NCBI GenBank assembly: GCA_976226885.1
Contig: OZ320319.1
Span: 29,884,001 to 29,948,000 of the forward strand
Source of the DNA: Iphione sp. A-MEVVRFRX5
Taxonomy: Eukaryota
Reading direction: 5' to 3'
DNA: 64,000 nucleotides
Shown: piece after piece, positions 1-64,000 of the stretch
How the letters are laid out: each line of letters opens with the position of its first letter
Position numbering within the stretch: position 1 is the first letter of the stretch
Position numbers and translations under genes: made by a program
Notes under the pieces: model-generated
Seen by the model: the letters and a program-made list of their open reading frames with translations, nothing else
What the model was told of the DNA's origin: nothing
Database searches by the model: none

Positions 1-1602
1 GGAACCATCTCAGTATTTGTAGTATCAGGACCACATCCAATTATGCCACTGGAATAATCGGTTCATCAGTCTAATGAAAAATCTTAAAAACAAGGCAAGG
101 CAGCATAGGGACCATGTCCTAGCAACATTACCCATGCACTGTATACTCTATTTTATTCTCCATTCTAATAAAGAGACAGCTATGAAATAACACTGCACAG
201 AGTGAAATGCATTTGTAGTGTCTTAAAATATATCCATAACTATAACGCAAATATGAATACATAAATAAGTATGTGTATTTGTCTACTTATACATCTACAT
301 GTTTATTATCATAAAGATGAGGTAATTATGGAGTAAAATTGAGGAAGCGTATAATATCTAGGTGACCCAGATTATAAGTACAAATAAATCAGGCGCCAGT
401 GTGGGCGTCATGCTGAACAAGGGGCGTCGGAAGGTATCGACACACTGCCAGCTATACGTCTCAGGATGCCAGGAGTTCAGCGACTTTATACCACGATTGA
501 TATAGTGCAGCTAACGCTGGAGAGCAGTTTAAAACAACGGCTGGGAAACAGAGTAGGTTCGACCTCTTTTTCAAAGTGGAACATTACCGCAAGTAGCTTG
601 GTCCAACCTTGCATATGTACTGTCGTCCATTGTGAGACGCGTCATGCATGGGAGACGCATAACAGAAAAAAATGAATAACGATTTGAAAGTCGCCTACTT
701 ACACATGCTTATCACAATTGAAAACAGTATTATAGTTCTTGCCGGTTATGAGGGCGCTCCAACATCAGGTACTGAAACTGGTTTTGCCCGGCGCAATATA
801 TTGGGTGACTCCACATCGCTGTTGACCTGCCCACCAAGTATTACAGTATCCGCGTCCTGCCGCGGCTTCAACCTCCATAGGCTTAAACGTTGACCTTTCC
901 CTCATTTGCCCTAGCCGTGGATGCATCCATTGAATGAAGCAGTAGGCGGAAGTGCACTGCTTATAACTGGTGTTAGAAGGCTTCAGCCAGGTCTGGACAC
1001 TGTGGTTAACTACCGTACACAAACACAATTTATCTGCACACGCACGGCAATATGGTGTGGTTTCATGCAGGCTGTATGAAAAGAGTTGTATAAAAACAAC
1101 TTTTTGTACAGGAAGGTCACGTCACCCGAATGGAGTTATTTATAAACAGTATATATAGTTGGTTATGTATTGCTACACGAAGCAAAGACGCATCGACATT
1201 GTGTTGGACCTTTTTTTAAAATTATACCATTAATGTCTATATCCAAAGGGAAAGTGTCATGGAGAGAAAACTTTATATATGTATTATTCTGTTGTTTAGA
1301 GGTGATAGTAGTTGAAGTAGTTGTCCGAGGATTTCGCCGCTGCTATTTTGGTTGCCACAATTATTTGCTGGGACATTTCTGTCCTGACCGATTTACATAT
1401 ACCTAAATAAGTACAGATCTTGGCAACTGTGGTATTTTCTTTGTCCTCTACAAGTTATCTGTGCAGGATGTTTCTAAGCATTCGAATAAAAATGTCCTAT
1501 TACATTGCATACAGATGTACACATGTGTACTAGAGTTTGTAGAAAAGGAGTACTGAGATAGCTACCACAGTCCGGTCATGAGGAATACATGAAGCCTTAG
1601 AC

Positions 1603-2880
1603 ATGGGACAGCATGCAGCTGTGGTATTAATAGACATGTCAAAGGCTTTTGATGTAGTCAACCATAACATTCTCCATAAAAAGTTAATAGATCTTAATTT
1701 TCGTGCATCACAGGTAAAGGTTTTAACTTCTTATTTGACAAATCGTTTCCAATATGTTAAAAGTAACAACAGAGCTTCATCCTTGAGACATCTAAAACAG
1801 GGTGTATCCCAAGGTAGCATCTTGGGGCTGCTATTGTTCACCATATTTGTCAATGAAATGCTGAATGCCTTAATTGTCAACAGATGCATAATGAATGCAG
1901 ACGACATAGCAGTTTATACCACCGCTAGCAATGTGGTGGCTTTGCAATTAAAGATGAGCAGGGGACTTAAAGATATACAGAGTTGGACAAAAGATCATGG
2001 GTTGTTAATAAATAAAATAAAAACCAAATACATCTGTTTTGGAAGAACAAGACAGTTTGAATTATACTTGAAGCTAAATAGAAGCAAGCTGAGAAAGGTG
2101 AAGGAGTGTTCTTACTGAGGTTTTCAACTTGATGAAACACTAAGCTGGAACTCTCATATAAACAATATCAGGAATAAAGTGTGAGGGCGTAGCTATGCAT
2201 TGTCAAAACTAACATGGCAATTACCATTAAAGGACTGGGTAACCATTTTCATTGCCTTCATATACTCCCTGTTTCAATAGGGACCACCATTTTTGACAGG
2301 AGGAAGTAATAAGGGAAAACTAGCTCTCCAAATTGAGTATAACAAAGCCCTAACACAAGTCCTATCTTTGAATAGAGCAAACAGACTGTTAGTAACGAAC
2401 CTGAAAAGAAGACTAGGGCTCCAGCCATTAGAAACATACATTGAGATGAAATGCCCATGTGTTATCCATCATTTAATTTTACAGAAAGAATTAGTACCAA
2501 TAGAAGGAGGAAAGATGAGAGGGCGTAGGTCACTTTGGCTCCCCCAATGGTGACCAAGACAGAGTCTCATGAAGAAATCTTTCTTGTACCAAGGAACAAA
2601 GAACTGGAACAGCCTGTCACTCAATACTAAAAAATCAAGAACAGTCGATAATTTTTCAAAGCAGCTGAAAAAATAGGCTACATAAATACTGACCCTAGTA
2701 GGGGTATTAACTTGTGATTATGCTTAAAATGTTTTCTTTCCTTTCCTTTTCTTTTTTTCTTTTTAATCTTTTTTCTTTTCTGCTCATGTTTGACAGTTAT
2801 GTAATTCACTCAATATTCACAAGAAGGCCTGGGATGTACTCTGACGACTGTGAATAAAAGTGTTCAAATTCAAATTCAAT
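1603..2880 (+). mobile_element. 5'-truncated, degenerate non-LTR retrotransposon (CR1/L2-like) reverse transcriptase remnant
   Basis: ORF 1603-2118 has RT motifs IDMSKAFDVVNH, GVSQGSILG and NADDIAVY. The frame continues past a stop as Y*GFQLDETLSWNSHI, and FLYQGTKNWNSL occurs near 2580-2615. The element ends with AATAAA (2853-2858) and a short TTCAAA tandem tail (2863-2880). Confidence 0.85.
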
Positions 2881-3850
2881 CCACCACAGCACGGAAGATA
2901 GCCTGGGGGTTAGATGAGAAGTATGTTACATATGTTATAACAGTAGATACTAAAGGGGTGCTGTGTAAGTCTTAAGCACAGGGGAAATATCTAAATTAAC
3001 ATAGAAAAAGGATAGTGTAACTTCGCAAACTATATAATATTAGATATTCTTATAGAGGATCAGGATATTCCAGATAAAACCTGAGTGTTCAGAAAATACA
3101 ACTACAGTGATATTTGAGCAAAGTTAACCCGAGCAACACCGATAAAATTTGGTGATAGCCTGGCTTATTAAACACGTGTATAACAAAACTAATCTATGGC
3201 AACTTGGGATAGTAATTCTGGGTTCTTCTCATGTGTAAAGACAGGTGAAATAATGTAAATTGGGCGAATATTCAGCATGCGCTTCGATAGCCCTTTTCGC
3301 GGCCGTTTTGGCTAGCTCGATCAACTTTTGTCACCATTTCCATTTCACTTTGCATTGGTATAACACTTCAGGCGTCTTTACATTGTTATATAAGACCCAT
3401 GTTGAGACCTACAGCAGGTACGGTCGACGACTAAATGCTATTTACTGTCGCAAAGCCGATTTATTATTTTATCGGCTCGTATCGTTTTTCCTATCATGCT
3501 TACTTGTTGGCTCCGGATCGGCCAGGCCCTTCCTGTCGTGAGTTAGACCGTTCAGAGTTTACTTGTTTAAAAATTTGAGATAATTCCACCTCGGGAACGC
3601 TATAGTAGCAGGATATCTAGAATGTTTTTCTCTGTATTTAACAGACACTTATACACATGCATAATGGTGTATAACGTATATCAACATAATGTCTTATGCA
3701 ATATTCAGTATTTTCCATTTTAGTGTCAAGCTAACCCAAACCCAATATTGAAATGGAGAGCTCGTGAATATAGTGAGGGAGAGAAAAACAGGAAAAAGGG
3801 AGAGAGCGAGAGAGATACACTCACGCAGAGGGCTAGAGAGAAGGACAGAG

Positions 3851-3852
<2 letters not shown>

Positions 3853-3928
<76 letters not shown>
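3853..3928. repeat. (GA)38 microsatellite
   Basis: Uninterrupted GA dinucleotide run; the source of the spurious ER/SL ORFs in the track. Confidence 0.97.
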
Positions 3929-3930
<2 letters not shown>

Positions 3931-4206
3931 CAGACAGACAGAGAGGGAGACAAAGGAATGGGAAGACAAGGAGAGTTTCTTCACGTGTCTGCTTACGCTC
4001 AGTAATATTGGAGGCACTTCTGACATACGTGTATAGATTTGTACGCGCACAATTCTATGTACATGTACATGTACATGTAAAATGAGAATCTATGGCCGCC
4101 GTCCATGTTTGATTTTACACATACCCTTGGCCCATCCCATTTCATCCCGTCCCATGTATATCCTATCCCATTTCTCCTCATTCTTGGCCTCTCTCTCCTT
4201 CTCCCT

Positions 4207-4362
4207 NNNNNNNNNNNNNNNNNNNNNNNNNNNNNNNNNNNNNNNNNNNNNNNNNNNNNNNNNNNNNNNNNNNNNNNNNNNNNNNNNNNNNNNNNNNNNN
4301 NNNNNNNNNNNNNNNNNNNNNNNNNNNNNNNNNNNNNNNNNNNNNNNNNNNNNNNNNNNNNN
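4207..4362. other. assembly gap (156 N)
   Basis: Run of N bases. Confidence 1.
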
Positions 4363-7300
4363 TTTAAACAATCTCGCCGTTACTGACGTAGAATAATAAC
4401 CTCTGTGTCCACGGGGGATGGGTGGAGGCAGCAGTGGGAGTGTTACCTACCCGACACATACATATCATTATTCATGGCCCACTACCTGTAGCGTAGACAC
4501 AGCTAAACTTTCCTTTCTAGGTTGGCCCCCCGCCATGCTTTATCACAGTTAGCTTAGTAGTGCCATCTCCATAGACAGACATTTTCCAAAGGAGATTCCT
4601 GCTATTTGTCAAGTGATAATGCTATTATACGTTAACATATATTGTGCGATAAATGTTTCACGCATCGTGTCAGCGGATACACTCACGGCGACAATCACGA
4701 TTGAAACGATTCTCACCAGGTGCGTTTACATCCCCTTGAGTGTTGCACTTTGTCACATTCTCATATTTTGCCAGACCTCACTGCACTCAAATCTGTGTGT
4801 AAACGGTATTCATTGAACTTGTAACGCCCTTTGCTACAAACATTTATAGTTCAAAATTGTAAGCGATACCTTCTGGTAAATCTTTAATGGAAAGTGTTAA
4901 AACTGCAGCAATAATGTTAAACCATGTAGAACTACGACGTATGTGTTGTTGCACTATGGTATCTGAAGAGTCTGCCCTCTACACTGTAACTGCATTGCCC
5001 TGTAAACCTTGAACCCCCCCCCCCCCCACTTTTTTTTTCTAAATCAATTTAAGTATGGGTTAGTTTATCGCTGAGCATTTAAGCATGCACACTTAAATTG
5101 AAATACTGCCATTGATTATGCCACTCTGTTATGTAGCCATTTGAAATAGACCTTTCTCGCTCGCCGTTGTAGTGGTATTTCTAACAACATAATAATGACA
5201 ATATATCTTCCACAAAGAGACATCAGATTACCTTTTACAATATGTTTTTTGGGGAAAACATGTTAGATGGGAGAAACATGAGATTAACGACACCGTTAAA
5301 ATAACGTTTACAGAGAAAACAGGACAGTTCGCATCACAACCATCTTACGCCACGGCCGACTCAAACTATGACCAGTATGTCCTGTAACCAATTTACACCA
5401 TTACAAATTCAACCAAAATGTTAGTTCTCCCGAAGTAATGATTGTTCTACTCAATGGATGCATCAGTGTTTAGGTCATACCGGCCAACAAATCAGCTACA
5501 TTATTGCCATTTCGAAATAGAAAATATTTTTCTTCCTTCTTTTATTTTTTTCATTTAAGTGTCATTTCAAAGTGTCCATCTGTTATATGACACAGTGTGT
5601 TTGCTCGAGAAATATTGTTCAACTGAATTAGATTTTGAGCGTAATTTATATTAGGGTTTATGCATCCTCAAACGTGAAGCTTCAAATTGCTGATGGCACA
5701 AGTTTGCTAGGGCCCGTACTGGCAATGACGTTAATTAGTTATTACGTCAATTGTCTAGGACCCCACGTAGATACAGGTGAAAGCAGATATGCATGTCCAT
5801 ATATGTCGATGAAATTTGTATTATTGTTTCCTTTGTAGGGGAGAAATACATCAAACAAATCGAAATCGCTTCCAACGAAACGTGCATGGACACTCTCCTT
5901 ACTGGACACTCCTCAGTGCAAGGAGAAGGTCCTGTCACTCTTATGCACCTTTCTTCATTTTATAGAGATAGCCCTTCAGGTGGCAGCAGGGCACTCGTCC
6001 TCAGAATACAGGACACAAGTAGGGTAACTGAATAGTGGGTTCTTGGGCAGGGGTATAGTGGGCAAGCATTGTCAAGGGCAACTTCAAAGTAGCCGCCGTA
6101 TTTACACAGTGGATAACAGCAGCCTTTGTTGAAGGTTAAAGGCGGAAAGCCTCTTTAACGTGTAGTTTAAATAAAGGTAAGCTTGTAACGAATTCACAAA
6201 TTTCTCTACTCTGAGAGAAACACACGAAAAAGAGACTGGTCCGTTGGCATTATATGAGCCGTTGTTTTCTGTAATACTCTCAACACGGCCTTAATCTCGT
6301 AGTGCATGTTGATGTGTTGCCATTGTTTCTGTATCTGTGAAGTTTTCCTAATGGCAGATGAATAAAATATACGAATAAGAACTGACTATTAGAAAACATC
6401 CAGTGCTCGAATAATACGCAGACAACATACTTAATATGATGACTCTCCATTTCACTTTTGATCATTATCACATAATTTTAATAGGAAGACATATTTGACG
6501 CCAGCTAAGAAGATTACCCCGGCTAATTGTATGAAAATAGTTTCCCTAATTTGCTTAGTATAGGGCCACCTGAGAGTTGGGTAGAGAAGGCAGGAGGAAT
6601 ATTCTACTGTGGGGTATTCATTATTCAGTACTGACACGGTCTATAAGGGGGAGGGGTGGGGGTTCTCGCTGCTGTTTGTCCCCACGCCCTGCTCACCACC
6701 CCGCCCACACCACCCCACTGTCAGCGCATAGCGACCTGTGGTAGTGCTCAGGGTCACCACATGGCTATGGGAATCGACTTCGGTCCTGTCTCCGTTACTT
6801 CAGTGCATGGAAGGGCACATTGTCTGCAATGTGTCCATGAACAACTGTGTTATGACGTATTAGAGACGGGCGAAAGGAGGTTGCTTACCCTGGGGATCAC
6901 TATTCATTCCTCATATGGGAAAAAGTACACTTTAATCTTTATGAAAAGAGAAACCATCGACGACGCAATATTTAGGAGAGTAAGTGTGAAGGGAAAATAC
7001 ATTTGGGTGCAAAATATTACCATTCACTCGGCGTGGTTTTTGTTTGGGAATCTCATGTAGAAGAAAAGAAGGCAACTTTTGGGTGAACCAGGAGTTAATT
7101 AAAAGGCAATTTCACGAAGAACAAGACCGGTATACTCAATCAGATAATATACTCTCAAACGACAACGTAAGCACATGTATGTCATATTCAATGTTATGAT
7201 GGCACTAATCGTTTCATAAAGCATGGTCATGAAGCAGCCTCCTAAGATCATTTATATTTTCAACATGTTTTTTGTTTAAAAAAACAAAGCGAGGAATTTT

Positions 7301-8569
7301 TCCTTTATACGTGTTAGATGCTCAAAGTGACAGGCAGATGTTTCCCATAACCTACGTTAGTAGGGTGCGTGCGTGTGCATGTGGGAGAGTTTGTCTTTAT
7401 GGCCACATGTAAATGTAAAATCTGTTGCTATCTGGATTTTCGCTTTAGGCACCCGTGGTGTATCCGACATCATTTTTGTTCCAGTTTCAGGCTGGGAAAT
7501 GTGTCATAAACCGTCCGTACAACAAGAGCTGATCTTCTTAAAGGGGCTCTACTTACTAGCCAGTTTTCAAGGGGGGACTGGCTTGGAGAGGGAGATTCAA
7601 ATCAGGAGTCAACTGTGGGAGGGGGGCGGGTAGGTCCCACGAGGTGCTCCTCGCACCTGTCCGTCGTGTGGGGTGGCGGCCCGGGCTCCATTTTGGCCAT
7701 TGGCATCCCGCCACACACCACTTCAGGTGAGGCCCATGTAGGAGAAGGCAGGTGGATGAAGGGCTAAAGTGCCGCTCATGCCATCTTTATTTACAGCGCG
7801 GCTGCCGTCCCAGGGTAATGGGTGCCGCATGTGTGGACGAGAAGTGGCCCCCGTTAAAGGAACCAACACCTTAACATGGCACGCAAGATCGGGATATGTA
7901 ATCATAACCCATGGGTCCCCCGTCGGATGTGGCCAACAGAAACACATTCACACAGCACTATGCACTCACGCCACTCTGTGAATGTTGGAGGTGTTTTTCT
8001 TTCCCGAAGGTGAACAGTTTCTCGTTTTTTTTTGTTAAGCAGCCGTTTTCGAATAACCACTGTATCAGAAAAGGCTGAAAAAGGCAAACAGCCCACAAGT
8101 GCATAGATTATAGTCGTTCTCAAATCAAGGGGGAGCTACTTTAATGAAAAAACACACTTTCAATAACCTTGCACAACCACGCTTGAAGTCGTATGATATT
8201 TGGCTGAGAAACGGGCGAGAGAGTGTCAGTAAAGTGGGTTGTAAAGGGAATTGCCTCGTGCCAATACAAACCTTTGAATAACACAATGCTGTCCGTGGGA
8301 CGTGCCCATGCGTTTCTCTAAGATATTAGCAGTTGATAGCATGAGTAGTCAACTTCTCAAACTTGCTAGTTGCTTAAATATTAACATTGAAACTTGCCCA
8401 GCAGCCCTTCGGCTTATCTATAGGGCCATTCCTGGTACATTGTTGGGCGGAATTCCGCTTGGTGTGAAGCAATTTATTACATGTACATGTAAAGAAAGCA
8501 TGACTTCATATTATGTAAATTCTTAAATATTTGCCAGAGTACAATTTCACAGCACTTAATATAATACAA

Positions 8570-8611
8570 ACAGCCATAACTGGAACTCTGACAGCCATAA
8601 CTGGAACTCTG
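8570..8611. repeat. perfect 21-bp tandem duplication
   Basis: ACAGCCATAACTGGAACTCTG occurs twice head-to-tail. Confidence 0.9.
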
Positions 8612-8626
8612 AATGGTGGGGTACAT

Positions 8627-8952
8627 CTAAAAAAGAGAGCTTTGTTTCCAGTAACAAGGTGAAAAATTTAGGGTCAGTGGGTAGGTGGTATTTGTTTCTT
8701 TTTTGTGATAATGGATCTTAAAAGCAACAGATGTATATGGTAATATCACTTCTGTTGCTCAGATCTTAATGAAACATACATGTATATCATATGAAAACTA
8801 GTAATGTTAGGAATACATTGATGTATAGTATAAGTTTCTATCAAAGTTCTTTCTGAAGATATTCAAAAAACAAGAAAAAAATAAAAGTTGCAATTACCCA
8901 AATATAAGGGTCGCTTGGGTTACCGGAAGCACCGATATTTTTTTCATAGGCC
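8627..8952. mobile_element. diverged MITE, probably related to the 36166/60817 family
   Basis: Left end AAAAAAGAGAGCTTTGTTTCCAGTAAC and right end GTTACCGGAAGCACCGATATTTTTTT...GGCC resemble the TIRs of the 336-bp MITE. Length is similar; no clear TSD. Confidence 0.4.
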
Positions 8953-11900
8953 CGATTCGAAAAGGATTTCGTTGGCATCACTTGTAGTTGCATTTTACTG
9001 TATGCTAGGACAGTATATCTGAGATGAAGCATGAAACTCTCTGATTTCATTCTGTCACTCAGGTTGCTTGCTGCCTCTGTGGGGTTCCGAACAAACCTGC
9101 TGGGCCACTAGTAGGCATGAGCCTCATTCCCGTAGGAGCTACATATAATTGAAAAAACATAACCTTTTTAGAAACTGGTGTTAAGCAAGTTCGTTTGACA
9201 TGCTTCTTTTAAAATAAGAACATGACCTATGATGTCCTAAGATGCAGTAGTTCATCTGAGCTTTGGTGTAATACTGTGTTGTGTATACGACGCACATCCA
9301 TTAATTTCTATGTCGAGGCGAGTGTGTGAACATTGTTAAAAACGAGCGTTTATTACAGCGTACCGTGGCCATTTTAATGTATCCGTGACATTTAAGAGCA
9401 ACAAATCATCATGATTGTCAATATAATCATTGTGCTGCCCAAGGCTGTGTTAAATTTGTCTTGCGGCGTGTCATGAAGTTAACGGCTGAGAATCACATAG
9501 CCAGTGTCTGGTAACGAGATAGATAATGGAAATTAGCATATAGTAACATCTTCTATCCAGGTACGAAATTGATTTTGACAATATAAAACATACATACATT
9601 TACATAGATATGTATATTCATCGGCCCGTAGCCAGAAAGTCTTGTTGGGGGTATCTTAAATCAGATAGGTGGAACTCTTGGCGATGGTGATGGGCCAGTA
9701 TTGAGTTAAATACATGCACTTATTTTAAATTGGTAACTGGTAGGCCTACATGTATTAGAAATGGGCTCTAGTGTTGAAGCTAGCGAATTAGTACGAAGCA
9801 TGAGTTCAGTGGGCACATGAATATTTGAACGCTAAAATATCTCAACACAGCATCATAATAATATTGGTACATGTGCTTAATTTAAATGGGTAGCCATTGT
9901 GTCACACATGGCCCACAAGGCCCGGTTACCAACAATAAAACAACTGGCGAGTCCCCGGGCAATTCATTGAACGCCCATAGAGGCTGACAGAATGAACCTG
10001 ACAATGACGTGAATGCAGGCAGAGGTGAGGGTCAAGTGATAGGGGTCAAGGTGAGGTGTAAGACAGGAGTATCATACGATGGTGAATCAGCCATCATATT
10101 TCGAGGCCATTCATTTATAGGCATTTATTTGGGAATTTGTTTCTCTCAGAGCTATATATATATATCATTTGCGGGAGGATTAACAGGAAAGACCATATGT
10201 ATAGAGTGCAGTCTCGCTATTCCGGACATCAGAATGACTTATTGAATTCTTTCTATAATGAAGGGTGTCCGAAATAGCCGAAGCCTGTTATGTATTGGAC
10301 TGAAATCATAAACAATAATGAATAATATTAATCATTATTCTTTATGGAGAAATTTTTGTCATAGGTGGCTGTAGAACATACAAAAGCAAGTCATAATATA
10401 TGTTCAAACATTTGTGCTGTGGTCTTATACTCGTCTGATGTTTTACTCCTCAAATTCAGTACTGCTCAGGTTTTTACTCCTTTTTCTGCTATTGTCTGGG
10501 GTGTTCGAAGAGAAGCATGACACTGTCATCCTGCCTTGCTTCGAGCCTTTCTTCTCTCGACCATTGTCTGGGATGTTCAAAGAGGAGGTGCTATGTGTAT
10601 GTGACAGGTTTTCTCACACGTTTCCTCACAACTTTCATCTCACCTGTCCAGTTTAGTCATAGGAATTCCTCATCTGGGAGCGCAAAATGTATATGTCCGG
10701 AAGAGGGTGTCCGGAAAAGGTGAGTGACCAGAATGACGGGGGCACACTAAACATTGAATAGAGGGTCTTCATATGACTCTGGGGTCTTCCTGTCCGCAGT
10801 GAAGGTTGTCCACAAACAGAAATTCCACTGTTTATGGATATGCATGTGCATTCATACTCTTATAGGTTGAGTTTGTTTATCTCGGAAGTTCCGGCACCGT
10901 GAAATAGGCTAATATAAATTTGATATGTGTGTGTCAGAATTTACATACTTGAAGTTGCTGTGTACATAAAAACAAGTTGAAAGGTTTTCTCATGATATGT
11001 TATTAATGAGCGTAACTGAAGCATTATTCTCTGCCATTGCTCAGAGGTGCCCGTTGAAGCGAGGCATTTACAGTCAAGTCAGTTAGACAGACACATAGCC
11101 TACACTCACACATATGTATGTATATCTATACCTACAAACTCATGGACTAGGACATAATATAAACAGACCTTAACGCTTAGACGCAAAAATAACATACAAA
11201 CGTATTCTAAGAGTTCATTACATATCCTGCACTTTTAACCCGATGTAAAAGTGACCTTGTCTGCAATGTCAAAGTCTGCAGGAACGTCTGTCTGCATGGT
11301 TGTGGTCCCTACATTACTGCGTTATGGGTGGACCTCGTGGGAAAACCTCCGGCTATCGCCAACAGCAGGTTTCACATTGATTAATCAGTAATGGGATGAC
11401 TGATTGGCCGTGTGTCGTAAGCTGTATATATATATATAATATGTATATCCTGCAAACCCTTGGTCTACCAGCTAGATCCCGATTAGTCTGCTATTGATGA
11501 GGTTCTGCCAGCCTTGGAAGTCTCCCCTGAAAAAAAGACCACCACCAGGATGTCAAGGACGGTGGGGTCCCATTGAAGCTTCATTATGGTTAATTAGCAT
11601 ACGATCATCACTGCTATTTCTGTGCTAGTGGCGATTTCAATGGATGTTTGTCGCACAGGACAGAAATTTCGAACGTTTCATGAGGAAAACACATTACTAC
11701 AGCAAACTGTTTCACTGGAGCATGAAGCGAACAGTCGTACTCACTGGAAGAAGGTTCAGAGACATCTAGCGAAGTTGGAGTGTTCATACGGGTACTAATG
11801 ATTCTCATTCGGGTTTCCCTCAGATGACCTTTCCTAAGCTAACGTTCAACGATCAGACTAGGGGCCAAAAGTATGCATGAAAAACGGACTGGCTCAAAGA

Positions 11901-12563
11901 TATTTGATCATAGCCATGGCCTTAGGGATATCAGGTATACAGACGCGCGTTCTATTTATGTATGTACAAATCGATTCCCTCCTCTGTATACTTATGCATT
12001 TTTCATACGCAACATTCCTTCCCACGTGGCTGTGACCTGTTGCCTGAACTGATGAGAACGATAAGAAACGATACGTGAAAACTAAACGGGCTGCCGCTCT
12101 CTTGAATAGATATAGTTTGGCGGTAATTGCTTTCCTCATCTAAGAAATACACGAAATTGTGACACAAAAGCATGGAGTAGAATTATAACAAGACAGAAGG
12201 AAACGATGGCCACTGCATCATTGCAGGCAAGTCGTATCCTTGTTTATATTTCTGCACAGTTTGAAGCTTAAGTGAGCCTGCATTGATGTAGAAGTGAAAA
12301 AACACTGTTCCATGAATGCACTATTTCGGCCATAGAAACTGTACATATTTCTTATTTATCACCTTTCTGTAGCCTTATATTGATAGTCAAATACCTCGGC
12401 TTTTTAGTTGAAATTTTGTGCTTTCCTCTTCATACAGATTAGTTCAATGAGAATATATGTGAATATATATATATATACATGTATATGCACTGAAACACAA
12501 AATATTCATTTTCATTTCATTTTATCTTTTACCAGGAATATATTCACCTATCATCATGGTAGG

Positions 12564-12806
12564 GTTCTTCAATATCCTCCTTGGGTAGCATATTACCATC
12601 TATTATTGAGAATTGAGAGACCAGAATACCAGGCATTGTCCTCTACTCTTATTTTGAATCAGTATCTAGGGTCTTTTTGTGCATAGGGGACAGAATCCTA
12701 TACAACCACAGCCTTTTTACAAGTTGTGGACCACTCTGGGTTGGGGCCACACTAAATCTGTCTGGTCATAATCAAGAGTCCCAGGCCCAGGATTGAACCT
12801 GCAATG
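12564..12806 (-). mobile_element. tRNA-headed SINE-like repeat, partial copy
   Basis: The reverse complement aligns by eye with 40880-41116 (shared TGTATAGGATTCTGT, TTCAAAATAAGAGTAG, TATTCTGGTCTCTCA, AATAGATGGTA) and carries a B-box GGTTCAATCC. Confidence 0.7.
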
Positions 12807-14325
12807 ATATGCCAGTATGTAATTAATCAATGAATGTGTGTATGGAGACGTTTGGGGATACATACACGACTGATGACCCAAATTCATTTTGTACAATGTT
12901 GGAAAACTACTGTGTCTCAGTCTACCATGCAATGTGCCAACGGCCTCACTGATCTGAATATTTACATGTTATGTATGTTCACAGAGTATTGGAACCCAAA
13001 GTCTGGCCCTTACATATATACGATAACTGACTGGAGATCTTCGTATAGATTAAAAAATATTGTATGACGTATAGTTTTGTTTGCGTTCGTAATTGACTTT
13101 ATGAAGACAGTGCAGGTAAACCTAATTATCCGGATCACCGCTGTTTCTGACATTGATCTCTCCAATGTTAACAACTGCAGTATGATATTTACGTACTGGG
13201 GTAGCTGCTGCGGCGTTCTCTCTTTTTCTATTTACAAAACAACGGATCGCATATCGCAGGTAGGCCTACTTCCCATCCTCGACACTTGGCTGATTAGCCA
13301 TTTGAAAAGTGTACATTGTGATGTGGTATCCATTAGGTAGCATACCCACGTTGCACTGGCGTGGTTTGCGGTGTCCTGCCTTGCCCCTGGGGACTGTATG
13401 ATACCACTGCCAGTATTCATCGAGTCGGGCACTCAGGATTTTGTAGTTCCGCTTCTCTTATTTATTCGGTGATGGGCCAGTATTGAGTTATTTTATCTTT
13501 GGTCCCTTTTGCGGGAAGACTATGTACGAGATTTGTTTTTGTGGAATTTTAGCATTAGCCACAACAGGTCAAGTCAAGTCAAGGTTTTTATTCACATCTC
13601 AGTACAGGTGAACATAGTATAAACGTGAATGTAGTGAACAAAGTAAAACGATGTTTTAAGAGAAATGCCTCTTAATATTTAAGGTCGAAAAGATAACCTT
13701 TAGGCACATATCGATGCATATACAATTTTCCCTATAGCACGTGGTAAAGCCTCTTTTTTAGAGAGAGAACTGTCAATTCCGTCCTTATGTCGCTATTTAA
13801 CTTAACATATGGCTTCATAATACTGCTAGGTGAAGCCATGAAAACCACAGCATACGTGAAAAGAGCTGTTATAGGTTTTTGCACGTTCAGCCGTGTCTCT
13901 GAGACTGCCTTGACGTGACAGCGCTGAACAGATGCAGACGATGGCTCAGACTGCATCTAAGTTCTGATGTTTCCAACATAGTACAGTTATCTTTGATAGT
14001 ATCCATGAAATATTCGATAATTGAATCATCTCGAGGAAGCAGTGCTCGCAGTGGAAGATAAAAGTGTGATTTTTTTCACGTTTTGGTTTATACGCCTTGA
14101 TTAAAGCCAGATGTCCCCATGGCATCCTCTTTGTGACTTCATACGGGAAATAATACTGACTGAGCGTTTTGTGACGTGGAAGCAATGTGCCCCATATTAT
14201 ATCAGCGTGTTTGTCCTGTATGCGGCAGATATGTCGACGATAGCGTTTTACATGTGGTCCCACTGCGATTTGCATGATGGCCGTGTTACACTTACGGCCG
14301 CCATCACTGTAATGTCGCAAGTGTA

Positions 14326-14339
14326 GTAACCATGACAAC
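14326..14339. promoter_or_regulatory. RFX X-box-like motif
   Basis: GTAACCATGACAAC fits the DAF-19/RFX consensus GTHNYYATRRNAAC. Motif match only. Confidence 0.4.
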
Positions 14340-16398
14340 GATTGCAACCGACGACGTACATGTATATGTGGATGTGGAAAAGGAGAGGACTGTCTCAGCT
14401 GTAAATTTATAACTTAAAATTAAACCAGTTTTTTTTCCCTGTAATAACAGAAACATCTATGAGGAAGGAGGTGAGTCTCTATTGCTGTTGATTTCATTTG
14501 ATGGTAGGTTTAATTACATGAATTTCCCTTCGTTTTGCTTTACCCTTGTTAAAGGTTGGAAAAGGGTATCCATTACTATGATTAATATTTTTTCAAATTT
14601 TATTTAACCTGGCAATCGGACTGGTGCCAGCGTATTCTTCTACAAAATCATCCTCGTATGTTTTCTATGTACACATGAAATTTTTTTAAGTACTAGTAAT
14701 ATATGTACACATATTTACATTTGTACAGACAAAGAATAATATCAACTACATGAAATCAATTGTTTGACATAAGTGCAGTTGTAACTCTTGGTTACAAGAA
14801 CTAGACAATTGACAAATGACCTAAGCAAAAAGGTAATTCGTTTTAAATTGGAGAAAATAATATGATAGTCTTATATTAGAAAGCACCGCGATTGAAGAAA
14901 CCTCTTGTTTGACAAGATATAAATGGTCTTACTTTTGGAGATGATAGTTATGAGGCAGGGTGTTATTTCCGTACTTTGCAGTATGATACAGTTGTTATCA
15001 TAAGACAAAATTATGCTTATTAAGTGAGTCTTGTAAAGGTTGTTTGATGTAGAATGCACATATATAAGTTATTAAAGACATGCATGGCAACACAGCTGGG
15101 CCCTTTTTGTATACATACATTAAACGTGAGGCCCTGGGTTGGGCGTTAATTTAAAGAGTGTAATGGTGTTAAGTGAAATGTATTATAAAACACCAGTACC
15201 GCCTGCAATCGTCAGTCTACTCCTAACGTGTGCCACTGTATGCGTATCGCAGAAATAATGACCAATTGAACAGGGCCTTGAGTAGTCCCACATTGAACAT
15301 TGTTGCAATTAACAGTGTGATTTCGGTTGCACTCCCATACACTCTCATGGGCCCAAACGGTAGGCACGGCAGCTCAAGTCGGTGATGAGACACGAATCGT
15401 GCCAGAAAGCAGCGTAAAAATAAGCATTGGTTTAGTCTAACCACCTGCTGCTACACACAGCCCACATGAGTCCGGCTTTGTTTCGACCAGCTGACTTCCT
15501 ACAGTCTCCAAAGTCACTGCTTACCGTAAACATCCCGCAGAATGCCAACGTGCTTTCAGTCGACCACATACCGGAGGTGCGCGATTATCAGGGTACCGGC
15601 ACGTGTGGTGATGTTGTTATGGTCGTAAGGGAATAAAATCTCAGTTCTAAAAGCAGAGGATGTTTTGTCTGTTAAATCCACTGGTCTTCGTGTGACCACA
15701 CCAGATATTGCAAATTCTTCAAAATTATTAATTTTACTTCAGGTTCTTTCAATTGGATGAAACACTTAGGGTCTGCTCACATTGAAACAAAATATTCACC
15801 GTCAGGGCTGGACTGGTCGAGCCCGTGAATTCACTTTATGTCTAGTCATCACGTTTTGCTTGTTTGGCAGTTATTCTACTCTTCTCGGTTGGTGTCAAGT
15901 GTCCTATGTTACACAATACTGATCTCTTCTTACGCATTTCTACCATTTTCAAAGGTTTAGCGACCCACACTTATGCAGTGTGCACTAAAGCCCGAGTCAC
16001 TTCCTCCGGTAGCCTAAATAGATTTTACGGGCAAGTGTTTGTAGGGCGGACATTTTTGCGGTGGCCTAGTGGCGGTCGACTTCCCTCCACCCACGTGTAC
16101 CAGTAGTAGTAGCAGCACCCAATCCTCCTACGAAGATCCTCGCTCAGTCCCCGACCCACCGACCCACCTGACACCTGAAGCCCTCCTGGTGGTGGCCTGG
16201 GCAGGTGGAGGAGGGGGAACAACAGCTGGTAGGCGGGTGCAAGTGTAGAGTGGGAAGTACTCGGCTGTGTCACTGAAGACCTTGATTTAATACAATGTGT
16301 ACACCGGTGATAATGTTATGACATACATGTAATAGAAAGCCAGCTGTGCATTTCAGAACATGCCGAAACTCCCAAACTGTCCAGACCCTTAGATCTAA

Positions 16399-16588
16399 GG
16401 GGCCTTTTCCATGCGCACGGGTTGTCCAGACCTGGATGAGGATGCGGATTGACCGCATGGTGAACCGGTCTGTCCGAGCCTATGTGCAGGTCTATTCAAT
16501 CCGCGTGCATAGGAACACCTCAACAGAATACATGTATAATGAAGTCATATCCCGGCATGCAGATAACCCGCTTGCATAGAAAGGCCCC
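16399..16588. mobile_element. PIF/Harbinger (Tourist-like) MITE, 190 bp
   Basis: Imperfect ~27-bp TIRs (GGGGCCTTTTCCATGCGCACGGGTTGTC vs GATAACCCGCTTGCATAGAAAGGCCCC) flanked by a TAA target duplication at 16396-98 and 16589-91. Confidence 0.75.
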
Positions 16589-19500
16589 TAATGGACCAAA
16601 GCAAATTAACATTGTGTCCTGACACAGTTTTGAAACCCTTTTTTCTTTTTTACAGTCGAAATACTTCGGTCTGCTCTACTCAATTTGGTCAGTTTCGGAG
16701 AACAGTACACCCCTATGCTAACCCACGCCAGAATAAAAACTCAACATTTTTTTTCTCCGCGGGAAATCGACCATATGATATAAGCTTATCATGTGACAGT
16801 GATGATATAGTTCAAGCCTGTCCAATCTTCTCAACTGTCAAGGAAACGAAATTCCTGCGTCCGAAGAGGATCTTATTTCATAGATAGCTTATTTGTGAAA
16901 TAGGGCTTTCCGTCATAACCGAGAAAAAAACCGAGGAGATCCACAAGTGCAATAACATCTGTTATATACATCTATATTAATAAATACAGCTATATATGTA
17001 TACAGCTATACATATATACAGAGTGACTACAGATTTGCGAGTCTATTTATTATAACCTTTTTGAAAACTCTCAATAAGAGGGGAACAGTGTCCAAGAAAA
17101 ATACATTTCTCTGCCGAATGTCACTCCTAATATTGGTATCTACCCGTCTCTGCTGCATATAATCAGACTACAAGGAAATAACAGAGCGAGAGCCGGTTGC
17201 TTTATGATCAGACTCCAGTTGCAATATTATTTATTGCCTGCTTCCCAAAATAGATTGTGTGCTGTTAACGGCCGGAACCGCAAGAAAAGGCCGGGCTATA
17301 GGCAGCTTCGCATTATTCATCCAGTTGTTGGGAGCAAAAAGTGAGAGCATGATAGTGACATCGGAAACAGTCACACCCTCAGCATATAAAGGCATTCTGT
17401 GATCATTACAAGAATTCAACTCTTTCAAATTCGCCTGAGAGGGCCTATAGCTATTTCACGATTTACAAAGAATATATACATTTGTACATGTACATATATA
17501 CAAATATCACGAACGTTTGAATTGATTCACTTTTTTTTTTTTAAAGAAAAATGTGTTTTTTTTTCTGCACTGCTATTCAGACCCTTACGCCTTTGCACAC
17601 TAAAAAGTGTTCATGCGTACAATGCTCTTCTTGTTGTTTGGCCTACACATTTTCTGTGCTGTTAGCGACCCTCATTGCTTCAGAGGTATGGCTGACCCGG
17701 CGAGGTCAAAAATGTTAAGGCCTCTGCATGTCTGTGGTGGCCGTGAAAAAAAAATGTAGACTGAACACAGAAAGAGCGAGTTGCAGAGTTGAAAGATTAG
17801 CTTCAGGGCAACGGGCCGCTGAGAACGACAGACTGGTTGCAAATGTTCGGTTTGGGTCGGTATTATCAGGGCGAAACCCTTCAGTAGCCAAGAAGACTTT
17901 TCCCATAATGTATTAGATTAGTACATATGGATAATCAACTCTTGGGAAATATCGGTTCACATGAATCCTTTGATGCAGAGGAGTTCCCACCATTCCACAT
18001 GACATTACAAATTTATGTCTCCGCATACACGTAAGGCATCCCTGAAAAGTATGCCTCTCAGTGAAGAAATATCCGTCTGATATTAGGAGAAGGGCAACAA
18101 CCAACATTTCTAATGCTGTTTGTAATCAGGTGTCTTTACATGTATATAAATGCTAGCATTGGAAAGAAAAGAAAACCCTGCTACATGTCGGATATAACAG
18201 TATACTTCTACATGTATACATTTATTTGGGCAGGAAACATGATAACAGTCATCGTCCATATCCGCATTGTCTGCGTCCATGGGACGGATTACAAGTGGTG
18301 CATATATATTACAGTGTACACGTAACATTTATACTACGTAGATGTGATGACTTGATGAACACAGCATATACAGCAATGCTCCTGAATTGCTTGATAGACA
18401 GACACGATTTATGCGTACTGAACACGCATGACGCGAACATGGACATCTCTTATTATATGAGCTTTCAGACCCATATCAGAAGGGATTTTTGTGACAACAT
18501 TTCTCCTGTCGCTCTTGGTTTAAACAAATTGAATAATCGAAGAGAATAGTCTGTTAACTTTGATGTAAATATTTTGGCTTTTCCAGTAAAACCTCACGTA
18601 TATTTGATCATTAGGACTCAGCGATCACGAATCTTGGTGGGGGCTAAAAAAATGTCGCATCCAGGTACGAAAGAATAAACTGACATGGATACATTAATAT
18701 TTGCTTGAAGAAACCCATGTCTCACGTTCTCACCTGTGGCCGTTTGTTCTTCGTATGCTCCGACAAGAAGATCAGTGTAGAATAAGTTAAAGGTCAAAGC
18801 CCTGGGTCAAGCACAGTGTCAGAGGTCAGTTTCAAAAACCAGGTCAAGGAGCGTTGTTGTCACCTGGTGGAAATAATCGCTGGTTATTTTCCTCTTGGAG
18901 TCCACAGTGGCGAACCTTGAACACCTAGTGCTGTCCGGCCGCCCTGCAATACAGACATCATTGGAGACCCTTATTCAAATATAGAATACTTCCAATTTAG
19001 GGCTGGCTTTGCATAATGAGTGTCATCCCACTTGGAGGAACAGACGTGACTGCATGTCATATTCGTGCTGCACTGTCCTGTTATAGAGGTACAACTTTGG
19101 TTAAACTAATATCAAAACACTATCCGGTGATTCATTGAACACGTCGTTTTTATCCCGTCTGAATTCTTCCTCATTGCTTTTTAAATTTTGGTTTCAGTTT
19201 CTTGCCGCGACGTGATCACACCGCTTGGCTGCCTACCCTGTCCGTAGAACAATGGCACATAGTCTGCCCACCTCAACGAACGGGCCACTTCTTCACGGTG
19301 AGTTCACGGCAGTGTTTGACCAGGACCTGTACTAGTAAACCATGTCAACTTTTTTCTCTTCAATTACGTGTTTTTGGTTAGAGCGAACACCAGCTTAAAA
19401 ATTGCTGCAGTATCCTCAATTATGAACAATCGCTGGGAAGCTTAAGAAAAAAATTAGTGCATGTTTTGATACGACGAAACTCCATAAAAAACTGGTATGA

Positions 19501-20140
19501 CGATTTTTTCTAACAAGAAAAAACCAGGGAAAAGTCAATATAATCCATACATGTTAATCAATGACGTTTGGGAATAAAATGAAGGTTGTGGGCACAGACA
19601 AATAATTATAAGGACCTTGAGATTAAGAACTGGAAGGCTATGGGGTGACAGAAAATATTATTAGGAGGTCAAACCTGGTCGAAACTGCTGAGGAATAAAT
19701 CATCTTGATTATGACTGTCATATTTACAATCATGTGACTCACCGCTTATTTGCGTTAATCGTAACATGAGAGGCAGCGGGATAGGTTCCAGAGCCAGCCA
19801 GTGAACTGGGGCTTGTCTGCCATCTGGTGTCAAAGTCGAGAACTTTTCTCGAAGCAGCCATGACCCATGAAACCAACGCAGGCGGCTTTGTCCTCAAGAC
19901 AATGTTTTTACTTTTATACTTGAAGACAGTTAGTGGAAGATTGTGTTATGTGTAGAAGACACATAGATGTTCTATAACGCATGGTATATAATATTATCAT
20001 ATAGTATAGGATGTGATGCAGACCTACATGTACCTACATGTATGAGGAAATGCAACTTTAGATTGCGAATTTAAGGTCTGTGCCACAAGTATCATTTAAG
20101 TAAGTGCCTGTGATATTTTGGTCCTCCCAGGTTAGATAAA

Positions 20141-20154
20141 GTAACCATGGCAAC
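20141..20154. promoter_or_regulatory. RFX X-box motif
   Basis: GTAACCATGGCAAC is a near-palindromic match to both GTNRCC(N0-3)RGYAAC and GTHNYYATRRNAAC, about 1.56 kb upstream of the first identified tau exon. Confidence 0.5.
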
Positions 20155-21716
20155 CACGTGTAAGGCTTTCTGCCGGTATCCGTCACTACGTCAGCCTGCT
20201 AATATTGATCGTAAGGCTAGTAGTGCAGATGGGTTGACTATACCGAGTGGCCACGAGCGAGGGCAGTCTGTAAAATGGTGCCAGGGCCTTTATACGGCCA
20301 GCAAAGGATTGGGACCGTTATTAGGATTGCACATCCCTGTGGCGCAAAGTGCCAATTTTGCCCTACTCACTTATAATTGGCAAATAGGGACCCAACGGTG
20401 ATATAATCATAAACACATATGTAAAGCAAATAGCAAATGACATTGACCCCACGTAGACATTTGCTGTCGGTCAGACTATCGTAATAGAGAATTGAATAGA
20501 ATATTCCAGTCGAAAATCGTGATTTTCAAATAACTCCCCAAACCTAGGCTTAATATACATGCACGTGCTAGTGTTACGTAAGCCTTCAGTGCGTGATGTC
20601 GTCCGTTATTTACTCAAGCCGGGTTGTTTGCCAACTCTAAGCAGGGAACCTGTCAATTCCTGCTATAAGTAGTAGTAGGAAACAATACATTTTAACTGGC
20701 AAGACATTATTGGTGAGCAATATGATCAAGCTATCTCTCACTCACGTGCCAACTGACAAGACAGGGCGAAGAACTTGCTTCGATGGCTGGTAATCATATT
20801 TGCAAGAACATTATAACTTGTAGTGAAGGCCAGTGAACACAGAGCGGGCCTTAGTTGGTCTAGCAAGCTGACACAAACACCACGACTTGTGATTTCTCTT
20901 ATTCGTCTATGTTCTCTATATTATGTCGAAGGGGCTGAAGTATCTTCCCTGCCGTTGGGTGCTCAATCACTCTCCCCCTTTTTTTAACAGCGAAATAACT
21001 TTCATATCTATGTGGTGAGTTGGAGGATAGGCGGCTCAGTAGTAATTCACTTTTTCTTTAGTAAGTTTGAAGATGGATGACCAGGAGCTTTGAGTATGGT
21101 TTACATGTAATGAAAGTCGCAGCAGATCCCAGTCTTTAAACATGTGGCTAATACATGTTCCTCATTGATGGGACCAGGAAATGGCCGGTGAAAACTGCTG
21201 TAATAAGTAATTAAAGAGAACTCGATCCTCCCATGTTGAGCTATTTCCTATGATACGCCTTATTTTAAGTGGATACATTGGCGTTTGGCTCCACGTCTGC
21301 ACTAGTCATCAATATACATGTAACTGCAATGTATATAGGATGGGTAGAAGAAGGAGAAAAGTACGATATAAGTTTTACGAACGGTACGACAGCTGATCTG
21401 GGCAGGATATCTCTGGTTTTGTTATATATCCTTCATGAGGTCGACGACTTAAAATATAAGTGGGGACCGAAGCTGAAAATATGCTAGCTGTAATAGATGC
21501 ATGCCTTTATTAATTTTTCTATATAACAATAAAATGAACATAAAATACATTTCCATTTCAAAAGTAGCAGTAGTATTGCTATCCTCAGCCAGTTTAACCA
21601 TTTCAGCATAATCTTCATCTGTTTACTCTGCCGCAACCGGCTTATCATTCATCATAAAGATGTAATTCCGTAACGATGCTTGGCTTCCAAAGACTAACCG
21701 AGAACCATGTTTGTAG

Positions 21717-22709
21717 GCACCAAGGTGGCGGACAGTGACTTGACAAATGGCAGTACAGATCTCATGACGAATGGTTCTCAAATAGGCGTGGCTTACTCGG
21801 GGGCTGCCGTGAATGGGAACATAGACGGTACGGTATCAGTAGGGGCTGTTCGCGGCACGGAGGGCTGTGGCACCTCGCCGCCAGGTGCTGCTGACGTCAG
21901 CAGCGAGTTTGACCCTTTGACCCCTGACCTAGTTTCACAATCGTCGAGCGTACCCTCCGAGGCGCCGCACACGCCGTCTTCAGCTGGGGCGCTCGTCGAC
22001 CTGGAGCAGATGGGCGATAATATACACGAAGCGTCGACAGCGTCGTTGACCCCCGCCTCACCGCCACACGACGGCTCCAGTAGCCTCGATGGGTATGAAG
22101 CCATGCCTGAATCGGCCGGTCTGGTCGAAACGTCGGCGGTTGCCGCAGCTGGCGGCTGGCCGGCCCCTACCAAGGAGGCAGTGACACTTTTCGGCGCCAC
22201 CGGTAACACCTTGGAGGAACTGGGCGTCTACGAAGCCCCACCTCCTCCTGCGTCCACCTGCGATGACTTGGTCTCCTTAGATGTGGGCAAAGACAGCGGA
22301 AAGCAGCCGCCTCAGAGCACCGACGATGCCGCTGCCGCCACGCATGCGCAGTCCAACGGCGCCATGGCGGCCCCTGGTGGCACACCTGAGTCGCCATCGA
22401 AGAAGTCGCGGGAGTCGAAACTGCCGAAAATCACGCCCCCGGCGTCACCCAAGAAGAAGACGGCGGCCGCTCCACCAGCAGAGGCGCCACTCTTCGAGAA
22501 GGTGCCGCTGCCGCCGGAACCGGAACCGAGCGGCGGGGCACGACCTAAGACTGCGCCCTCCTCCGCGACGAGCGCCTCACCCAAAACACCCAAGTCCACG
22601 AAACCAAAGGCGGCCGACAACGGGCGGCCTCAGTCGGCGCCCTCGGCAGGAAGCAAGATCCCTTCACCAAAGAAGGAGAGAACACCCGTGTCGACGCCAA
22701 AGAAACAAG
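21717..22709 (+). CDS. MAPT: host tau exon: acidic then Pro/Ala/Ser/Lys-rich projection and proline-rich region (phase 1-1, 993 nt)
   Basis: GC-rich 342-codon ORF. CTAAC branch site at 21694-98, acceptor TTTGTAG| at 21716, donor CAAG|GTGAGG at 22710. Many SP/TP motifs. The first in-frame ATG inside the exon is at 21764. Confidence 0.85.
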
Positions 22710-25700
22710 GTGAGGTCTCCTCTGCGAGTCTTTGAGAGCAGGACTTTCTTTAAATCCCCTCCCCATTTGATGATGGTGCTTAATGGTTAATTTACACCTG
22801 TTTCAATTCTACATTCTCATTAAATGCTTCCCGCTTGCTGTAATGCCCGTTACTCATGCAACAGATAATTCTTAATGGTTTCCCTAAGATCTCTCCTTTC
22901 GTTCCTTTAAAACTGGTATTTACCATGAAGGCCTTATCAGTGCCGCTTTTTATCACTCATGCGAAGTTATCACTCTTACTTTATCTCGTTCTTGCAAGCA
23001 TGTTTTGTAGAAAAAAAGCACCAGTGTTCACATTTTCATTACGATCTTGTTTTATTATCCAAATGTCCTTTTTCAGCAGTTGCATTCATTTTGGTTGTGT
23101 TTTTCCAGTGACTTTTAGAAAGACACCCGAGCTCGTGCTATCAATCACTGCTTTAAGTGTATAAATATATTTCTGCCTCTTCCTACCTTTCATTTGAACA
23201 TTTTAGCAACAAGAGGGCGCAGAAAAAGTAAGTTAATTGCTATGCAGTTGTGTGCATGCCAAGGGACCGTTTTCATCGAGTTACTGTTTGTGAATGACGT
23301 TTTGCCTGAAACACATACATACATCTGTAGAGGTTTTCTGATATACATATACAGACTGTGTACACATTTTTGTATTGTAAGCAGTACATGTAAATGTATA
23401 TCATGTGTTAAAAGCTACTTGTTATCCACCTGTGGAACTAATAGCTAGAATTATGATAGAACCTCACTAGGACAGAATTCTAGGAAAATTCAAAGTTTGG
23501 GGAAATACCCATTTCTATAATGCAATGAGGCGTAGTCATTTTGAAATATAAATATAAATATAAACCTCTTAGGCACATTGCTGAAGGTTCTGAAACATAC
23601 GGATCCTCACCTCCCTTCGTTCCCTAACCTGTCGTTAGGTCTTCTACGTAGACCCACTAAAACAGAGTATGGTGACCTTTCTTCTTCGTAAGTTTCAGCA
23701 CTGTTGGTCTTGTGGACGCATGCATTATGAGGAGTTGTGCAATAAATGGAACCCATAGTAATACTTGAACTTATATATCTTCTACCAATGCAACGCACAT
23801 TTATTGATGTACATCTATGGTAACTCTACAGCCTACATTAGTCCCCATGCCACCTGTAACTACGGCGGTTCTGGGGTTTATCGGAACTCCCCAGAGCAGC
23901 ATCAAAACTCCATGTGAAGTAAATTGACCGGTATTTTTCCCTTTGTTATCATAGCTAGTGTTGACATATAGCTTTTAACTACGTTTTCAATCAAAAGACT
24001 TTAATTAGTATGGAAACAATTAACGAAACAGTTCTGCTCAGAACACAACCACCAACCCAAGCACAACACACAGGTGTATACGCTTAAATTGTGTTGTACC
24101 CAAGAAACTATAATTCTAAGTACAACCCGTAACCCTCAGATGCCAATGTGAGTTCATTTTCTTTCACCAGATGGCGCCGATGATGTTGAAGAGGTAAAGA
24201 GTCCGCGAAGCAAGGTAAGGTATCTCATTGTGCAATTACTTGTACCATAAGCTCCACTAAACAGGTTGATTATTTGATTTTGTTGGATATTTTGTTTCTC
24301 TTCAGAAGCATCATTGTAAACTAGATTCCTCATTATGTACGGGAACTATGTTTGCTTGGATATTCATATTGCTATTTATATCCCAAGTAATGGGTTTTGA
24401 TGGAGAGGCCTGGAACCATATTTTGGGCTTTTCTTGGTATTCCCATGCTATAAATATGGTCATTCTGGTTTTTGACAGAGGAGTTTTGAAAATACAGTCG
24501 GCGTCGCTTATAATGCTCATAGGCTGAGAATGAGCCATTAAAATGTTACATGATATAAAACTACGTTCGGACCAGTACAGTGGTGCCCACTATTAATTAG
24601 TTAGATATCTGCCGTGTCGCGACGTAGATATCCTTTGATATTCCCATTTACGAATTATGTGTAGGGTTGTCGATATTCCACGAATGCAACTGCAATGTGC
24701 CAGTTAAGCCGCACTTCTCGGCTACCGTACAACGTATCAGGTGGTATTAAGATACCATCCTTTATGGCGCGATAACGTGTTGTATAAATGAGCCTGGTAG
24801 CCAAAGGCTAAGATAGTTCACCTTATGAATGCAAACGTAGTATGTTCCCTGAAAAGAATTTCCTTTTCTCAACGGTCCAACGAATTGAATAGCCCGTATT
24901 AGAGAAGATGGAAAAGACAAAGACGAAAAAGGTATGAACTTATTCCTTTTATCTACGAGAAAGGCATTCTTCCACGCTTGATTTTAGCCCCCCCCCACTT
25001 ATATTAGAATTAATTTCATAGTATGGCATGCCTACGCGCAGGTAGTGCGGAACATATAAATTTAGTTTTGTTTCCATAAGCTTGCTGTACCAGAGTGGAC
25101 TTACATAATCAGTTATTTCTGGACTAAACCTTTAACAGAGATGATTGTGAATTTAACGTGCATTTCATTGTTGATCTCCAGTTTGAAGTAAATCAAATTC
25201 AGAAAGTAGTATTTTTTTTTGTATGGGAATATTGTATCAGTCTTTCATTTTGGCAGCTAGGTGTTAAGGAAGGGCAAACAGAAGGTAACGATTCTACCTG
25301 TCTCTAGTTGAACCGTTCCTCTGTGGAACAAAAGTAATGTAAATAGCTCAAATAGGGTACGCAAATACAGTCAAGTTGGGAATGGACTAAAAGAGGGTTG
25401 GGAAAACAAAATCATCACTTAAACATTCAGACGTAAAGTCACTTAACCATACATCACAAATTGCAAAATTGAAGCAATTTTGTGGATATATAAAACGAAC
25501 AGTCGCAAATGAATTTTGCTTCAGAAGAGAATTGGCTCATTTACACTGCACCAATCAAACATTTGTTGAACTTAAAATTGTCATTACATCTCCATGTAGT
25601 CGTACTGTTGACTTCAAGGGACACGAGCAATCTACTACATGTACGTGTAAATTCACGTCACCTTGTTGCCCTACCGCCTCTCGACAAAGAGCCCCAGTTG

Positions 25701-28700
25701 CTGCTTTCAGGAGAGTTAAAGGCGAACAGTGCCCGCCTCTCAAACATTTCAGTTGAAGAAAGCTTTTTTCAGACAAAGGAAGACGGGGTTACTCCGCCAA
25801 TTCTAGTGCCATCATGTATCATAGGACTCTTGACTCCTACCAGGGTAGGGGATATAGGGTAAGACATTTAAGCTTTTTCTTCAGTAGATATATAAGGCAA
25901 ACACAGTTTAGAAACAAATCTTTTCGCTCACGAATAACTCTGGAATTAGGCGACGCGATAGGGATTCTATGCCGCGTTTTCAATTGTATCATTGTTGTGC
26001 AATCGATAAACGGTACGTTAAAACTATAGCAGTTGTGGCTTATGATATGTTAAAAGTTCAGATAAATTGGCTGTGAAACTGTACTCAAGCCGCAGTCATA
26101 CGAAGCTGTTGATGTCGTCATAATAATCTTATTACGATTTTGAGTTGAGATGGTGCATTTTGACCCAAGTGACAAGTCGTTGCTCCTCATGAACCAGAAA
26201 CAAACAAATAACTTGACAGCCAAACAATAGAGAGAGATATGATTTCTGGGCTATAATGGTAAGCCTGCTAGTGTTACATGTGTCAACAGCAGGAACAACG
26301 TCTGCTTCCAACTGGAGGCCGTCTCATAATATAGAATAATACTTGGACAAATCCATATCGTAATTACACTGGTTGACTTCTACATTATGAATGGGTGCTT
26401 AGCCTTGAGTTTAAGAGGACAACATCGCATATCGTAGTGCACATAGCGATATTTTACTTGTTACGTTATTCAATGTAAAGTAGAACATGTACGGAGCCAA
26501 CCCAGCAAAACAACTTTTTCACTTGATACTGTCTCCACGGTCAGGAAACGAGTTATTCTCATGTTTGAGCTTTTAAAAGGTATCCATCGCCTACGAAATA
26601 TCTTTTAATTGATGGGAAATTAATGCAGTCAGTGTCTATACAGGTGTTTAAGAAGCTAATTTTGAAAGTCTTCTCAGTTCCATAATGTCGTTAATTTTAA
26701 TGAATTGGAAAAAAAATCGCCGAGACATTGCATCACTAATTCTAATAATGGAAAATTACATGTATACATATACGTACTCATTTACATGGCTGAGAGCTAA
26801 ACAGACGACCTAAGGGAAGATATATGACCTCAGAGTTTAGCATTTCGTATCATGTTAAGGGTTATTGAATATCCCACACCAATCAGTGGAATTGTTCCCA
26901 CACCTGTTGGTCACGTAACCGCACCTTTGCAGATGTGGTTCTCTGTGTGTGAGGATCATGGATATTATATTCCAGTCTAACAGGTGCGAAATGAAGACGC
27001 GTATATCAACACAAACAGGATAAATAACAGTCTCCATATCCACAGCAAAAGATAATTTGAAATGTAACGGACCGCTTCACTGACCGCTAAAAAACAATTA
27101 CATTATGCATGTATGTACGTTTAGACATGTATGCATAGTTTTACTTGAACAGAAATTTATCCGCTAGTTAAAATAACTTCAACATTTTTATATTGGAAAA
27201 CTTATCTTGTCCATTGTCATTGTGTACTTTGCTTCCGAAGTATGATTAGTAGACATGCTCCTGGTTAAGAGTTATCCTACAAAAAGTTCACACGTGGAAG
27301 AGATTTAACATGAGGAATTCTGGAATATTTGCCACATTGGTGCCACCATATCTCTTTTCCGAAACCAATAATTACCATCTCCCGGGGTTCGCGGATAGGG
27401 ATTTTCTATTGTTTCCCATTGAACCACTGCCCCAAATACCCATGATCCATAATTTCCATCGCTAGTAATCGATGACACCTTTCAAAATGTGTAGACAGTG
27501 TTTTGTAGTCGTGACTAGATTCTGTTTACAATCGTCGCACGCTTAGCGACTACTCAACAGAATGGTCGAAGCTTTTTATTTACTATCTATCAAAAGTGAT
27601 CCATTTCTGTTAAGACCATACGTCACCCAGAGTGTCCTTGTGTTTGACCAGTTTTGAAACAGTTTCAAGGTTGAGGTTAGTTGTCGACTATGAAGGAGTA
27701 CTAATGTTTTTAATTCACTGTTCGCGCTTGTCAATAACGCACTTAGATAACTGACCGTGTCCTTTTTGAAGATGGAAATCGCCACTTGGGAGATAATGTC
27801 TCGTAGCTGATAGGAGTAATTTGTAGACGGCCTTGTGGCAGTATAGATTATGCCAATGATAACTCTACCACGGTGATAGCGACATTAATAATCAGATCGA
27901 GCTGCTGGAAGCACAGCTGCCTACCGCGATCCTTACTGAATTGAAATTCTCCGAAATAATTACATTGAAACACACCTGCGGTAACAACATATTTAAGAGC
28001 GACATCATTCATGTACGATATACATATATATGCATAAAGCTCCACAAAGCATTTTTGATCATATACCAAGTCATTTACATTTTAATTAAGATTTAGCATA
28101 CATCACACTCCATCATTTGTATTTCCTACACTGTATCCCACTCTATCATTTAAGCGATGTACATGTTCACATAGTCGTTGGGAAGTAAAACGTACATGTG
28201 ATAAAATTATTTTGTTTCCGAGGAATATCTGTCAGGACAGCGTGGCCTAGATTTGCTATCTACATGTAGTTCGAAAATTGCATGAGATCTCAAGTTGGCT
28301 TTTGATGTACAGTCTACTTCCTTCTACCACTAAATAGGGGCCAATATAATAAATTATCTGAGCTGCAGCAATCGAGCTTTAATAACAAACCTCCCCTTTC
28401 TTTGTAGTTGCTCTTTTCCTTTGTGGAATATTCACATCAAAGCACCCTCCCACACGTTCTGTAAGGCCCAGCTTACCTGTGCCAAGCCGGGCTCCGCTAA
28501 TTCTGGCGTGGCACACTAGAACCCAGGTGAGCGCAGCGTTTCTCCCGCCTACCACTCCGCTATCTCAGTTTCACCTCTGTGTCTTGTCTCTAGTCGAAGC
28601 CCAAACTGAAGTAGTACTTTGCAATCAGAAGAAACTGCCCCATAGGTGAAGCACTGCTTATATGGGTCTCATTTTCGGAACCCTCAATTCCTTCGTAAGT

Positions 28701-31700
28701 AATGAAGCGGTTGCACCAAAATGGATATCATACATAACGGTACACGTGTGGTCCCGGGGGATCACGAATAAGGCGAATTAGATCCCCCCTTTCCTCTTAG
28801 CAGATCATTCACTTCTCTTCATTTCATGTGTAAGCGATATTCAAATTCCCATGTTTTTTCTTCCCTGTAACCCCTCAACCGGCATACCTTACCCGCTGGA
28901 TAATCGCGCACACTTATTCCCCGCCCGATCTCTGCCGACCTCCCACCCCCGCCGCCCGCATGCAGGTGTACTTAACCACCAGCCGCAAGCAACAACCGCC
29001 AGAGCTGGATCACCTCCAGGGAGGCAAGTACGTCAGCGAGGAGCAGCTCAACACCTCTGCCTCCTTCTCCTCACAGCGCAGTGTTTACGACCAGCAGCTG
29101 GTCATGAGGTTTAATTGTACGCACGCTTTACCGCCAGGAGTTCTCTCACTTCCACTGTTTCAATCGTCAGAGAAGAACCTCCTCTGTGATGGGAATCTCT
29201 TCGCCTCGGGACAGGTGCGAGTCGACGCCAATTACAAGCTCGTAGTTCACGTGGAGCGTTATGTGTATGAGTTCAACTGACTGAAGTGATTTGGTAATTT
29301 TACCTTGAAGAACAGGTAGCAAGAGGATACTGGTATGGATTAACCGTAGGTGAAAGGTGACTTTCGCAAACAGGAGATGTATTCACGTTTTCATCTGGAA
29401 AACCCCGGGTCACACTAGAAATAATAGAAACAGAGCGGTGGGAAGGCCTTTGCTCTGCTTCATTTGCTGTTAGAGTCCTTCTTGCTGCACGACACTGTAT
29501 ACGTCCCTCGGTTGGAGCGCTGCGTCTGAGAGATGGGATTTGATAAATATTTAAGCAATCCGTGATTCACTCATTGTAGTCACTTGGCTAGATCTTGGTG
29601 GTGGCTACTGCGTCCGACGCGCCCCCCTGCGTGGACTCCGGAACCAGTCACAGACCACACCTATAGTCTGCCAACGAGACACACAGGTGCACGATAGGTC
29701 TCCTGAGCAGATCGATGAAGGAGTCCAACCAAACCCATATCTATGAGCATATTATTCACCTGTGCTTTTGTGACGGGAATCTGTTGGGATCCGCTTCGAC
29801 AATATCATTTACAGGTAGAACAGTGCTGCTTTGTACACGACGTAGTGTAAATAATTCAGTGACGATATAGAAACGCCAGCACAAAGGGAACATTTCTTTC
29901 ATATCACCTCACTACAATGACTGCATTGGTCTCACCAGGAGGTAACATTTGCAGCGAGAACAACAAAACAGCTAGTCGACTTCCATAGCGGCCCTTCGCA
30001 TCTGCTTAACTCTTCAACATCACCTGCCAGAAGCATCGACGATACTTAAATCGTTGATACATGTCAGGATTTTTACTGGATCATTTGAGATAATGCACCA
30101 AAGAGATATCTCATCTCTTATGTGGACGTCTTTAACGATACGGTTGCCTTCATTATAACCGCCGTACTTACAAAATTGCTTCCTTGTGCAAATTACCAAG
30201 GCCTCTGGACTATCCTCGAAAAGAACTACCTCTGAGCACAACACTACGTTCCATTATCAATGCACCGGGTTACTTAGAGGAGCATCAGTGGGCTGCTCGC
30301 CATTCAATACAGAGGAACCGTAGGATCTAGCTGGCATGATAGAGTATACCGTTTGAGGATATATCGGAAGGAATCTTGCGATGTCTTCCAAAATCAAGTT
30401 GAGGAAAAACCTGGTAAGGCCATTAAAATACGCAGATGCCTGAGTAGCACGAGGATACTTCCAGATATTCTTACACAGGACTGTGTGATGTTCACTCTCT
30501 TATATCGAGGAGTCTAGCAAGTAGTTGGGCGTTCTTGTTCATAGGGCCATAAGAACCTCTAGCTCCTCGAGCTTGTGGGATATTTATTTCATTAAGTAAC
30601 ACAACGAAGATAAACATCAAGTCCCACGTATAGTCTATTCTTATCTGAATGCTCCTAACTGTCTTATCGATTCCTGAAAGAGTAATGTGTTGGAATAATA
30701 TTTGGCTCCACAGATTGCTATTTTGGAATAGAAACCTCTAACAACTCATTCATTTTCCTAGGCACGGCGGCATTAAAGGGAGGCGCAGAGTACACGGTAT
30801 AATCGATAATCCGTCTACTCTTCCAAACTCTGCATTTATAATTGGCATCAGTTTCCTTAAAAATATGCGAAGTTTTGACTTTTGAAGTCCACCCTTAAGT
30901 GATATTCAGTAGATATAGATATTTTCCCCTTTTCATGTCTTTTTTTAAACCAGGTATTTGGTCATGTATCCAATACCTTTGATGTGTGTGTGTTCATTAT
31001 TTATCTCGTATTTTCTCACCAGTATCGAGCCCCAGCAATCGCATGATTGCATGGTTGCATGCATCTCCGGCACTTCATCACTGCAACAAAGCTCATTACG
31101 GTTGTTGCCTTCATCAGTATCAGAAACCAAAGGGGAGAACTCACTTTTGTTCACGCATTTATTGTGAAGTCATCGATTCCGTCTACGACACGAGGAAAAG
31201 CACGAGTGTTACATTGTGTTGGGAAAAAAAACTCACATCACACAATGGGAGACCTCAAGTCGGGGGAGAAAGTAGATAAGAAGAAAAAAACGAAAGGTGA
31301 CGCTGATGATATACAGCACGACAGTTTAAGGTTAATCAGAAGAAAGGCCAAACAGAAGGCGGGCAATGCAAACAAAAGGCGACAAATGCCACCAATATAT
31401 CCCCCAATAAGGGAAAGGACATTCATATTGGAACCCAAAAGGAAATCCAAATCGCATGCAAAATTTAAAACTAAAATAGGAAGGAATACGGTTCGCACAA
31501 AACCCCGTCGGGTAAGAGGTTTTCCTATCATGGTCCTTGTACGTAACATTCTTTCGTAATGCTCCCCGTGATAGCAATTGTCTCAGCCCGAGTGAAAAGC
31601 TATAGAGCAATGTATCGTGCTGTATCTTGTTTCAGTACGTCACTGTGTGATCCACAAAGAATTTTAGATTCACTATACACTTAACACTGCATGGGGATTA

Positions 31701-34700
31701 TCTGTGCGAATGTGTACAAGGGGTATTTTGTCCAATGAGTAATGCTGAGTATTTGAGTAATCTTTGTGAATAAATGCCAATATTGTAATTGTTGTATATA
31801 CATGTACACATACATTTGTATATAACTGGGTCTTTTACAGTATGTGCTATTTTTAGGTTATAGATATAAATGTCCGTGTATCAGAGTCTGAATTGGCTAC
31901 AATATGGGCTCCAGTATGGGTTCTACACGATTCCATTAATTCAGATTATGAAAGCGTAGTTGCACAAAGCTTCAGTTTAAATAATCCAGAGAAACATGTC
32001 CTCTTTGTTACATGTTAAGGCGGATACTGACTACTGTCCTCCTCAAATCAGGTTTACTGACTCTCTCGATCCATGCGAATCGCAAGGAAGTAATATTGTC
32101 TGCTTCATTCCCGACACTTCAGACATTACGAGTGAAACATACTCTTATACAAGTGACGCAGAAGCCGAACTAGATTTGCTACTACCCGTGATAGGAGGTA
32201 CGAATTCAATGAGTATCACTCCGAGTCCAAGAAGAAATAGTAGAGCCGAAGCAGCGGCATCGGATGCAATGCCTGTAGGTCAAAGTGATGAGGAAAACGC
32301 TACGGATCTTCTAACTGGTGATGGCGGTCTCACTAACGTTCAGTTGCCCGAACGTTCACGCAGCGATACTCCCGTCTGTAGTACCGGGACGCATGATCAT
32401 GCGCAACATCTACCAGAGATACAGGTGGAGAACGGAGAGGTAAGGGCAATGTCCCCACGCGAGGTCGATGAGGCCAAACATGTTCGTCTTACAGAACGAC
32501 CTGAAAGTACTCCAAGCACTGCAGCCGCAAATGCTGAGAGTCAGGATGGCGTGCATGAGGGCGAGGGAGAGTCGGTGGAGGTCGTCATGGAAACAGAAGC
32601 GAAACGAAGCCAACTGGACTGCAGTAAAGAAATGAATGAACCGGGAGAGCCTGTTTCTACACAGACTCTGGAACCGTCTACGACAGTAAGAAATTGAAGC
32701 TTTCTAATGCCAATGCAGTGCACATACGACTACGAAACGTGTTTCGTTTTCATCACCGGAAGTACCTGTAAATCAATGCATGTCACATTTCTGAGCATCA
32801 AGTCTCTTTGCTATGCTATAGTGGACCTTTCTGATTCTCTTCTCATTTCATATGGAACTTGCTGGTAAACCTTTGTGTTGAGACTCCGTATTCTTCATAT
32901 CATTCAACGCACTGATGCTGCGGATACCTCGCATGACCCCTTCCTAACTTTGTCAAGCTGACGTCTCGATAATAACCTCATATATCTCCGTGTCACAACA
33001 CAAACAGACCTGTGATATCCAACTTCTTTTTCTATGCCTCATAAGATTTCTAAATCTCCTTTTGACAGTGATATACATTTGTTTAAACTACGTACACATC
33101 ACGATAGGCTTATCTTATTTCCTGAGATTTCCTATTATAAAAGGCTTCTTCAGTTTATTGAGCCATGTTTCTCCCGTTGTTCGCGGCTAAACAGCAAAAA
33201 AATGCTTACAGAAAGAGAGAGCCATTTTTAATTACCATTCCATAGGGTTTTAGTAAAAGCCACACAGAGCTGTGTGTTTCTTTAGGGGAAGGTACCATCT
33301 GTGCATTCCATCACGGTTAGGTAGACCCGCTCCTGACATATGAGCTGTGGAAACATTGATGGAATGTTGCTGCACTGAACAAACACATTTACACTTAACC
33401 TACCCTTCTTGCGTCTCACCTGGTATTGCTAAGTGTTATTCCTCTTTAACCTTCTTGGGGACCTTCCTTTTCATTTAAAGATTTCATTTCTTTGAAAATT
33501 AATTACATGGTTACTTATTCTTTCAGTATAAGGGCCGAATAGGGCCATCCTTACCATATTCTGCTATGTAGTAGGTATATCGATGTTTCATTCAGTTCAC
33601 TGTATTGTACAAATGTGTACATAAGTACAAAGGGAGTATTTTCGCTCATATCATTGACAAATGGAGATTTACCTCACACAGGCAATCATAAGCTGTAGAG
33701 ATATCCGCCAGGTCAGAAGGATTACCCTCATAGTGATGACGTTGTCACAACACAAGATGCAGCGTTGACTAGAAGCCTGTTCGCGAATCTGTCACTGATG
33801 TCTGGATGTGTGACTAGCTCTTTGCAAATATTAGCTGGTTATTGTGCTGTATACCGTACACTCAAACCCGAGATCTGCGGTTCAACTGTTCAAGTCCAAC
33901 GGGACTACCCATCAGCACGCCCCTTTCGAAAGGAATCTGAGGTACACTCCTGGAACTATATCAGCCACTGAAACATTGTAATTTTGATGTGTGCATCTCA
34001 GATGCGGGAGACATTTGTTCGCTCTTGCGATCTGAACTTCGAGGGCTGAGGAAATCCCCTTCTCCTTTCTGTTATTGCATTGCGTTGGATCTTATAACTA
34101 CTTTGGGTAGCGTATGTTCGTACGTCATGAATGTAACAGTATAGTTTGATATTCCCTCTAACACCACACTGTAAAGCTAACCATTTTTTTCCTAAAAATA
34201 ATGTCAAGTAATCTACAAAATATTTCGCCAAGACGGAAAGATGCCAAGTGGGTTGGCACTGTACGAAAGAAACGGTCAAATTCAACCTTTGTTACAGAAA
34301 TGAGTGAAATCAAGTATATCATATTTGAAAAGGCCTGTTTCGCTTTATTGCTTACAAACCCATCCCGTTCAGCTTACTTTTCAATCATTCATGGCGTGAA
34401 GACGTTCAATTTTGTGATACACCATTGGTTATCGTTTGTTTTGTGAAATGCATGCAAAGCACGCTATACGTAACTTGCTCACCACAAAACAAATGAGTAT
34501 CTTCGACATTTTCCTGTAGAGTATTGTACAATATCTGCAGTAGAAAAATAGCTAAAAGTTGAAAGTAGTTAAAACAAAAAATATATGTCAGGTACATCAT
34601 AAGGTAGTCACAGTGCATCAAATATGGACATGAGGAAGGGCAGATGTCACCAATATATGAATCGTAAACTTGTGTGTGAAGAGAAGGTAGTGTGTAGTAC

Positions 34701-37700
34701 ATCTGGAAGGGATGTTTTAGATGAAATTTATCTTGCCCCCTTTGAATTTAAATGATACGTTCACACTTACTTGTTGCCAACTGATGTTTATAGCCATTGC
34801 AAGTAATAGTTCTCGGTATATTCCTCTTTATGTTAAGAAACCTGGGGTAATAGGCAGTAGTTAGGGACGAGGCAATATTTGCTGTCACACATGATGCATT
34901 GCAGATGAAACGCAATAGAACTCTGAATATTTTTAAAAAATGGTTGGTCATATAATATTAAATGGATGCACTTACATATATATGTATGTGGAGATGTGCG
35001 AACCACATACATCCTGGAGGTTTGGGTGTATGTTGAAGTGCTTCTTGGACGTAACTGACGTTCTCGGTCATATTACTCTCAAATAGACACCCGCCGGCAC
35101 AGAGAAGAAGAAGTATGGCATTGACTCTGTCAACCGAAACTACAAACCGTCCGGCGGCAATGTGAAGATAGTGGAGAAGAAAGTGGACGTAAAAAATGTC
35201 GGGGCACGAATTAACAACAAACCATCACCAAAGAATCCAGACGGCACCCCGATCACTCGTAAGTGTCATTTTTAGCATGCGGTTCTGAAGACTACACTGA
35301 AACTCTTGTAGTTACCTTTATTGTTTATCGTCAAGTCTAATGCGTCCATGTACCCCTTGTTCTAATATAATTTGGTAGTCACCTTTGCATCACGCACATA
35401 CTTATTTCTTTGGGAAGTCTTGCTTGCTAGTTGAGTAAGATACTCTGAGATCATCTCTCTAAAATGTTTGGTTAAGCTTTTGTACGTATATGAACCTTCC
35501 AGACTCACATAATATGTCGTTCTAAGTAAAGCTTGCTTTGAGACATGTTGTAAGACTGTGCGTCTTTTTATTGTCAGGGCCAGGAGCATACACACCCGAA
35601 ACACGTTAGTGTCTTTACATTATATTTTTATGGCTAGTAGATATCTGGTCAGTTATGTGATAAGCCACTTCAAACCGTTTTAGAACTCTCATACAGGGAA
35701 TCGAAAATTGACCTGGTTCTTCATATTTGTAGCACATTTTATGACTGTTGGTGCACGATACTTGCCCAGATATCCCTTTATGCCTTTATATTTTTTTGAC
35801 AAGTAAGTTTAAATCCAATAACAAAATATAAACAGAAGACTTTCCTATTTTCCATTGATATTTCTTTGCTTAAAATCACCAGTATATAGTACCAACCTAG
35901 TTTGCTGGCCACTATGGACTGTAGGGAAATGAAAGAGAACCCTCTTGATCTTCAATTTTATTTATGTTGTGGCTTGATTGGACTCTCACATTCAGACACT
36001 CTGTTTAAAGTGAAAAATAGCCTGAATTTTGGTGAAACCAAACATATTTATGATCTCCCATCGACAGTCAGAGGCATTTTTAGGTCAGAGGACCAATCTA
36101 AAAGAGTAGTAACAGAGTACTCTTTCACCTAGGTGTTATACATTGTCCTTTGCTGCGACCTGTAAGGGCCCCCCCCCCCAAAATAGGTGTGTTTCTGTGA
36201 CCCACCCCTACCTAGTAAAACCTCACCCTACCTAAAAAGAGTTTCTGAGGCTGAATTTGCTTAGATATGTGTTTTCATGGTGCATATTTTTGGTAAATTC
36301 AGTAGAAAAACAAAATCCATGAAAATACATCAAAAAACTGTAAAACTCATGCAAATTGGTCAAACATCTTCATATTGTCTTTATTATTATGGAAAACCAC
36401 AGGAACAAGGAAAACTACATTTAAAAAAAAAAAGATACCCCCCCGCTCCCTACCTAGGTTTTTGGTTGGTTGTTACCAGAAACACATCTATTTTTTTTGC
36501 CTAATCTTTGAATTCGATAGTTAAATTCCCCTGAACTAGCCATTTCCCCATTATTAGATATACCTTACAGTTCATTACATACGGTTTAACATCACTGGGT
36601 CCTACAGTATGAAACGCAATACCAAAAATGTATGTAGGCAATAGTAGGTAAGTACGTTAATTCCAGTCAAAACAGAGAATCCACTTAACCCTTAGCTTGG
36701 AATGCCTGGTATCCAGTTGAATTGGTTGCTACTGTATACTCTTCCATCCATGAAATGAACAACAATCCTTCTCCTCACTGTAAAACTGAGTTAGATCTCA
36801 AGGTTGGTTGTGTTTCCTTGTCAACTGACATTGAGATCATAATGGTGTCTGTCCATGTTGTAAGAAGACCTGTGCACAAAGGCCATACTTGCATGACATG
36901 ATAGAAATTCTCTTTTGTATAGTCTACAGTGTACATGCATTCAAATAAAGAATATTTTGCTTTTTTACACAACCCTACTAATTGCTTAATATGAAGTGCG
37001 GTGGTGAAGAAATAAAATGCGTATGTTATCTAGAATTAACATATTCATCTGCGATATAGAGACCCTAAAATGGAAATAGCTTATGCAAGAAATGATAATC
37101 AGATACGTGTAGTATGTCGTGTTGTTTGCCCTGACACATTAATCAATGAAGTCTAAACGAATCTTTTCTCTCATGTGTATAACAATTACTCTGTCCTGCT
37201 TGTGTAGCTAAAAGCAAAAAGATAACAGAAACGATCAAGACAATGACTCCCTCACCCAACACGAAGCAGGCGGCTTCCAAGATTGGGTCCTTAGCAAATG
37301 CTGCGCATACACCTGGCGGTGGACAAGTAAGTCATTACTGCAGTTAAAAGAAGACACTTTAGTGATTTGGTGTTACTGGTAATTACAGAAAATAATATAG
37401 CTATTTATTTCACTCGTGCATTGTGATATTTTGCACATTATAGTATACCTTACGTTTTGATCATTATTGCACTACTGGCTGATCATAGAAAATGAAATAT
37501 TTTATATACATCACATCAAGTTATGTAAAGGCTAGTGAGGTATTGCTGTCATAGTACATAACTTGCTGATCGGATGCATTAAAATCCGTTAATTTTATCG
37601 TAGGTTCGCATTGTGTCCAAGAAGGAGGACTTCAGTACTGTGACCAGTAAGTGTGGCTCTGTGGCTAACATCAAACACACGCCAGGAGGTGGCACCAAAA

Positions 37701-40700
37701 AGGTAATTTGGACCTACTCTTTTAAAACATTAGGTATTTCACTGTAACATAAAGAATGCCATGAGAGCTATTATCCTCAACAGTGTTAACCTGGCGCTAT
37801 GCCTGCATGGAGTTGAAAACAGTGAGGCGTATCTGTTTGGCTCACCCATCGTATATATATATATATATATAACCAAACAAACGTACATCGTTATATCACT
37901 CATTCAACAAAATTTGACATTCCCCATGTCCTCTTATTGTTAATGAAACATCATAAGCCGTAATATTTTTGGGGGGCTAACGTTTGTTTTATTATGAACT
38001 TGCACGTACTTCATTCTATTGTTTACAAGATCAGGCCAGTTATTAAACATATCAGGACTTTTGCCATAGCTTGCGTGTGCACTTCACCTAAGCCTCATAC
38101 TAAACAGTGTCTCTGTGCACTAAATCGTGTCTCCGTACATAACCCATTGAGGTCTTACGTCCAAAGATCGTGGAGGCATTGGATTAGATATAGCAAAACT
38201 AGTTCGAAAGCTCATAAACCCTTCGAAAGCTTTCTTTAACTTAATGAAATCTATAAAGAAAACATTTTCCCCTCCCCACTAATGTTAACAGATAGAAAGT
38301 CACAAGCTAGAATGGAATGTGGGTTCGCGAATAGGGTCGCTGGAGAAAGCAGACCATAAACCAGGAGGTGGCACTAAAAAGGTATCATCCGCTCCTATCT
38401 CCATACTTGTATACAGTGTTATACCATGTATTAGCCCTCCGTTAGCCCTTTCACGCTAGTACAATGCATTGTGCGGTATTTGTTTTCCTCTGGCAAATAC
38501 ACATGTCATAGCTTGACAAAAGTCCCAGAGTAGCGACTGTTTCTTTCTTTGGCACATCTAGCAGTATAGGACGGAATTTATAACATTCTCACCACGGTAC
38601 TACATTATTTAAAAGAACGACATTCAGTCATACTCAGCACATTTTCCAAGGTCAGACATGTACGTTCAGCGTATTTTTTCCCAGTAGAAATCTGCTTCCA
38701 TACAAGACCGCCTTCTTTAATACGCACAAAACATCGTAAGAATCATAAGTCAGATTACTTTGTACTTCCGTCATGAGCCTACTGCTATTTGTACACACAA
38801 CAGTCACAAAGACCTTTGTCTTGATTTAGTCCAAAAGTGTTTCTCCTGTAATTGTGTTGTATCTTTTTTTATCCTTGTACATAACCTTCCAATGGTACTT
38901 TCACTTGAAAATGTTTGATACATGGGACACATTTTTCTCTATTATATCTCTAGTAGATATCGCTTTTTAAGGATGGTACCGATTCTCACCATGAAGTCCT
39001 CCAGTTTTTCCATTTTTACCATCTTTCCTTGTAGTGGAAAGTCTTCCATTACAAATGCACATATACCTTCATGCATATATATACATATATATCATCTATA
39101 TCCATGCATGGAAATTCTCTTTCTGCTTGGAATCGATTTCTGAGTAGTACCAGTCGTGAAAAAAAACTCGTTTAAAAAACAGCGTAGCATGAATCGGCGA
39201 ACACTGCCCTCTTGTGTTATCCAGTGGAACTAGACCAGTACACACCTTGACCACGTGAAACACGCAGCAGAGCCATGCACGGAATGGTGAACCTCAGCAC
39301 TCAGTAAACCTGGTTTACACTCCGCTCCCAAATGCATAAGCTATTATTTCCATGTGAGCGTGTTTCTCGCCAGTTTTTTTTTTCAAAACTCGCTGACACG
39401 GACGTGAAATACGTGCACATAGAATTCCATCTTACGATCAGCTTCAGACCCTTCTAAAGGAATCTTTTCCACTGTGTTGAACTTTCTTAGCAAATGCCAA
39501 ACTGGATCTGCTTCCCTCTGTCAGTCTTCTTAGCTATGGATGATTTCTTGTTCTGTGGATAATCCAAGTTGTAAATGGTTTTTGAAGCATCTGACCAGGT
39601 AATGGAGAGCTGAATAAATTGTTGCTAGCTGGGCTTTGCTGCTGATAGTTACCCCTTTTCAGTATTTGTCACTGTTAAATAGTTTGCCTCATGTTTATTA
39701 AGGCGTTACTCCTAGTTAACCTTACGTGCACATACGGATGTATGGAAAAAGGAATATTTGTGCGCGATCGAATTCACGCTAATATGTAGTCTATAATGCA
39801 AAGAGATACATTCCAATCTTATCCTCTCCATAATAACAATGACACATTTAAAATAATGTAAATTTGATTATGCACATTATTAATAAGTTGAATATATAAT
39901 GTGCAAACCATCCCAGAAAATTCATGCTTTTACCAATCTTTTTGCATGTACTCCATAGAATTGACCTAAAAGCAAGGCATGAATTTGTTTTGCTGTTTCA
40001 TCCACATGCAAATGTGATCCCCACTCATCTCTCTTTCTTTATCCAGATGAATTGTTTCAAACGCTATTCAATTCGTTTTGCCAATGAAAATAGGACACAT
40101 GCTCTTTTAATTTTTTCCCAAAATGTGAAGTAAAAAGGAAGATATTTATCTGGAAAGTCGGCAATTAATCACAACCTGTCGGGGATTTATAACTTAATGT
40201 ATAGAGGAAAATCATAGAGAGTTCTGTATTCTTTTGAAATAATGAATAAGGTAAACAATAACTTATCGCTGACTAATTTACGACTTTCATTTCTATATCT
40301 TCTCTGCACTTATTCATGTAGATTGAAAGCCAGAAATTGTCTTGGAATGTCCAATCGAAAGTGGGTTCTCTAGACAACGCCAAACATTCACCCGGCGGTG
40401 GAGAGAAGAAGGTAACAGTTATTGGTTTATTTGTTAGTGTATATCCGAGAGATATACATGTGTTGTATTTCTATGACTTCATCCACTGTTTGCCATCTGT
40501 GAAAATGTGAAACATCGTTACCTTTATACATGTTACACACATCTCTGTATTTTGTTCTTATAGAAACGAGGAAAACGAGCAATTTTGAAGAGTTCTGCGT
40601 AATTATGTGTTTTTAAATGAACCATTCTATTTTTATTTCTAGAGGGCTTCCCAGCAGGAAGGTTATTAATGGCCAATCCGATCACTTGGTCATTCAACCT

Positions 40701-43700
40701 TCTACCTTCTTATTGTTTTAGGAGTCGTCATACAACATTTTTTTTATCAAAGGTTCCAAATAGGACAGGTGCAGATGCTTTTGTTCATGCAGTTTGTTCA
40801 ATCCTATTGCATCATGGCATGGGGATTTAGCTCAGTTGGTAAGAGTGCTGACTAGCACTGGTCCACTGTTGAGAGGTCACAGGTTTAATCCTAGGCCAGG
40901 GATTCCAGATAATGATCAGGCTGATATTACTGTAGCAACAACCCACAATGGTCCAAACTTAAACAAAGGCCCTTTGTGTATAGGATTCTGTGCCCTATAT
41001 ACAAAAATACCCCAAAAACCTGTTCAAAATAAGAGTAGGGACAACTCTACCTATTCTGGTCTCTCACTTTTCAACAATAGATGGTAGTATGCTACTCCAG
41101 GAGAACACGTAAGAACAGCTAAAATGATAGTGAAATACCTATTTCCTGGGTAAAGGTACAATGGAAGTGAAAATAAAATTGTACATAAAGGTCCTATGTT
41201 TGGCTGGGGTGAGACTATCTAGTAGAGATTTCTGAATTTTGTGTGATAGTGAAGGAAACCTCCTCCTAAAACGACTTCCCTGCTAGTAGATACTTTCACG
41301 ATATTGCCATGCACTTAATCGAGTATTTTTAACATGGTTAGACAACTAAATTCAAAAGATAAGATTTTCAGTTTGAAAAAAAAATCAAGAGTTTACAACA
41401 CATTTGTTTCACATGAATTATTTAGGTTTCTATCTGTTGGAAAAAGAGGGAATTTATTGACATTGGTGATATGAAATATCATACCTAAGTATGTACTTTA
41501 TGAACTTTGTTTATTTACATATATTCCCATTACTCATTTGTGTAGATTGAAAACCAACATTTGGCTTGGAATGCCAAATCGAAAATTGGTTCTCTAGATA
41601 ATGCTAAGCATAAAGCTGCCGGTGGACAAAAGAAGGTAACAGATATTACTCTTTTTAACATATGTTAGATACAGTGTGTGAAACTATCATGTCCATCCAC
41701 ATCGTACACCAAGGTGACTATTTGTGTGGTCCATAGTAATACAATGGTCTTTATTCTTTTTAGAAAGATGACACATAATGAATGGAGGCAAAACAGCTAA
41801 TGTATTTGTGACGATTATGTTGGCACTCCATGTAAACTTTGAGTTAAAAAAACGAAATGAAATTCCACGATCTTTTGGCCTGCTGTTCTTATTCATGTCA
41901 TTTTATGAGGCCAGATCACCCAGCACAAGACGCGATGGAAGGCCAGCTCCAAGGTTGGCTCATTGCAGAAGGCCGGTCACCTCCCGGGGGGAGGGGACAA
42001 GAAGGTACCATACCAGTGCCTGCAGCCTCTTACAATTGCTTTCCCAAGTATTAACGTTGAATTTCCAGAATCCGTCCCCTGCAAAGCCAAGACCTAGACC
42101 CTTGCCAGCGAGTGTTTCTAGGCCTTTTTTTCTCTCACAAACATCCTGTCGCATTATCACTACCCCGTTCAGAATGAATCTTTTTGAGAGCAGGCTTCCA
42201 CCTTTTATGTTAGAAAGTCCGAATAAGCAGGATAGTTATAAAGAAACGCACACAGCTGGTAACAGACATTTAAATCTAAGGCTCTTCAAGTTGAATGCTA
42301 CTAATTGACATAATTGCAACGGTGAGGGCATCGCAACACTCTAATTATGCAACTGGTGACTCTACTTTGTGGTCCGTATCTCCAGTTGGTTAGTATCATC
42401 TAATTATCCTTAATGGTAACAGAGCAACTCTTTTGAGCAAGGCGACATAATCTATCAAACCATCTGTGCTGATAAAAGGATCTGTTGAATAGGCCAGAAA
42501 TCTGCAACTGTTGTCTAGATATTGCAGTATTGTAACACGCCATATTTGATGATGATAGATATAGAGATCACGGTCAGGGATATGTCATTATCCCCTTGTA
42601 ATTTTCCCAAATGTGAATTTCGGTGTTTAAATACTAATGGTCTTTTCGTAGTCACCGTCCTTTCTCTTTTGAAAGCATTGGTGTACAAACCTACTAAACT
42701 TGTTCAGTTTAGCGTGTACCCTCTGTATTGAAGTTTGTTTTCAACACTGACACTCCTTGTTCGAATGCACACATCACTATGTTCAGCATTGACACCGATG
42801 TTCTTTGTGTCATCCACATTTTTGTTGCAACGTCGTGAGAGAGAACGTAGTAGTCAACTGGCTATGAAGAAAGTTATTTACACTTGTGGTTTCTAGGCAA
42901 TTGCCTTCGTGGTCAGCAAAAGATTGAAGCACAAGAAATTATCACCATGTACTCATAAGATTGAAGAGATATTTACTCTACAAGTGACTTTAACTTTGAT
43001 TGTGTAACGAACTCCGGACAGGAACACATAGATACATCTGGCTTATATTCATCAATCTTGGTTTGGTGACGGCGCCCCCTCCCCCACTTTGCCCTCCAGC
43101 ATGCCCTTTCGTGGTGTTATAATTGAGCAGTTTGATATCGTTTTAAATGGTTTGACTGACCGTCTCACCTCTTGTTTTTCTTTCTAATTCTCGAATCCGG
43201 TCCTTATCCGTCTTAAAATTAACATCGCTTTTCTGGTATTTTGTTCTCTTTGTCGATAATCTAGATTGAATCCCATAAAGTGACCTGGAAGGCCCAATCA
43301 AAAATCGGCTCTCTTGATAATGCAACGCATACACCGGGAGGCGGAGAAAAGAAGGTAATCTGTACGGGGCTCTCTAAAAAGCTAAACCATGTAAAGCTCG
43401 TAAAAAAGACAACGGCAAAATTGTATGTAGTGTCAGCTCCCAACTTTCTGTTATATTCCAGGATGATGACACGTGAACTGAAACCACTCAATTTTCATTC
43501 AGATGCTGACGATGTCACCAGCACTATGTTTCGAGAATTGAATTGTACTGAATGTTCATATTTAAAACAGGTCAAATTGAAATTAATCGAAAGGTACAAA
43601 AAGAAAAAAAAATACTGACTTCTGTAGTAAATAACATTATTAATTCAATCTTAACTTTATCTAACCTGATTAATCCACTCAGTACCAGAAAAATAGTTAA

Positions 43701-46700
43701 GTAATTTTGTGGTCAAACAATGAAAGAACGGCAGGATCAAACAGAGATATGTAAGCATTGAACAAAAACAGCAACAAACTCAGTGAAAAAAACTTTCCGA
43801 CATGTTTTTGCGCTTTACTTCGCAGGTCAGGCCGAAGAAAAGAAAATATGGTGCTTCGTATTTGTATTAAATATGCATCAACATAATGCTTTGTAGAACG
43901 GAAAGGAAATGTTCGTCTAATATGGTCTTATTTGTCAATCACCCACCTGCAGATTGAATCTCAGAAGTTGGCTTGGAATGTCCAGTCGAAAATCGGCTCA
44001 CTTGATAATGCAGCACACGTGGCAGGCGGTGGAGAGAAGAAGGTGTGATACTTTGTCAGTGTATAAAAGTGCATCTTATTCTAAAATTGACTGATTTCTG
44101 GAAGGAACAAGTTGTTGTCATTTTGTAGGTGCACTGTGAAGGAAATGAGAGTTCGTTACTGCTTCTTTCTCTTTGCAAACAGGAGCACGGATTGTGCTTC
44201 TCCATCCTCAAGCTTTTGCTATCTACTAATAGTAAGCTTATTTAGAGCAATATTTTTTGGGACCATGTGTAAGAATAAAAGTAAGAAATAAGATGATTGT
44301 AGGATAAGGGCTGTCCCCAAAGTATACTGACGTAATGAAAAGATTGTTAATTTCATGAAGCCTAATTATTTTGAGTTATTTTTATTCCTAGATCGAAAGC
44401 CACAAACTGAAATTCAGGGAGAAGGCTCAGGCTAAGGTCGGCTCGACAAAAAACATGACCCATCAGCCTGGTGGTGGAGAAAAGAAGGTAAGCAGAATGT
44501 TTTACATTATTTCAAAGTCTCATGCTCGTTCGCATTACGCTGTTAACACATGGCGTTGAAGACATAGTAAAAGGAGAGATAGAGAGAAGGTCACAATATG
44601 AGCGGTTTGATCCGTGTTGATTCATGATGAGAATGAGACAAATACAAAAGAACAAAATTTTCCATGAAACAAATGGAAAAGGGAAATTTGGAGTAGGTAT
44701 GTGTACCGCCAAACCCTAATTTTTATGCTGGGTCTCCATCTCCATCTGTGCATGTCTGGAAAATCAGCCGATTTTCTGGAAAAGCACAGAATCCAGAAAA
44801 AACCTGCACACATGGAAAGTAGGTCCAAGGCTAAATACCAAGGGCTCACACATCCAATGTGTTGTATTTCACATTTAAACCATGCCCCCACGAATTTGCA
44901 CTGGAGGCCTGACTACAGGTAACCTTTACTCGTCCATGCCTAAACAGCTGACGCTATGACAAGCAGTAAGACTAATGGTTCCATTTTATGTGAAAGTACA
45001 TTGTACGTGTCCGGGACAGGGCGTCCGACTATAGATGTACCCGAAACCACACATAGAGGTAGTAGAATAGGGACGTGTACTGGAAGGTGGAAATTTCAAA
45101 ATTTTTCTCATGATCAGTTTTCATAAGTGCTTCTCTGCTAACATTAAAAAATTATGAAAGTCATTTTTTGACATACTGCCCACGGACTAAATGCCCCCAG
45201 ATTCATGTGTAATTCTCTTTGATGCATATGTAATATAACATGCAGTATGTTTCTTCAACCAACGCCTTGAATCTAGAATGAGTCATTTTCCCTTGGGCTT
45301 TCGAACATGGAAATTTGAAGATATTTAATGCAATAAAAACAAGGTCCTTGCCTTCTGAAGATAGACAACTTCAGATATGTTGGTCATCAAAGTCAGAGTC
45401 TTGTTCGTGTTTCCAGCCTGTAATAATTGTAAATTTTACACATGCATCTACAGTAAATACTCAAAACTGACAAGCCTTGGTTCGAAGTAAAAGTGTCCAC
45501 ATTAAGGAGATCCCTCCAGTTTTTGATAATAAGTACTATGAATAGCAAAAGTATGATGCCGTTCTGGCCAAAGTTCCCCCATTCTAGCTATGTGCCCCAG
45601 TCGCAGGTTGGCTCAGTAAAGTTGCTCTACTGAATTCACACTGACGTTTTCCAACAGGTAATGACAGGTATTCTCAATTTGCTGGAGAGTGTTATATCCT
45701 GAGACGTTCTACTTATTTTCTTTCGGAACATTCAGTTTGCCTTTCCCGTCTTTATATACTTTCATTTTTTTACCCGGTGAAATGAACTAAATATAGATGT
45801 TCCTTTTGGATTTAATCATTCTTTTTATATACACGATTATGTGAACAGAGGTCCCTTTAAACCGCCAGGCGCTGATATAGGTGGTATTAAGGTGTTTAAT
45901 CCTAGTGGATACGACAAATCTGCATTAAATCACAGTTGGACATGGATTGATGCCAAGTTAATTTGAGTAAAGTGTCACCGTGAATAATCTGCTGCATGAG
46001 AACTTAGACCACAACTGAACTCTCGTCAATACGATTCTCACAATTAACAAGAATAGGCGTAGAAAAGACAAAACTACCCTTACCCAAACGCTATGTGGTA
46101 ATGAATTTTCAGGTATATTTCATAGGCAGGTTCAATGAACTACGGTCGATTCCTTTAGTTGGGTAATGTACATCATCCCAGTCGTCTATACGAGATTATT
46201 TTCCTTGGCTCTTAAGAGGCTTTTCTACACACATGGGCGTCATGTGTATTTTCCAACCTGTGCCAGCCTCATGGACGTGACCGCAGGAAAATTAAGCCTG
46301 TCAACACAGTTTGTAGCAACTGACCATATTTGGCACGAGGATCAGAGATTGTTCTTCGAGTTTACTACACCTAAGGATAGACAGACACTCAAGTTGACGT
46401 ACGTCTATCCGCCTGTTGGATTTAAACCACGCTCCACTTGATCACCCAGGAATAGATTTGACGATGCGTAGCTTCACATCGTGCCCAACCTTTATTCACT
46501 TGGCACCAAACCCTTTGCAGGTGTACGATAGACGGTATCGAATCTGGACAGTTTACTCAAACTGAACGAATCTTTCAAGCGCGTTACACACCTGTAACAA
46601 GTGCTGGAAAGGATCATTGATCACGGGCAGTTCGTGTATTGACATCGATAAAAACATAACGACATGTACATTTGTCAACTGTGATGAAAACGTTTTGGCA

Positions 46701-49700
46701 TACATCTATTTCTCATTGTCCTTAAAGGCTACTAAGAGGAGAAGAGGTCCAAGACGATATGGTTATATAGAGCCGATTATGCTCCATCTGTTGTTCTCAT
46801 GCAAATGCGATTGCATGAAGTTCGGCACACACCGCTAAACATGGGCTATTAGCCTCTCGAGGGGTTCTTGCTTAAGGACTACTGCTCAACATCGAACGTT
46901 AGCTTCACTACTGTATGCAATGGAGGAGGCAACAAGCCGGAAGGGTAATTGTAACAAAACCTGGACTAAGCTTGCCCTGCCTGTTGGTCTAAAACGGGAA
47001 GGCAACCTGCTACCGCTCCAGGAGAGGCTGTTCAAGCTCAATCAGCTTCAGTTGAGGAACCACGGCCGAAACAAGAGGTTTACTGCCTTTCACGAGGACG
47101 GCAGCTCTGTGGCGACGACCCGGCCGCAGGCCTCCGACCAGTGCTGAAGGCAAAGAGACTGTCGTAGCTTAAATAGTTAGCGATGGTGGAGGTGATACCG
47201 GGTCCTCTCTGGCGATTTGTCGCGCACATGTAGCGGCGTGTAGTTGAGGCATTGCTACATGTGGTTCAGTGGAGAGCCTCTTGTATACAGAAGGACTATT
47301 AGTTCAGTCAAAGCCACACGCCCAAGTGTGCATCTACGGCTGGACCTAGCTGACTCAGGCTCCCCGGAGGCAAACTCCTTATCATGACCTTCTGAAGTGA
47401 GTATCAAATGATTCAAACCTGAAATAACACCTGGCATGTTCTAAATGATTAACGCCGATACAATAGATAGCAGCGCTTCTGGATCCATGCTAGAAGAAAA
47501 TTGTTGATAATGTAGCCCGGACTTACATCTGAAATGTGACCATATGGAAACGTATTCCAAACTAGCTCTCCTCCATGAATACTTGCTCCCGGTATGGTGT
47601 GGTGGGTTGTTTCTAATACGGCTTCTTACATGGACACTGAATACTAATACTAATCAGTCAAGAAATCAAGCATACCGACTTTTGACGTTTGAGCATCTTG
47701 TGAGCATCTCGCTTACCTTGCGCTGACCCCATGCTTGCTACATCAATTAACTACTGCTTGGTATCCAAACAACACTGATTATCTGTCACCTGCTGCACTT
47801 CTGGCCTGTGGTAAATTCGGCAAGAAGTATGGGCGACCTGTTACATATAAATGACAAATATTGCATGGTCAGAAATATGTGAGCATCTCTTTCAAAATGA
47901 GCGAGAGAGTAGCATCAGCACTCAGTTTGGACGAGTTCGAGGAGGATGACGATGAAGATGACCAGTTTGACTACCTGCGACGGAAGAGTTGGCCAAGACC
48001 ACCGGATTACAAACATGTAAGAGCTCGTATTGGGTCGCTCAAGGATGCCAGCAGGCCAAGGCCAGGAGGGAATGTTAAGATTGTCAACCGCAGGCTAAGT
48101 TGGTCAAACCAGTCCAAAGTGGGCTCGCTGGATAATCTGCAACACAGGCCTGGAGGAGGTGATAAACCTATTGAAAACCATGTTCTCGCCTGGAGATCTG
48201 AACCTAGGATCGATGCTTTCAATCCTGACTATGTGCCCCGAGGTGGGGATATATATGTTTTAGACGAAAAGCCCAGGTGGAAGGCTGAAGCCGCAGTGGA
48301 TGCGAGAAATGATGGCTACAGACCCTCTGGCGGCAATGTTGCCATATACGATGAGACGCCAAAGTGGAGAGCAGGACCGAAAGTTGAAAGTGTAAATCCC
48401 ACTTATCAAAGGAAAGGTGGAAGTGTAAGCATTATAGATGAAAAACCAAAATGGAAAGCACAGCCAAAGGTAGAAACGCTAAACGTCAGCTATGCCCCAA
48501 AGGGAGGAAATGTTGTGATAGCAGATCAGAAGCTACACTGGAGGGCAGAACAGAAAGTAGATTCCAATAATCATGTTTATAAACCTGGTGGGGGGAATGT
48601 TGAAATTATAAATGAAAAACCAAAATGGAAAGCACTACCAAAAATAGAATCGAGAACAACACATGAGCCTAAGGGTGGTAATATTGAAATATTTTCAGAA
48701 ACTCCCAGATGGAAAGCATTACCCAAAATTGATACTGGCTCGACAGATTATAAACCCAAAGGAGGTGGTGTACAAATATTCAATGAAAAACAAATGTGGA
48801 AAGCAGCCCCTAAAATAGATGCAGGAGACAAGAACTACCAGCCTAAAGGTGGTGATGTGAAAATATTTGAAGAGACACCAAGATGGAATGCTGCTCCAAA
48901 AGTAGACGCTGGCGATAGAAACTATAAACCTAAAAAACAGGAAGTTCAGATCTTTAATGAAAGTATCAACTGGAAAGCTTCCCCCAGGATTGATGTTGGC
49001 GACCCAAATTACAAGCCAAGAGGTGGTCATGTAGAAATATTCACAGAGACACCAAGATGGAATGCTGCTCCAAAAGTAGACGCTGGCGATAGAAACTACA
49101 AACCTAAAAAACAGGAAGTTCAGATCTTTAATGAAAGTATCAACTGGAAAGCTTCCCCTAGGATTGATGTTGGCGACCCAAATTACAAGCCAAGAGGTGG
49201 TAATGTAGAAATATTCACAGAGACGCCAAAGTGGAAGGCAGCTCCAAAAGTAGACGCTGCTAACAGGACTTACAATCCACGTGGTGGTGACGTACAAATT
49301 TTCACAGAGACTCCTAAATGGAAGGTAAATCCCAAAATTGATGTGGACAACAAGAATTATAAACCAGGAGGAGGTGATGTCAAGATATTTACTGAAGCAG
49401 CGAAATGGAATGCTGCTCCAAAGATTGACGTAGGAAGCAAAGATTATCAGCCTAAGAAAGGAGATGTCAGAATCTTCAGTGAAGCCCCCAAGTGGGAAGC
49501 GACTCCTAGAATTGATGCCGGAAGCAAGGACTATACCCCTAGAGGAGGTGATGTGAAAATCTTCACCGAGGCACCAAAGTGGAACGCTGCCCCCAAAATT
49601 GACATTGGCAACGCAGATTATCAACCCAAAAAAGCAGACGTGAAAATATTTAGTGAAACTCCAAAATGGCAAGCAAATCCTAAGATCGATGTGGGTAATA

Positions 49701-52700
49701 ATGACTATACACCCAGAGGCGGTGATGTGAAGATCTTCACTGAAAAATTAGGGTGGCAGGCGTCACCACGTATTGATGCAGGTGACAAGAACTACGAACC
49801 CAAACGAGGAACTGTGCAAATCTTCTCTGAAAAGCCCAAGTGGGAGGCCAGTCCCCGGGTTGATGCAGGTGACAAACAGTATGAACCACGAAGAAGTGAA
49901 GTGAAAATATTTTCGAAAACACCGAAATGGGAGGCATCGCCTCGGACAGATCATGGCGACAAGTCTTATAAACCAGGCGGTGGGGAAGTAAAAATATTCA
50001 GCGAAAAGCCCAAATGGACCGCCACTCCAAGAATAGATAATCATGCTGACTACAAGCCACCAGAAAGTGAGGTAAAAATATTCAGTGAAAACCCCAAATG
50101 GAACGCCCCGGCTAAAATACATTTTGGGGAAGACAGTTATCAACCCCAAGGTGGTAAGGTAGAAATATTTGATGAAAGACCCAACTGGAAAAAAGAAGCC
50201 AAAATTGGATCCCTAGATAATATTTCTCACGTCCCCGCGGGTGGAAACCGCAAGGTTGAATCACAAAAACTAAATTGGCAAGCATCTTCTAAAATTGGAT
50301 CATTGGACAATATTCACCATGTTTCCCAGGGTGGTAATATTGAAATTGCGAATGAGAAATTAGACTGGAAAAAACAATCTAAAATCAATTCATTCGAGAA
50401 TTTAAACCGGAAACCACCTGGCGGGATGAAGAGCATTGAAAGTCACAGACTCAGCTGGAACAAAGCATCCAAGATAGGTTCTACATTGGACAAGAAATAC
50501 AAGTCTAGAGGTGGAAATGTTGAAATAAAATCTGAACCTGTACATTGGAATGCCAAGTCGAAGGTAGGGTCTTTGCTCAATGTGAAATGGGTACCGCCAG
50601 GTGGTGAGAAGAGTATAAAATCCCAAAAGTTAAAATGGAAAAAACAGTCGAACGTTGGATCAACTGTTGACCCTAATTATAAACCCAGAGGGGGCAACGT
50701 AAAAATTACATCTGAGAAGCTTACCTGGAAGGTATCAGCAAAAGTCGGTTCTTTGGAGAATGTCTCTTGGGTTCCGACTTCAAGTCGTAGAACAATAGAA
50801 TCAACTAAACTTAACTGGAAAGCCGCGCCCAAGATTGACACGATTCTAGAACCATCCAAAATACCGACTGAAAGAAAAGTGCACATACCTTCCCAGCAGG
50901 TACAGTGGAAGAAGGAATCTAAAGTGGGTTCGCTGGATAACGTCAAATGGAACCCACCTGTTAGTAAGGTTAAGATACACAACCAGAAGCCACACTGGGA
51001 TAAACAGTCCAAGATCGGTTCCCTTGACAACGTTCTTCACAATCCAGGAGGAGGGGATGTGATACTTCCCAAGAATGCCGTTAACTGGCGGAAGCAGTCG
51101 AAGCTAGGCTCAACGCGGAGTGGTGAGTACATGCCAGGTTATAAGAAACTTAAGGGGTCGTTATGCCCAGAATGGCATCGTCGTTAAGAGTGAAAAGCCC
51201 GTATGGCAAAGTGGTTTGACGATCGATCCCCTCACCAACATCTCTTATGTATGTCTAGCAGCATGCCCGTAGCCAAGGGGATATCTTTTGGTCTTTATGG
51301 GAATAGAAAAAAAAGTTCCACCCCTGTGGTATCAGTGGTATCGTCTGATACCCCCATAAAACTTCCTGGCTACGGGCCTGAGCAAGTAATGCAAAGGTAA
51401 TTGACGAGCGGTTGTCCTGGAGAGGGGAATCCAACGTGAGATCACTTGAAAATGTATACTAAGATGATTTTAAAAATGTAGTTTTGTTCCCGGTGGAGGA
51501 AATGGTACAATGTTAAAAACACAGAACGAAGTGGACTGACAGGTCGGAGATGGACTCATTCCAGAACAAAAAATATTATGGAGAAGTCAGTTAAGAAATT
51601 GCAAAGCCATCATGGAAGAAAAGTATCGAATTTTGGATCCCTTGAAAACTCTCATCATATTGCTGAATGTTCCCTGATGTGGAAATGAAGGATAAAAACC
51701 TTAAATGGCATGCACAATTAAAAATAAGGTCCCTAGAAAACAAAAACCGGAAAGCCTAAGAAACCTAGTGTGACAATTGAAAGCAGAAAAGCAAAAAACT
51801 CACGTCCAGTATATGCCAGCATAAGACAACAGTACTTGAGAAACTGAAGTATAAACCGAGGGAAAAATAAAACTTCTCGGAATATGAGATGAGATGAGAA
51901 ACGAGTGATAACGAACGAGAGGGACCATGTCGATCGCAATAAGCCTCCTGCTCTGAATGAAGAATCTGTCCAGAATAAGAGTGAGAAGGCAGGGCATCCT
52001 CCACGACCTAGAACCTTGAGAAATACACGTATGATAAAAAAGGCTCTTAAAGACAGCAGGCTTAACGTGAACGATCAGTCTTAGGCGGAGGCGTAACAGT
52101 GGACCATGGGTGTTGAGGCAATACAGACCTCATTAAACCTTTTTCAAACAGGAAACAGACCACAGCCGGTTCTGTAGGGTCATAACAGGGCCACTATGAG
52201 CGTTGGAAGCGTGAAACCAATGCCTTTTCACAACGAGGCGCCACTGGTTCAACGAGTCGGGGAAACGAAACACGAAAGGGAAACAAGAACAATGGCAGAA
52301 AACGGCGCCATCGGAATAATTTCACTCACAGCCTGTAGGGGGAACCAATGTGTCTCCTACGACAAAGCACAGCCGGCGACTTCCACCGTGTGGAGGCACA
52401 GTCGGACAAGTATCCAGCGATCAACACAATTGATGATGCCATCCAACGGCTATCAAGACACCCCCCCAATTTGGTTAATCTGGCGCTGAAGGATATCGGC
52501 GCCAGCTTCAAACAGCTGGGGACATGCTTCCAACCCTTACTAGAGGAAAGGCCTATACCAGACCATTTTTTTCTGCTTATCGAACAATATATTCCGAGTG
52601 CTTAAAAATTCTTAGGTGAATGTAAACCTGAGGATAGTGAATATCTAAGTATGGAAACCATCATGACTAAGTTACAGAAATAGTGTAAAATGCTTTTGTA

Positions 52701-55700
52701 TATGTAGAAATTGAATTCATGCATAATTGCAAATTATGTAAATTATAAAGGAAAAAATATAATAGTTGTAGAGACACATTCTACTAGATTTTGTTACCAT
52801 ATTTCGCTCCTTAGGGTGACGCATTTACTGCATAAACCTACATGTGTAACGCAGAGACTACACTGGGATTTTCCTTGTACGTTCAGTCTCATGATCTTGT
52901 TATCAAAGATAATTTTCGTCATTTAAATACTTATCTCAACTTAAAATACGGGTTAAACCGAGAGCCTGTGTAAAATAAGTGTAATGAATGTATGCAGGGC
53001 TATTTGTGACTTAAATTTGTATCATAGATAGAACAATGCATGAACTTTTGACGTACTTGGTTGAAAATGCGCATGCAAGTTGTGATTCATCCCCCCGCTT
53101 TCTTTGGACTCGGACGAGATTTGGATCACTTTACCTGATTTTAAAGTTTAATTCAGGCAGAGCCAAGTTCTTTGTAGCATGTATACAATACGGACGTTAA
53201 TAACTCGGTCTAATCGTGTCCTGTTTGCACACCGGGGACCCTCATGTTGGTCCTTCGCACGTCCTTTACCTTTAATGGCCCTTGTTGAAGGAAGCACTGC
53301 ATATGTAATCCCTGCATGGCTTCTAGTAGATGACCAAAGGTAGTTCTCGAGAAGTGCTCGACGATCCTTTAATCAAATGTGTGCTGTAGGATGTGAGTAC
53401 GCCCGAAGGTGTTCTCTAAATACAACAACAAAAAAACAGCACAGAAATACAGCAATGACCATGCAACACATGCCCCCTTTGCTTTAAGTACTGCAATCGG
53501 ATGTTGAGCTATATCTCTGTCCCCTAAGAACGTTAATAAGATGGATGTTCATGTCTGTCTCGAAACAGTTAACAAGAGATTCAAGTAAAGTTAGTTTATA
53601 TGACTATACTGACTATGCATATTTTGCCACAGTTACACGTTCTTACGTACTGTTATGTAGACATCGCATTGCTGCTTCGTAAAGAGTTTGCATTTGGGCA
53701 GTGTTACTATTGTGCCGAAGGATCATTCGCACTGAAATAAACAAAGGTTAGCATTTAGCCAACGGACACGTAGTCGTCAGTCAACACTGTCCTAATCTGT
53801 ACCTATACACCAAACATACAATCATTTACAGAAAGGCCCTGCCCCATAACTGCTCTATGCTGGACCTATTATTTCTTATGCAACACTTGTAGAGCAATAC
53901 ACCCTACAGAGACACACAACATGACCACACCACCCTGGAGCTTTTTGGTGTGAGAACATGCTCGTGCTTTTGTAAGCCTGGCCCTTAATGAATACAAAGG
54001 TATACATGGCGTCTAATTAGGAGCATAAGTGTAAGGTTTTTTTTTCTGAAGGAAACGAGTATGCGCACATACTGGCGAATTCGTAAGGTCTTTGCCGAGG
54101 TCTAGATATAGGTGTGTGCCCCGGAGTGTACGTGTGTAAGTAGACGCTCATGTTTCACCAGTAGGGGCCCCGTCTATTCACATTGGCCCTCGTCCAGGGT
54201 ACACAGTATTACGGTCGGGACACCGCTGACCACCCCCTCATTACTGGGAGGTCGACCACGTACGAGACGTTGGGTGTCTTGCAGCATGGCCTCGCCTCCA
54301 GTGGAGGACGGACCCGACCAGCACCTTTCAAGACGGACTTGGCGGCCCACTCACATCCTCAGAGGGACAAGACGTACAGCCTGGAACTGTCCATATTGGT
54401 CTTGTTATAAGACACATAGTCTCTGGCATGCTGAGAAGCTTTGCACAATCCGTTTGGTGAAGGTGTTAATGGTTGAACTGAATATGTAGAACTCCGATCG
54501 CTTTGTTTCGCAACACACATTCATGTAGCCCTACATAATGGATGGCATACCTAACCACCATCTACTTTGAAGGAAACTAAGTTGAAATTGATGAGCCATG
54601 GAGGAAGACTCAGTTTCGGTCAGTTTAGAGCCGATCCCTCTTTCGTCACTGGGGCCAAATTTATCCGGACACAAGATGTCTGAAGAAAGCGCAGGCAACG
54701 AGGAGGACAGGGACAGCGATGTGAAATCCATGTCCTTTCAAGCTGAAGATGTAGATACAACGCCCGAGGGACATATTGACGCAGAATCGACAAACACGTT
54801 GACAGACTCTCTTCCTGGCGAATCTACCGCACCTGCTTTGGATACTGGAGTCTTTGCTGATCAAAATAAGGATAACAATTCCCCGATTGAAATATCGTCT
54901 GCCGCGTTGGATCCGCCAATGGAGATCCAGGAAGTTGTTTGCTCAGACGGTGTTCATGGATCGCCAGTTCCCATTAGTAGTAAAGTGATCAACTCATCTA
55001 CAGATATGGCACAAGACGTCCCACAAGAATGTCTTCATGAGGATGCAGACGACGGATTATTGCACGGTAAAGAGGAATCACCAGTCGTAATACCAGAGGA
55101 TGCGAATAGCACTACGACTACGGAAACAGTCACAGCAAATATGGACGACACTGGGGGCGCCCGTGAAACGGGTGGTATAAGCAAAGGCGATCATCAAACG
55201 GAGGAAGCGCATGTCGCCTGTCCTAACAATAGCGGTGACGAAGAAAATAGCGTGTGTTTGAATTTAGAAAGAAAAGACGATCTACTTGAGTTAGAACCAG
55301 AGAGCAAGCAAGATCAAGGGTCAGAAGGGAACTTGAATGGGTTTAATCTCCGTAAAGCAGTTGCACTGGAGAATCTATCCGACAATGAGTCAGATTTAGA
55401 GTCAGAGTCAAATTCTAATGTTGATGACTCCATTGACGATTTGCTTCCTCCTCTAGATAATGAGACACCAAACGACACCACTACTGTAAAAGACACCGAG
55501 AGTAATCCAGGGCAAGCTGAAAATAACAATGTCAGTGCAGATGAAGTGCAGTCAAGCATCGAGCCGACGGAAAGGACTGTAAACACTGAGATCCAAAATG
55601 ATAACCAAGTGCTGACTGATGGAGGTGATATGCAGGAAGGATCGGACAGCTCAGATGAACCAGAATTTGAGTGTGAGTCATTCCGGCATCTGAACAGTCT

Positions 55701-58700
55701 TCTAAAGGACGAAGAGGATACGAATGAGTATTTTGCTGCAGGCGCTCATGTTGATCCTAATTATCTTGGAGATGCTTGTGAGATACCAATGGTTATTGAC
55801 TATAAGCCACAATTTGGTGAAGGTCCTCTACTGGGGGACAGTAGGTATAGTCCGGATGGTTTAGCCAGGAAACCAGTTAGGTCGTTACGTACAGACAACG
55901 ATAAGCTTGCCAATAGGTCTACCCCAGAATCCAACCTAACAGTCCATGCACAACAATATAACAAGCCTAAGGTGAATCCGTTGGTCAACGGGAGTTCTAA
56001 ATTAAAAATGAATAGTTTGCTGACAGCCGATAAGAATTTGGACAAGCATGAGGAGGCTAAACCCGGTTCTTTAGAGAATTTAGAGCATTTGCCAACGAAA
56101 TCAAATAAAAAGATATTTAACAGCCTTCCTAAGTGGAAAAAACAATCAAAAATCGCTTCCTTGGAGAATATTGGACATGAACCCCCCCAAAGTAAGGTGA
56201 AAATCTTTGATCAACCCATATCCTGGAGTGCCCAGTCGCGCCTTGGTTCTCTGGATAATCTTTCACACGTCCCAGGAGGTGGTCATGTGGAACTTCCCAG
56301 ACAGGAAGTAAAGTGGAGGTCTGAGCCCAAGGTAGGCTCACTCGAAACACTTAGGAAAATGAAGGATATTGAGAGGAGTTTGCCTGAAAAGATGGATTCC
56401 ATCGCTGAGGAAGACGAAGTACATTTGGGAGATAGTTCAAATGATCAGCGATCTGGTGGACCATACAATGTGAACGTACCAAAGTATGTCCTGAACAAAA
56501 GAAACAGAACCAAGAAACCCTTAAGGTTTGTGGGTGTCTTCCACGAACGGTTGAACTGGAAAGGGCAGGCTAAGGTTGGTTCTTTAGATAACATACACTA
56601 TAAGCCTGGCGGAGGAGACGTCATTGTTGAGGAGGAGGAGGAAAACCAGAAAGTGGAGGCCAAGTCTACAGTAGGCTCGCTGGATAACATCGACCATGTG
56701 CCAGGTGGAGGTACCGTACAGTTACCCCGGAACAAAGTCAATTGGAATAAGAAGAGCAAGGTTGGGTCGCTACGGAGTATGTTCGAAATAAACGAAGACA
56801 AGAAGGTAGTTCTCCAAAAGTTTGGGATTAACTGGGATGCTTTCCCTGAGCATCTGCGCCCACGACGTGAGGCCTGTGATATCGATATACAGACCAGCTC
56901 AGGACTGCGGAAATCTGAGCAGAGTGTAGTCTCCAAGACTGACATAGATGACCGTGCTGTGTTCAATCCTGTAGACCAGTGGTTCAAAGACTACAAACAG
57001 AAACGTGTTTCTCGGCGAGAGATGTTTAAGGCTATCGATAAGGAGCTGGAAGATTCTGTTCGGTTTTCCTCCCATTCGAAACATTTAGGACTCGGTGACG
57101 CGCGAATCAGTGGTAGGAGGAACAGGAAGGTAAGACCCCTGCGAGCTGAAGGTGGTCCGGATGAGCAGACGTTGAGCAGGTATACTCGACCTGAGACCCC
57201 AGTCGTCGAGCGGTCCGACGTCCAGGTACAAGGACATGGTTCACCTGAGCTCGCCAAGAATCTCAGAGGGAGCGACACCACATCAACCGTGCCCAGTGAA
57301 CCTTCAACAATTGAACCTCCGTCACTGCATTCAATAACAGAGGAAAAACCTGACTTGGCCGTCTCGGGACTGAAAGCTCCATACTTGGTGCGAGCCAAAA
57401 TGGATGGCGGGGACAGCACCCAAGCTGTAGGTAATGACCTTGTGACTATGCCAAGTAAAAGGGCCAAGACCCACACAAAGCTAGTGCCAGTTGAGATGCC
57501 CGAGGCTGCGCGAGACCAGCTGGGTCTGGACAGTGCCAAAAAGAAACCCAAAGCAAAGATTCGCTCGATTGGTAACACGGACATCATTCCTGGGATCAAC
57601 GACCACCTTCGTATTAATAACGAGAAACTTCGCTGGAAGGCTAAGCCCAAGGTGGGGTCGTTGGACAATGTTAACCACAGTCCCGGTGGAGGTTTCAAGG
57701 CCGTATACAACGAAGGGCTGTCCTGGAATGCCGAGTCCAAGGTGGACGCCGGCTCGGGCCCTCGTGTAGTGCGGGAGGGAACATATGACGTTATAAAGAC
57801 CAGCCCTGAGAAGTAGACTATGGGTGCTTATCATAACCCTGCTTTCATATGGACTTTTCAACGTAGTGCGTGTATACATGCAAATCTAGTTTGGGATTAT
57901 TTCGTTCATCTGTTTTTTTTTCTAGGAGAGTTGGTAATAATTTATCAAGGAAACATTGCAAGTATCAAACGTCGAACCAACCATATCGAGACCCAAAGCA
58001 TTTGGCATAAATGGAAATGAATAGGAACACCATGGTGTTAGTAAAAAAAAGTATCAGTTATTTGTCCACCCTGCATATTTTCCTCGTAGTTTCATAAGGA
58101 AACAACAAAATACAGTACTTGCTGGCATATTGATCCTCGTGTGAGGCACTGCTCGTATACAATACCTTTGTGTGCTTCGTGTCGATTTTCTTCTTTATCC
58201 GATACTCATAGATAATAAATTCGCCAATGATTATTTGCATTGTTTGATTAGCTTTTTCTTGTCCTAATTTACAGTTTTATTGGTTTTGAACTTTGGATAA
58301 TATTCATATCGTGACAGGAAGGTTTTCATTACAGTGTACGTAAAGAAATTGTTGAATCAAAACTGAAAAGCTTCGGCTGACTATTGTTATGAAAAGGGAA
58401 ATCGTCTCAATATAATTAAATAATGTCGCACAAGAGATGAGATTTCCTGACATCCCATGCCTGGACGTGGGACAAATAGAACTCATTTTCTAAGAGAGTC
58501 TTTAGCAGCTCTCTCCATGTTTAGACAGTTTAGACATTTAGACAATCTTATTTCTGAGGAGGATAAGGACAAATTTTGTACAGGGCTCAGATCTTTTGGA
58601 ATGCAATACATGGGATGATAAGTGTGTATTTAATATATCCTTTTTTAAACACATGCTCTGAGTAATAATCAGAGATTTAAAAGTTGGCAACATATTAGGA

Positions 58701-61700
58701 CAAGGCACAAACGCGTGAACAGCACAGAAGCTCGACCAAAATCCCGTACCCAATACTCCCTTTCGCTTCTTTTCAAGATTCAAAATTCTTTTCAAGATTG
58801 TTTTATTGACTTCTCTATATATGGTGGTACAGAGTTATTTGTAGACAACATGGTGTAACAGAATTTTAATAGGAGATATGAAACAAAGAAAAGTAGTGCA
58901 GGCAAATTAGTGTGAAGATACAAGTATAATACATATAATTACAATATGGGAAAATCGCTACAACTCAGCCATATGATCACATCTTTCTAAGCTTGCGACT
59001 GGGCTCATAGCAGTCTGGGATCATAGTAGTACATAATTTTGTGAAAACTTATATTAAGTCACAGCGGGGGGTTTCATTGTCGGATACAGTTATCACAGGA
59101 CACTCCATTATGATCACAAGTTGTATAGCTCTTGAGAAGCCATTACCAGATTGCTGTTCACGATTAGGTATACATACAGGGACATGGTACGAGGACCTTC
59201 CATGTGAATACAGGAACATGGTACAAAACCCTTCTATGTGAATAACTGGTAATCACATTTACCTCTCAAGTTACACACTTATTCCTGGTCTGGCATCTTT
59301 CATTCTTTTGACCGGGGATACCACAGTCAGTATCGTTAGATACACACTAGTATATTATTCCTTAGTGACACAGAGTTTTTGTCCCTTGATACCAAGGTAC
59401 ATGCGCCTCAACCTATTCTGCTTGTGTTAGTACCAGTAATATAGCCCCACAAGAGTTTACAAGATGCCACGATGGTCGTAGTTATATGCACCTTGTTGTT
59501 GCATCACATTCTTACCTCAAATCCAGTTACTGACTAAGTCCGTGTGGTGGTGCTTTCACACTGGGTGGTTTGGTATGATTTTCTCAGCCGTTGTTAGATT
59601 ATTCCACCTGGCCACCCCATGATATCCAATTGACCTCTCATACAGTGTACTCCTTGGCCTGGTCATACGTACCCTAGGAGTAGCTCCCGGTCGGGTTTTT
59701 GTTTCGCTACCTATGGAGAGAAGTCCCAGTTGGGCCTGCCGATGAATGGCTTGCAAGCCTCTTTTGTGTATTAGTGATTCTACCCTGGGATGTTGAATCT
59801 TTCCTGAGGTTTTTCAGCTGAGAGGGATTTGCAGCCTCACCATATCAGAAGACCCCAGCGTGTATAGAGCCTCAAGGTGATATTTCAAATGGGAGAGTAC
59901 CAGTGCCTTATAAAGAGCTCTACTCTAGTTTGTAGCGGCAGGAACCTCTTACCTCTTGATAGTTTCTTGGCAGACCCCCACATTTTCTTCACTACATGAT
60001 TTACTGTAGTTTTACATCCCAACCTTTCTTCAAAGTAGTACCCAAACAGTTTGTCTTTGAGTGTTCTAGGGTATGGTCAATTAACTTCAAATCAAGAGGG
60101 AACTGCCTTACCAAAGGTCACATACATACATTTGTTCTCAGTCAGAATGAATTTGTTTTCATTACACCAGTTTGATACATGTTGAACAACTCTCGCAGCC
60201 TCACCCCGTAGCTGTAGCAAGTCTCTTGCAGTCACCAGGATAAACAGGGCATCAGCATATGTATACGATGGCCATCACCCCTGGAGGCAAATGGCTGACC
60301 ACCCCATTCATTACACAGATGACAGAACTAGGCCCAGATACGGAGCCTTGGGGGACCCCTCTGCTTAGCTGCTGTATATCCGAACTGCACCGTCCACATT
60401 TAACAAATTGACATACATCTTACATCTCACTTCATAACTCTTCTATTCACTGGTGAGACCTCGCCCAACATCTCACAGTCACTTTCACTCGAGCATAATA
60501 TGACTCTAATACCATCCACTACTGTCTCTTTCACTGTATTGAGACTTCGACCTAAATCTCATATAGGTAGTGACACTCACAATCACCCTTTTTTACCTAA
60601 GCTGACTACATCTCACTCTTCACCACCTTTGCATCTAGCTCCACACCATCATGTGACCTCGATCATGATCACTGATGGATACGAACTTGCCTCCTTAATC
60701 CGTTTAAGTTACTTTCAGGTTTTCCACATGTGTTTTGTCATAAAAAAAAATCTTCAGATTTCTTTTCAACCCTTTCACACTTTTAACTTCAACAACGCTG
60801 GTAGCCTGTTCATTTAGGCAAAAAAAATAGGTGTGTTTCTGGTAACCCACCCCTACCTAGTAAAACCTCGCCCCACCTAAAAATCTTTTAGCCCCAAAGA
60901 GTTTCTGAGGCTGAACTTCCTTAGATATATGTTATAATGGTGCACATGTTTGGTAAATTTAGTAGAAAAACAACAGAATCCATGAAAATACATCAAAAAA
61001 CTGTAAAACTCATGCAAATTAGTCAAACTTCTTCACATTGTCTTTATTGTTATTGAAAACCAGAGGAACAATATAGAAAAATAAAAAATATATACCCCCT
61101 CCCTACCTAGGTTTTTGGTTGGTCTTTACCAGAAACACCTATGTTTTTGGCCTTAGCAATGTTGTTTCAATGCACAGCTGCTGGTCTGTGCACCACTACA
61201 CCACTGCACTTGCATAAGGTGGCCTTTCCATGTGAACACATCGAACAGTGTTGGATACGTAGCCAGAGGCCATATTTTTCGAATAATTCTCAATATCTCT
61301 TATCCATATACACATATATACTACAATAGACAAAACGATCCCTACGGGCCAGATAGTTAACTGTTGGTGGTTGAAATCAACCTTTCATCCATTATGTCCA
61401 TGGCTGTGTACCTGGGAAAATTGGTCTGCAGTGGATTAGCATCACGGTTACAGAGTCACATCTGAGATGTTCATTGACAGGGGACAGTGCATTTTTGTGT
61501 CCTGGTTTTGTCCATCCATTATGGCTATGGAGCTATTCCTGTAAATATATGTGCATAGAAAAGCTGCCCAAGAAAGTATGAGTTAATCTGCTAGTTTTGA
61601 TAACTTTGAAACGTACATAAAAAGTCAAGACATTTCATATATCCTACAGATATTTTAACAAATTATGTGAAATTCGACTAAACATGTGTCCTCTGCGTTG

Positions 61701-63237
61701 ATAAAATGGTCGCATAGAATTTATAAGGTATTTCATTTTGTAACTTGTAGTTTAGCCATATGTTTCAGGACATGTTCCCGCTTATGAAAACAAAAACAAA
61801 AAACATGTTAGGTATAAGGATAAAAGCTGAACTCAAGTTCCTTTGGCTGTTTTCCATATACATTGTACATGTACATGTCAACGTGCACATTGAGATATAT
61901 CTGTTATATCTAGAACAACCCAAGACTATATACTTTGTATCAGGTTTCTACTAATGTCTCTATAGATATCGCACATGTGTCCTTAGCTTTGAAGGCTATC
62001 CAGATTGGATGGATTGTCCCGCTTACAGATCCGTGAAAGCCATAGATTTAAACCAACCTGGACATTTAGTGGTTATCTGATAGTCAACCGGGGTCAATTA
62101 GTGTCATGCAAATCCATCTGTTCCAGACTAAATGGATATGTCTCTGTGTGCATGATAATGTATACAATGGAACACCGCCCTAATATCTTGCTACTTGGAT
62201 GCCATAGACCCTGTTTATCATTATGAGTTTAACTGTGATGAAGAAACGTCGGACTTGCAACATATGAGCAACAATGCTACCTTCAAGAGAAGAGGGTAGA
62301 CTGGCCTTTTTCTCAGCGACCAGCGAGGAGTTTAGTTTCTCTCAGGCATGCCCGTTACACCTACATTTACTTTAAAGGTTGTGAGGCGCTTTAGTATAAC
62401 TAGTATTCACATAGTATATCATTGTGCCTATATTTCCTCATAAATTATTGAACAGACAAGTCTGCGTCAAATAGAAACGGTTTTAGAATGCACGTGTAGG
62501 TGCTGCTTCAGTTTTGATTTAAAAGATGTCACAGATGGACAAATATTTGAGCCCTGATTTCTATACCTTGTCCTTTAACCGTTCTCTAGCTGGGGTGCGT
62601 CAAGTTGTGGACTATGGGGCTTATGACCTCTTGAACATATTTTTTCCAGCATACACTCGTTCTTTATGGTTAATCTGTGCCCTCCTCCCCACCTCCCCGG
62701 TGTAATTAGGCGGTCTTTCCATGTGTACAACTTTTTGTGATGTGGGGTTGGAGTGTAGGAAGTCCTAACACCCCGCCAGTGGTGACACTGCGGAACATAC
62801 ATTGTATGTACATATGGACAGGGTGCGGGTAGATTTACGCGTGTACTGATCCGCACTGTCCTGCACGATCCTGCAGATGAATCCATAGTTGTCTGGTAGG
62901 TTCATCTATCAGTTCATTATTTGGTTTCACCTACGGTCCTTGCTCCGCGTCCGGAGCTGGAGAAATCGTGCACATGGAAAGACAGCCTAGCCGACCTGGA
63001 TCAACCCTGCACTGCCATGCCAGCAACTCAACTTCAGTTGAATGTACAGTAGTTCTGCAGTCTTCAATTAACTGGTCATTTTGTCATATTTTCCAGATTG
63101 AGAGCCACAAGCTGCACTTCCGTGAGAAGGCCCAAGCCCGGACGAATCATGGAACTCGCACTACCGGCTCTGACTCGATCGGCTCCGGGGAGGCTGCCGA
63201 GTCCATCAGCTCGGCAGACGGGGCAGCAAGCACATGA
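21717..63237 (+). CDS. MAPT: tau/MAP2/MAP4-family microtubule-associated protein (host gene, multi-exon; 5' end unresolved)
   Basis: 13 exons with AG/GT boundaries and matching phases total 2204 nt, which with the 1 nt from the upstream exon gives 735 codons including the stop. The product has nine K/R-x-G-S...(P)GGG repeats and a terminal [19 protein letters not shown] matching vertebrate tau IETHKLTFRENAKAKTDHG. The symbol denotes family membership, not one-to-one orthology. Confidence 0.9.
24171..24214 (+). CDS. MAPT: host tau 44-nt linker exon (D)[14 protein letters not shown] (phase 1-0)
   Basis: Acceptor TTTTCTTTCACCAG|, donor CAAG|GTAAGG. It bridges the phase-1 donor at 22709 to the downstream phase-0 acceptors. 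Confidence 0.75.
28966..29214 (+). CDS. candidate alternative exon of the tau host ([22 protein letters not shown]...), boundaries uncertain
   Basis: C-rich acceptor ...CCCGCATGCAG| in phase 0; 37 of the first 47 codons end in G/C; phase-0 donor GGACAG|GTGCGA at 29215. It could instead start at ATG 28960 or run to TGA 29280. Confidence 0.4.
31245..31511 (+). CDS. candidate alternative first coding exon, Lys/Arg-rich ([15 protein letters not shown]...TKPRR)
   Basis: ACAATGG start and a strongly basic reading frame; phase-0 donor CGG|GTAAGA at 31512 is compatible with the phase-0 acceptors at 32020 and 35087. Confidence 0.45.
32020..32685 (+). CDS. candidate alternative acidic exon of the tau host (phase 0-0, 666 nt)
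   Basis: 233-codon open frame, D/E/S/T-rich and disorder-like. Acceptor TCCTCTTTGTTACATGTTAAG|, phase-0 donor ACA|GTAAGA at 32686. It could also initiate at ATG 31996. Confidence 0.6.
35087..35258 (+). CDS. MAPT: host tau 'pre-repeat' exon [57 protein letters not shown] (phase 0-1)
   Basis: Acceptor TTACTCTCAAATAG|, perfect donor |GTAAGT at 35259, and a tau-like [10 protein letters not shown] motif. Confidence 0.85.
36166..36501. mobile_element. PIF/Harbinger (Tourist-like) MITE, 336 bp, copy 1
   Basis: TIRs ...AAAATAGGTGTGTTTCTG / CAGAAACACATCTATTTTTTTTGCC with a TAA target duplication at 36163-65 and 36502-04. Collinear with 60817-61152. Confidence 0.85.
37208..37326 (+). CDS. MAPT: host tau R1-like exon (P)[39 protein letters not shown] (phase 1-0)
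   Basis: Acceptor TCTGTCCTGCTTGTGTAG|, donor CAA|GTAAGT; canonical SKIGS..N..H.PGGG. Confidence 0.92.
37604..37702 (+). CDS. MAPT: host tau R2-like exon [33 protein letters not shown] (99 nt, phase 0-0)
   Basis: Acceptor TTTTATCGTAG|, donor AAG|GTAATT; aligns with human [30 protein letters not shown]. Confidence 0.93.
38292..38381 (+). CDS. MAPT: host tau 90-nt repeat exon 1: [30 protein letters not shown]
   Basis: AACAG| acceptor, AAG|GTATCA donor, phase 0-0. Confidence 0.9.
40322..40411 (+). CDS. MAPT: host tau 90-nt repeat exon 2: [30 protein letters not shown]
   Basis: TTCATGTAG| acceptor, AAG|GTAACA donor, phase 0-0. Confidence 0.92.
40821..41116 (+). mobile_element. tRNA-headed SINE-like repeat (not a functional tRNA)
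   Basis: Head GGGGATTTAGCTCAGTTGGTAAGAG contains an A-box; degenerate B-box GGTTTAATCC; the body is shared with 12564-12806 on the opposite strand. No intact acceptor stem seen. Confidence 0.7.
41546..41635 (+). CDS. MAPT: host tau 90-nt repeat exon 3: [30 protein letters not shown]
   Basis: TTTGTGTAG| acceptor, AAG|GTAACA donor, phase 0-0. Confidence 0.9.
41915..42004 (+). CDS. MAPT: host tau 90-nt repeat exon 4: [30 protein letters not shown]
   Basis: GCCAG| acceptor (weak pyrimidine tract), AAG|GTACCA donor, phase 0-0; the most divergent of the six. Confidence 0.82.
43265..43354 (+). CDS. MAPT: host tau 90-nt repeat exon 5: [30 protein letters not shown]
   Basis: AATCTAG| acceptor, AAG|GTAATC donor, phase 0-0. 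Confidence 0.92.
43953..44042 (+). CDS. MAPT: host tau 90-nt repeat exon 6: [30 protein letters not shown]
   Basis: CCCACCTGCAG| acceptor, AAG|GTGTGA donor, phase 0-0. Confidence 0.9.
44392..44487 (+). CDS. MAPT: host tau 96-nt repeat exon: [32 protein letters not shown]
   Basis: TTTTTATTCCTAG| acceptor, AAG|GTAAGC donor, phase 0-0. Confidence 0.92.
47846..47851 (+). promoter_or_regulatory. candidate TATA box for nested ORF-A
   Basis: TATAAA about 50 nt upstream of the CAAAATG start at 47897. Motif only. Confidence 0.3.
47897..51187 (+). CDS. nested intronless ORF-A: about 36 tandem tau-like repeats (1096 aa from ATG 47897)
   Basis: Uninterrupted 3.3-kb frame. Short acidic N-terminus, then an R1-like [28 protein letters not shown], then 35 Trp-anchored 28-30-aa units. 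Nine units carry KxGS. In-frame stop upstream at 47852-54. Confidence 0.88.
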   Translation: MSERVASALSLDEFEEDDDEDDQFDYLRRKSWPRPPDYKHVRARIGSLKDASRPRPGGNVKIVNRRLSWSNQSKVGSLDNLQHRPGGGDKPIENHVLAWRSEPRIDAFNPDYVPRGGDIYVLDEKPRWKAEAAVDARNDGYRPSGGNVAIYDETPKWRAGPKVESVNPTYQRKGGSVSIIDEKPKWKAQPKVETLNVSYAPKGGNVVIADQKLHWRAEQKVDSNNHVYKPGGGNVEIINEKPKWKALPKIESRTTHEPKGGNIEIFSETPRWKALPKIDTGSTDYKPKGGGVQIFNEKQMWKAAPKIDAGDKNYQPKGGDVKIFEETPRWNAAPKVDAGDRNYKPKKQEVQIFNESINWKASPRIDVGDPNYKPRGGHVEIFTETPRWNAAPKVDAGDRNYKPKKQEVQIFNESINWKASPRIDVGDPNYKPRGGNVEIFTETPKWKAAPKVDAANRTYNPRGGDVQIFTETPKWKVNPKIDVDNKNYKPGGGDVKIFTEAAKWNAAPKIDVGSKDYQPKKGDVRIFSEAPKWEATPRIDAGSKDYTPRGGDVKIFTEAPKWNAAPKIDIGNADYQPKKADVKIFSETPKWQANPKIDVGNNDYTPRGGDVKIFTEKLGWQASPRIDAGDKNYEPKRGTVQIFSEKPKWEASPRVDAGDKQYEPRRSEVKIFSKTPKWEASPRTDHGDKSYKPGGGEVKIFSEKPKWTATPRIDNHADYKPPESEVKIFSENPKWNAPAKIHFGEDSYQPQGGKVEIFDERPNWKKEAKIGSLDNISHVPAGGNRKVESQKLNWQASSKIGSLDNIHHVSQGGNIEIANEKLDWKKQSKINSFENLNRKPPGGMKSIESHRLSWNKASKIGSTLDKKYKSRGGNVEIKSEPVHWNAKSKVGSLLNVKWVPPGGEKSIKSQKLKWKKQSNVGSTVDPNYKPRGGNVKITSEKLTWKVSAKVGSLENVSWVPTSSRRTIESTKLNWKAAPKIDTILEPSKIPTERKVHIPSQQVQWKKESKVGSLDNVKWNPPVSKVKIHNQKPHWDKQSKIGSLDNVLHNPGGGDVILPKNAVNWRKQSKLGSTRSGEYMPGYKKLKGSLCPEWHRR
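48871..49218 (+). repeat. near-identical 174-bp (two-repeat, 58-codon) tandem duplication inside ORF-A
   Basis: 48871-49044 and 49045-49218 differ at only a few positions (e.g. TAT/TAC, CCC/CCT, CAT/AAT). Confidence 0.92.
51150..51800 (+). pseudogene. frameshifted, decayed tau-like repeats downstream of ORF-A
   Basis: Fragments in shifting frames: [83 protein letters not shown] (51676-51759) and [10 protein letters not shown]. Confidence 0.65.
54598..57816 (+). CDS. nested intronless ORF-B: acidic N-terminal domain plus about 10 tau-like repeats in three clusters (1072 aa)
   Basis: GCCATGG Kozak start with an in-frame TGA 6 nt upstream. Repeats such as [32 protein letters not shown] and [16 protein letters not shown] fall at about 56044-56350, 56540-56775 and 57540-57765. 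Confidence 0.88.
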   Translation: MEEDSVSVSLEPIPLSSLGPNLSGHKMSEESAGNEEDRDSDVKSMSFQAEDVDTTPEGHIDAESTNTLTDSLPGESTAPALDTGVFADQNKDNNSPIEISSAALDPPMEIQEVVCSDGVHGSPVPISSKVINSSTDMAQDVPQECLHEDADDGLLHGKEESPVVIPEDANSTTTTETVTANMDDTGGARETGGISKGDHQTEEAHVACPNNSGDEENSVCLNLERKDDLLELEPESKQDQGSEGNLNGFNLRKAVALENLSDNESDLESESNSNVDDSIDDLLPPLDNETPNDTTTVKDTESNPGQAENNNVSADEVQSSIEPTERTVNTEIQNDNQVLTDGGDMQEGSDSSDEPEFECESFRHLNSLLKDEEDTNEYFAAGAHVDPNYLGDACEIPMVIDYKPQFGEGPLLGDSRYSPDGLARKPVRSLRTDNDKLANRSTPESNLTVHAQQYNKPKVNPLVNGSSKLKMNSLLTADKNLDKHEEAKPGSLENLEHLPTKSNKKIFNSLPKWKKQSKIASLENIGHEPPQSKVKIFDQPISWSAQSRLGSLDNLSHVPGGGHVELPRQEVKWRSEPKVGSLETLRKMKDIERSLPEKMDSIAEEDEVHLGDSSNDQRSGGPYNVNVPKYVLNKRNRTKKPLRFVGVFHERLNWKGQAKVGSLDNIHYKPGGGDVIVEEEEENQKVEAKSTVGSLDNIDHVPGGGTVQLPRNKVNWNKKSKVGSLRSMFEINEDKKVVLQKFGINWDAFPEHLRPRREACDIDIQTSSGLRKSEQSVVSKTDIDDRAVFNPVDQWFKDYKQKRVSRREMFKAIDKELEDSVRFSSHSKHLGLGDARISGRRNRKVRPLRAEGGPDEQTLSRYTRPETPVVERSDVQVQGHGSPELAKNLRGSDTTSTVPSEPSTIEPPSLHSITEEKPDLAVSGLKAPYLVRAKMDGGDSTQAVGNDLVTMPSKRAKTHTKLVPVEMPEAARDQLGLDSAKKKPKAKIRSIGNTDIIPGINDHLRINNEKLRWKAKPKVGSLDNVNHSPGGGFKAVYNEGLSWNAESKVDAGSGPRVVREGTYDVIKTSPEK
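58214..58219 (+). terminator. candidate polyadenylation signal for ORF-B
   Basis: AATAAA about 400 nt after the stop, followed by T-rich sequence. Motif only. Confidence 0.3.
59450..60410 (-). mobile_element. degenerate 5'-truncated non-LTR retrotransposon (CR1/L2-like) RT remnant
   Basis: Minus-strand fragments in shifting frames: [11 protein letters not shown] (~60340-60365), [30 protein letters not shown] and [14 protein letters not shown]. Confidence 0.8.
60817..61152. mobile_element. PIF/Harbinger (Tourist-like) MITE, 336 bp, copy 2
   Basis: TIRs GGCAAAAAAAATAGGTGTGTTTCTGGTAA / TTACCAGAAACACCTATGTTTTTGGCC with a TTA target duplication at 60814-16 and 61153-55. Homologous to 36166-36501. 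Confidence 0.85.
63097..63237 (+). CDS. MAPT: host tau terminal exon [46 protein letters not shown]
   Basis: Acceptor TTGTCATATTTTCCAG| in phase 0; the N-terminal part matches vertebrate MAPT exon 13 (IETHKLTFRENAKAKTDHG). Confidence 0.9.
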   Translation: MESHKLHFREKAQARTNHGTRTTGSDSIGSGEAAESISSADGAAST

Positions 63238-64000
63238 ATGACTTCACCATGAAACGGACGGCGCGGACAGCATCGAAGGACAGTGGTGAACGGAGAAGCA
63301 AGGGTCACGAAAGAGCTGAATGTAACCCGCCAGCTCGCAAAAGTGCTAGCCGACATCAATCTTTGTTTACAATATGACTTCATAAAGATGTTTCCATATA
63401 GTATTGCATCCGACATTGCTGGGGATCATTCACGCCCCGATCCGTCGTATTATGTTTTTTTAGCTATCCTGCTATGGTTAGTCATTGACACCCTGACAAA
63501 GAAAAACAGTTATACAGGGGAACCTAACATCAAGCTCTGTCAAAGGAGAGGAATGATACATACTCAATGTTGTGAGCATTCGGTGGTTAGGAATTTAGGG
63601 ATATCTAAACGATGTAAATGCTTATGAATTACTCCTGAAATTCGAATGCCTCCTTGGTGTGTAGTTCCCGTTAGTGTGTTAATTTACGCCATCTAAACAT
63701 AGTCCACAATATCAAGGCTTTCTCTCCTAGTTCCATAAAAATAGTGTAAATCTTTCCATGAGGCATATACATGTATGCATATGACGAAGCTCTTTACGGA
63801 CAGAAAGTAAACCTGTTGAAATACTTCCAAGTCTTTTTGAGGCAGCTCAGTTAAATACCATTCGACTTATATTCCTTCCACTTTTTACAGTCTACACAAA
63901 TTGTATTATAGCCACCCGAATCCCTCTCTTGCCATGACTCGAGTCCTTCCCTAAATATGCCGCGAGTAACAATAGACATAGAATGTACTTCCTTTCAGAA

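What the first reader, a model, noticed from the sequence alone, without database searches (positions are those of the whole stretch)
37604..44487. Host repeat domain built from an array of symmetric one-repeat exons
Seen: eight consecutive phase 0-0 exons (99, six of 90, 96 nt), each encoding one repeat and each ending in KK|GT. With the R1 exon this gives nine repeats, and any subset can be skipped without a frameshift (up to 256 combinations in principle). Established: human tau switches between 3R and 4R with one cassette, exon 10. Inference: tandem exon duplication created a tunable repeat number. Most of these exons are absent from the ORF track in their true frame.
Basis: partly seen in the sequence, partly recalled or inferred. 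Interest (0 to 1): 0.7.

Follow-up and report, generated by a model that had tools for sequence, protein, structure and literature searches.

The report
Tau-family gene with one-repeat exons
This is the microtubule-gripping end of the animal's only tau/MAP2/MAP4-type gene, built from nine repeats that each sit in their own exon. Six of those exons can probably be left out one by one to set how many repeats the protein has, as gene models already show for molluscs, brachiopods, echinoderms and a sea squirt.

Summary
Eight consecutive phase 0-0 exons of 99, 6x90 and 96 nt lie at 37604-44487. Each has AG/GT borders, ends in KK|gt, and encodes one PF00418 tau repeat. With the R1 exon (37208-37326) that makes nine repeats.

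- **Exon duplication holds but is old.** E3, E4, E6 and E7 keep 50-70% third-codon-position identity (dS 0.6-1.7, dN/dS 0.10-0.35). E2 and E5 are saturated, and introns no longer align.
- **Skipping could not be tested here.** No RNA run was listed for this genome.
- **Relatives support skipping.** Annotated or assembled isoforms of the orthologue in 13 species of four phyla differ by exact whole repeats of 30-32 aa. In lophotrochozoans the skipped units are almost all the "W-type" repeat, which matches E2-E7. The counterparts of R1, E1 and E8 are kept, apart from forms with another C-terminus.
- **The likely range is narrower than claimed.** I expect 3R to 9R, at most 64 forms, not 256. E2-E7 also have weaker donor sites.

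Repeat expansion in molluscs is published. I found no paper on the isoform ladders. This is a new member of a known kind, of modest interest. The scan has separate notes on the nested ORFs in this window.

The parts
35087..35258 (+). 'Pre-repeat' exon (..[21 protein letters not shown]..) upstream of R1, belonging to the same gene
   Evidence: tblastn hits from about 47 relatives at E <= 1e-3. Best matches are scallop, mussel and argonaut proteins. AG acceptor and gtaagt donor.
37208..37326 (+). E0, the R1 repeat exon (119 nt, phase 1 to 0), ends PGGGQ|gtaagt
   Evidence: PF00418 E=2.3e-5.
37604..37702 (+). E1, 99 nt, phase 0-0. KCGS-type (R2/R3-like) repeat [33 protein letters not shown]. Probably constitutive.
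   Evidence: PF00418 E=1.9e-12. Its counterpart is kept in all Haliotis, Lingula and Littorina isoforms. Donor matches the consensus at 7/9.
38292..38381 (+). E2, 90 nt, phase 0-0, W-type repeat. Old copy, candidate cassette.
   Evidence: Third-position identity to the other exons is 0.27-0.37. Donor 5/9.
40322..40411 (+). E3, 90 nt, W-type repeat, member of the younger E3/E4/E6/E7 group. Candidate cassette.
   Evidence: PF00418 E=1.9e-12.
41546..41635 (+). E4, 90 nt, W-type repeat (AAGG in place of PGGG). Closest copy of E3. Candidate cassette.
   Evidence: 78% DNA identity to E3, dS 0.57. Similarity reaches only about 14 nt into the introns.
41915..42004 (+). E5, 90 nt, the most divergent W-type repeat ([15 protein letters not shown]..). 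GC3 is 0.83 and the pyrimidine tract is weak. The least certain exon.
   Evidence: PF00418 E=1.2e-4, still over the cut-off.
43265..43354 (+). E6, 90 nt, W-type repeat, candidate cassette
43953..44042 (+). E7, 90 nt, W-type repeat, donor AAG|gtgtga. Candidate cassette.
44392..44487 (+). E8, 96 nt, F-type last repeat ([25 protein letters not shown]). Probably constitutive.
   Evidence: Its counterpart is the last repeat in molluscs, Lingula, Tubulanus and arthropods. It is kept in the isoforms with the usual C-terminus. Donor 7/9.
63097..63237 (+). Last coding exon: pseudo-repeat R' ([19 protein letters not shown]..), C-terminus and stop codon
   Evidence: ORF 62968-63237. Acceptor ttttccag|ATT in phase 0. 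tblastn hits from 20 relatives. The tail resembles the Haliotis ..ETAKARTKHG.. tail.
40815..41010 (+). Dispersed repeat with a tRNA-like head (SINE-like) inside the E3-E4 intron. Not part of the coding array.
   Evidence: More than 2,000 first-look candidates in the genome; the 39 scored copies elsewhere are 79-83% identical. ARAGORN calls no tRNA gene.

Best explanation
The stretch is the microtubule-binding domain of the genome's single tau/MAP2/MAP4-family gene. Other agents' notes say the genome is an annelid; I did not test that.

**Layout (shown).** The coding order is: pre-repeat exon, R1 (E0), a KCGS-type repeat (E1), six 'W-type' repeats of exactly 30 aa (E2-E7), an 'F-type' last repeat (E8), then, 18.6 kb downstream, the pseudo-repeat and C-terminus.

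**Origin (shown).** The six W-type exons arose by old tandem duplications of one exon bounded by phase-0 introns at the KK|IE junction. All copies have since been kept under purifying selection.

**Mechanism (inferred).** Every exon from E1 to E8 ends in KK, and every exon from E2 to the last begins with I-E/T. Leaving out any W-type exon therefore restores the same KK|IE junction and removes exactly one binding unit. I infer that E2-E7 are cassette exons and that R1, E1 and E8 are constitutive. That would give a graded series from 3 to 9 repeats. The repeat count would set how long a stretch of protofilament one molecule covers and how tightly it binds.

**Not shown.** That the exons are actually skipped in this animal, and that skipping is regulated.
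For: **Identity and copy number**
- All nine exons match PF00418 above cut-off. All 19 matches the genome search reported (a lower bound) lie in this window, so I take it as the only locus.
- A profile of the nine exons finds 1,817 tau-family proteins. In solved human tau chains its best stretch is residues 340-370, the region I recall as R4. The hits include microtubule-bound tau entries 6cvj and 6cvn.

**Exon anatomy**
- Lengths, phases and KK|gt ends.

**Duplication and selection**
- DNA identity among E3, E4, E6 and E7 is 72-78%. Third-position identity is 0.50-0.70, against 0.20-0.37 for E2 and E5.
- dN/dS is 0.10-0.35.
- There are no decayed copies in the introns.

**Skipping in orthologues**
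- Haliotis rufescens has ten isoforms of 1619 to 1469 aa in 30-aa steps, with 5 down to 0 W-type units.
- H. rubra, Littorina, Gigantopelta, Pecten, Mizuhopecten, Mercenaria, Mya and Lingula show 30/60/90-aa deletions of whole units.
- Clavelina (31 aa) and Patiria (32 aa) do the same.
- Holothuria has 626-aa and 596-aa forms on separate 2-5 kb assembled contigs. Contigs that short holding the whole ORF are most simply transcripts.

**Lineage-specific copy number**
- The W-type unit count runs from 1 in Strigamia and Hyalella to 3-5 in Tubulanus, Argonauta and Haliotis. Several lineages carry near-identical within-species copies.

**Splice sites**
- Donor match to CAG|GTAAGT is 8, 7 and 7 of 9 for E0, E1 and E8. 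It is 5-6 of 9 for all six W-type exons.
- That is complete separation. By my own count the one-sided exact rank probability is 1/84. The sample is small.
Against: - There is no transcript evidence from this organism. No RNA run was listed and no same-species or annelid protein turned up.
- The RefSeq isoforms of relatives are computed models. Their combinations may be assembled from local junction reads rather than full-length molecules.
- All eight exons have canonical splice sites and look selected, which fits constitutive inclusion equally well.
- E5 is odd: GC3 0.83, a weak pyrimidine tract, and diverged IESxKL and LDNA motifs. It may be used rarely or not at all.
- In the tunicate Clavelina, one isoform skips the second repeat, which I take to correspond to E1. 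So E1 may not be constitutive here.
Confidence: 0.62

Rival explanations
1. All eight exons are constitutive. The animal simply makes a fixed nine-repeat protein, and the symmetric exon structure is a historical by-product of exon duplication.
For: Every exon has an intact frame and AG/GT borders, and shows purifying selection. No skipped transcript has been seen for this species. Proteins with many repeats (10-13) exist in other invertebrates (PMC8985376).
Against: The orthologues in 13 species of four phyla are annotated or assembled with whole-repeat skipping, mostly of this exon type. The six W-type exons have weaker donors than E0, E1 and E8.
Confidence: 0.22
2. Only part of the array is in use. 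E5, and possibly another copy, is a decaying or cryptic exon that is never or hardly ever spliced in.
For: E5 has GC3 0.83 against 0.30-0.61 for the others, a pyrimidine tract of only 0.58, and donor gtacca. It has lost the IESxKL and SLDNA motifs and has the weakest PF00418 score, E=1.2e-4. It lies only 279 nt behind E4.
Against: The frame, AG/GT, KVGS, H and PGGG..KK are all intact. Synonymous sites are saturated, yet first and second codon positions are still 67-72% identical to the other exons. That is not expected of an unselected copy of that age.
Confidence: 0.12
3. The duplicated exons are used in a mutually exclusive way, one of the array per transcript, as in many tandemly duplicated exon arrays. 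They would swap repeat flavour rather than repeat number.
For: From general knowledge, tandem exon duplicates are often spliced mutually exclusively. One Lingula isoform (X4) carries a different unit in place of an eight-repeat block.
Against: In Haliotis, Littorina, Gigantopelta, Mercenaria and the scallops, the W-type units occur together in any number from 0 up to 5 in one model. Symmetric exons need no exclusivity to keep the frame.
Confidence: 0.04

Closest known systems
Vertebrate MAPT exon 10 (3R/4R tau) and chicken tau with 3R, 4R and 5R isoforms (Yoshida & Goedert 2002, as cited in PMC7615684)
   Same: Same protein family (PF00418). One repeat sits in one symmetric exon, so repeat number can be set by exon inclusion. 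The E0/E1 border after PGGGQ, and the KK|IE border before the last exon, lie where I recall the exon 9/10 and 12/13 borders of human MAPT. That recollection was not tested here.
   Different: Vertebrates skip the R2-type repeat, and only one or two exons are involved. Here the expandable module is six R4-like W-type exons, and the R2-like exon (E1) looks constitutive by comparison with lophotrochozoan models. Skipping is not shown in this species.
RefSeq isoform ladders of invertebrate tau-like genes, such as Haliotis rufescens LOC124115086 X1-X10, Lingula anatina tau X2-X7, Littorina saxatilis tau-like X7-X9, Mercenaria mercenaria tau-like X1-X9 and Clavelina lepadiformis LOC143466172 X1-X6
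   Same: Orthologous domain layout: pre-repeat, R1, second repeat, W-type units ending KK followed by IE, F-type unit, then R'. Isoforms differ by exact 30-aa (31 in Clavelina) units.
   Different: Those are computed models in other phyla with 2-5 W-type units. This gene has six, and the copies were duplicated independently or homogenised within the lineage.
Expanded repeat domains reported at protein level: Crassostrea gigas MAP with 10 binding domains (PMC8985376) and Notothenia coriiceps tau with 7 domains, four of them copies of R2 (PMC4815063)
   Same: Lineage-specific multiplication of tau-type repeats within one gene.
   Different: Those papers count repeats. Searching PMC8985376 found no mention of splicing. 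The fish case multiplies the R2 type, not the R4-like type.
C. elegans PTL-1A and PTL-1B
   Same: A single invertebrate tau-family gene with isoforms that differ in repeat content (PMC10738917). From memory the forms have 5 and 4 repeats.
   Different: One optional repeat, not an array of six similar cassettes.

Membership tests
Tau/MAP2/MAP4 family (Pfam PF00418 tubulin-binding repeat proteins) | Tandem 30-32-aa repeats with KxGS and PGGG motifs that match PF00418 above the curated cut-off | tested here: met
   All nine exons are over the 27-bit cut-off, with E from 1.9e-12 to 1.2e-4. The profile of the exons retrieves 1,817 family members and human tau chains in the PDB.
Tau/MAP2/MAP4 family (Pfam PF00418 tubulin-binding repeat proteins) | Repeat domain near the C-terminus, followed by the conserved pseudo-repeat IE[ST]HKLxFxExAxA(R/K)TxHG | tested here: met
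   The last exon at 63097 encodes [19 protein letters not shown].. and ends 46 aa later. tblastn hits from 20 relatives.
Tau/MAP2/MAP4 family (Pfam PF00418 tubulin-binding repeat proteins) | N-terminal projection domain and a basic, proline-rich region upstream of the repeats | tested here: inconclusive
   Only the pre-repeat exon (35087-35258) and one weak hit at 32068-32406 were found upstream. The N-terminal exons are too diverged to map without transcripts.
Tau/MAP2/MAP4 family (Pfam PF00418 tubulin-binding repeat proteins) | Binds and stabilises microtubules | not testable with these tools
   Needs expression and a microtubule co-sedimentation or imaging assay.
Cassette-exon repeat-number switch (tau exon 10 type) | One repeat per exon, exon length a multiple of three, same intron phase on both sides | tested here: met
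   99, 6x90 and 96 nt, all phase 0-0.
Cassette-exon repeat-number switch (tau exon 10 type) | Transcripts both with and without the exon exist in the organism | not testable with these tools
   No RNA run was listed, so read laying could not be used. In orthologues of 13 other species, whole-unit inclusion and skipping is annotated or assembled.
Cassette-exon repeat-number switch (tau exon 10 type) | Inclusion is regulated by tissue or developmental stage | not testable with these tools
   Needs tissue- and stage-resolved RNA data.
Mutually exclusive tandem exon arrays | Exactly one exon of the array per mature transcript | tested here: not met
   Tested only in orthologue models. Haliotis, Littorina, Gigantopelta, Mercenaria and scallop isoforms carry from 0 up to 5 W-type units together. 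Not tested in this species.

The most novel reading that the evidence does not exclude
Invertebrate tau/MAP2/MAP4 genes may share an undescribed 'repeat-number rheostat'. It would be a module of R4-like W-type repeats, one per 90-nt phase-0 exon, whose copy number drifts by exon duplication (1 to 6 copies between lineages) and whose members are skipped independently. This annelid gene would be the largest case seen here, with six cassettes. It would give a graded 3R-to-9R series (up to 64 forms) that sets microtubule footprint and affinity by cell type.
Probability: 0.4. Interest if true: 0.45.

Novelty: new member of a known kind. Interest (0 to 1): 0.3.

Why it matters
The ratio of three-repeat to four-repeat tau is central to tau biology and disease, but vertebrates offer only one or two steps of that dial. 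If the six W-type exons here are true cassettes, this worm and its mollusc and brachiopod relatives offer a natural series from 3 to 9 repeats in one gene. Such a series could be used to ask how repeat number scales microtubule binding, spacing and dynamics. It could also show how splicing of near-identical neighbouring exons is controlled. In practical terms, gene models for this locus need care, because short symmetric exons are easily dropped or merged. As it stands, this is an ordinary but well-preserved example of something that database models already show in related phyla.

Tried and rejected
**RNA evidence**
- The look-up of sequencing runs listed no RNA run for 37150-44550 and its single use is spent. 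Read laying could therefore not be run.

**Relatives' gene structure**
I could not read exon structure in Lingula or Haliotis, so it is inferred from isoform differences only.

**Joined model**
Searches used single exons by reference, or their alignment (A1).

**Looking for a same-species or annelid protein**
- None appeared among the 150 best profile hits or their cluster members.
- None appeared among the best 120 hits of a word search with the Littorina repeat region, which fish tau isoforms dominate.

- Three Pfam calls failed on my own coordinate or frame slips. The per-exon PF00418 result comes instead.

**Leads that went nowhere**
- Logan fragments in the Haliotis cluster do not reach the repeat region.
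- The metagenome-derived clusters P0068 and P0049 are five-repeat proteins of another animal group and show no unit skipping.
- The 176-aa ORF over E5 in another frame is low-complexity and meaningless.
- E5 has no closer DNA relative in the nested ORFs.
- A recent segmental duplication is rejected, because similarity between units ends about 14 nt outside the exons.
- There are no tRNA genes in the stretch.

**Literature**
- Six full-text searches found no paper that describes repeat-cassette ladders in invertebrate tau genes. That covers the held library only.
Full report
**What is there**

Reading 37000-45000 and locating exons by frame, acceptor and donor gives these exons:

| Exon | Coordinates | Length |
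|---|---|---|
| E0 (R1) | 37208-37326 | 119 nt, phase 1 to 0 |
| E1 | 37604-37702 | 99 nt |
| E2 | 38292-38381 | 90 nt |
| E3 | 40322-40411 | 90 nt |
| E4 | 41546-41635 | 90 nt |
| E5 | 41915-42004 | 90 nt |
| E6 | 43265-43354 | 90 nt |
| E7 | 43953-44042 | 90 nt |
| E8 | 44392-44487 | 96 nt |

- E1 to E8 are all phase 0-0, all have AG|..|GT borders, and all end in Lys-Lys followed by gt.
- Introns between them are 277 to 1940 nt.
- Each exon encodes one repeat of the form I-E-S[27 protein letters not shown] (alignment A1).
- A six-frame search of the whole 1.18-Gb assembly with PF00418 scores all nine exons above the curated cut-off.
- All 19 matches that the genome search reported lie in this window. 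The tool's counts are lower bounds, but I take this as the genome's only tau-family locus.
- No extra or decayed repeat exons lie in the introns.

**The gene around it**

- Upstream lies a 'pre-repeat' exon at 35087-35258.
- The next coding exon downstream of E8 is at 63097. It follows ttttccag in phase 0 and encodes [19 protein letters not shown].. and the C-terminus. This is the family's pseudo-repeat, matched by 20 relatives.
- The 18.6-kb last intron holds two long intron-less ORFs that also carry tau repeats. They are the subject of other notes of this scan and I did not pursue them.
- Other agents' notes call the genome an annelid. I did not test that.

**Kinds of repeat**

I compared the exons with units cut from 14 relatives.
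- E1 is the KCGS-type second repeat found in all of them.
- E8 is the 'F-type' last repeat (IETxKLDFKEKAxSKVGS..).
- E2-E7 are one 'W-type' unit (IESxKLxW..SK[IV]GSLDNAxH.PGGG.KK).
- The W-type unit occurs once in the arthropods Strigamia and Hyalella. It occurs three to five times in Tubulanus, Argonauta and Haliotis, and six times here.
- In solved structures, the best stretch of the profile of our exons in full-length human tau is residues 340-370, the region I recall as R4. The hits include microtubule-bound tau entries 6cvj and 6cvn.

**History**

- Among the 90-nt exons, E3, E4, E6 and E7 are 72-78% identical in DNA. Third-position identity is 0.50-0.70, with dS 0.57 to 1.7 and dN/dS 0.10-0.35.
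- E2 and E5 are saturated at synonymous sites, yet still 67-78% identical at first and second positions.
- So the array grew by exon duplication in at least two phases, and every copy has been kept as coding sequence.
- Similarity between units ends about 14 nt outside the exons, so none of the duplications is recent.
- Gene conversion limited to the exons cannot be excluded as a contributor.
- Near-identical within-species copies in Haliotis, Argonauta, Nucella and Mizuhopecten show that other lineages expanded the same module on their own.

**Is the repeat number tunable?**

This could not be tested directly.
- No RNA run was listed for this stretch, so no reads could be laid.

The indirect evidence is strong. 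Cluster look-ups of the best profile hits show isoform ladders in the orthologues. Direct comparison of those sequences shows that the differences are exact whole repeats:

| Species | Difference between isoforms |
|---|---|
| Haliotis rufescens | ten isoforms, 1619 to 1469 aa in 30-aa steps; 5, 4, 3, 2, 1 or 0 W-type units in different combinations |
| Haliotis rubra, Littorina saxatilis, Gigantopelta aegis | 30 or 60 aa (up to 90 in H. rubra) |
| Pecten maximus | 30/60 aa |
| Mizuhopecten yessoensis | 60/90 aa |
| Mercenaria mercenaria | 30/60/90 aa |
| Mya arenaria | 30 aa |
| Lingula anatina | 30 aa, plus a block of eight repeats |
| Clavelina lepadiformis (tunicate) | 31/62 aa |
| Patiria miniata (starfish) | 32 aa |
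| Holothuria (sea cucumber) | 626- and 596-aa forms on separate 2-5 kb assembled contigs |

- Contigs that short holding the whole Holothuria ORF are most simply transcripts. That is my inference.
- In the lophotrochozoans, nearly all skipped units are W-type. Mya arenaria also drops a more degenerate unit.
- The counterparts of R1, E1 and E8 stay in every isoform that has the usual C-terminus.
- These are mostly computed RefSeq models, so the combinations are not proven molecules.

**Within this window**

One feature fits the same split. Donor sites match CAG|GTAAGT at 8, 7 and 7 of 9 positions for E0, E1 and E8. They match at only 5 or 6 of 9 for all six W-type exons. This is complete separation of 3 against 6. 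By my own count the chance is 1/84. The sample is small.

**Mechanism I commit to**

- E2-E7 are cassette exons.
- Every exon from E1 to E8 ends in KK, and every exon from E2 to the last starts with I-E/T. Any skip therefore rebuilds the same KK|IE joint and removes exactly one binding unit.
- This gives forms with 3 to 9 repeats, at most 64 combinations rather than 256.
- From established knowledge of tau, more repeats mean tighter binding and stronger promotion of assembly.
- Whether inclusion is regulated is unknown.
- E5 is the weakest member: GC3 0.83, a poor pyrimidine tract and diverged motifs. It may be used rarely.

**Known or new**

- Repeat expansion in mollusc MAPs is published, with a ten-repeat oyster protein (PMC8985376).
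- So are a seven-repeat fish tau (PMC4815063) and chicken 3R/4R/5R tau (PMC7615684).
- The isoform ladders sit in RefSeq.
- Six full-text searches found no paper describing them.
- This locus is therefore a new member of a known kind. The general rule it illustrates seems undescribed in print but is visible in public gene models.

Noticed in passing
window 40815-41010 (intron between E3 and E4): A dispersed repeat with a tRNA-like head (ggggatttagctcagttggtaagag..). The genome search gave more than 2,000 first-look candidates. The 39 scored copies on other places are 79-83% identical over about 190 nt. ARAGORN calls no tRNA, so it is probably a tRNA-derived SINE family.
   Followed up: partly
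proteins P0218, P0219, P0230, P0271, P0272: PF00418 tau-type repeat proteins are annotated in fungi. They occur in Glomeromycota (Paraglomus, Gigaspora, Rhizophagus) and in Rhizopus, where they are fused to other Pfam domains. They score as well as animal tau against a snail repeat domain. Transfer, contamination or old ancestry were not examined.
   Followed up: no
window 37326/37604 versus all later exon borders: The R1/E1 intron lies right after PGGGQ, while all later introns lie two codons further on, after PGGGxKK. This accounts for the 6 extra nt of E1. E8 is 96 nt because its repeat has two extra residues (KFREKAQAK).
   Followed up: partly
window 41778-42308: The neighbourhood of E5 is locally GC-rich and open in all three forward frames across the exon. 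This gives a meaningless 176-aa ORF in a wrong frame. The cause of the local GC rise is unexplained.
   Followed up: partly
window 4207-4362: A run of 156 N (an assembly gap or masked stretch).
   Followed up: no
window 47861-51187 and 54598-57816: Two long intron-less ORFs in the last intron carry many tau-type repeats (PF00418 E=2e-83 and 3e-49). Together with the host gene they account for every PF00418 match that the genome search reported. Other notes of this scan cover them.
   Followed up: partly
proteins P0213-P0217, P0220 and cluster 9: Anolis tau isoforms score unusually high against a seven-repeat snail query and come in very many isoforms. Lizards may also have more than four tau repeats.
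   Followed up: no

What the first reader, a model, noticed from the sequence alone, without database searches (positions are those of the whole stretch)
44488..63096. Tau genes nested inside a tau gene: two intronless tau-repeat ORFs in the host's last intron
Seen: the host's penultimate exon ends at 44487 and its exon-13-like terminal exon starts at 63097. The 18.6-kb interval holds two same-strand, uninterrupted frames of about 3.2-3.3 kb, both encoding tau-type repeats. ORF-B has an in-frame stop 6 nt before its ATG, so it cannot be joined in frame to the host's phase-0 donor. Established: vertebrate MAPT/MAP2/MAP4 carry at most a handful of repeats, and I know of no intron-nested same-family paralogues. 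Inference: this is a three-gene MAP system, or a host with giant alternative terminal exons, producing very different microtubule binders from one locus.
Basis: partly seen in the sequence, partly recalled or inferred. Interest (0 to 1): 0.92.

Follow-up and report, generated by a model that had tools for sequence, protein, structure and literature searches.

The report
Tau-like genes nested in tau-like gene
The last intron of an invertebrate (mollusc-type) tau/MAP2-family gene holds two large intronless tau-repeat genes and a small conserved reading frame on the same strand. The layout is kept in other species, so it is a real, selected gene cluster, but its transcripts have not been seen.

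Summary
The host's penultimate exon ends at 44487 (phase 0, GTAAGC). Its terminal exon starts at 63097 behind a strong acceptor.

The 18.6-kb intron holds:
- ORF-A (47897-51187, 1096 aa, about 36 tau-type repeats);
- ORF-B (54598-57816, 1072 aa, acidic N-terminal half plus three repeat clusters).

Both hit Pfam PF00418 (1.5e-83 and 3.3e-49).

- The order [quoted passage not shown] recurs in an unrelated public assembly. There the proteins are only 44-48% identical and synonymous sites are saturated.
- Parts of the order recur in two more assemblies.
- In Haliotis asinina, RefSeq annotates a 389-aa intronless "tau-like" gene inside the last intron of the tau-like host.
- Two haplotypes of the other species give dN/dS of about 0.32-0.34.

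ORF-B is closed by an in-frame stop just before its ATG in both species. Separate nested genes therefore fit better than alternative terminal exons.

The host looks molluscan, not cephalochordate. No transcript data could be reached.

Verdict: a real, conserved and largely undescribed arrangement, and a new variant of known kinds.

The parts
35087..35258 (+). Host 'pre-repeat' exon ([22 protein letters not shown]...). It is the same unit type as the 29-aa repeat amplified in ORF-A.
   Evidence: AG/GT flanks. tblastn to scallop and abalone tau-like proteins. The motif is found only in molluscs among session proteins. tblastx matches to ORF-A-like repeats of the other species.
37604..44042 (+). 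Array of host one-repeat cassette exons: 37604-37702, 38292-38381, 40322-40411, 41546-41635, 41915-42004, 43265-43354, 43953-44042. Most are 90 nt and phase 0-0. A further repeat exon ends at 37326; its 5' edge was not fixed.
   Evidence: Each is flanked by AG and GT. tblastn to mollusc tau-like proteins.
44392..44487 (+). Host penultimate exon (32 aa), phase-0 donor GTAAGC.
   Evidence: The orthologous exon in the other species is 67% identical.
44488..63096 (+). Host last intron (18.6 kb) carrying the nested coding units.
   Evidence: Bounded by the donor at 44487 and the acceptor before 63097. The equivalent intron is about 26.7 kb in the other species and about 12.5 kb in Haliotis asinina.
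46920..47147 (+). Conserved small ORF (75 aa), about 750 nt upstream of the ORF-A ATG. Family and role unknown. It could be an upstream cistron of the ORF-A transcript or a separate micro-gene.
   Evidence: 67% identity over 49 aa to a 78-aa ORF at the same relative place in the other species. pN 0.21 with saturated pS. It is the only block conserved at DNA level in the intronic spacers. A 78-aa ORF also precedes the ORF-A-like frame in a third assembly. No Pfam or Atlas hit. AlphaFold2 gives one helix at low confidence.
47897..51187 (+). ORF-A: intronless, 1096 aa. It has a short acidic N-terminus and about 36 tau-type repeats. The central 23 are a 29-aa variant lacking the KxGS serine; canonical 30-aa repeats sit at both ends.
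   Evidence: 48% identical over 1046 aa to a 1504-aa orthologue. An internal recent 174-nt duplication shows 4 synonymous and 2 non-synonymous differences.
51382..51747 (+). Decayed tau-type repeats with stops and frame breaks, just after the ORF-A stop. They are the remnant of a longer C-terminal repeat array kept in the orthologue.
   Evidence: tblastn of the orthologue's C-terminal repeats, E 2.7e-7, with stops in the match.
54598..57816 (+). ORF-B: intronless, 1072 aa. It has an acidic N-terminal half, three separated clusters of tau repeats (about 7-8 units) and a conserved non-repeat C-terminal tail with its own stop.
   Evidence: Orthologues are P0027 (E 4e-160), P0012 and P0121 (alignment). 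The C-terminal tail and internal motifs are shared.
63097..63237 (+). Host terminal coding exon (46 aa plus TGA), of the tau exon-13 type.
   Evidence: The same exon type closes annotated mollusc and vertebrate proteins. It lies downstream of the ORF-B orthologue in two other assemblies.

Best explanation
The interval is the last intron of a mollusc-type MAP2/tau/MAP4-family gene. That gene's microtubule-binding domain is built from about ten one-repeat cassette exons.

An old, selected cluster of independent same-strand coding units sits inside the intron:
- a 75-aa small ORF;
- ORF-A, a protein made almost wholly of about 36 tau-type repeats with no projection domain;
- ORF-B, a MAP2-like protein with a long acidic projection domain, three repeat clusters and its own conserved C-terminal tail.

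Each large ORF is read from its own ATG to its own stop, most likely from transcripts that start and end inside the intron. The host splices across them from 44487 to 63097.

Shown here: the coding capacity, the family membership, the conserved order in other species, and purifying selection.

Inferred:
- Transcription is independent.
- Both proteins bind along microtubule protofilaments as tau repeats do.
- ORF-A could span some tens of tubulin dimers. Its central repeats replace the KxGS serine with K-I-D-x-G, so they would escape MARK-type phosphoregulation.
- The small ORF and ORF-A share a transcript.
For: Family and anatomy:
- PF00418 hits at 1.5e-83 and 3.3e-49.
- Repeat register of ORF-A.
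- The only solved-structure relatives of the variant repeats are tau.

Conserved nesting:
- In ENA ERZ25767047 ctg39007 the host exons, including the orthologue of 44392-44487, are followed by a 78-aa sORF, a 1504-aa ORF-A orthologue and a 1337-aa ORF-B orthologue. The host terminal exon comes next, all on one strand.
- In NCBI GCA_022702875.1 an ORF-B-like frame lies about 850 nt upstream of a host-type terminal exon.
- In ENA ERZ26222911 the ORF map shows frames of 78, 670 and 869 aa in the same order.
- In Haliotis asinina a 389-aa intronless tau-like gene (XP_067685815.1) is annotated as its own gene inside the host's last intron.

Selection:
- Across species pS is at least 0.8 (saturated) against pN of 0.32-0.35.
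- Between haplotypes dN/dS is 0.316 (ORF-B type, 1335 codons) and 0.341 (ORF-A type, 635 codons), with no frame breaks.
- In the window the sequence after the ORF-A stop has decayed while 3.3 kb upstream stayed open.

Own starts and stops:
- An in-frame stop lies 1 codon (window) or 3 codons (other species) before the first ATG of ORF-B, and the window ATG has a GCCATGG context.
- There is no similarity upstream of the ORF-A ATG between species.
- The ORF-B C-terminal tail is conserved up to its own stop.

Splice sites: the host acceptor at 63097 is strong, while the candidate at 47873 lacks a pyrimidine tract.
Against: - No RNA evidence of any kind could be reached for this genome or its relatives, so promoters, poly(A) sites and splice junctions inside the intron are unknown.
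- A phase-0 AG at 47873 would allow an in-frame join of the host to ORF-A in the window.
- Several upstream ATGs precede the ORF-A start.
- ORF-A has lost part of its C-terminal array, so relaxed constraint on part of it is possible.
- dN/dS of about 0.3 between haplotypes is only moderate.
- The window's ORFs are not in the 15-billion-protein collection, so nobody has annotated them.
- The homology of the Haliotis nested gene to ORF-A or ORF-B specifically is weak (27-34% identity).
Confidence: 0.7

Rival explanations
1. This is one complex locus. ORF-A and/or ORF-B are giant alternative 3'-terminal exons, or alternative-promoter isoforms that still use host exons, so the products are host isoforms rather than products of separate genes.
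For: - Same strand as the host.
- The host donor at 44487 is phase 0, and an AG at 47871-47872 opens ORF-A's frame in phase 0.
- Large alternative exons are known in this family (Big tau exon 4a, PMC9755724).
- A non-coding host 5' exon could in principle be spliced to the ORFs.
Against: - ORF-B is closed by an in-frame stop directly before its ATG in two species.
- The peptide between 47873 and the ORF-A ATG is not conserved, and the site has no pyrimidine tract.
- RefSeq models the Haliotis nested gene as a separate single-exon gene, not as one of the host's 12 isoforms.
- No annotated tau-family protein among the hits joins host exons to an ORF-A or ORF-B type body.
Confidence: 0.2
2. The ORFs are non-functional relics. 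They would be old retrocopies or duplicated repeat arrays of the host that happen to remain open.
For: - Both are intronless whereas the host repeats are split one per exon.
- ORF-A is followed by decayed repeats.
- The ORFs are absent from protein databases.
Against: - Frames of 3.2-4.5 kb are intact in species with saturated synonymous divergence and in both haplotypes.
- pN is far below pS.
- Four ORF-B relatives share non-repeat motifs; three of them also share the C-terminal tail.
Confidence: 0.05
3. The small ORF and ORF-A form one transcription unit in which the 75-aa frame acts as a conserved peptide-coding upstream ORF. It would gate ORF-A translation, or be co-produced with ORF-A from a bicistronic mRNA.
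For: - The sORF precedes the ORF-A type frame by 0.5-1 kb on the same strand in three assemblies.
- There is no AATAAA or ATTAAA between the sORF stop and ORF-A.
- The sORF is the only conserved block in the spacers.
- Both sORF ATGs have A at -3 and G at +4.
Against: - Adjacency alone does not show a shared transcript.
- Haliotis has a nested gene but no detectable sORF.
- No family or structure could be assigned.
Confidence: 0.35

Closest known systems
MAP2/tau/MAP4 family (Pfam PF00418 tubulin-binding repeat), including mollusc members with 7-10 repeats (PMC8985376)
   Same: ORF-A, ORF-B and the host all carry the K-x-G-S-x-x-N-x-x-H-x-P-G-G-G type repeat of 30-31 residues. The host has the family's usual layout and C-terminal exon.
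   Different: ORF-A has about 36 repeats (about 48 in the orthologue) and no projection or proline-rich domain. Most of its repeats are a 29-aa variant without the KxGS serine. ORF-B splits its repeats into three clusters and ends in a non-repeat tail found only in four unannotated relatives.
RefSeq 'microtubule-associated protein tau-like' of Haliotis (XP_067685815.1, XP_046580165.1, XP_071104097.1)
   Same: It is an intronless tau-repeat gene on the same strand inside the last intron of the tau-like host. It shares the G-G-x-V-x-(L/I/M)-P-x5-W unit with ORF-A and ORF-B; the host repeats lack that unit.
   Different: It is a single gene of 389 aa with about 6 repeats. It has no ORF-A-type array, no ORF-B-type tail and no sORF. 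Identity to ORF-A and ORF-B is only 27-34%.
Brachionus plicatilis 'microtubule-associated 4 isoform X13' (P0001) and metagenomic P0007
   Same: They are arrays of the same 29-aa variant unit (V/I-D-x-x-N-x-x-Y-x-x-x-G-G-x-V-x-I/V-F) as the centre of ORF-A.
   Different: The rotifer gene has introns after most repeats and is not visibly nested in a tau-like host within 31 kb. Orthology to ORF-A is not shown.
Nested intronic genes in general, e.g. saitohin (STH) in a human MAPT intron (from my own knowledge)
   Same: An intronless protein-coding unit lies inside an intron of a tau-family gene.
   Different: STH is unrelated in sequence to tau and restricted to primates. Here the nested units are paralogues of the host and are conserved across deeply diverged species.

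Membership tests
MAP2/tau/MAP4 family | Tandem tubulin-binding repeats matching Pfam PF00418 above the gathering score | tested here: met
   ORF-A 274.7 bits, ORF-B 164.9 bits, against a cut-off of 27.
MAP2/tau/MAP4 family | KxGS motif with a phosphorylatable serine in each repeat | tested here: not met
   It is met in the host, in ORF-B and in the flanking repeats of ORF-A. The central 23 repeats of ORF-A read K-I/V-D/E-x-G instead.
MAP2/tau/MAP4 family | N-terminal projection domain, then a proline-rich region, then C-terminal repeats and the IE-x-HKL-x-F...HG tail exon | tested here: inconclusive
   The host meets it. ORF-B has an acidic N-terminal half but a different tail. ORF-A has neither.
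MAP2/tau/MAP4 family | Binding to and stabilisation of microtubules | not testable with these tools
   This needs a biochemical or cell assay.
Nested (intronic) gene | Lies wholly inside an intron of a host gene whose flanking exons are spliced together | tested here: met
   The splice sites are present. Annotated relatives carry the same penultimate-to-terminal exon join in their proteins. The same exon order occurs in other species. The junction itself was not seen in RNA.
Nested (intronic) gene | Own promoter and poly(A) site, with transcripts independent of the host | not testable with these tools
   The only evidence is indirect. There are stops before the ORF-B ATG. AATAAA or ATTAAA sites follow both stops. 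RefSeq models the Haliotis counterpart as a separate gene.
Retrogene | Intronless copy of a gene that has introns | tested here: met
   ORF-A and ORF-B are uninterrupted, while the host repeats are one per exon.
Retrogene | Poly(A) remnant and target-site duplications at the insertion | not tested
   These were not looked for. They are not expected to survive at this age, since synonymous sites are saturated. The spacers show no conserved DNA.

The most novel reading that the evidence does not exclude
The intron carries an ancient, co-inherited 'MAP cassette' of three cistrons whose expression is coupled to, or exclusive with, host transcription. The sORF would be a regulatory or partner peptide. 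ORF-A would be a 36-48-repeat binder that spans some tens of tubulin dimers along one protofilament and is blind to KxGS kinases. ORF-B would be a spacer MAP with three separated binding clusters. One locus would then switch a cell between very different microtubule coats. ORF-A would be the longest tau-type repeat array known and a natural tool for asking how repeat number sets lattice binding.
Probability: 0.2. Interest if true: 0.75.

Novelty: new variant of a known kind. Interest (0 to 1): 0.55.

Why it matters
The tau/MAP2/MAP4 family is studied almost only through vertebrate proteins with 3-5 repeats. The published maximum I found is 10 repeats, in an oyster.

A selected protein made of 36-48 repeats, most lacking the regulatory serine, would be a natural test of how repeat number and KxGS phosphorylation set microtubule binding.

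The conserved same-strand nesting of paralogues in the host's last intron, with a conserved micro-ORF, is also a clean case for studying how nested genes and their hosts share or compete for transcription.

It further shows that annotation pipelines miss such genes. None of the ORF-A or ORF-B orthologues found here carries a name.

Tried and rejected
- A default word search with ORF-B found nothing because its first 500 residues are low-complexity acidic sequence. The exhaustive search solved this.
- The word-index search with the orthologue's ORF-A did not return that protein itself. I walked along the contig through small called ORFs instead.
- Exact look-ups of the window's ORFs are not in the collection.
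- Look-ups of the Pecten and Nucella host genes are not on record.
- The locus of P0012 has no DNA.
- The CpG observed/expected profile gave no clear promoter islands.
- Spacer DNA shows no conserved non-coding blocks apart from the sORF.
- The sORF has no Pfam hit and no Atlas hit, and AlphaFold2 gives one helix at pLDDT 61, so no fold search was made.
- There is no second sORF copy before ORF-B and none in Haliotis.
- Assembly and run accessions were not found in the paper library.
- The antisense frames 48719-49672 and 56991-57740 were treated as by-products of repeat coding sequence and not pursued.
- A cephalochordate origin was rejected on the mollusc-only pre-repeat motif.

Full report
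**Observation**

The window holds a tau/MAP2/MAP4-type gene on the + strand. Its repeat domain is built from one-repeat exons, each flanked by AG and GT and mostly 90 nt in phase 0-0:
- 37604-37702
- 38292-38381
- 40322-40411
- 41546-41635
- 41915-42004
- 43265-43354
- 43953-44042
- 44392-44487

They are preceded by a "pre-repeat" exon at 35087-35258.

The exon 44392-44487 ends in phase 0 before GTAAGC. At 63097, behind a pyrimidine tract and CAG, an exon reads [19 protein letters not shown] and runs to a TGA at 63235-63237. The proteins of annotated scallops, clams, abalones and vertebrates end in exactly this exon type, directly after a repeat of the 44392-44487 type. The 63097 exon therefore belongs to this host, and 44488-63096 is its last intron.

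Inside the intron only two + strand frames exceed 150 aa.
- ORF-A runs from ATG 47897 to 51187 and encodes 1096 aa.
- ORF-B runs from 54598 to 57816 and encodes 1072 aa.
- Both match Pfam PF00418, at 1.5e-83 and 3.3e-49.

ORF-A has a short acidic N-terminus and then 36 units in a Trp-anchored register. The central 23 units are 29 residues long and read W-x-A-x-P-K-I-D-x-G-x-x-x-Y-x-P-x-G-G-x-V-x-I-F-x-E-x-P-K. They lack the KxGS serine. Canonical 30-residue repeats sit at both ends.

ORF-B has an acidic N-terminal half of about 480 aa, three separated repeat clusters, and a non-repeat tail. It starts at GCCATGG, with an in-frame TGA one codon upstream.

**Conservation of the nesting**

An exhaustive HMMER search with ORF-B found three full-length relatives, a shorter fourth (P0122) and otherwise only generic tau-repeat matches:

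| Relative | Length | E-value | Identity |
|---|---|---|---|
| P0027 | 1337 aa | 4e-160 | 46% |
| P0012 | 869 aa | 1e-102 | 42% |
| P0121 | 1001 aa | 2e-99 | 36% |

P0027 and P0012 share the ORF-B C-terminal tail and all of its internal non-repeat motifs. P0121 has a more diverged tail and shares only the NPVDxW motif. None of the three has a name.

I fetched the DNA around P0027 (ENA ERZ25767047, contig ctg39007) and walked upstream. On one strand it gives, in order:
1. host repeat exons, including a 67%-identical orthologue of 44392-44487;
2. a 78-aa ORF;
3. a 1504-aa uninterrupted ORF-A orthologue, 48% identical over 1046 aa, with the same N-terminus and the same 29-aa units followed by canonical repeats;
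4. the 1337-aa uninterrupted ORF-B orthologue, 44% identical over its conserved half;
5. 3.6 kb further on, IETHKVDFRDKAQARTKHG..., the host terminal exon.

Partial versions occur elsewhere.
- An NCBI assembly (GCA_022702875.1) has a short ORF-B-like frame about 850 nt upstream of a host-type terminal exon.
- For P0012 only the ORF map is available. It shows frames of 78, 670 and 869 aa in the same order and on the same strand.
- In Haliotis asinina the annotated tau-like gene has its penultimate exon at about 58.8 kb of locus L011 and its terminal exon at about 71.4 kb. Between them, on the same strand, lies a separately annotated single-exon gene of 389 aa with about six tau repeats.

The Haliotis gene is RefSeq XP_067685815.1, "microtubule-associated protein tau-like". 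It has orthologues at 90% identity or more in H. rubra and H. cracherodii.

A unit G-G-x-V-x-(L/I/M)-P-x5-W occurs in ORF-A, in ORF-B, in their orthologues (except the short P0122) and in the Haliotis nested gene. It does not occur in the host. This hints that the nested genes share an origin.

**Selection**

Between the window and the other species, synonymous sites are saturated (pS 0.81-0.82). pN is 0.32-0.35 for ORF-A and ORF-B.

A second contig of the same sample behaves as the other haplotype, with 92-96% DNA identity. Against it:
- dN/dS is 0.316 over 1335 codons of the ORF-B type;
- dN/dS is 0.341 over 635 codons of the ORF-A type;
- neither frame is broken.

In the window, the 400 nt after the ORF-A stop still match the orthologue's extra C-terminal repeats, but they carry stops and shifts. 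So sequence outside the frame decays while 3.3 kb of frame stayed open.

**Separate genes or alternative exons**

For ORF-B, the frame is closed 1 codon (window) or 3 codons (other species) before the first ATG. Its tail is conserved up to its own stop.

For ORF-A, an AG at 47871-47872 would allow a phase-0 join to the host. However, that site has no pyrimidine tract. The 8 codons between it and the ATG have no counterpart in the other species, where similarity begins after the ATG.

RefSeq models the Haliotis counterpart as its own gene, beside twelve host isoforms that differ by steps of 15 or 30 residues, the latter one repeat long.

I therefore favour independent nested genes (0.7) over alternative terminal exons (0.2). 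No RNA data could be reached, so this remains inference.

**A third conserved unit**

A tblastx comparison of the two introns showed one more conserved block. It is a 75-aa ORF at 46920-47147, about 750 nt before the ORF-A ATG. It is 67% identical over 49 aa to the 78-aa ORF at the same relative place in the other species.
- pN is 0.21 and pS is saturated.
- Both ATGs have A at -3 and G at +4.
- It is the only block conserved at DNA level in the spacers.
- It is intact in both haplotypes.
- It has no Pfam or Atlas match, and its model is a single low-confidence helix.

It may be an upstream cistron of the ORF-A transcript.

**Taxon**

The host's best named matches are:
- Nucella, 59%;
- Littorina, 63% (partial);
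- unionid mussels, 54%;
- scallops, 53-55%;
- a nemertean, 55%.

Its pre-repeat motif KKYGID...Y.P.GG occurs only in molluscs among about 300 tau-family proteins fetched. A mollusc or close relative is likely. The species is not known to me.

**Mechanism (inferred)**

Tau repeats bind in extended form along a protofilament. Tau is the only solved relative of the ORF-A repeats.
- ORF-A would be a very long lattice binder with no projection domain. Its central units could not be switched off at KxGS.
- ORF-B would be a projection-bearing MAP with three spaced binding clusters.

**Comparison with what is known**

Published surveys report at most 7-10 repeats, in molluscs (PMC8985376), and do not mention nested paralogues.

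The 29-aa unit also forms arrays in a rotifer protein auto-named MAP4 and in a metagenomic ORF. The rotifer gene has introns and no visible host.

This is a new variant of known kinds (tau-family MAPs and nested genes). A simpler form is already present, unremarked, in the RefSeq annotation of abalones.

Noticed in passing
window 46920-47147 (+); L006 10001-10237: A conserved 75/78-aa small ORF with a near-invariant core ([31 protein letters not shown]) and no known family. It lies upstream of the ORF-A type gene in three assemblies.
   Followed up: partly
window 51382-51747 (+): Decayed tau repeats with stops lie after the ORF-A stop. The orthologue keeps about 400 more residues of canonical repeats there.
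   Followed up: yes
window 48770-49422 (+): A recent tandem duplication of a 174-nt (two-repeat) unit inside ORF-A, 2.8-3.8 copies at 78-87% identity. The array is still changing in length.
   Followed up: partly
window 1603-2118 (+): A reverse-transcriptase fragment of a LINE-like element lies upstream of the host gene.
   Followed up: no
window 21707-22735 and 31996-32697 (+): Two large open exon-like frames. The first is Pro/Ser/Ala-rich and ends in a K/P/S/T-rich stretch; the second is acidic. They probably encode the host's projection and proline-rich regions. The first has high GC (0.56) and CpG o/e of about 1.
   Followed up: no
session proteins P0058, P0068, P0082, P0127, P0134, P0135, P0137, P0141, P0144, P0159, P0241: Eleven further unnamed tau-repeat proteins of 257-663 aa carry the G-G-x-V-x-(L/I/M/V)-P-x5-W unit typical of the nested genes. 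The nested-type paralogue may be more widespread than shown here.
   Followed up: no
L008 (Brachionus plicatilis REGN01003097.1) 10001-21021: The rotifer gene with ORF-A-type 29-aa repeats has introns right after G-G-x-V-x in most repeats, so each repeat sits on one exon as in the host of this window.
   Followed up: partly
window 4207-4362: A run of 156 N beside a (CT/GA)n simple repeat. It was left as it is.
   Followed up: no

Follow-up and report, generated by a model that had tools for sequence, protein, structure and literature searches.

A 36-unit, projection-less tau-repeat reading frame within the last intron of a tau-like gene in Iphione sp.

The tau family has been studied almost wholly through proteins with three to five repeats and long projection domains. 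In 64,000 nucleotides of DNA from Iphione sp. A-MEVVRFRX5 (GCA_976226885.1 OZ320319.1:29884001-29948000; this whole stretch is called the window), one open reading frame, here ORF-A, consists of little other than tau-like repeats and lies inside another tau-like gene, here the host gene. The locus raises the question of whether ORF-A is a gene with a product of its own, an outsized exon of the host gene or the remnant of a decaying copy, and, if a protein is made, how such a chain would engage a microtubule.

Repeat anatomy and family membership of ORF-A

In the ORF listing of the window, the open frame ran from 47861 to 51187 on the plus strand, with the first ATG at 47897 followed by 1,096 codons and TAA. 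From base composition, the chance of 1,096 codons without a stop is about 1e-30, and the other five frames contained 27-116 stops. Cutting at the conserved inter-repeat Trp gave 36 tandem units of 28-37 aa (Table 1), reproducing an earlier account drawn from the DNA alone (the sequence-only reading), which had described about 36 tau-like repeats after a short acidic head. The same splitting recovered its one R1-like unit, one canonical unit and eleven 30-aa units, the final one degenerate, and placed the 23 variant units of 28-29 aa at exactly 48191-50185. Also borne out was its remark that there is almost no projection domain: the acidic stretch before the first unit is just 31 residues long, and the classical N-terminal projection domain and proline-rich region are absent. 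At the other end, the stop lies four residues past unit 36, without the C-terminal pseudorepeat R' or a tail. A single ORF spans every unit boundary, with no one-repeat-per-exon structure.

Table 1. Features of the ORF-A locus, in window coordinates.
Feature	Position	Strand	Details	Basis
Last one-repeat exon of host tau-like gene	44392..44487	+		Context
Small conserved ORF	46920..47147	+	75 aa; 750 bp 5' of ORF-A, with a counterpart 5' of each orthologue copy	
In-frame TGA	47852..47854	+	15 codons upstream of ATG	
ORF-A CDS	47897..51187	+	1096 aa	ORF listing, Pfam, Trp splitting, stop counts
N-terminal head, acidic	47897..47989	+	31 aa, net charge -8	
R1-like unit	47990-48100	+	37 aa	Split at conserved Trp
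Single canonical unit following R1-like unit	48101-48190	+	30 aa	Trp split
23 variant units	48191..50185	+	28-29 aa each; consensus WxAxPKIDxGxxxYxPKGGxVxIFxEKPK	
Sole recent internal duplication	48884..49231	+	Units 11-12 vs 13-14; 174-bp double unit	
11 canonical units	50186..51172	+	~30 aa; consensus WKKxSKxGSLxNxxxVPxGG...KLx	
Unit 36	51086-51172	+	Degenerate and disrupted; last of the 11 canonical units	
Decayed array continuation after ORF-A stop	51188..51800	+	Repeat relics in all three frames; 10-16 stops per frame	
ORF-B	54598..57816	+	Second single-ORF tau-repeat paralogue, with its own orthologues; downstream of ORF-A	Context
Host last exon	63097..63238	+	R'-like; ends in stop	Context

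The Pfam scan that the sequence-only reading had called for gave 274.7 bits against PF00418 (cut-off 27; E 1.5e-83), with eight stretches individually significant. Matches to DUF3024 and HPTransfase contained zero individually significant stretches and were set aside as repeat-composition noise. At the DNA level, Tandem Repeats Finder detected repetition at 48752-49602 only, which indicates that the array is old and diverged, neither freshly expanded nor a product of stutter in the assembly. Paralogous units within ORF-A differed by a mean pS of 0.80 against a pN of 0.32, synonymous divergence being saturated, and the one recent duplication carried four synonymous and two non-synonymous differences.

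The variant core was compared with the canonical units as profiles (hhalign), giving a probability of 96.2% and E 2.5e-9. The variant region alone matched the tau PDB chains 7pqc, 8g54 and 6cvn, the last of which is a tau-microtubule model, at E 1e-6 and in repeat register. The variant units retain the V-x-I-F strand, P-x-G-G (kept in the canonical and variant consensus alike) and the Lys-Ile anchor, and where tau has its His they have an aromatic residue. By homology, the central units of ORF-A are true tau repeats, set apart from the canonical ones by motif and charge. Nine canonical units carry KXGS, the MARK/PAR-1 site with its regulatory serine, eight of these motifs falling inside the 11-unit block, whereas none of the 23 variant units does, having K-I-D-x instead of K-I-G-S; net charge per 100 aa is +3.2 in the variant core, which is nearly neutral, and +11 in the canonical block. 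The ESM Atlas returned nothing for the variant core or for the small upstream ORF.

Orthologue, selection and the setting of the locus

A full orthologue of ORF-A was found in another genome (L009:4464-8978; L009/L006), located via the ORF-B orthologue P0136 and then a small neighbouring ORF. In it, 43 units were detected, arranged as C, v19, C23 (C, canonical; v, variant) and collinear with ORF-A unit by unit; the orthologue scored 619 bits over 24 stretches against PF00418. Six collinear units shared 56% identity with those of ORF-A at a saturated pS of 0.83 and a pN of 0.27. The head is likewise conserved, with Met, about 10 aa, a D/E run and L[RH]R..SW, and is short before the first unit; the partition of charge and KXGS between variant and canonical units is the same in both species. 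The orthologue exists as two diverged intact copies (L009 and L010; 1504 and 1505 codons), which over 1504 codons differ with dS 0.199, dN 0.032 and omega 0.16 (binomial p 2e-44). These substitutions clearly point to purifying selection on the orthologue, and the dN/dS near 1 that the sequence-only reading had named as evidence against a functional array was not seen in this pair. Searches of protein collections with ORF-A or a partial orthologue did not return the orthologue, despite a gene call on its ENA contig, and it appears to be absent from those collections. A third contig carries a 670-aa ORF upstream of the ORF-B orthologue P0125.

The host tau-like gene has a projection domain and about nine repeats, one repeat per exon, with exons all in phase 0-0. 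The position of its last exon (63097..63238) puts ORF-A in the host's last intron, and it is this exon, not ORF-A, that encodes the R'-like sequence. The second genome shares the order of host repeat exons, small ORF, ORF-A, ORF-B and host last exon. The gene-within-gene layout of the locus, unusual and conserved, places three same-strand ORFs in the last intron of their parent, the tau-like gene. Judged by sequence, ORF-A is a genuine, evolutionarily conserved gene of the tau/MAP2/MAP4 superfamily that encodes almost nothing beyond repeats. An AATAAA lies 3' of it at 51866, in keeping with a transcript of its own.

Probable own start and predicted protofilament binding

The reading we favour, with moderate confidence, is that ORF-A is a functional nested gene with its own start, whose product would be a long microtubule-binding domain stapling one protofilament. 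An in-frame stop lies upstream of the Met by 15 codons in ORF-A and 23 codons in the orthologue, and the two show no conservation in the intervening stretch, only from the Met and acidic head onwards. Candidate AG acceptors near the 5' end of ORF-A contain at most 55% pyrimidines, whereas host acceptors are T-rich. The conserved Met, head and upstream stop, together with the want of a good acceptor, argue that ORF-A most likely makes its own protein instead of acting as a giant host exon, and its transcription would then be independent. A TATAAAT at 47846 was given no weight as a TATA-like element because it is missing from the orthologue. The small upstream ORF may mean that the ORF-A transcript is more complex than that of a simple intronless gene.

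We consider it unlikely that the host uses ORF-A as a giant alternative (terminal) exon, which would yield a 'big' isoform with the projection domain, about nine repeats and 36 more. Large alternative exons are known in the tau and MAP2 genes, and ORF-A does lie on the host strand within the host's last intron, an arrangement kept in the second genome; it restarts, however, with an R1-type 'PDxKxVRxRIGS' unit and does not continue the host array. The host exons are in phase 0-0 and the AG at 47871-47872 would open an in-frame phase-0 exon, but neither this AG nor any other at the 5' end has a pyrimidine tract, and the nearby in-frame stop is present in both species. At the 3' end, the splice donor GTGAGT at 51123 was discarded because it is in phase 1 and incompatible with the phase-0 last exon of the host; splicing to the only nearby acceptor would take out 48 nt in frame and would not rescue the array. 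All-repeat tau-like single ORFs in other genomes also stand alone, and those checked showed no tau repeat exons closer than 10 kb.

For a nested gene with its own protein, microtubule binding is predicted by homology and its stoichiometry by analogy with tau. A tau repeat spans the intra- and inter-dimer interfaces and contacts three monomers according to the cryo-EM work summarised in PMC6692637, which also covers the role of S262 and the one-repeat-per-dimer binding of tau. Since each repeat touches three monomers and both interfaces, the spacing is one repeat per tubulin dimer (~8 nm), which corrects the one tubulin subunit per repeat given in the sequence-only reading. With neither projection domain nor proline-rich region, the ORF-A product would be essentially one long microtubule-binding domain, in which basic canonical KXGS units, two to eleven per flank, border the 23-unit variant core. 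The chain would extend along a single protofilament at one repeat per alpha-beta tubulin dimer, very avidly stapling about 36 dimers in a row over ~0.3 µm. MARK-type detachment would not act on the core, while the ends would still be open to regulation. On the acidic surface of tubulin, the low net charge of the variant units might make for weaker binding. Of what the sequence-only reading proposed, a long lattice-spanning binder is the most reasonable interpretation of ORF-A; a luminal, axonemal or sperm location, put forward there too, is conjecture.

It seems improbable to us that the protein is real while its variant core is no lattice staple, being instead a regular solenoid or a binder of some target other than the outer microtubule surface (the lumen, soluble tubulin or a different filament). 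The variant units are nearly charge-neutral and have, in every 29 aa, five positions at which a hydrophobic or aromatic residue is conserved, yet they lie in register with the microtubule-bound tau repeats of 6cvn and are embedded between canonical units of the same chain, and both the host and mollusc tau-likes have similar variant units directly N-terminal to their canonical repeats. AF2 drew regularly spaced short beta strands in a variant core segment, but its confidence was very low and gave no confident fold (mean pLDDT 35, pTM 0.28), though the alignment was shallow; low confidence is also what would be expected of an extended or disordered binder. The variant units differ, too, at the two serines that hydrogen-bond alpha-tubulin in tau (PMC6692637).

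The 3' end of ORF-A has been truncated. Units beyond number 36 and a basic tail, both present in the orthologue, are missing from ORF-A. What was the 3' third of an ancestral array is lost and decayed: unit 36 bears an insertion of about 28 nt and a frameshift, and the relics beyond the stop match canonical units still intact in the orthologue. That these relics hold 10-16 stops, against none in the 1,096 codons of ORF-A, indicates that the truncation is old and that the remaining frame was kept open. With this 3' loss, the gene as a whole could have begun to disappear. That ORF-A is already a decaying duplicate or retrocopy becoming a pseudogene, its open frame a remnant and its protein unmade or unneeded, is very improbable, for although the array is shorter than that of the orthologue, frameshifted in unit 36, followed by 600 bp of stop-riddled relics and intronless like a retrocopy, neutral decay at this locus amounts to 10-16 stops per 237 codons and the preceding frame has zero, motif positions are retained against a saturated orthologue, the young duplication favours synonymous over non-synonymous changes (4 vs 2), and purifying selection is clear in the orthologue.

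Comparison with known repeat proteins

The sequence-only reading had placed the repeat number far beyond the three to five of characterised family members. This holds, and the 36 units also exceed the 7-10 repeats of mollusc tau-likes, 10 in that of the oyster (PMC8985376), and the maximum of 13 among 341 retrieved relatives, about threefold in the latter case. Like ORF-A, vertebrate tau/MAP2/MAP4 proteins have a K-[IV]-G-S ... P-G-G-G ... V-x-I ... K-L repeat, an R1-type first unit opening 'PDxKxV[KR]x[KR]IGS', a basic canonical array with KXGS and no confident fold (in ORF-A, for the variant core segment modelled). Unlike them, ORF-A has 36 units, two thirds of which are 29-aa variants without the KXGS serine, a Trp at the inter-repeat position and the whole protein in one uninterrupted ORF, and it is without projection domain, proline-rich region and C-terminal tail. 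Among lophotrochozoan and deuterostome tau-likes, repeat number is, as in ORF-A, above that of vertebrates (12-13 in sea-urchin P0001/P0008, 11 in Lingula P0122; abalone P0002 reads 'vCCCCCCCCC'), and mollusc tau-likes and the host gene have one variant-type unit right before the canonical array. These expanded invertebrate proteins nonetheless have long projection domains and at most 13 units, of which at most one is a variant, compared with 23 of 36 in ORF-A.

Closest in overall form were short all-repeat single ORFs on unannotated eukaryotic contigs: P0121/P0246 (445 aa, 'CCCvCCCCCCC'), P0133, P0131 and P0123. They share with ORF-A the near-zero N-terminal domain, Trp-delimited units and single ORF, and P0121 was the top-scoring match to ORF-A in an exhaustive search. 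A variant unit lies amid canonical ones in P0121/P0246, P0133 and P0131, whereas P0123 is canonical only; unlike ORF-A, they number 8-11 units each, with no more than one variant among them.

Outside the family, nebulin offers a parallel: very long and without a projection, it strings together short tandem modules, each matching one subunit repeat of a cytoskeletal polymer, though its modules are helical, bind actin and are unrelated in sequence to ORF-A. It serves here as a working analogy of concept only. By this analogy, a conceivable if doubtful extension of the staple reading would make ORF-A and its 43-unit orthologue a 'microtubule nebulin', a projection-less, kinase-insensitive staple of 0.3-0.35 µm or a length and stability ruler for very stable arrays (e.g. 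cilia, sperm or long neurites), possibly co-regulated with the host gene, perhaps via the small upstream ORF.

A projection-less protein of 36-43 repeats that is under selection offers a test of repeat number against affinity, dwell time and lattice stabilisation, of whether tandem repeats bind in an 8-nm register and, through its variant core, of how a repeat behaves without the KXGS switch. A long, homogeneous array of natural origin could also suit cryo-EM well, since register averaging otherwise blurs the density of tau on microtubules.

The unit type of the variant core, K-[IV]-D/E-x(3-5)-[YH]-x-P-x-G-G-x-V-x-I-F in tandem, recurred in variant-only proteins from the rotifer Brachionus (P0255, 12 units; P0128, 7), a metagenomic sequence (P0005, 8) and a chytrid (P0009, 'CvvvvvvvvC'). 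These have far fewer units than ORF-A and are flanked by other domains, which in the chytrid are ankyrin repeats, and they are likened to it by unit type, not as orthologues. Vertebrate R' segments slightly favoured the variant over the canonical profile in 52 of 52 cases, with bit scores that were non-significant, so that the variant unit as the full-length form of vertebrate R' stands as a lead. Most of the variant-only proteins scored under the PF00418 cut-off, and the variant tau repeat, mostly below the Pfam threshold, occurs in tandem in lophotrochozoans, in rotifers and even in chytrid fungi.

ORF-A and its repeat units

We class ORF-A as a member of the tau/MAP2/MAP4 superfamily with an amplified, KXGS-less repeat type, no projection domain and a conserved nested position in a parent gene. 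The window (GC ~40%) was eukaryotic DNA that included a multi-exon gene and a retroelement reverse-transcriptase (RVT_1) fragment; it also held a 156-base N run. Given the base composition of the window, an open frame as long as ORF-A had a chance of ~1e-30, and the other five frames held 27-116 stops. Splitting the protein at tryptophans, which recur at regular intervals, delimited the units and reproduced exactly the anatomy described in the earlier sequence-only reading, and the Pfam scan which that reading had proposed returned PF00418 (tau/MAP tubulin-binding repeat) at 274.7 bits (E 1.5e-83). Synonymous sites were saturated among the 29-aa units (mean pS 0.80, pN 0.32), so the array is ancient and neither a product of recent slippage nor an assembly artefact; Tandem Repeats Finder detected a DNA-level repeat only in a short central stretch. 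The sole young event in the array was a 174-bp double-unit duplication, whose copies had 4 synonymous and 2 non-synonymous differences. Two antisense ORFs facing the array are most likely a by-product of its strongly A-rich, stop-poor plus-strand repeat codons (AT skew 0.30).

The consensus was WKKxSKxGSLxNxxxVPxGGxxxIExxKLx for canonical units and WxAxPKIDxGxxxYxPKGGxVxIFxEKPK for variant units. Their profiles were homologous (hhalign 96%, E 2.5e-9), and the variant region alone matched tau chains of the PDB, with the repeats in register; one of these was 6cvn, a microtubule-bound model. The variant unit still had the Lys-Ile pair, P-x-G-G and the V-x-I-F strand, and an aromatic residue stood where tau has His, but D-x replaced the G-S of KXGS (the MARK/PAR-1 site motif); all nine true KXGS motifs in ORF-A lay within canonical units. 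Net charge per 100 aa was +3.2 in the variant core vs +11 in the canonical part, a partition also found in the ORF-A orthologue described below (2.7 vs 10.5). AlphaFold2, run on ten variant units with a shallow alignment, gave no confident fold (mean pLDDT 35), which fits an extended or disordered binder. Vertebrate R' (C-terminal) pseudorepeats scored slightly higher with the variant profile than with the canonical profile in all 52 of 52 cases, at non-significant levels; kinship of the two would be only a lead.

Features of the window and of the orthologous contigs L009 and L010
Feature	Position	Strand	Description
RVT_1 fragment	1603-2118	+	retroelement
N run	4207-4362		156 bases
Host pieces, including pre-repeat exon	35087-35258 and 37183-44487	+	pre-repeat exon single variant-type
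Host repeat-encoding pieces	35120-44487	+	ten, by ORF-A profile
Host last intron	44488-63096		contains ORF-A
Raised CpG o/e	46001-47000		before small ORF
Small ORF	46920-47147; L009:3296-3532; L010:10001-10237	+ (window)	75-78 aa
ORF-A open frame	47861-51187	+	first ATG 47897; 1096 residues
ORF-A acidic head			first 31 residues
ORF-A R1-like unit			37 aa, after head
ORF-A canonical unit			one, 30 aa, after R1-like unit
ORF-A variant units	48191-50185	+	23 of 28-29 aa
ORF-A C-terminal units			11 of ~30 aa, final one degenerate
Double-unit duplication	48884-49057 and 49058-49231		174 bp
Antisense ORF	48719-49672	-	317 aa
Antisense ORF	49763-50149	-	128 aa
Repeat relics	51188-51800	+	3' of ORF-A stop
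ORF-B	54598-57816	+	1072 aa
Host terminal exon	63097-63238	+	R'-like end of tau-type protein, then stop
ORF-A orthologue	L009:4464-8978		1504 codons as called
ORF-A orthologue, second copy	L010:11166-15683		1505 aa

The host gene and the status of ORF-A

A profile made from the ORF-A units revealed, upstream and also on the plus strand, ten more pieces that encode repeats and are part of a multi-exon tau-like gene (the host). These were mostly one repeat per exon; in the eight exons whose boundaries were checked, acceptors were T-rich, donors were GT and the phase was 0-0. One pre-repeat exon of the variant type preceded about nine one-repeat exons, and the terminal exon was R'-like; mollusc tau-like proteins have the same order, with exactly one variant-type unit directly before the canonical array. 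As the host repeat exons end upstream of ORF-A and the R'-like last exon lies downstream, ORF-A is located in the last intron of the host. The same intron holds ORF-B, another long single ORF that encodes tau repeats (PF00418, E 3e-49); these form three clusters, and the N-terminal region is acidic. ORF-B has clear orthologues (P0136, 44% over 503 aa; P0243, P0125 and P0123).

Whether ORF-A is its own gene or a giant host exon was judged from sequence. Translation of ORF-A probably starts at its own Met. ORF-A and its orthologue share this Met, a short acidic run and an L[RH]R..SW motif, and an in-frame stop preceded the Met by 15 codons in the window and 23 in the orthologue, with unrelated residues in between. 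That ORF-A is instead an alternative exon of the host gene seems unlikely: it lies on the host's strand within the host's intron, and one in-frame phase-0 AG is present at 47871-47872, but the conserved head and upstream stops in both genomes argue against this reading, and every AG between the upstream stop and the Met had at most 55% pyrimidines in the preceding 20 nt, unlike the T-rich host acceptors. Also against a host exon, the protein starts with an R1-type unit, like a microtubule-binding domain, and other genomes encode short, stand-alone all-repeat tau-like single ORFs with no tau repeat exons within 10 kb. A GTGAGT at 51123 was rejected as a splice donor, being in phase 1 with a sole nearby acceptor that would delete just 48 nt in frame.

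In both genomes, a conserved small ORF preceded ORF-A by 0.75-1 kb (67% identity over 49 aa, tblastx E 1e-20), with an omega of ~0.28 between L009 and L010, from only 6 differences. Neither Pfam nor the Atlas gave a match, and the databases held a single relative, the L010 copy. The small ORF might be a very short nested gene or, if it lies on the ORF-A mRNA, an upstream ORF with a conserved peptide; some other nature is possible too. In the window it was preceded by a region of raised CpG o/e.

Orthologues, selection and the 3' end

On its contig, the ORF-B orthologue P0136 lay directly after a very long repeat ORF and ahead of a host-type last exon. Extending the walk by another 5.6 kb, through a small ORF nearby, led to the complete ORF-A orthologue on L009, whose eukaryotic ATG is probably at 4530. 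PF00418 scored 619 bits on this protein, in which 43 units were detected (1 canonical, 19 variant, 23 canonical) before a basic tail of ~190 aa. Unit-level alignment with ORF-A was collinear from the first variant unit through unit 35, and six adjacent units had 56% identity (pS 0.83, saturated; pN 0.27). A second copy of the whole orthologue region, ~6% diverged, occurred in the same sample on L010 (a haplotig, or else a very close relative), with an intact ORF of 1505 codons. Omega between the two copies was 0.16 (dS 0.199, dN 0.032), with 112 non-synonymous vs 167 synonymous differences (binomial p 2e-44 against neutrality), where the sequence-only reading had counted a dN/dS near 1 against its proposal. 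Host one-repeat exons were also upstream in L010, and in L006 and L009 ORF-B lay between ORF-A and the host last exon, as in the window. Thus, genomes that have diverged to synonymous saturation share the order host repeat exons, small ORF, ORF-A, ORF-B, host last exon. On a third contig, another ORF-B orthologue was preceded, at an equal distance, by an ORF of 670 aa.

Relative to its orthologue, the copy in the window ended within unit 36, where an insertion of ~28 nt shifts the frame and the repeat pattern runs on briefly in another. Repeat relics followed the stop in all three frames, with 10-16 stops per 237 codons. This lineage has therefore lost the basic tail and ~12 canonical units, all still present in the orthologue. 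The contrast between 1096 clean codons and the stop-riddled relics downstream argues that the retained part may still be under selection.

Repeat number, microtubule binding and spread of the family

Among 341 related proteins retrieved, units per protein peaked at 5 and reached at most 13, and the highest published number found was 7-10, in molluscs (PMC8985376). With 36, ORF-A has about three times the repeats of any relative retrieved or in the literature examined, in agreement with the earlier view that it lies far past characterised members.

In cryo-EM, a tau repeat is extended on the protofilament crest, centred on alpha-tubulin, and spans intra-dimer and inter-dimer interfaces, touching three monomers (PMC6692637). 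Each dimer (~8 nm) consequently takes one repeat, which corrects the earlier statement of one for every tubulin subunit. Bound like tau, the 36 units of ORF-A would cover ~0.3 µm of one protofilament, and the 43 of the orthologue ~0.35 µm, and the avidity of ORF-A for the microtubule would be very high; a 29-aa unit could still span 8 nm at ~2.8 Å per residue. In tau, S262 of KXGS forms a hydrogen bond with E434 of alpha-tubulin, and affinity falls when MARK phosphorylates this serine (PMC6692637). The variant core would not be releasable by KXGS phosphorylation, and the flanks would be. The proposal that ORF-A binds the lattice over a great length is reasonable and gains support from conservation and purifying selection, with binding deduced from homology; a luminal or axonemal location of the product is speculative.

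Two large protein searches with ORF-A returned repeat-level matches only (best 244 bits, none covering more than a third of the query). The 1504- and 1505-aa orthologues, whose genes were called on ENA contigs, were absent from both, and a search with 1113 residues of the orthologue itself still did not return it. Those collections may lack highly repetitive proteins, making 'no close homologue' results unreliable for such queries. Variant-type tandem arrays also occurred outside lophotrochozoans, including two of 12 and 7 units in rotifers and arrays of 8 units each in a metagenomic eukaryote and a chytrid fungus; the proteins noted were P0255, P0128 (Brachionus), P0005, P0179, P0209/P0212, P0009 (the chytrid Irineochytrium) and P0267 (Rhizophagus). 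Most such proteins fell under the Pfam PF00418 cut-off, and because several arrays score below this gathering threshold the spread of the family is probably underestimated. P0209 and P0212 had a conserved C-terminal motif in common (..KIEVIDMKELSLLSK..).

Follow-up and report, generated by a model that had tools for sequence, protein, structure and literature searches.

A putative intronless tau/MAP2/MAP4 paralogue with its repeats in three separated clusters, nested in the last intron of a tau-like gene

Binding along one protofilament through tandem 31-residue repeats, with variable engagement of those repeats, is established for tau (PMC10873104), while the number of engaged repeats and cross-bridging by tau itself are still debated (PMC10873104, PMC5002045). 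In the usual view, tau-family binding proceeds via a single unbroken run of repeats along the protofilament. Proteins of the tau/MAP2/MAP4 family, taken here as microtubule-bound human tau in PDB ID: 6CVN, Thunnus albacares tau (P0003), and Lingula anatina tau isoform X3 (P0002), have an acidic disordered projection domain, C-terminal repeats of 30–32 residues with KxGS...N..H.PGGG cores, and an R'-type pseudo-repeat behind the last repeat. We found that an open reading frame from the annelid-like worm Iphione sp. A-MEVVRFRX5, which we call ORF-B, has all three of these features in common with them. Unlike in these proteins, two inserts, about 65 and 258 residues long, split its repeat array, the longer one holding a conserved helix, two of its units are cut after KVGSL, and a strongly proline-rich basic flank seems to be lacking. 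Moreover, whereas the genes of the family carry one repeat per exon, ORF-B is intronless. Long acidic disordered segments retained by length and composition rather than by sequence, as described for Big tau exon 4a and MAP2a/b (PMC12896622), offer a further likeness, though there the inserts sit in the projection domain, outside the array, and in ORF-B they lie within it. Surveys of annotated proteomes generally found that an invertebrate species has few tau-type MAPs, and the ORF-B family is not reported among them (PMC8985376).

ORF-B (54598..57816, + strand, as are all its parts below; positions are those of the 64,000-nucleotide window that was analysed) is one open frame of 1072 codons plus stop, with no intron. 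Its ATG at 54598 stands in a gccATGg context with an in-frame TGA two codons upstream, and the sequence just before it is purine-rich and lacks a polypyrimidine tract; among the orthologues the ATGGAG start context is kept, and in-frame stops are found 12–15 codons upstream. At the other end of ORF-B, an AATAAA lies 398 nt beyond the stop codon. Against Pfam PF00418, the protein scores 164.9 bits over five stretches and passes the gathering threshold (cutoff 27). All three repeat clusters match the tau of 6CVN, and a profile of the ORF-B family retrieved tau chains from the PDB at E 5e-27. Together with the repeats at aa 473–1064, this bears out the original prediction of a MAP2-like layout, in which an acidic projection domain precedes C-terminal repeats. 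The low-complexity acidic N-terminus, placed in that prediction at roughly the first 400 residues, was recovered as aa 1–396 (54598..55785), where 95 D/E are set against 17 K/R (net charge −78) and D/E/S/N make up 43%. AlphaFold2 predicts disorder throughout ORF-B except for one confident helix (aa 791–824), with a mean pLDDT of 41 in the N-terminal domain. Identity of this domain to the orthologues is poor (14–23%), yet it is acidic in all of them. Directly behind it, a conserved 14-residue motif (aa 397–410; 55786..55827), without a Pfam match, is nearly invariant in three of four orthologues. The segment just before the repeats (aa 397–476) has a net charge of +5 and no SPKK/TPKK-type motifs, and the charge of the C-terminal half is weakly basic.

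Ten repeat units are anchored at aa 490, 520, 550, and 580, then 661, 693, and 723, and finally 989, 1020, and 1051, so that the anchor spacings are 30, 30, 30, 81, 32, 30, 266, 31, and 31 residues, or 30–32 within clusters. In the C-terminal half the core motif was observed 8 times with 0.06 expected, the maximum among 2000 shuffles being 2. Here, the predicted grouping into clusters of four, three, and three repeats held for the ten units, though only five of them (U2, U3, U5, U6, and U9) are canonical and score on their own. Cluster 1 (U1–U4; aa 473–586; 56014..56355) is 48–56% identical to its orthologues, begins with the weak unit U1, and ends early, with U4 stopping after KVGSL. Cluster 2 (U5–U7; aa 644–729; 56527..56784) includes U6, whose inter-repeat is acidic, and closes with U7, which likewise ends after KVGSL and is shortened to 12 residues. 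Cluster 3 (U8–U10; aa 976–1064; 57523..57789) is the most conserved segment of ORF-B (46–67% identity to orthologues), and consists of a degenerate unit (U8, given as a 16-residue stretch), a canonical last repeat (U9), and U10, which matches the R' pseudo-repeat of tau and ends in VVREGTYD. Indeed, U9–U10 align with the last repeat and R' of Thunnus tau, through a 39-residue stretch there, at 42% identity (E 7e-13), and also with the R' part of chain D in 6CVN. In tau, MAP2, and MAP4, the KXGS motifs of the repeats are targeted by MARK/PAR-1, and at least one such motif is found in every cluster of ORF-B (KPGS in U1; KVGS in U4, U5, U7, and U9).

Taken from motif boundaries, the two spacers measure 65 and 258 residues, in line with the approximately 60–70 and 250 first estimated. 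Spacer 1 (aa 587–643; 56356..56526) holds an acidic segment of 10 residues and a 20-residue stretch that aligns with a recognisable repeat kept in the orthologue P0070, and this part of the spacer is, from the alignment, a decayed repeat. A weak AlphaFold2 helix is placed at aa 582–594. Spacer 2 (aa 730–975; 56785..57522) is a non-repeat insert of 246–299 residues among the orthologues, and repeat matches were absent from it in the repeat scan. It gave no usable match in the ESM Atlas, the spacer search against the PDB returned only chance-level matches (E 0.17–0.32), and neither the spacers nor the N-terminal part hit anything in Pfam at E up to 10. Its dN/dS of about 0.08 indicates that spacer 2 is translated. 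It contains a conserved basic amphipathic helix (aa 791–824; 56968..57069), which corresponds to the helix-like stretch noted beforehand and is predicted by AlphaFold2 at a pLDDT of about 80. The helix is preceded by an NPVD cap and carries an invariant Ser805 in a K-R-V-S context. A coiled coil was considered for it: its hydrophobic residues form a heptad-like stripe, but core positions are taken by K802 and R806. The helix is present in three other species, with 68–70% identity to two orthologues, and the distance from U7 to the helix is 60–66 residues in all four.

To place this layout among known proteins, we fetched 215 proteins bearing PF00418 repeats. Interruptions of 80–160 residues do occur in other members of this set, but repeat-free gaps of at least 200 residues are confined to the ORF-B family, which agrees with the expectation that family members normally have one contiguous repeat block. 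ORF-B does not form a contiguous array with a 31–32-residue period, its inter-cluster anchors lying 81 and 266 residues apart, nor does it show a one-repeat-per-exon structure, being a single open frame in five loci. No literature on annelid tau paralogues or on split repeat domains was found, members of the ORF-B family were named in none of the sources searched, and the repeat layout is thus not described for the tau/MAP2 family as far as the literature that we searched extends.

Read from the genomic sequence, ORF-B lies together with an intronless neighbouring paralogue, ORF-A (47897..51187, + strand; about 36 repeat units), in the last intron of a canonical tau/MAP2 homologue. The one-repeat exons of this host gene (35144..44490, + strand) are 48–85%, mostly 50–77%, identical to the tau repeats of Lingula, the nearest named relative by sequence comparison. 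Its proline-rich basic exon (21707–22735) is of the SPKK/TPKK type, with 45 Pro in 342 residues, and its last exon (63097..63237, + strand), which holds a 19-residue stretch and the stop codon, follows the intron that contains ORF-B. Orthologues of this last exon were located at L001 17675 and L002 13174, and ORF-A-type arrays lie upstream of the ORF-B orthologues in the orthologous loci. The order of host tau repeat exons, ORF-A, ORF-B, and host last exon is kept in three other assemblies, an arrangement that persists across deep divergence. ORF-B shares with the host its repeat family, strand, locus, and R'-type C-terminal end; in the host, unlike ORF-B, one-repeat exons form a contiguous array and the proline-rich exon is present. 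Host repeats also evolve more slowly, with 55–81% identity to the L007 species, whereas the three ORF-B clusters show 52–55% and the aligned C-terminal part of ORF-B as a whole only 39%. Like ORF-B, ORF-A lacks introns, sits inside the last host intron, and keeps its synteny in the orthologous loci. Moreover, its C-terminal end corresponds to ORF-B cluster 2 including the shortened unit (V.LP.N.VNW.K.SK.GS.RS), the two aligning at 45% identity over 85 residues (E 5e-23). In contrast, ORF-A is a near-continuous array almost without a projection domain, and it stops where ORF-B runs on into spacer 2 and cluster 3.

Uninterrupted orthologous reading frames were found at L001 10001–14014, L008 4001–8107, L002 10001–12610, and L003 2115–5120, and the frames of all five loci span 869–1368 codons. 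Orthologues from three other assemblies match ORF-B one-to-one, unit for unit, helix included. Although dS between the species is saturated, the clusters keep 46–67% identity. Given this saturation, dN/dS was taken from two 93%-identical copies in one sample (L001 and L008), and amounted to 0.07 over 705 C-terminal codons as compared with an almost neutral 0.63 for the N-terminal part. Clusters 2 and 3 have no amino-acid change between these copies, and all three clusters and the helix are kept in three other species under strong purifying selection, so the idea of separated binding modules withstands the conservation test that had been proposed as its possible refutation. On the evidence of these sequences, ORF-B is a real, intact gene maintained by selection. 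PF00418 scores are 165–200 bits in three of four species, whereas the orthologue P0071 reaches 41 bits in one stretch, with most GSLDN/PGGG features decayed. Because P0071 still has LPKWK, SLRSMF, the helix, RSxxNTDxIP, and REGTY, the target of selection may be a property different from tau-type lattice binding.

We consider it fairly probable that ORF-B is a functional, fast-evolving tau/MAP2/MAP4 paralogue without introns, nested with ORF-A, with three predicted tethered microtubule-binding modules and the helix serving as a docking or regulatory site. Its C-terminal half would derive from a tau repeat array broken twice, the break in both cases following directly on the KVGSL core of a repeat unit; the inserts are under selection themselves. 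The clusters may then act as three weak tethered modules, each with KXGS motifs retained, and cluster 3 would represent the canonical last repeat and R' end of the family. The r.m.s. reach estimated for spacer 1, about 5 nm, would be enough for clusters 1 and 2 to occupy one protofilament or two adjacent ones, the spacer looping out between them. For spacer 2, an r.m.s. reach of some 13 nm and a contour length of some 90 nm are estimated, so that cluster 3 could bind at a more distant site of that microtubule or on a neighbour. The basic helix, whose distance from the end of cluster 2 is fixed, might be a docking or regulatory site, its invariant Ser standing in what looks like a basophilic-kinase context. 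Against this reading stand the five non-canonical units among the ten, the acidic inter-repeat of U6, the weakly basic C-terminal half, the apparent lack of the proline-rich basic flank seen in the host gene, and the decay of canonical features in P0071. Rather more speculatively, and with a good deal of reserve, the ORF-B family could be a class of tau-family MAP, found in annelid-like worms, that has so far gone undescribed. Its three tethered modules and phospho-regulated helix would bridge protofilaments or neighbouring microtubules, and it would have arisen together with the all-repeat ORF-A as three tau genes at one locus divided their labour.

A related proposal, made beforehand and regarded here as unlikely, is that the modules simultaneously engage separate microtubules, or ciliary doublets, so that ORF-B would be a cross-linker or bundler whose spacer length sets the spacing. 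The reach of spacer 2 would be long enough when set against the 15–20 nm spacing of tau bundles (PMC5002045), its length is conserved, and so is every cluster; however, looping out along a single microtubule or protofilament fits this anatomy equally well, and cross-bridging by canonical tau is credited to the N-terminal domain and not to split repeats (PMC5002045). Further, we found no link of the ORF-B protein to cilia or ciliary doublets, and with just one or two canonical units apiece, the clusters would probably bind weakly when alone. It is doubtful, too, that ORF-B is a neofunctionalised relative in which repeat-derived units are no longer the main microtubule binders and family-specific motifs (LPKWK, KKSKVxSLRSMF, the helix, IRSxGNTDxIP, and VVREGTYD) engage a different partner, for which free tubulin, actin, a kinase or phosphatase, and calmodulin would be examples. 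Conservation within the protein is highest in these motifs, which outlast the decay of canonical features in P0071, and ORF-B units differ more among themselves than orthologous units do between species, which suggests unit-specific selection. Yet canonical units remain strong in the three species with high PF00418 scores and unchanged in amino acids between the near-identical copies, and the spacers match no known domain or motif family.

Two further readings concern whether ORF-B is a gene of its own at all. From its position on the host strand, inside the last host intron and in a conserved arrangement, one might suppose that it occurs only within host tau transcripts, as a giant alternative exon used through an alternative 3' end or a retained intron. 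This seems highly improbable in view of the in-frame stops ahead of the ATG, the conserved start context, and the purine-rich upstream sequence without a polypyrimidine tract, and because the MAP layout encoded by ORF-B is complete in itself, including an N-terminal domain and a stop of its own. We give next to no credence to a decaying retrocopy or pseudogene of host tau, or to a chance ORF: the lack of introns, with reading through the host intron positions, and the almost neutral N-terminal part would be expected of such a copy, but frames of this length stay open in five loci despite saturated dS, and the C-terminal half has the low dN/dS noted above.

In the ORF-B family, selection has preserved a natural variant whose repeat run is cut into three predicted modules with conserved spacer lengths, and which offers natural constructs for probing the role of repeat contiguity and spacing. 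Moreover, a single locus in a lophotrochozoan lineage is seen to house no fewer than three distinct genes of the tau type, two of them of a kind, intronless and nested on the same strand in an intron, that annotation may easily miss.

Elsewhere around ORF-B, an antisense ORF at 56991–57740 (249 aa) was rejected as a chance frame, having no Pfam match and, in the counterpart region of L001, no antisense ORF of at least 150 aa; an upstream ORF at 54112–54489, also without a Pfam match, was likewise judged a chance frame. No non-coding RNAs or tRNA-derived elements were seen in 44000–64000. CpG observed/expected upstream of ORF-B ranges from 0.35 to 1.0 without a clear island, and the flanks of ORF-B contain only four small tandem repeats.

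ORF-B, an intron-free open frame of 1072 codons (54598-57816, +), begins with an ATG in a gccATGg context, and as an in-frame TGA lies two codons 5' of it, ORF-B cannot be read as an extension of an upstream coding exon. Pfam assigned it to a single family, the tau/MAP tubulin-binding repeat (PF00418; 164.9 bits, cutoff 27, in five stretches). The acidic N-terminal region of about 400 residues, rich in D/E/S/N, that had been described for this protein was borne out, with residues 1-396 containing 95 D/E versus 17 K/R (net charge -78; D/E/S/N 43%) and the protein being neutral to weakly basic from residue 397 onward. A profile of the twelve Lingula tau repeats matched ORF-B strongly at residues 516-545, 546-564, 657-680, 689-718, and 1018-1045, and weakly at residues 487-507, 578-584, 719-725, and 1005-1016. 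Anchored on G-S, ten units (U1-U10) are found at residues 490, 520, 550, and 580 (cluster 1), 661, 693, and 723 (cluster 2), and 989, 1020, and 1051 (cluster 3), and are 30-32 residues apart within clusters and 81 and 266 residues apart between them. By motif boundaries, the two spacers are 65 and 258 residues long, in agreement with the 4/3/3 clustering and the spacer lengths (about 60-70 and 250 residues) of the original prediction. Moreover, the core [KR][VILP][GAR]S[LMI] occurs eight times in the C-terminal half, against a mean of 0.06 and a maximum of 2 in 2000 shuffles. The units are nonetheless unequal. Canonical ones are U3, U5, U6, and U9, while PGGG is absent from U1 and U2 (LPTKSN and EPPQS stand in its place), U4 and U7 end after KVGSL, U8 is degenerate, and U10 is a pseudo-repeat. 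No cluster is without a KXGS core, and each has one or two canonical units.

AlphaFold2 modeling, from alignments just four sequences deep, gave a mean pLDDT of 40 for the C-terminal 693 residues, and the N-terminal 411 residues were likewise predicted to be disordered (mean pLDDT of 41). The sole confident element is a helix at residues 791-824 (model residues 412-445; pLDDT of ~80), which coincides with the helix-like stretch suspected in the long spacer. Weaker helices are predicted at residues 582-594 and 718-728, after the two truncated units. In the spacer 2 helix, the first half is basic, a heptad-like hydrophobic stripe is interrupted by Lys802 and Arg806, and Ser805, in a K-R-V-S context, is invariant. 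We read this helix as a candidate docking or regulatory element.

A word search for relatives returned one close match, P0001 (1337 aa), with the others being ordinary tau, MAP2, and MAP4 proteins, among which Lingula anatina tau was the nearest named relative. Two further proteins, P0070 (869 aa) and P0071 (1001 aa), which match over clusters 1-2 and the helix, came from an exhaustive profile search covering 1.84 billion representatives. The same search yielded a more distant relative, P0073 (495 aa; locus L005, 1551-3038, GCA_022702875.1), which is 38% identical to ORF-B over 273 residues and has spacer 1 flanked by clusters 1 and 2, its called ORF having neither the spacer 2 helix nor the acidic N-terminus. 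The genes for these four proteins are single open frames in their own contigs, and no name for any of them was found in the sources searched. Across the alignment, the ten units are orthologous one to one, each with its own signature, such as KKSKVxSLRSMF in U7 and IRSxGNTDxIPGIND in U8, with another in U2 and one at the end. Compared with the three orthologues in turn, identity is 56/55/48% in cluster 1, 54/53/47% in cluster 2, and 67/52/46% in cluster 3 and the tail; it is 34/28/29% in spacer 1, 70/42/68% in the helix, about 18-30% in the rest of spacer 2, and 23/16/14% in the acidic N-terminus. Clusters 2 and 3, whose lack of conservation would have counted against the original prediction, are thus retained in these orthologues, as is the spacer helix. 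In all four species, spacer 2 measures 246-299 residues and the helix starts 60-66 residues past U7.

Synonymous sites are saturated between the species, and dN/dS was therefore taken from two copies in one sample, L001 and L008, whose 93% identity allows a proper selection test. These copies (L001 10001-14014 and L008 4001-8107) come from separate large contigs of a single ENA sample, at 37x and 32x coverage, and their flanks are also ~93% identical. They represent either haplotypes or two closely related species. Their C-terminal 705 codons differ by 12 amino acid changes (dS of 0.105 and dN/dS of 0.07), none of them in clusters 2 and 3. Outside the helix, spacer 2 has a dN/dS of 0.08, and so it is translated and constrained; for the acidic N-terminus, the value is 0.63. 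As judged from these comparisons, ORF-B is a real gene, conserved together with its layout.

The rarity of this layout was gauged from the gaps between successive matches in 215 retrieved PF00418 proteins with at least three strong repeat matches. Gaps of at least 200 residues were confined to the ORF-B family and ORF-A, a neighboring intronless paralogue whose gap is occupied by divergent units, and therefore the premise that family members normally have one contiguous block is broadly right. In a dozen others, successive matches are separated by gaps of 80-160 residues, which do not correspond to a whole number of repeats. Several unnamed proteins, including P0077, P0082, P0089, P0120, and P0074, display one repeat, a gap of ~100-108 residues, and three contiguous repeats, which is a smaller and different kind of array interruption. 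The distinctive feature of ORF-B is its long insert. By sequence definition, ORF-B belongs to the tau/MAP2/MAP4 family, with which it shares the repeats, an acidic projection domain, KXGS cores, and the R' end; in contrast, it lacks the contiguous array and the one-repeat-per-exon structure, and the proline-rich flank has a weak counterpart. Our literature search found no paper describing a protein like ORF-B.

The 31-residue repeats of tau bind tandemly along one protofilament, with all or some repeats engaged per molecule (PMC10873104). On the simplest reading, we infer that the ORF-B clusters would act as three weak binding modules that gain avidity from tethering. By random-coil scaling, spacer 1 reaches ~5 nm r.m.s., which would allow clusters 1 and 2 to occupy a single protofilament or two adjacent ones, with the spacer looped between them. 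Spacer 2 reaches ~13 nm r.m.s. (contour length of ~90 nm), and since microtubules in tau bundles are spaced 15-20 nm apart (PMC5002045), cluster 3 could reach a neighboring microtubule, or equally bind further along the same one, the sequence fitting both. The family may instead have a changed function, borne by its own specific motifs: P0071 (L003/L004, 2115-5120) has lost most canonical repeat features (GSLDN and PGGG; Pfam 41 bits in one stretch) and keeps the family-specific motifs and the helix, which argues against a purely tau-like mode. The GTG start called for P0071 is probably not the true one. The conservation of ORF-B despite saturated dS and the dN/dS of 0.07 in its C-terminal half rule out a pseudogene or a fortuitous frame. 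Expression solely as part of transcripts of the surrounding host gene is unlikely, being opposed by upstream stops and a conserved ATGGAG start.

This host, encoded on the same strand as ORF-B, is a canonical homologue of tau/MAP2. Its array of one-repeat exons lies between 35144 and 44490 (+; 48-85%, mostly 50-77%, identity to Lingula tau repeats), and its last exon, with the R'-type end of the tau family, starts at 63097 (+). The intron before this last exon contains both ORF-B and ORF-A (47897-51187, +; 1096 aa), which consists of about 36 tau-type units and has almost no N-terminal domain. In L001 and L002, an ORF-A-like array precedes the ORF-B orthologue by ~6.5 kb and the host last exon follows it 3.7 kb and 0.6 kb downstream, respectively; in the orthologous locus L007, host-type one-repeat exons lie upstream of the ORF-A orthologue. 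With the same gene order in orthologous loci, the nesting is therefore old. As to the origin of the array, cluster 2 aligns to the C-terminal end of ORF-A, truncated last unit included (45% over 85 aa, E 5e-23), and cluster 3 aligns best with a fish tau, at its final repeat and R' (42% over 55 aa, E 7e-13), and also with the end of the microtubule-bound tau construct 6CVN. Spacer 1 is in part a decayed repeat, and P0070 retains a recognizable unit at this place in the alignment. From these alignments, ORF-B appears to be a tau-type array with some decayed units and with two non-repeat segments fixed inside it.

Elsewhere in the window, a 342-aa frame rich in P/S/T/A (21707-22735, +), with SPKK/TPKK-type motifs near its end and no Pfam match, is apparently the host gene's proline-rich basic exon, and a 233-aa acidic frame (31996-32697, +; 43 D/E, 16 K/R; no Pfam match) may be a projection-domain exon of the same gene. 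A 249-aa antisense frame opposite spacer 2 and cluster 3 (56991-57740, -; no Pfam match) is probably fortuitous; the corresponding place in L001 shows no antisense ORF of at least 150 aa. Positions 4207-4362 are 156 consecutive N (assembly gap or masked). In L007, a host-type exon (...SHKL(D/E)FREKAEAKVGSTANLEHQAAGG...) occurs twice, at 6559-6700 and 7821-7960, ~1.26 kb apart, as if a host repeat exon had recently been duplicated in tandem in this species.
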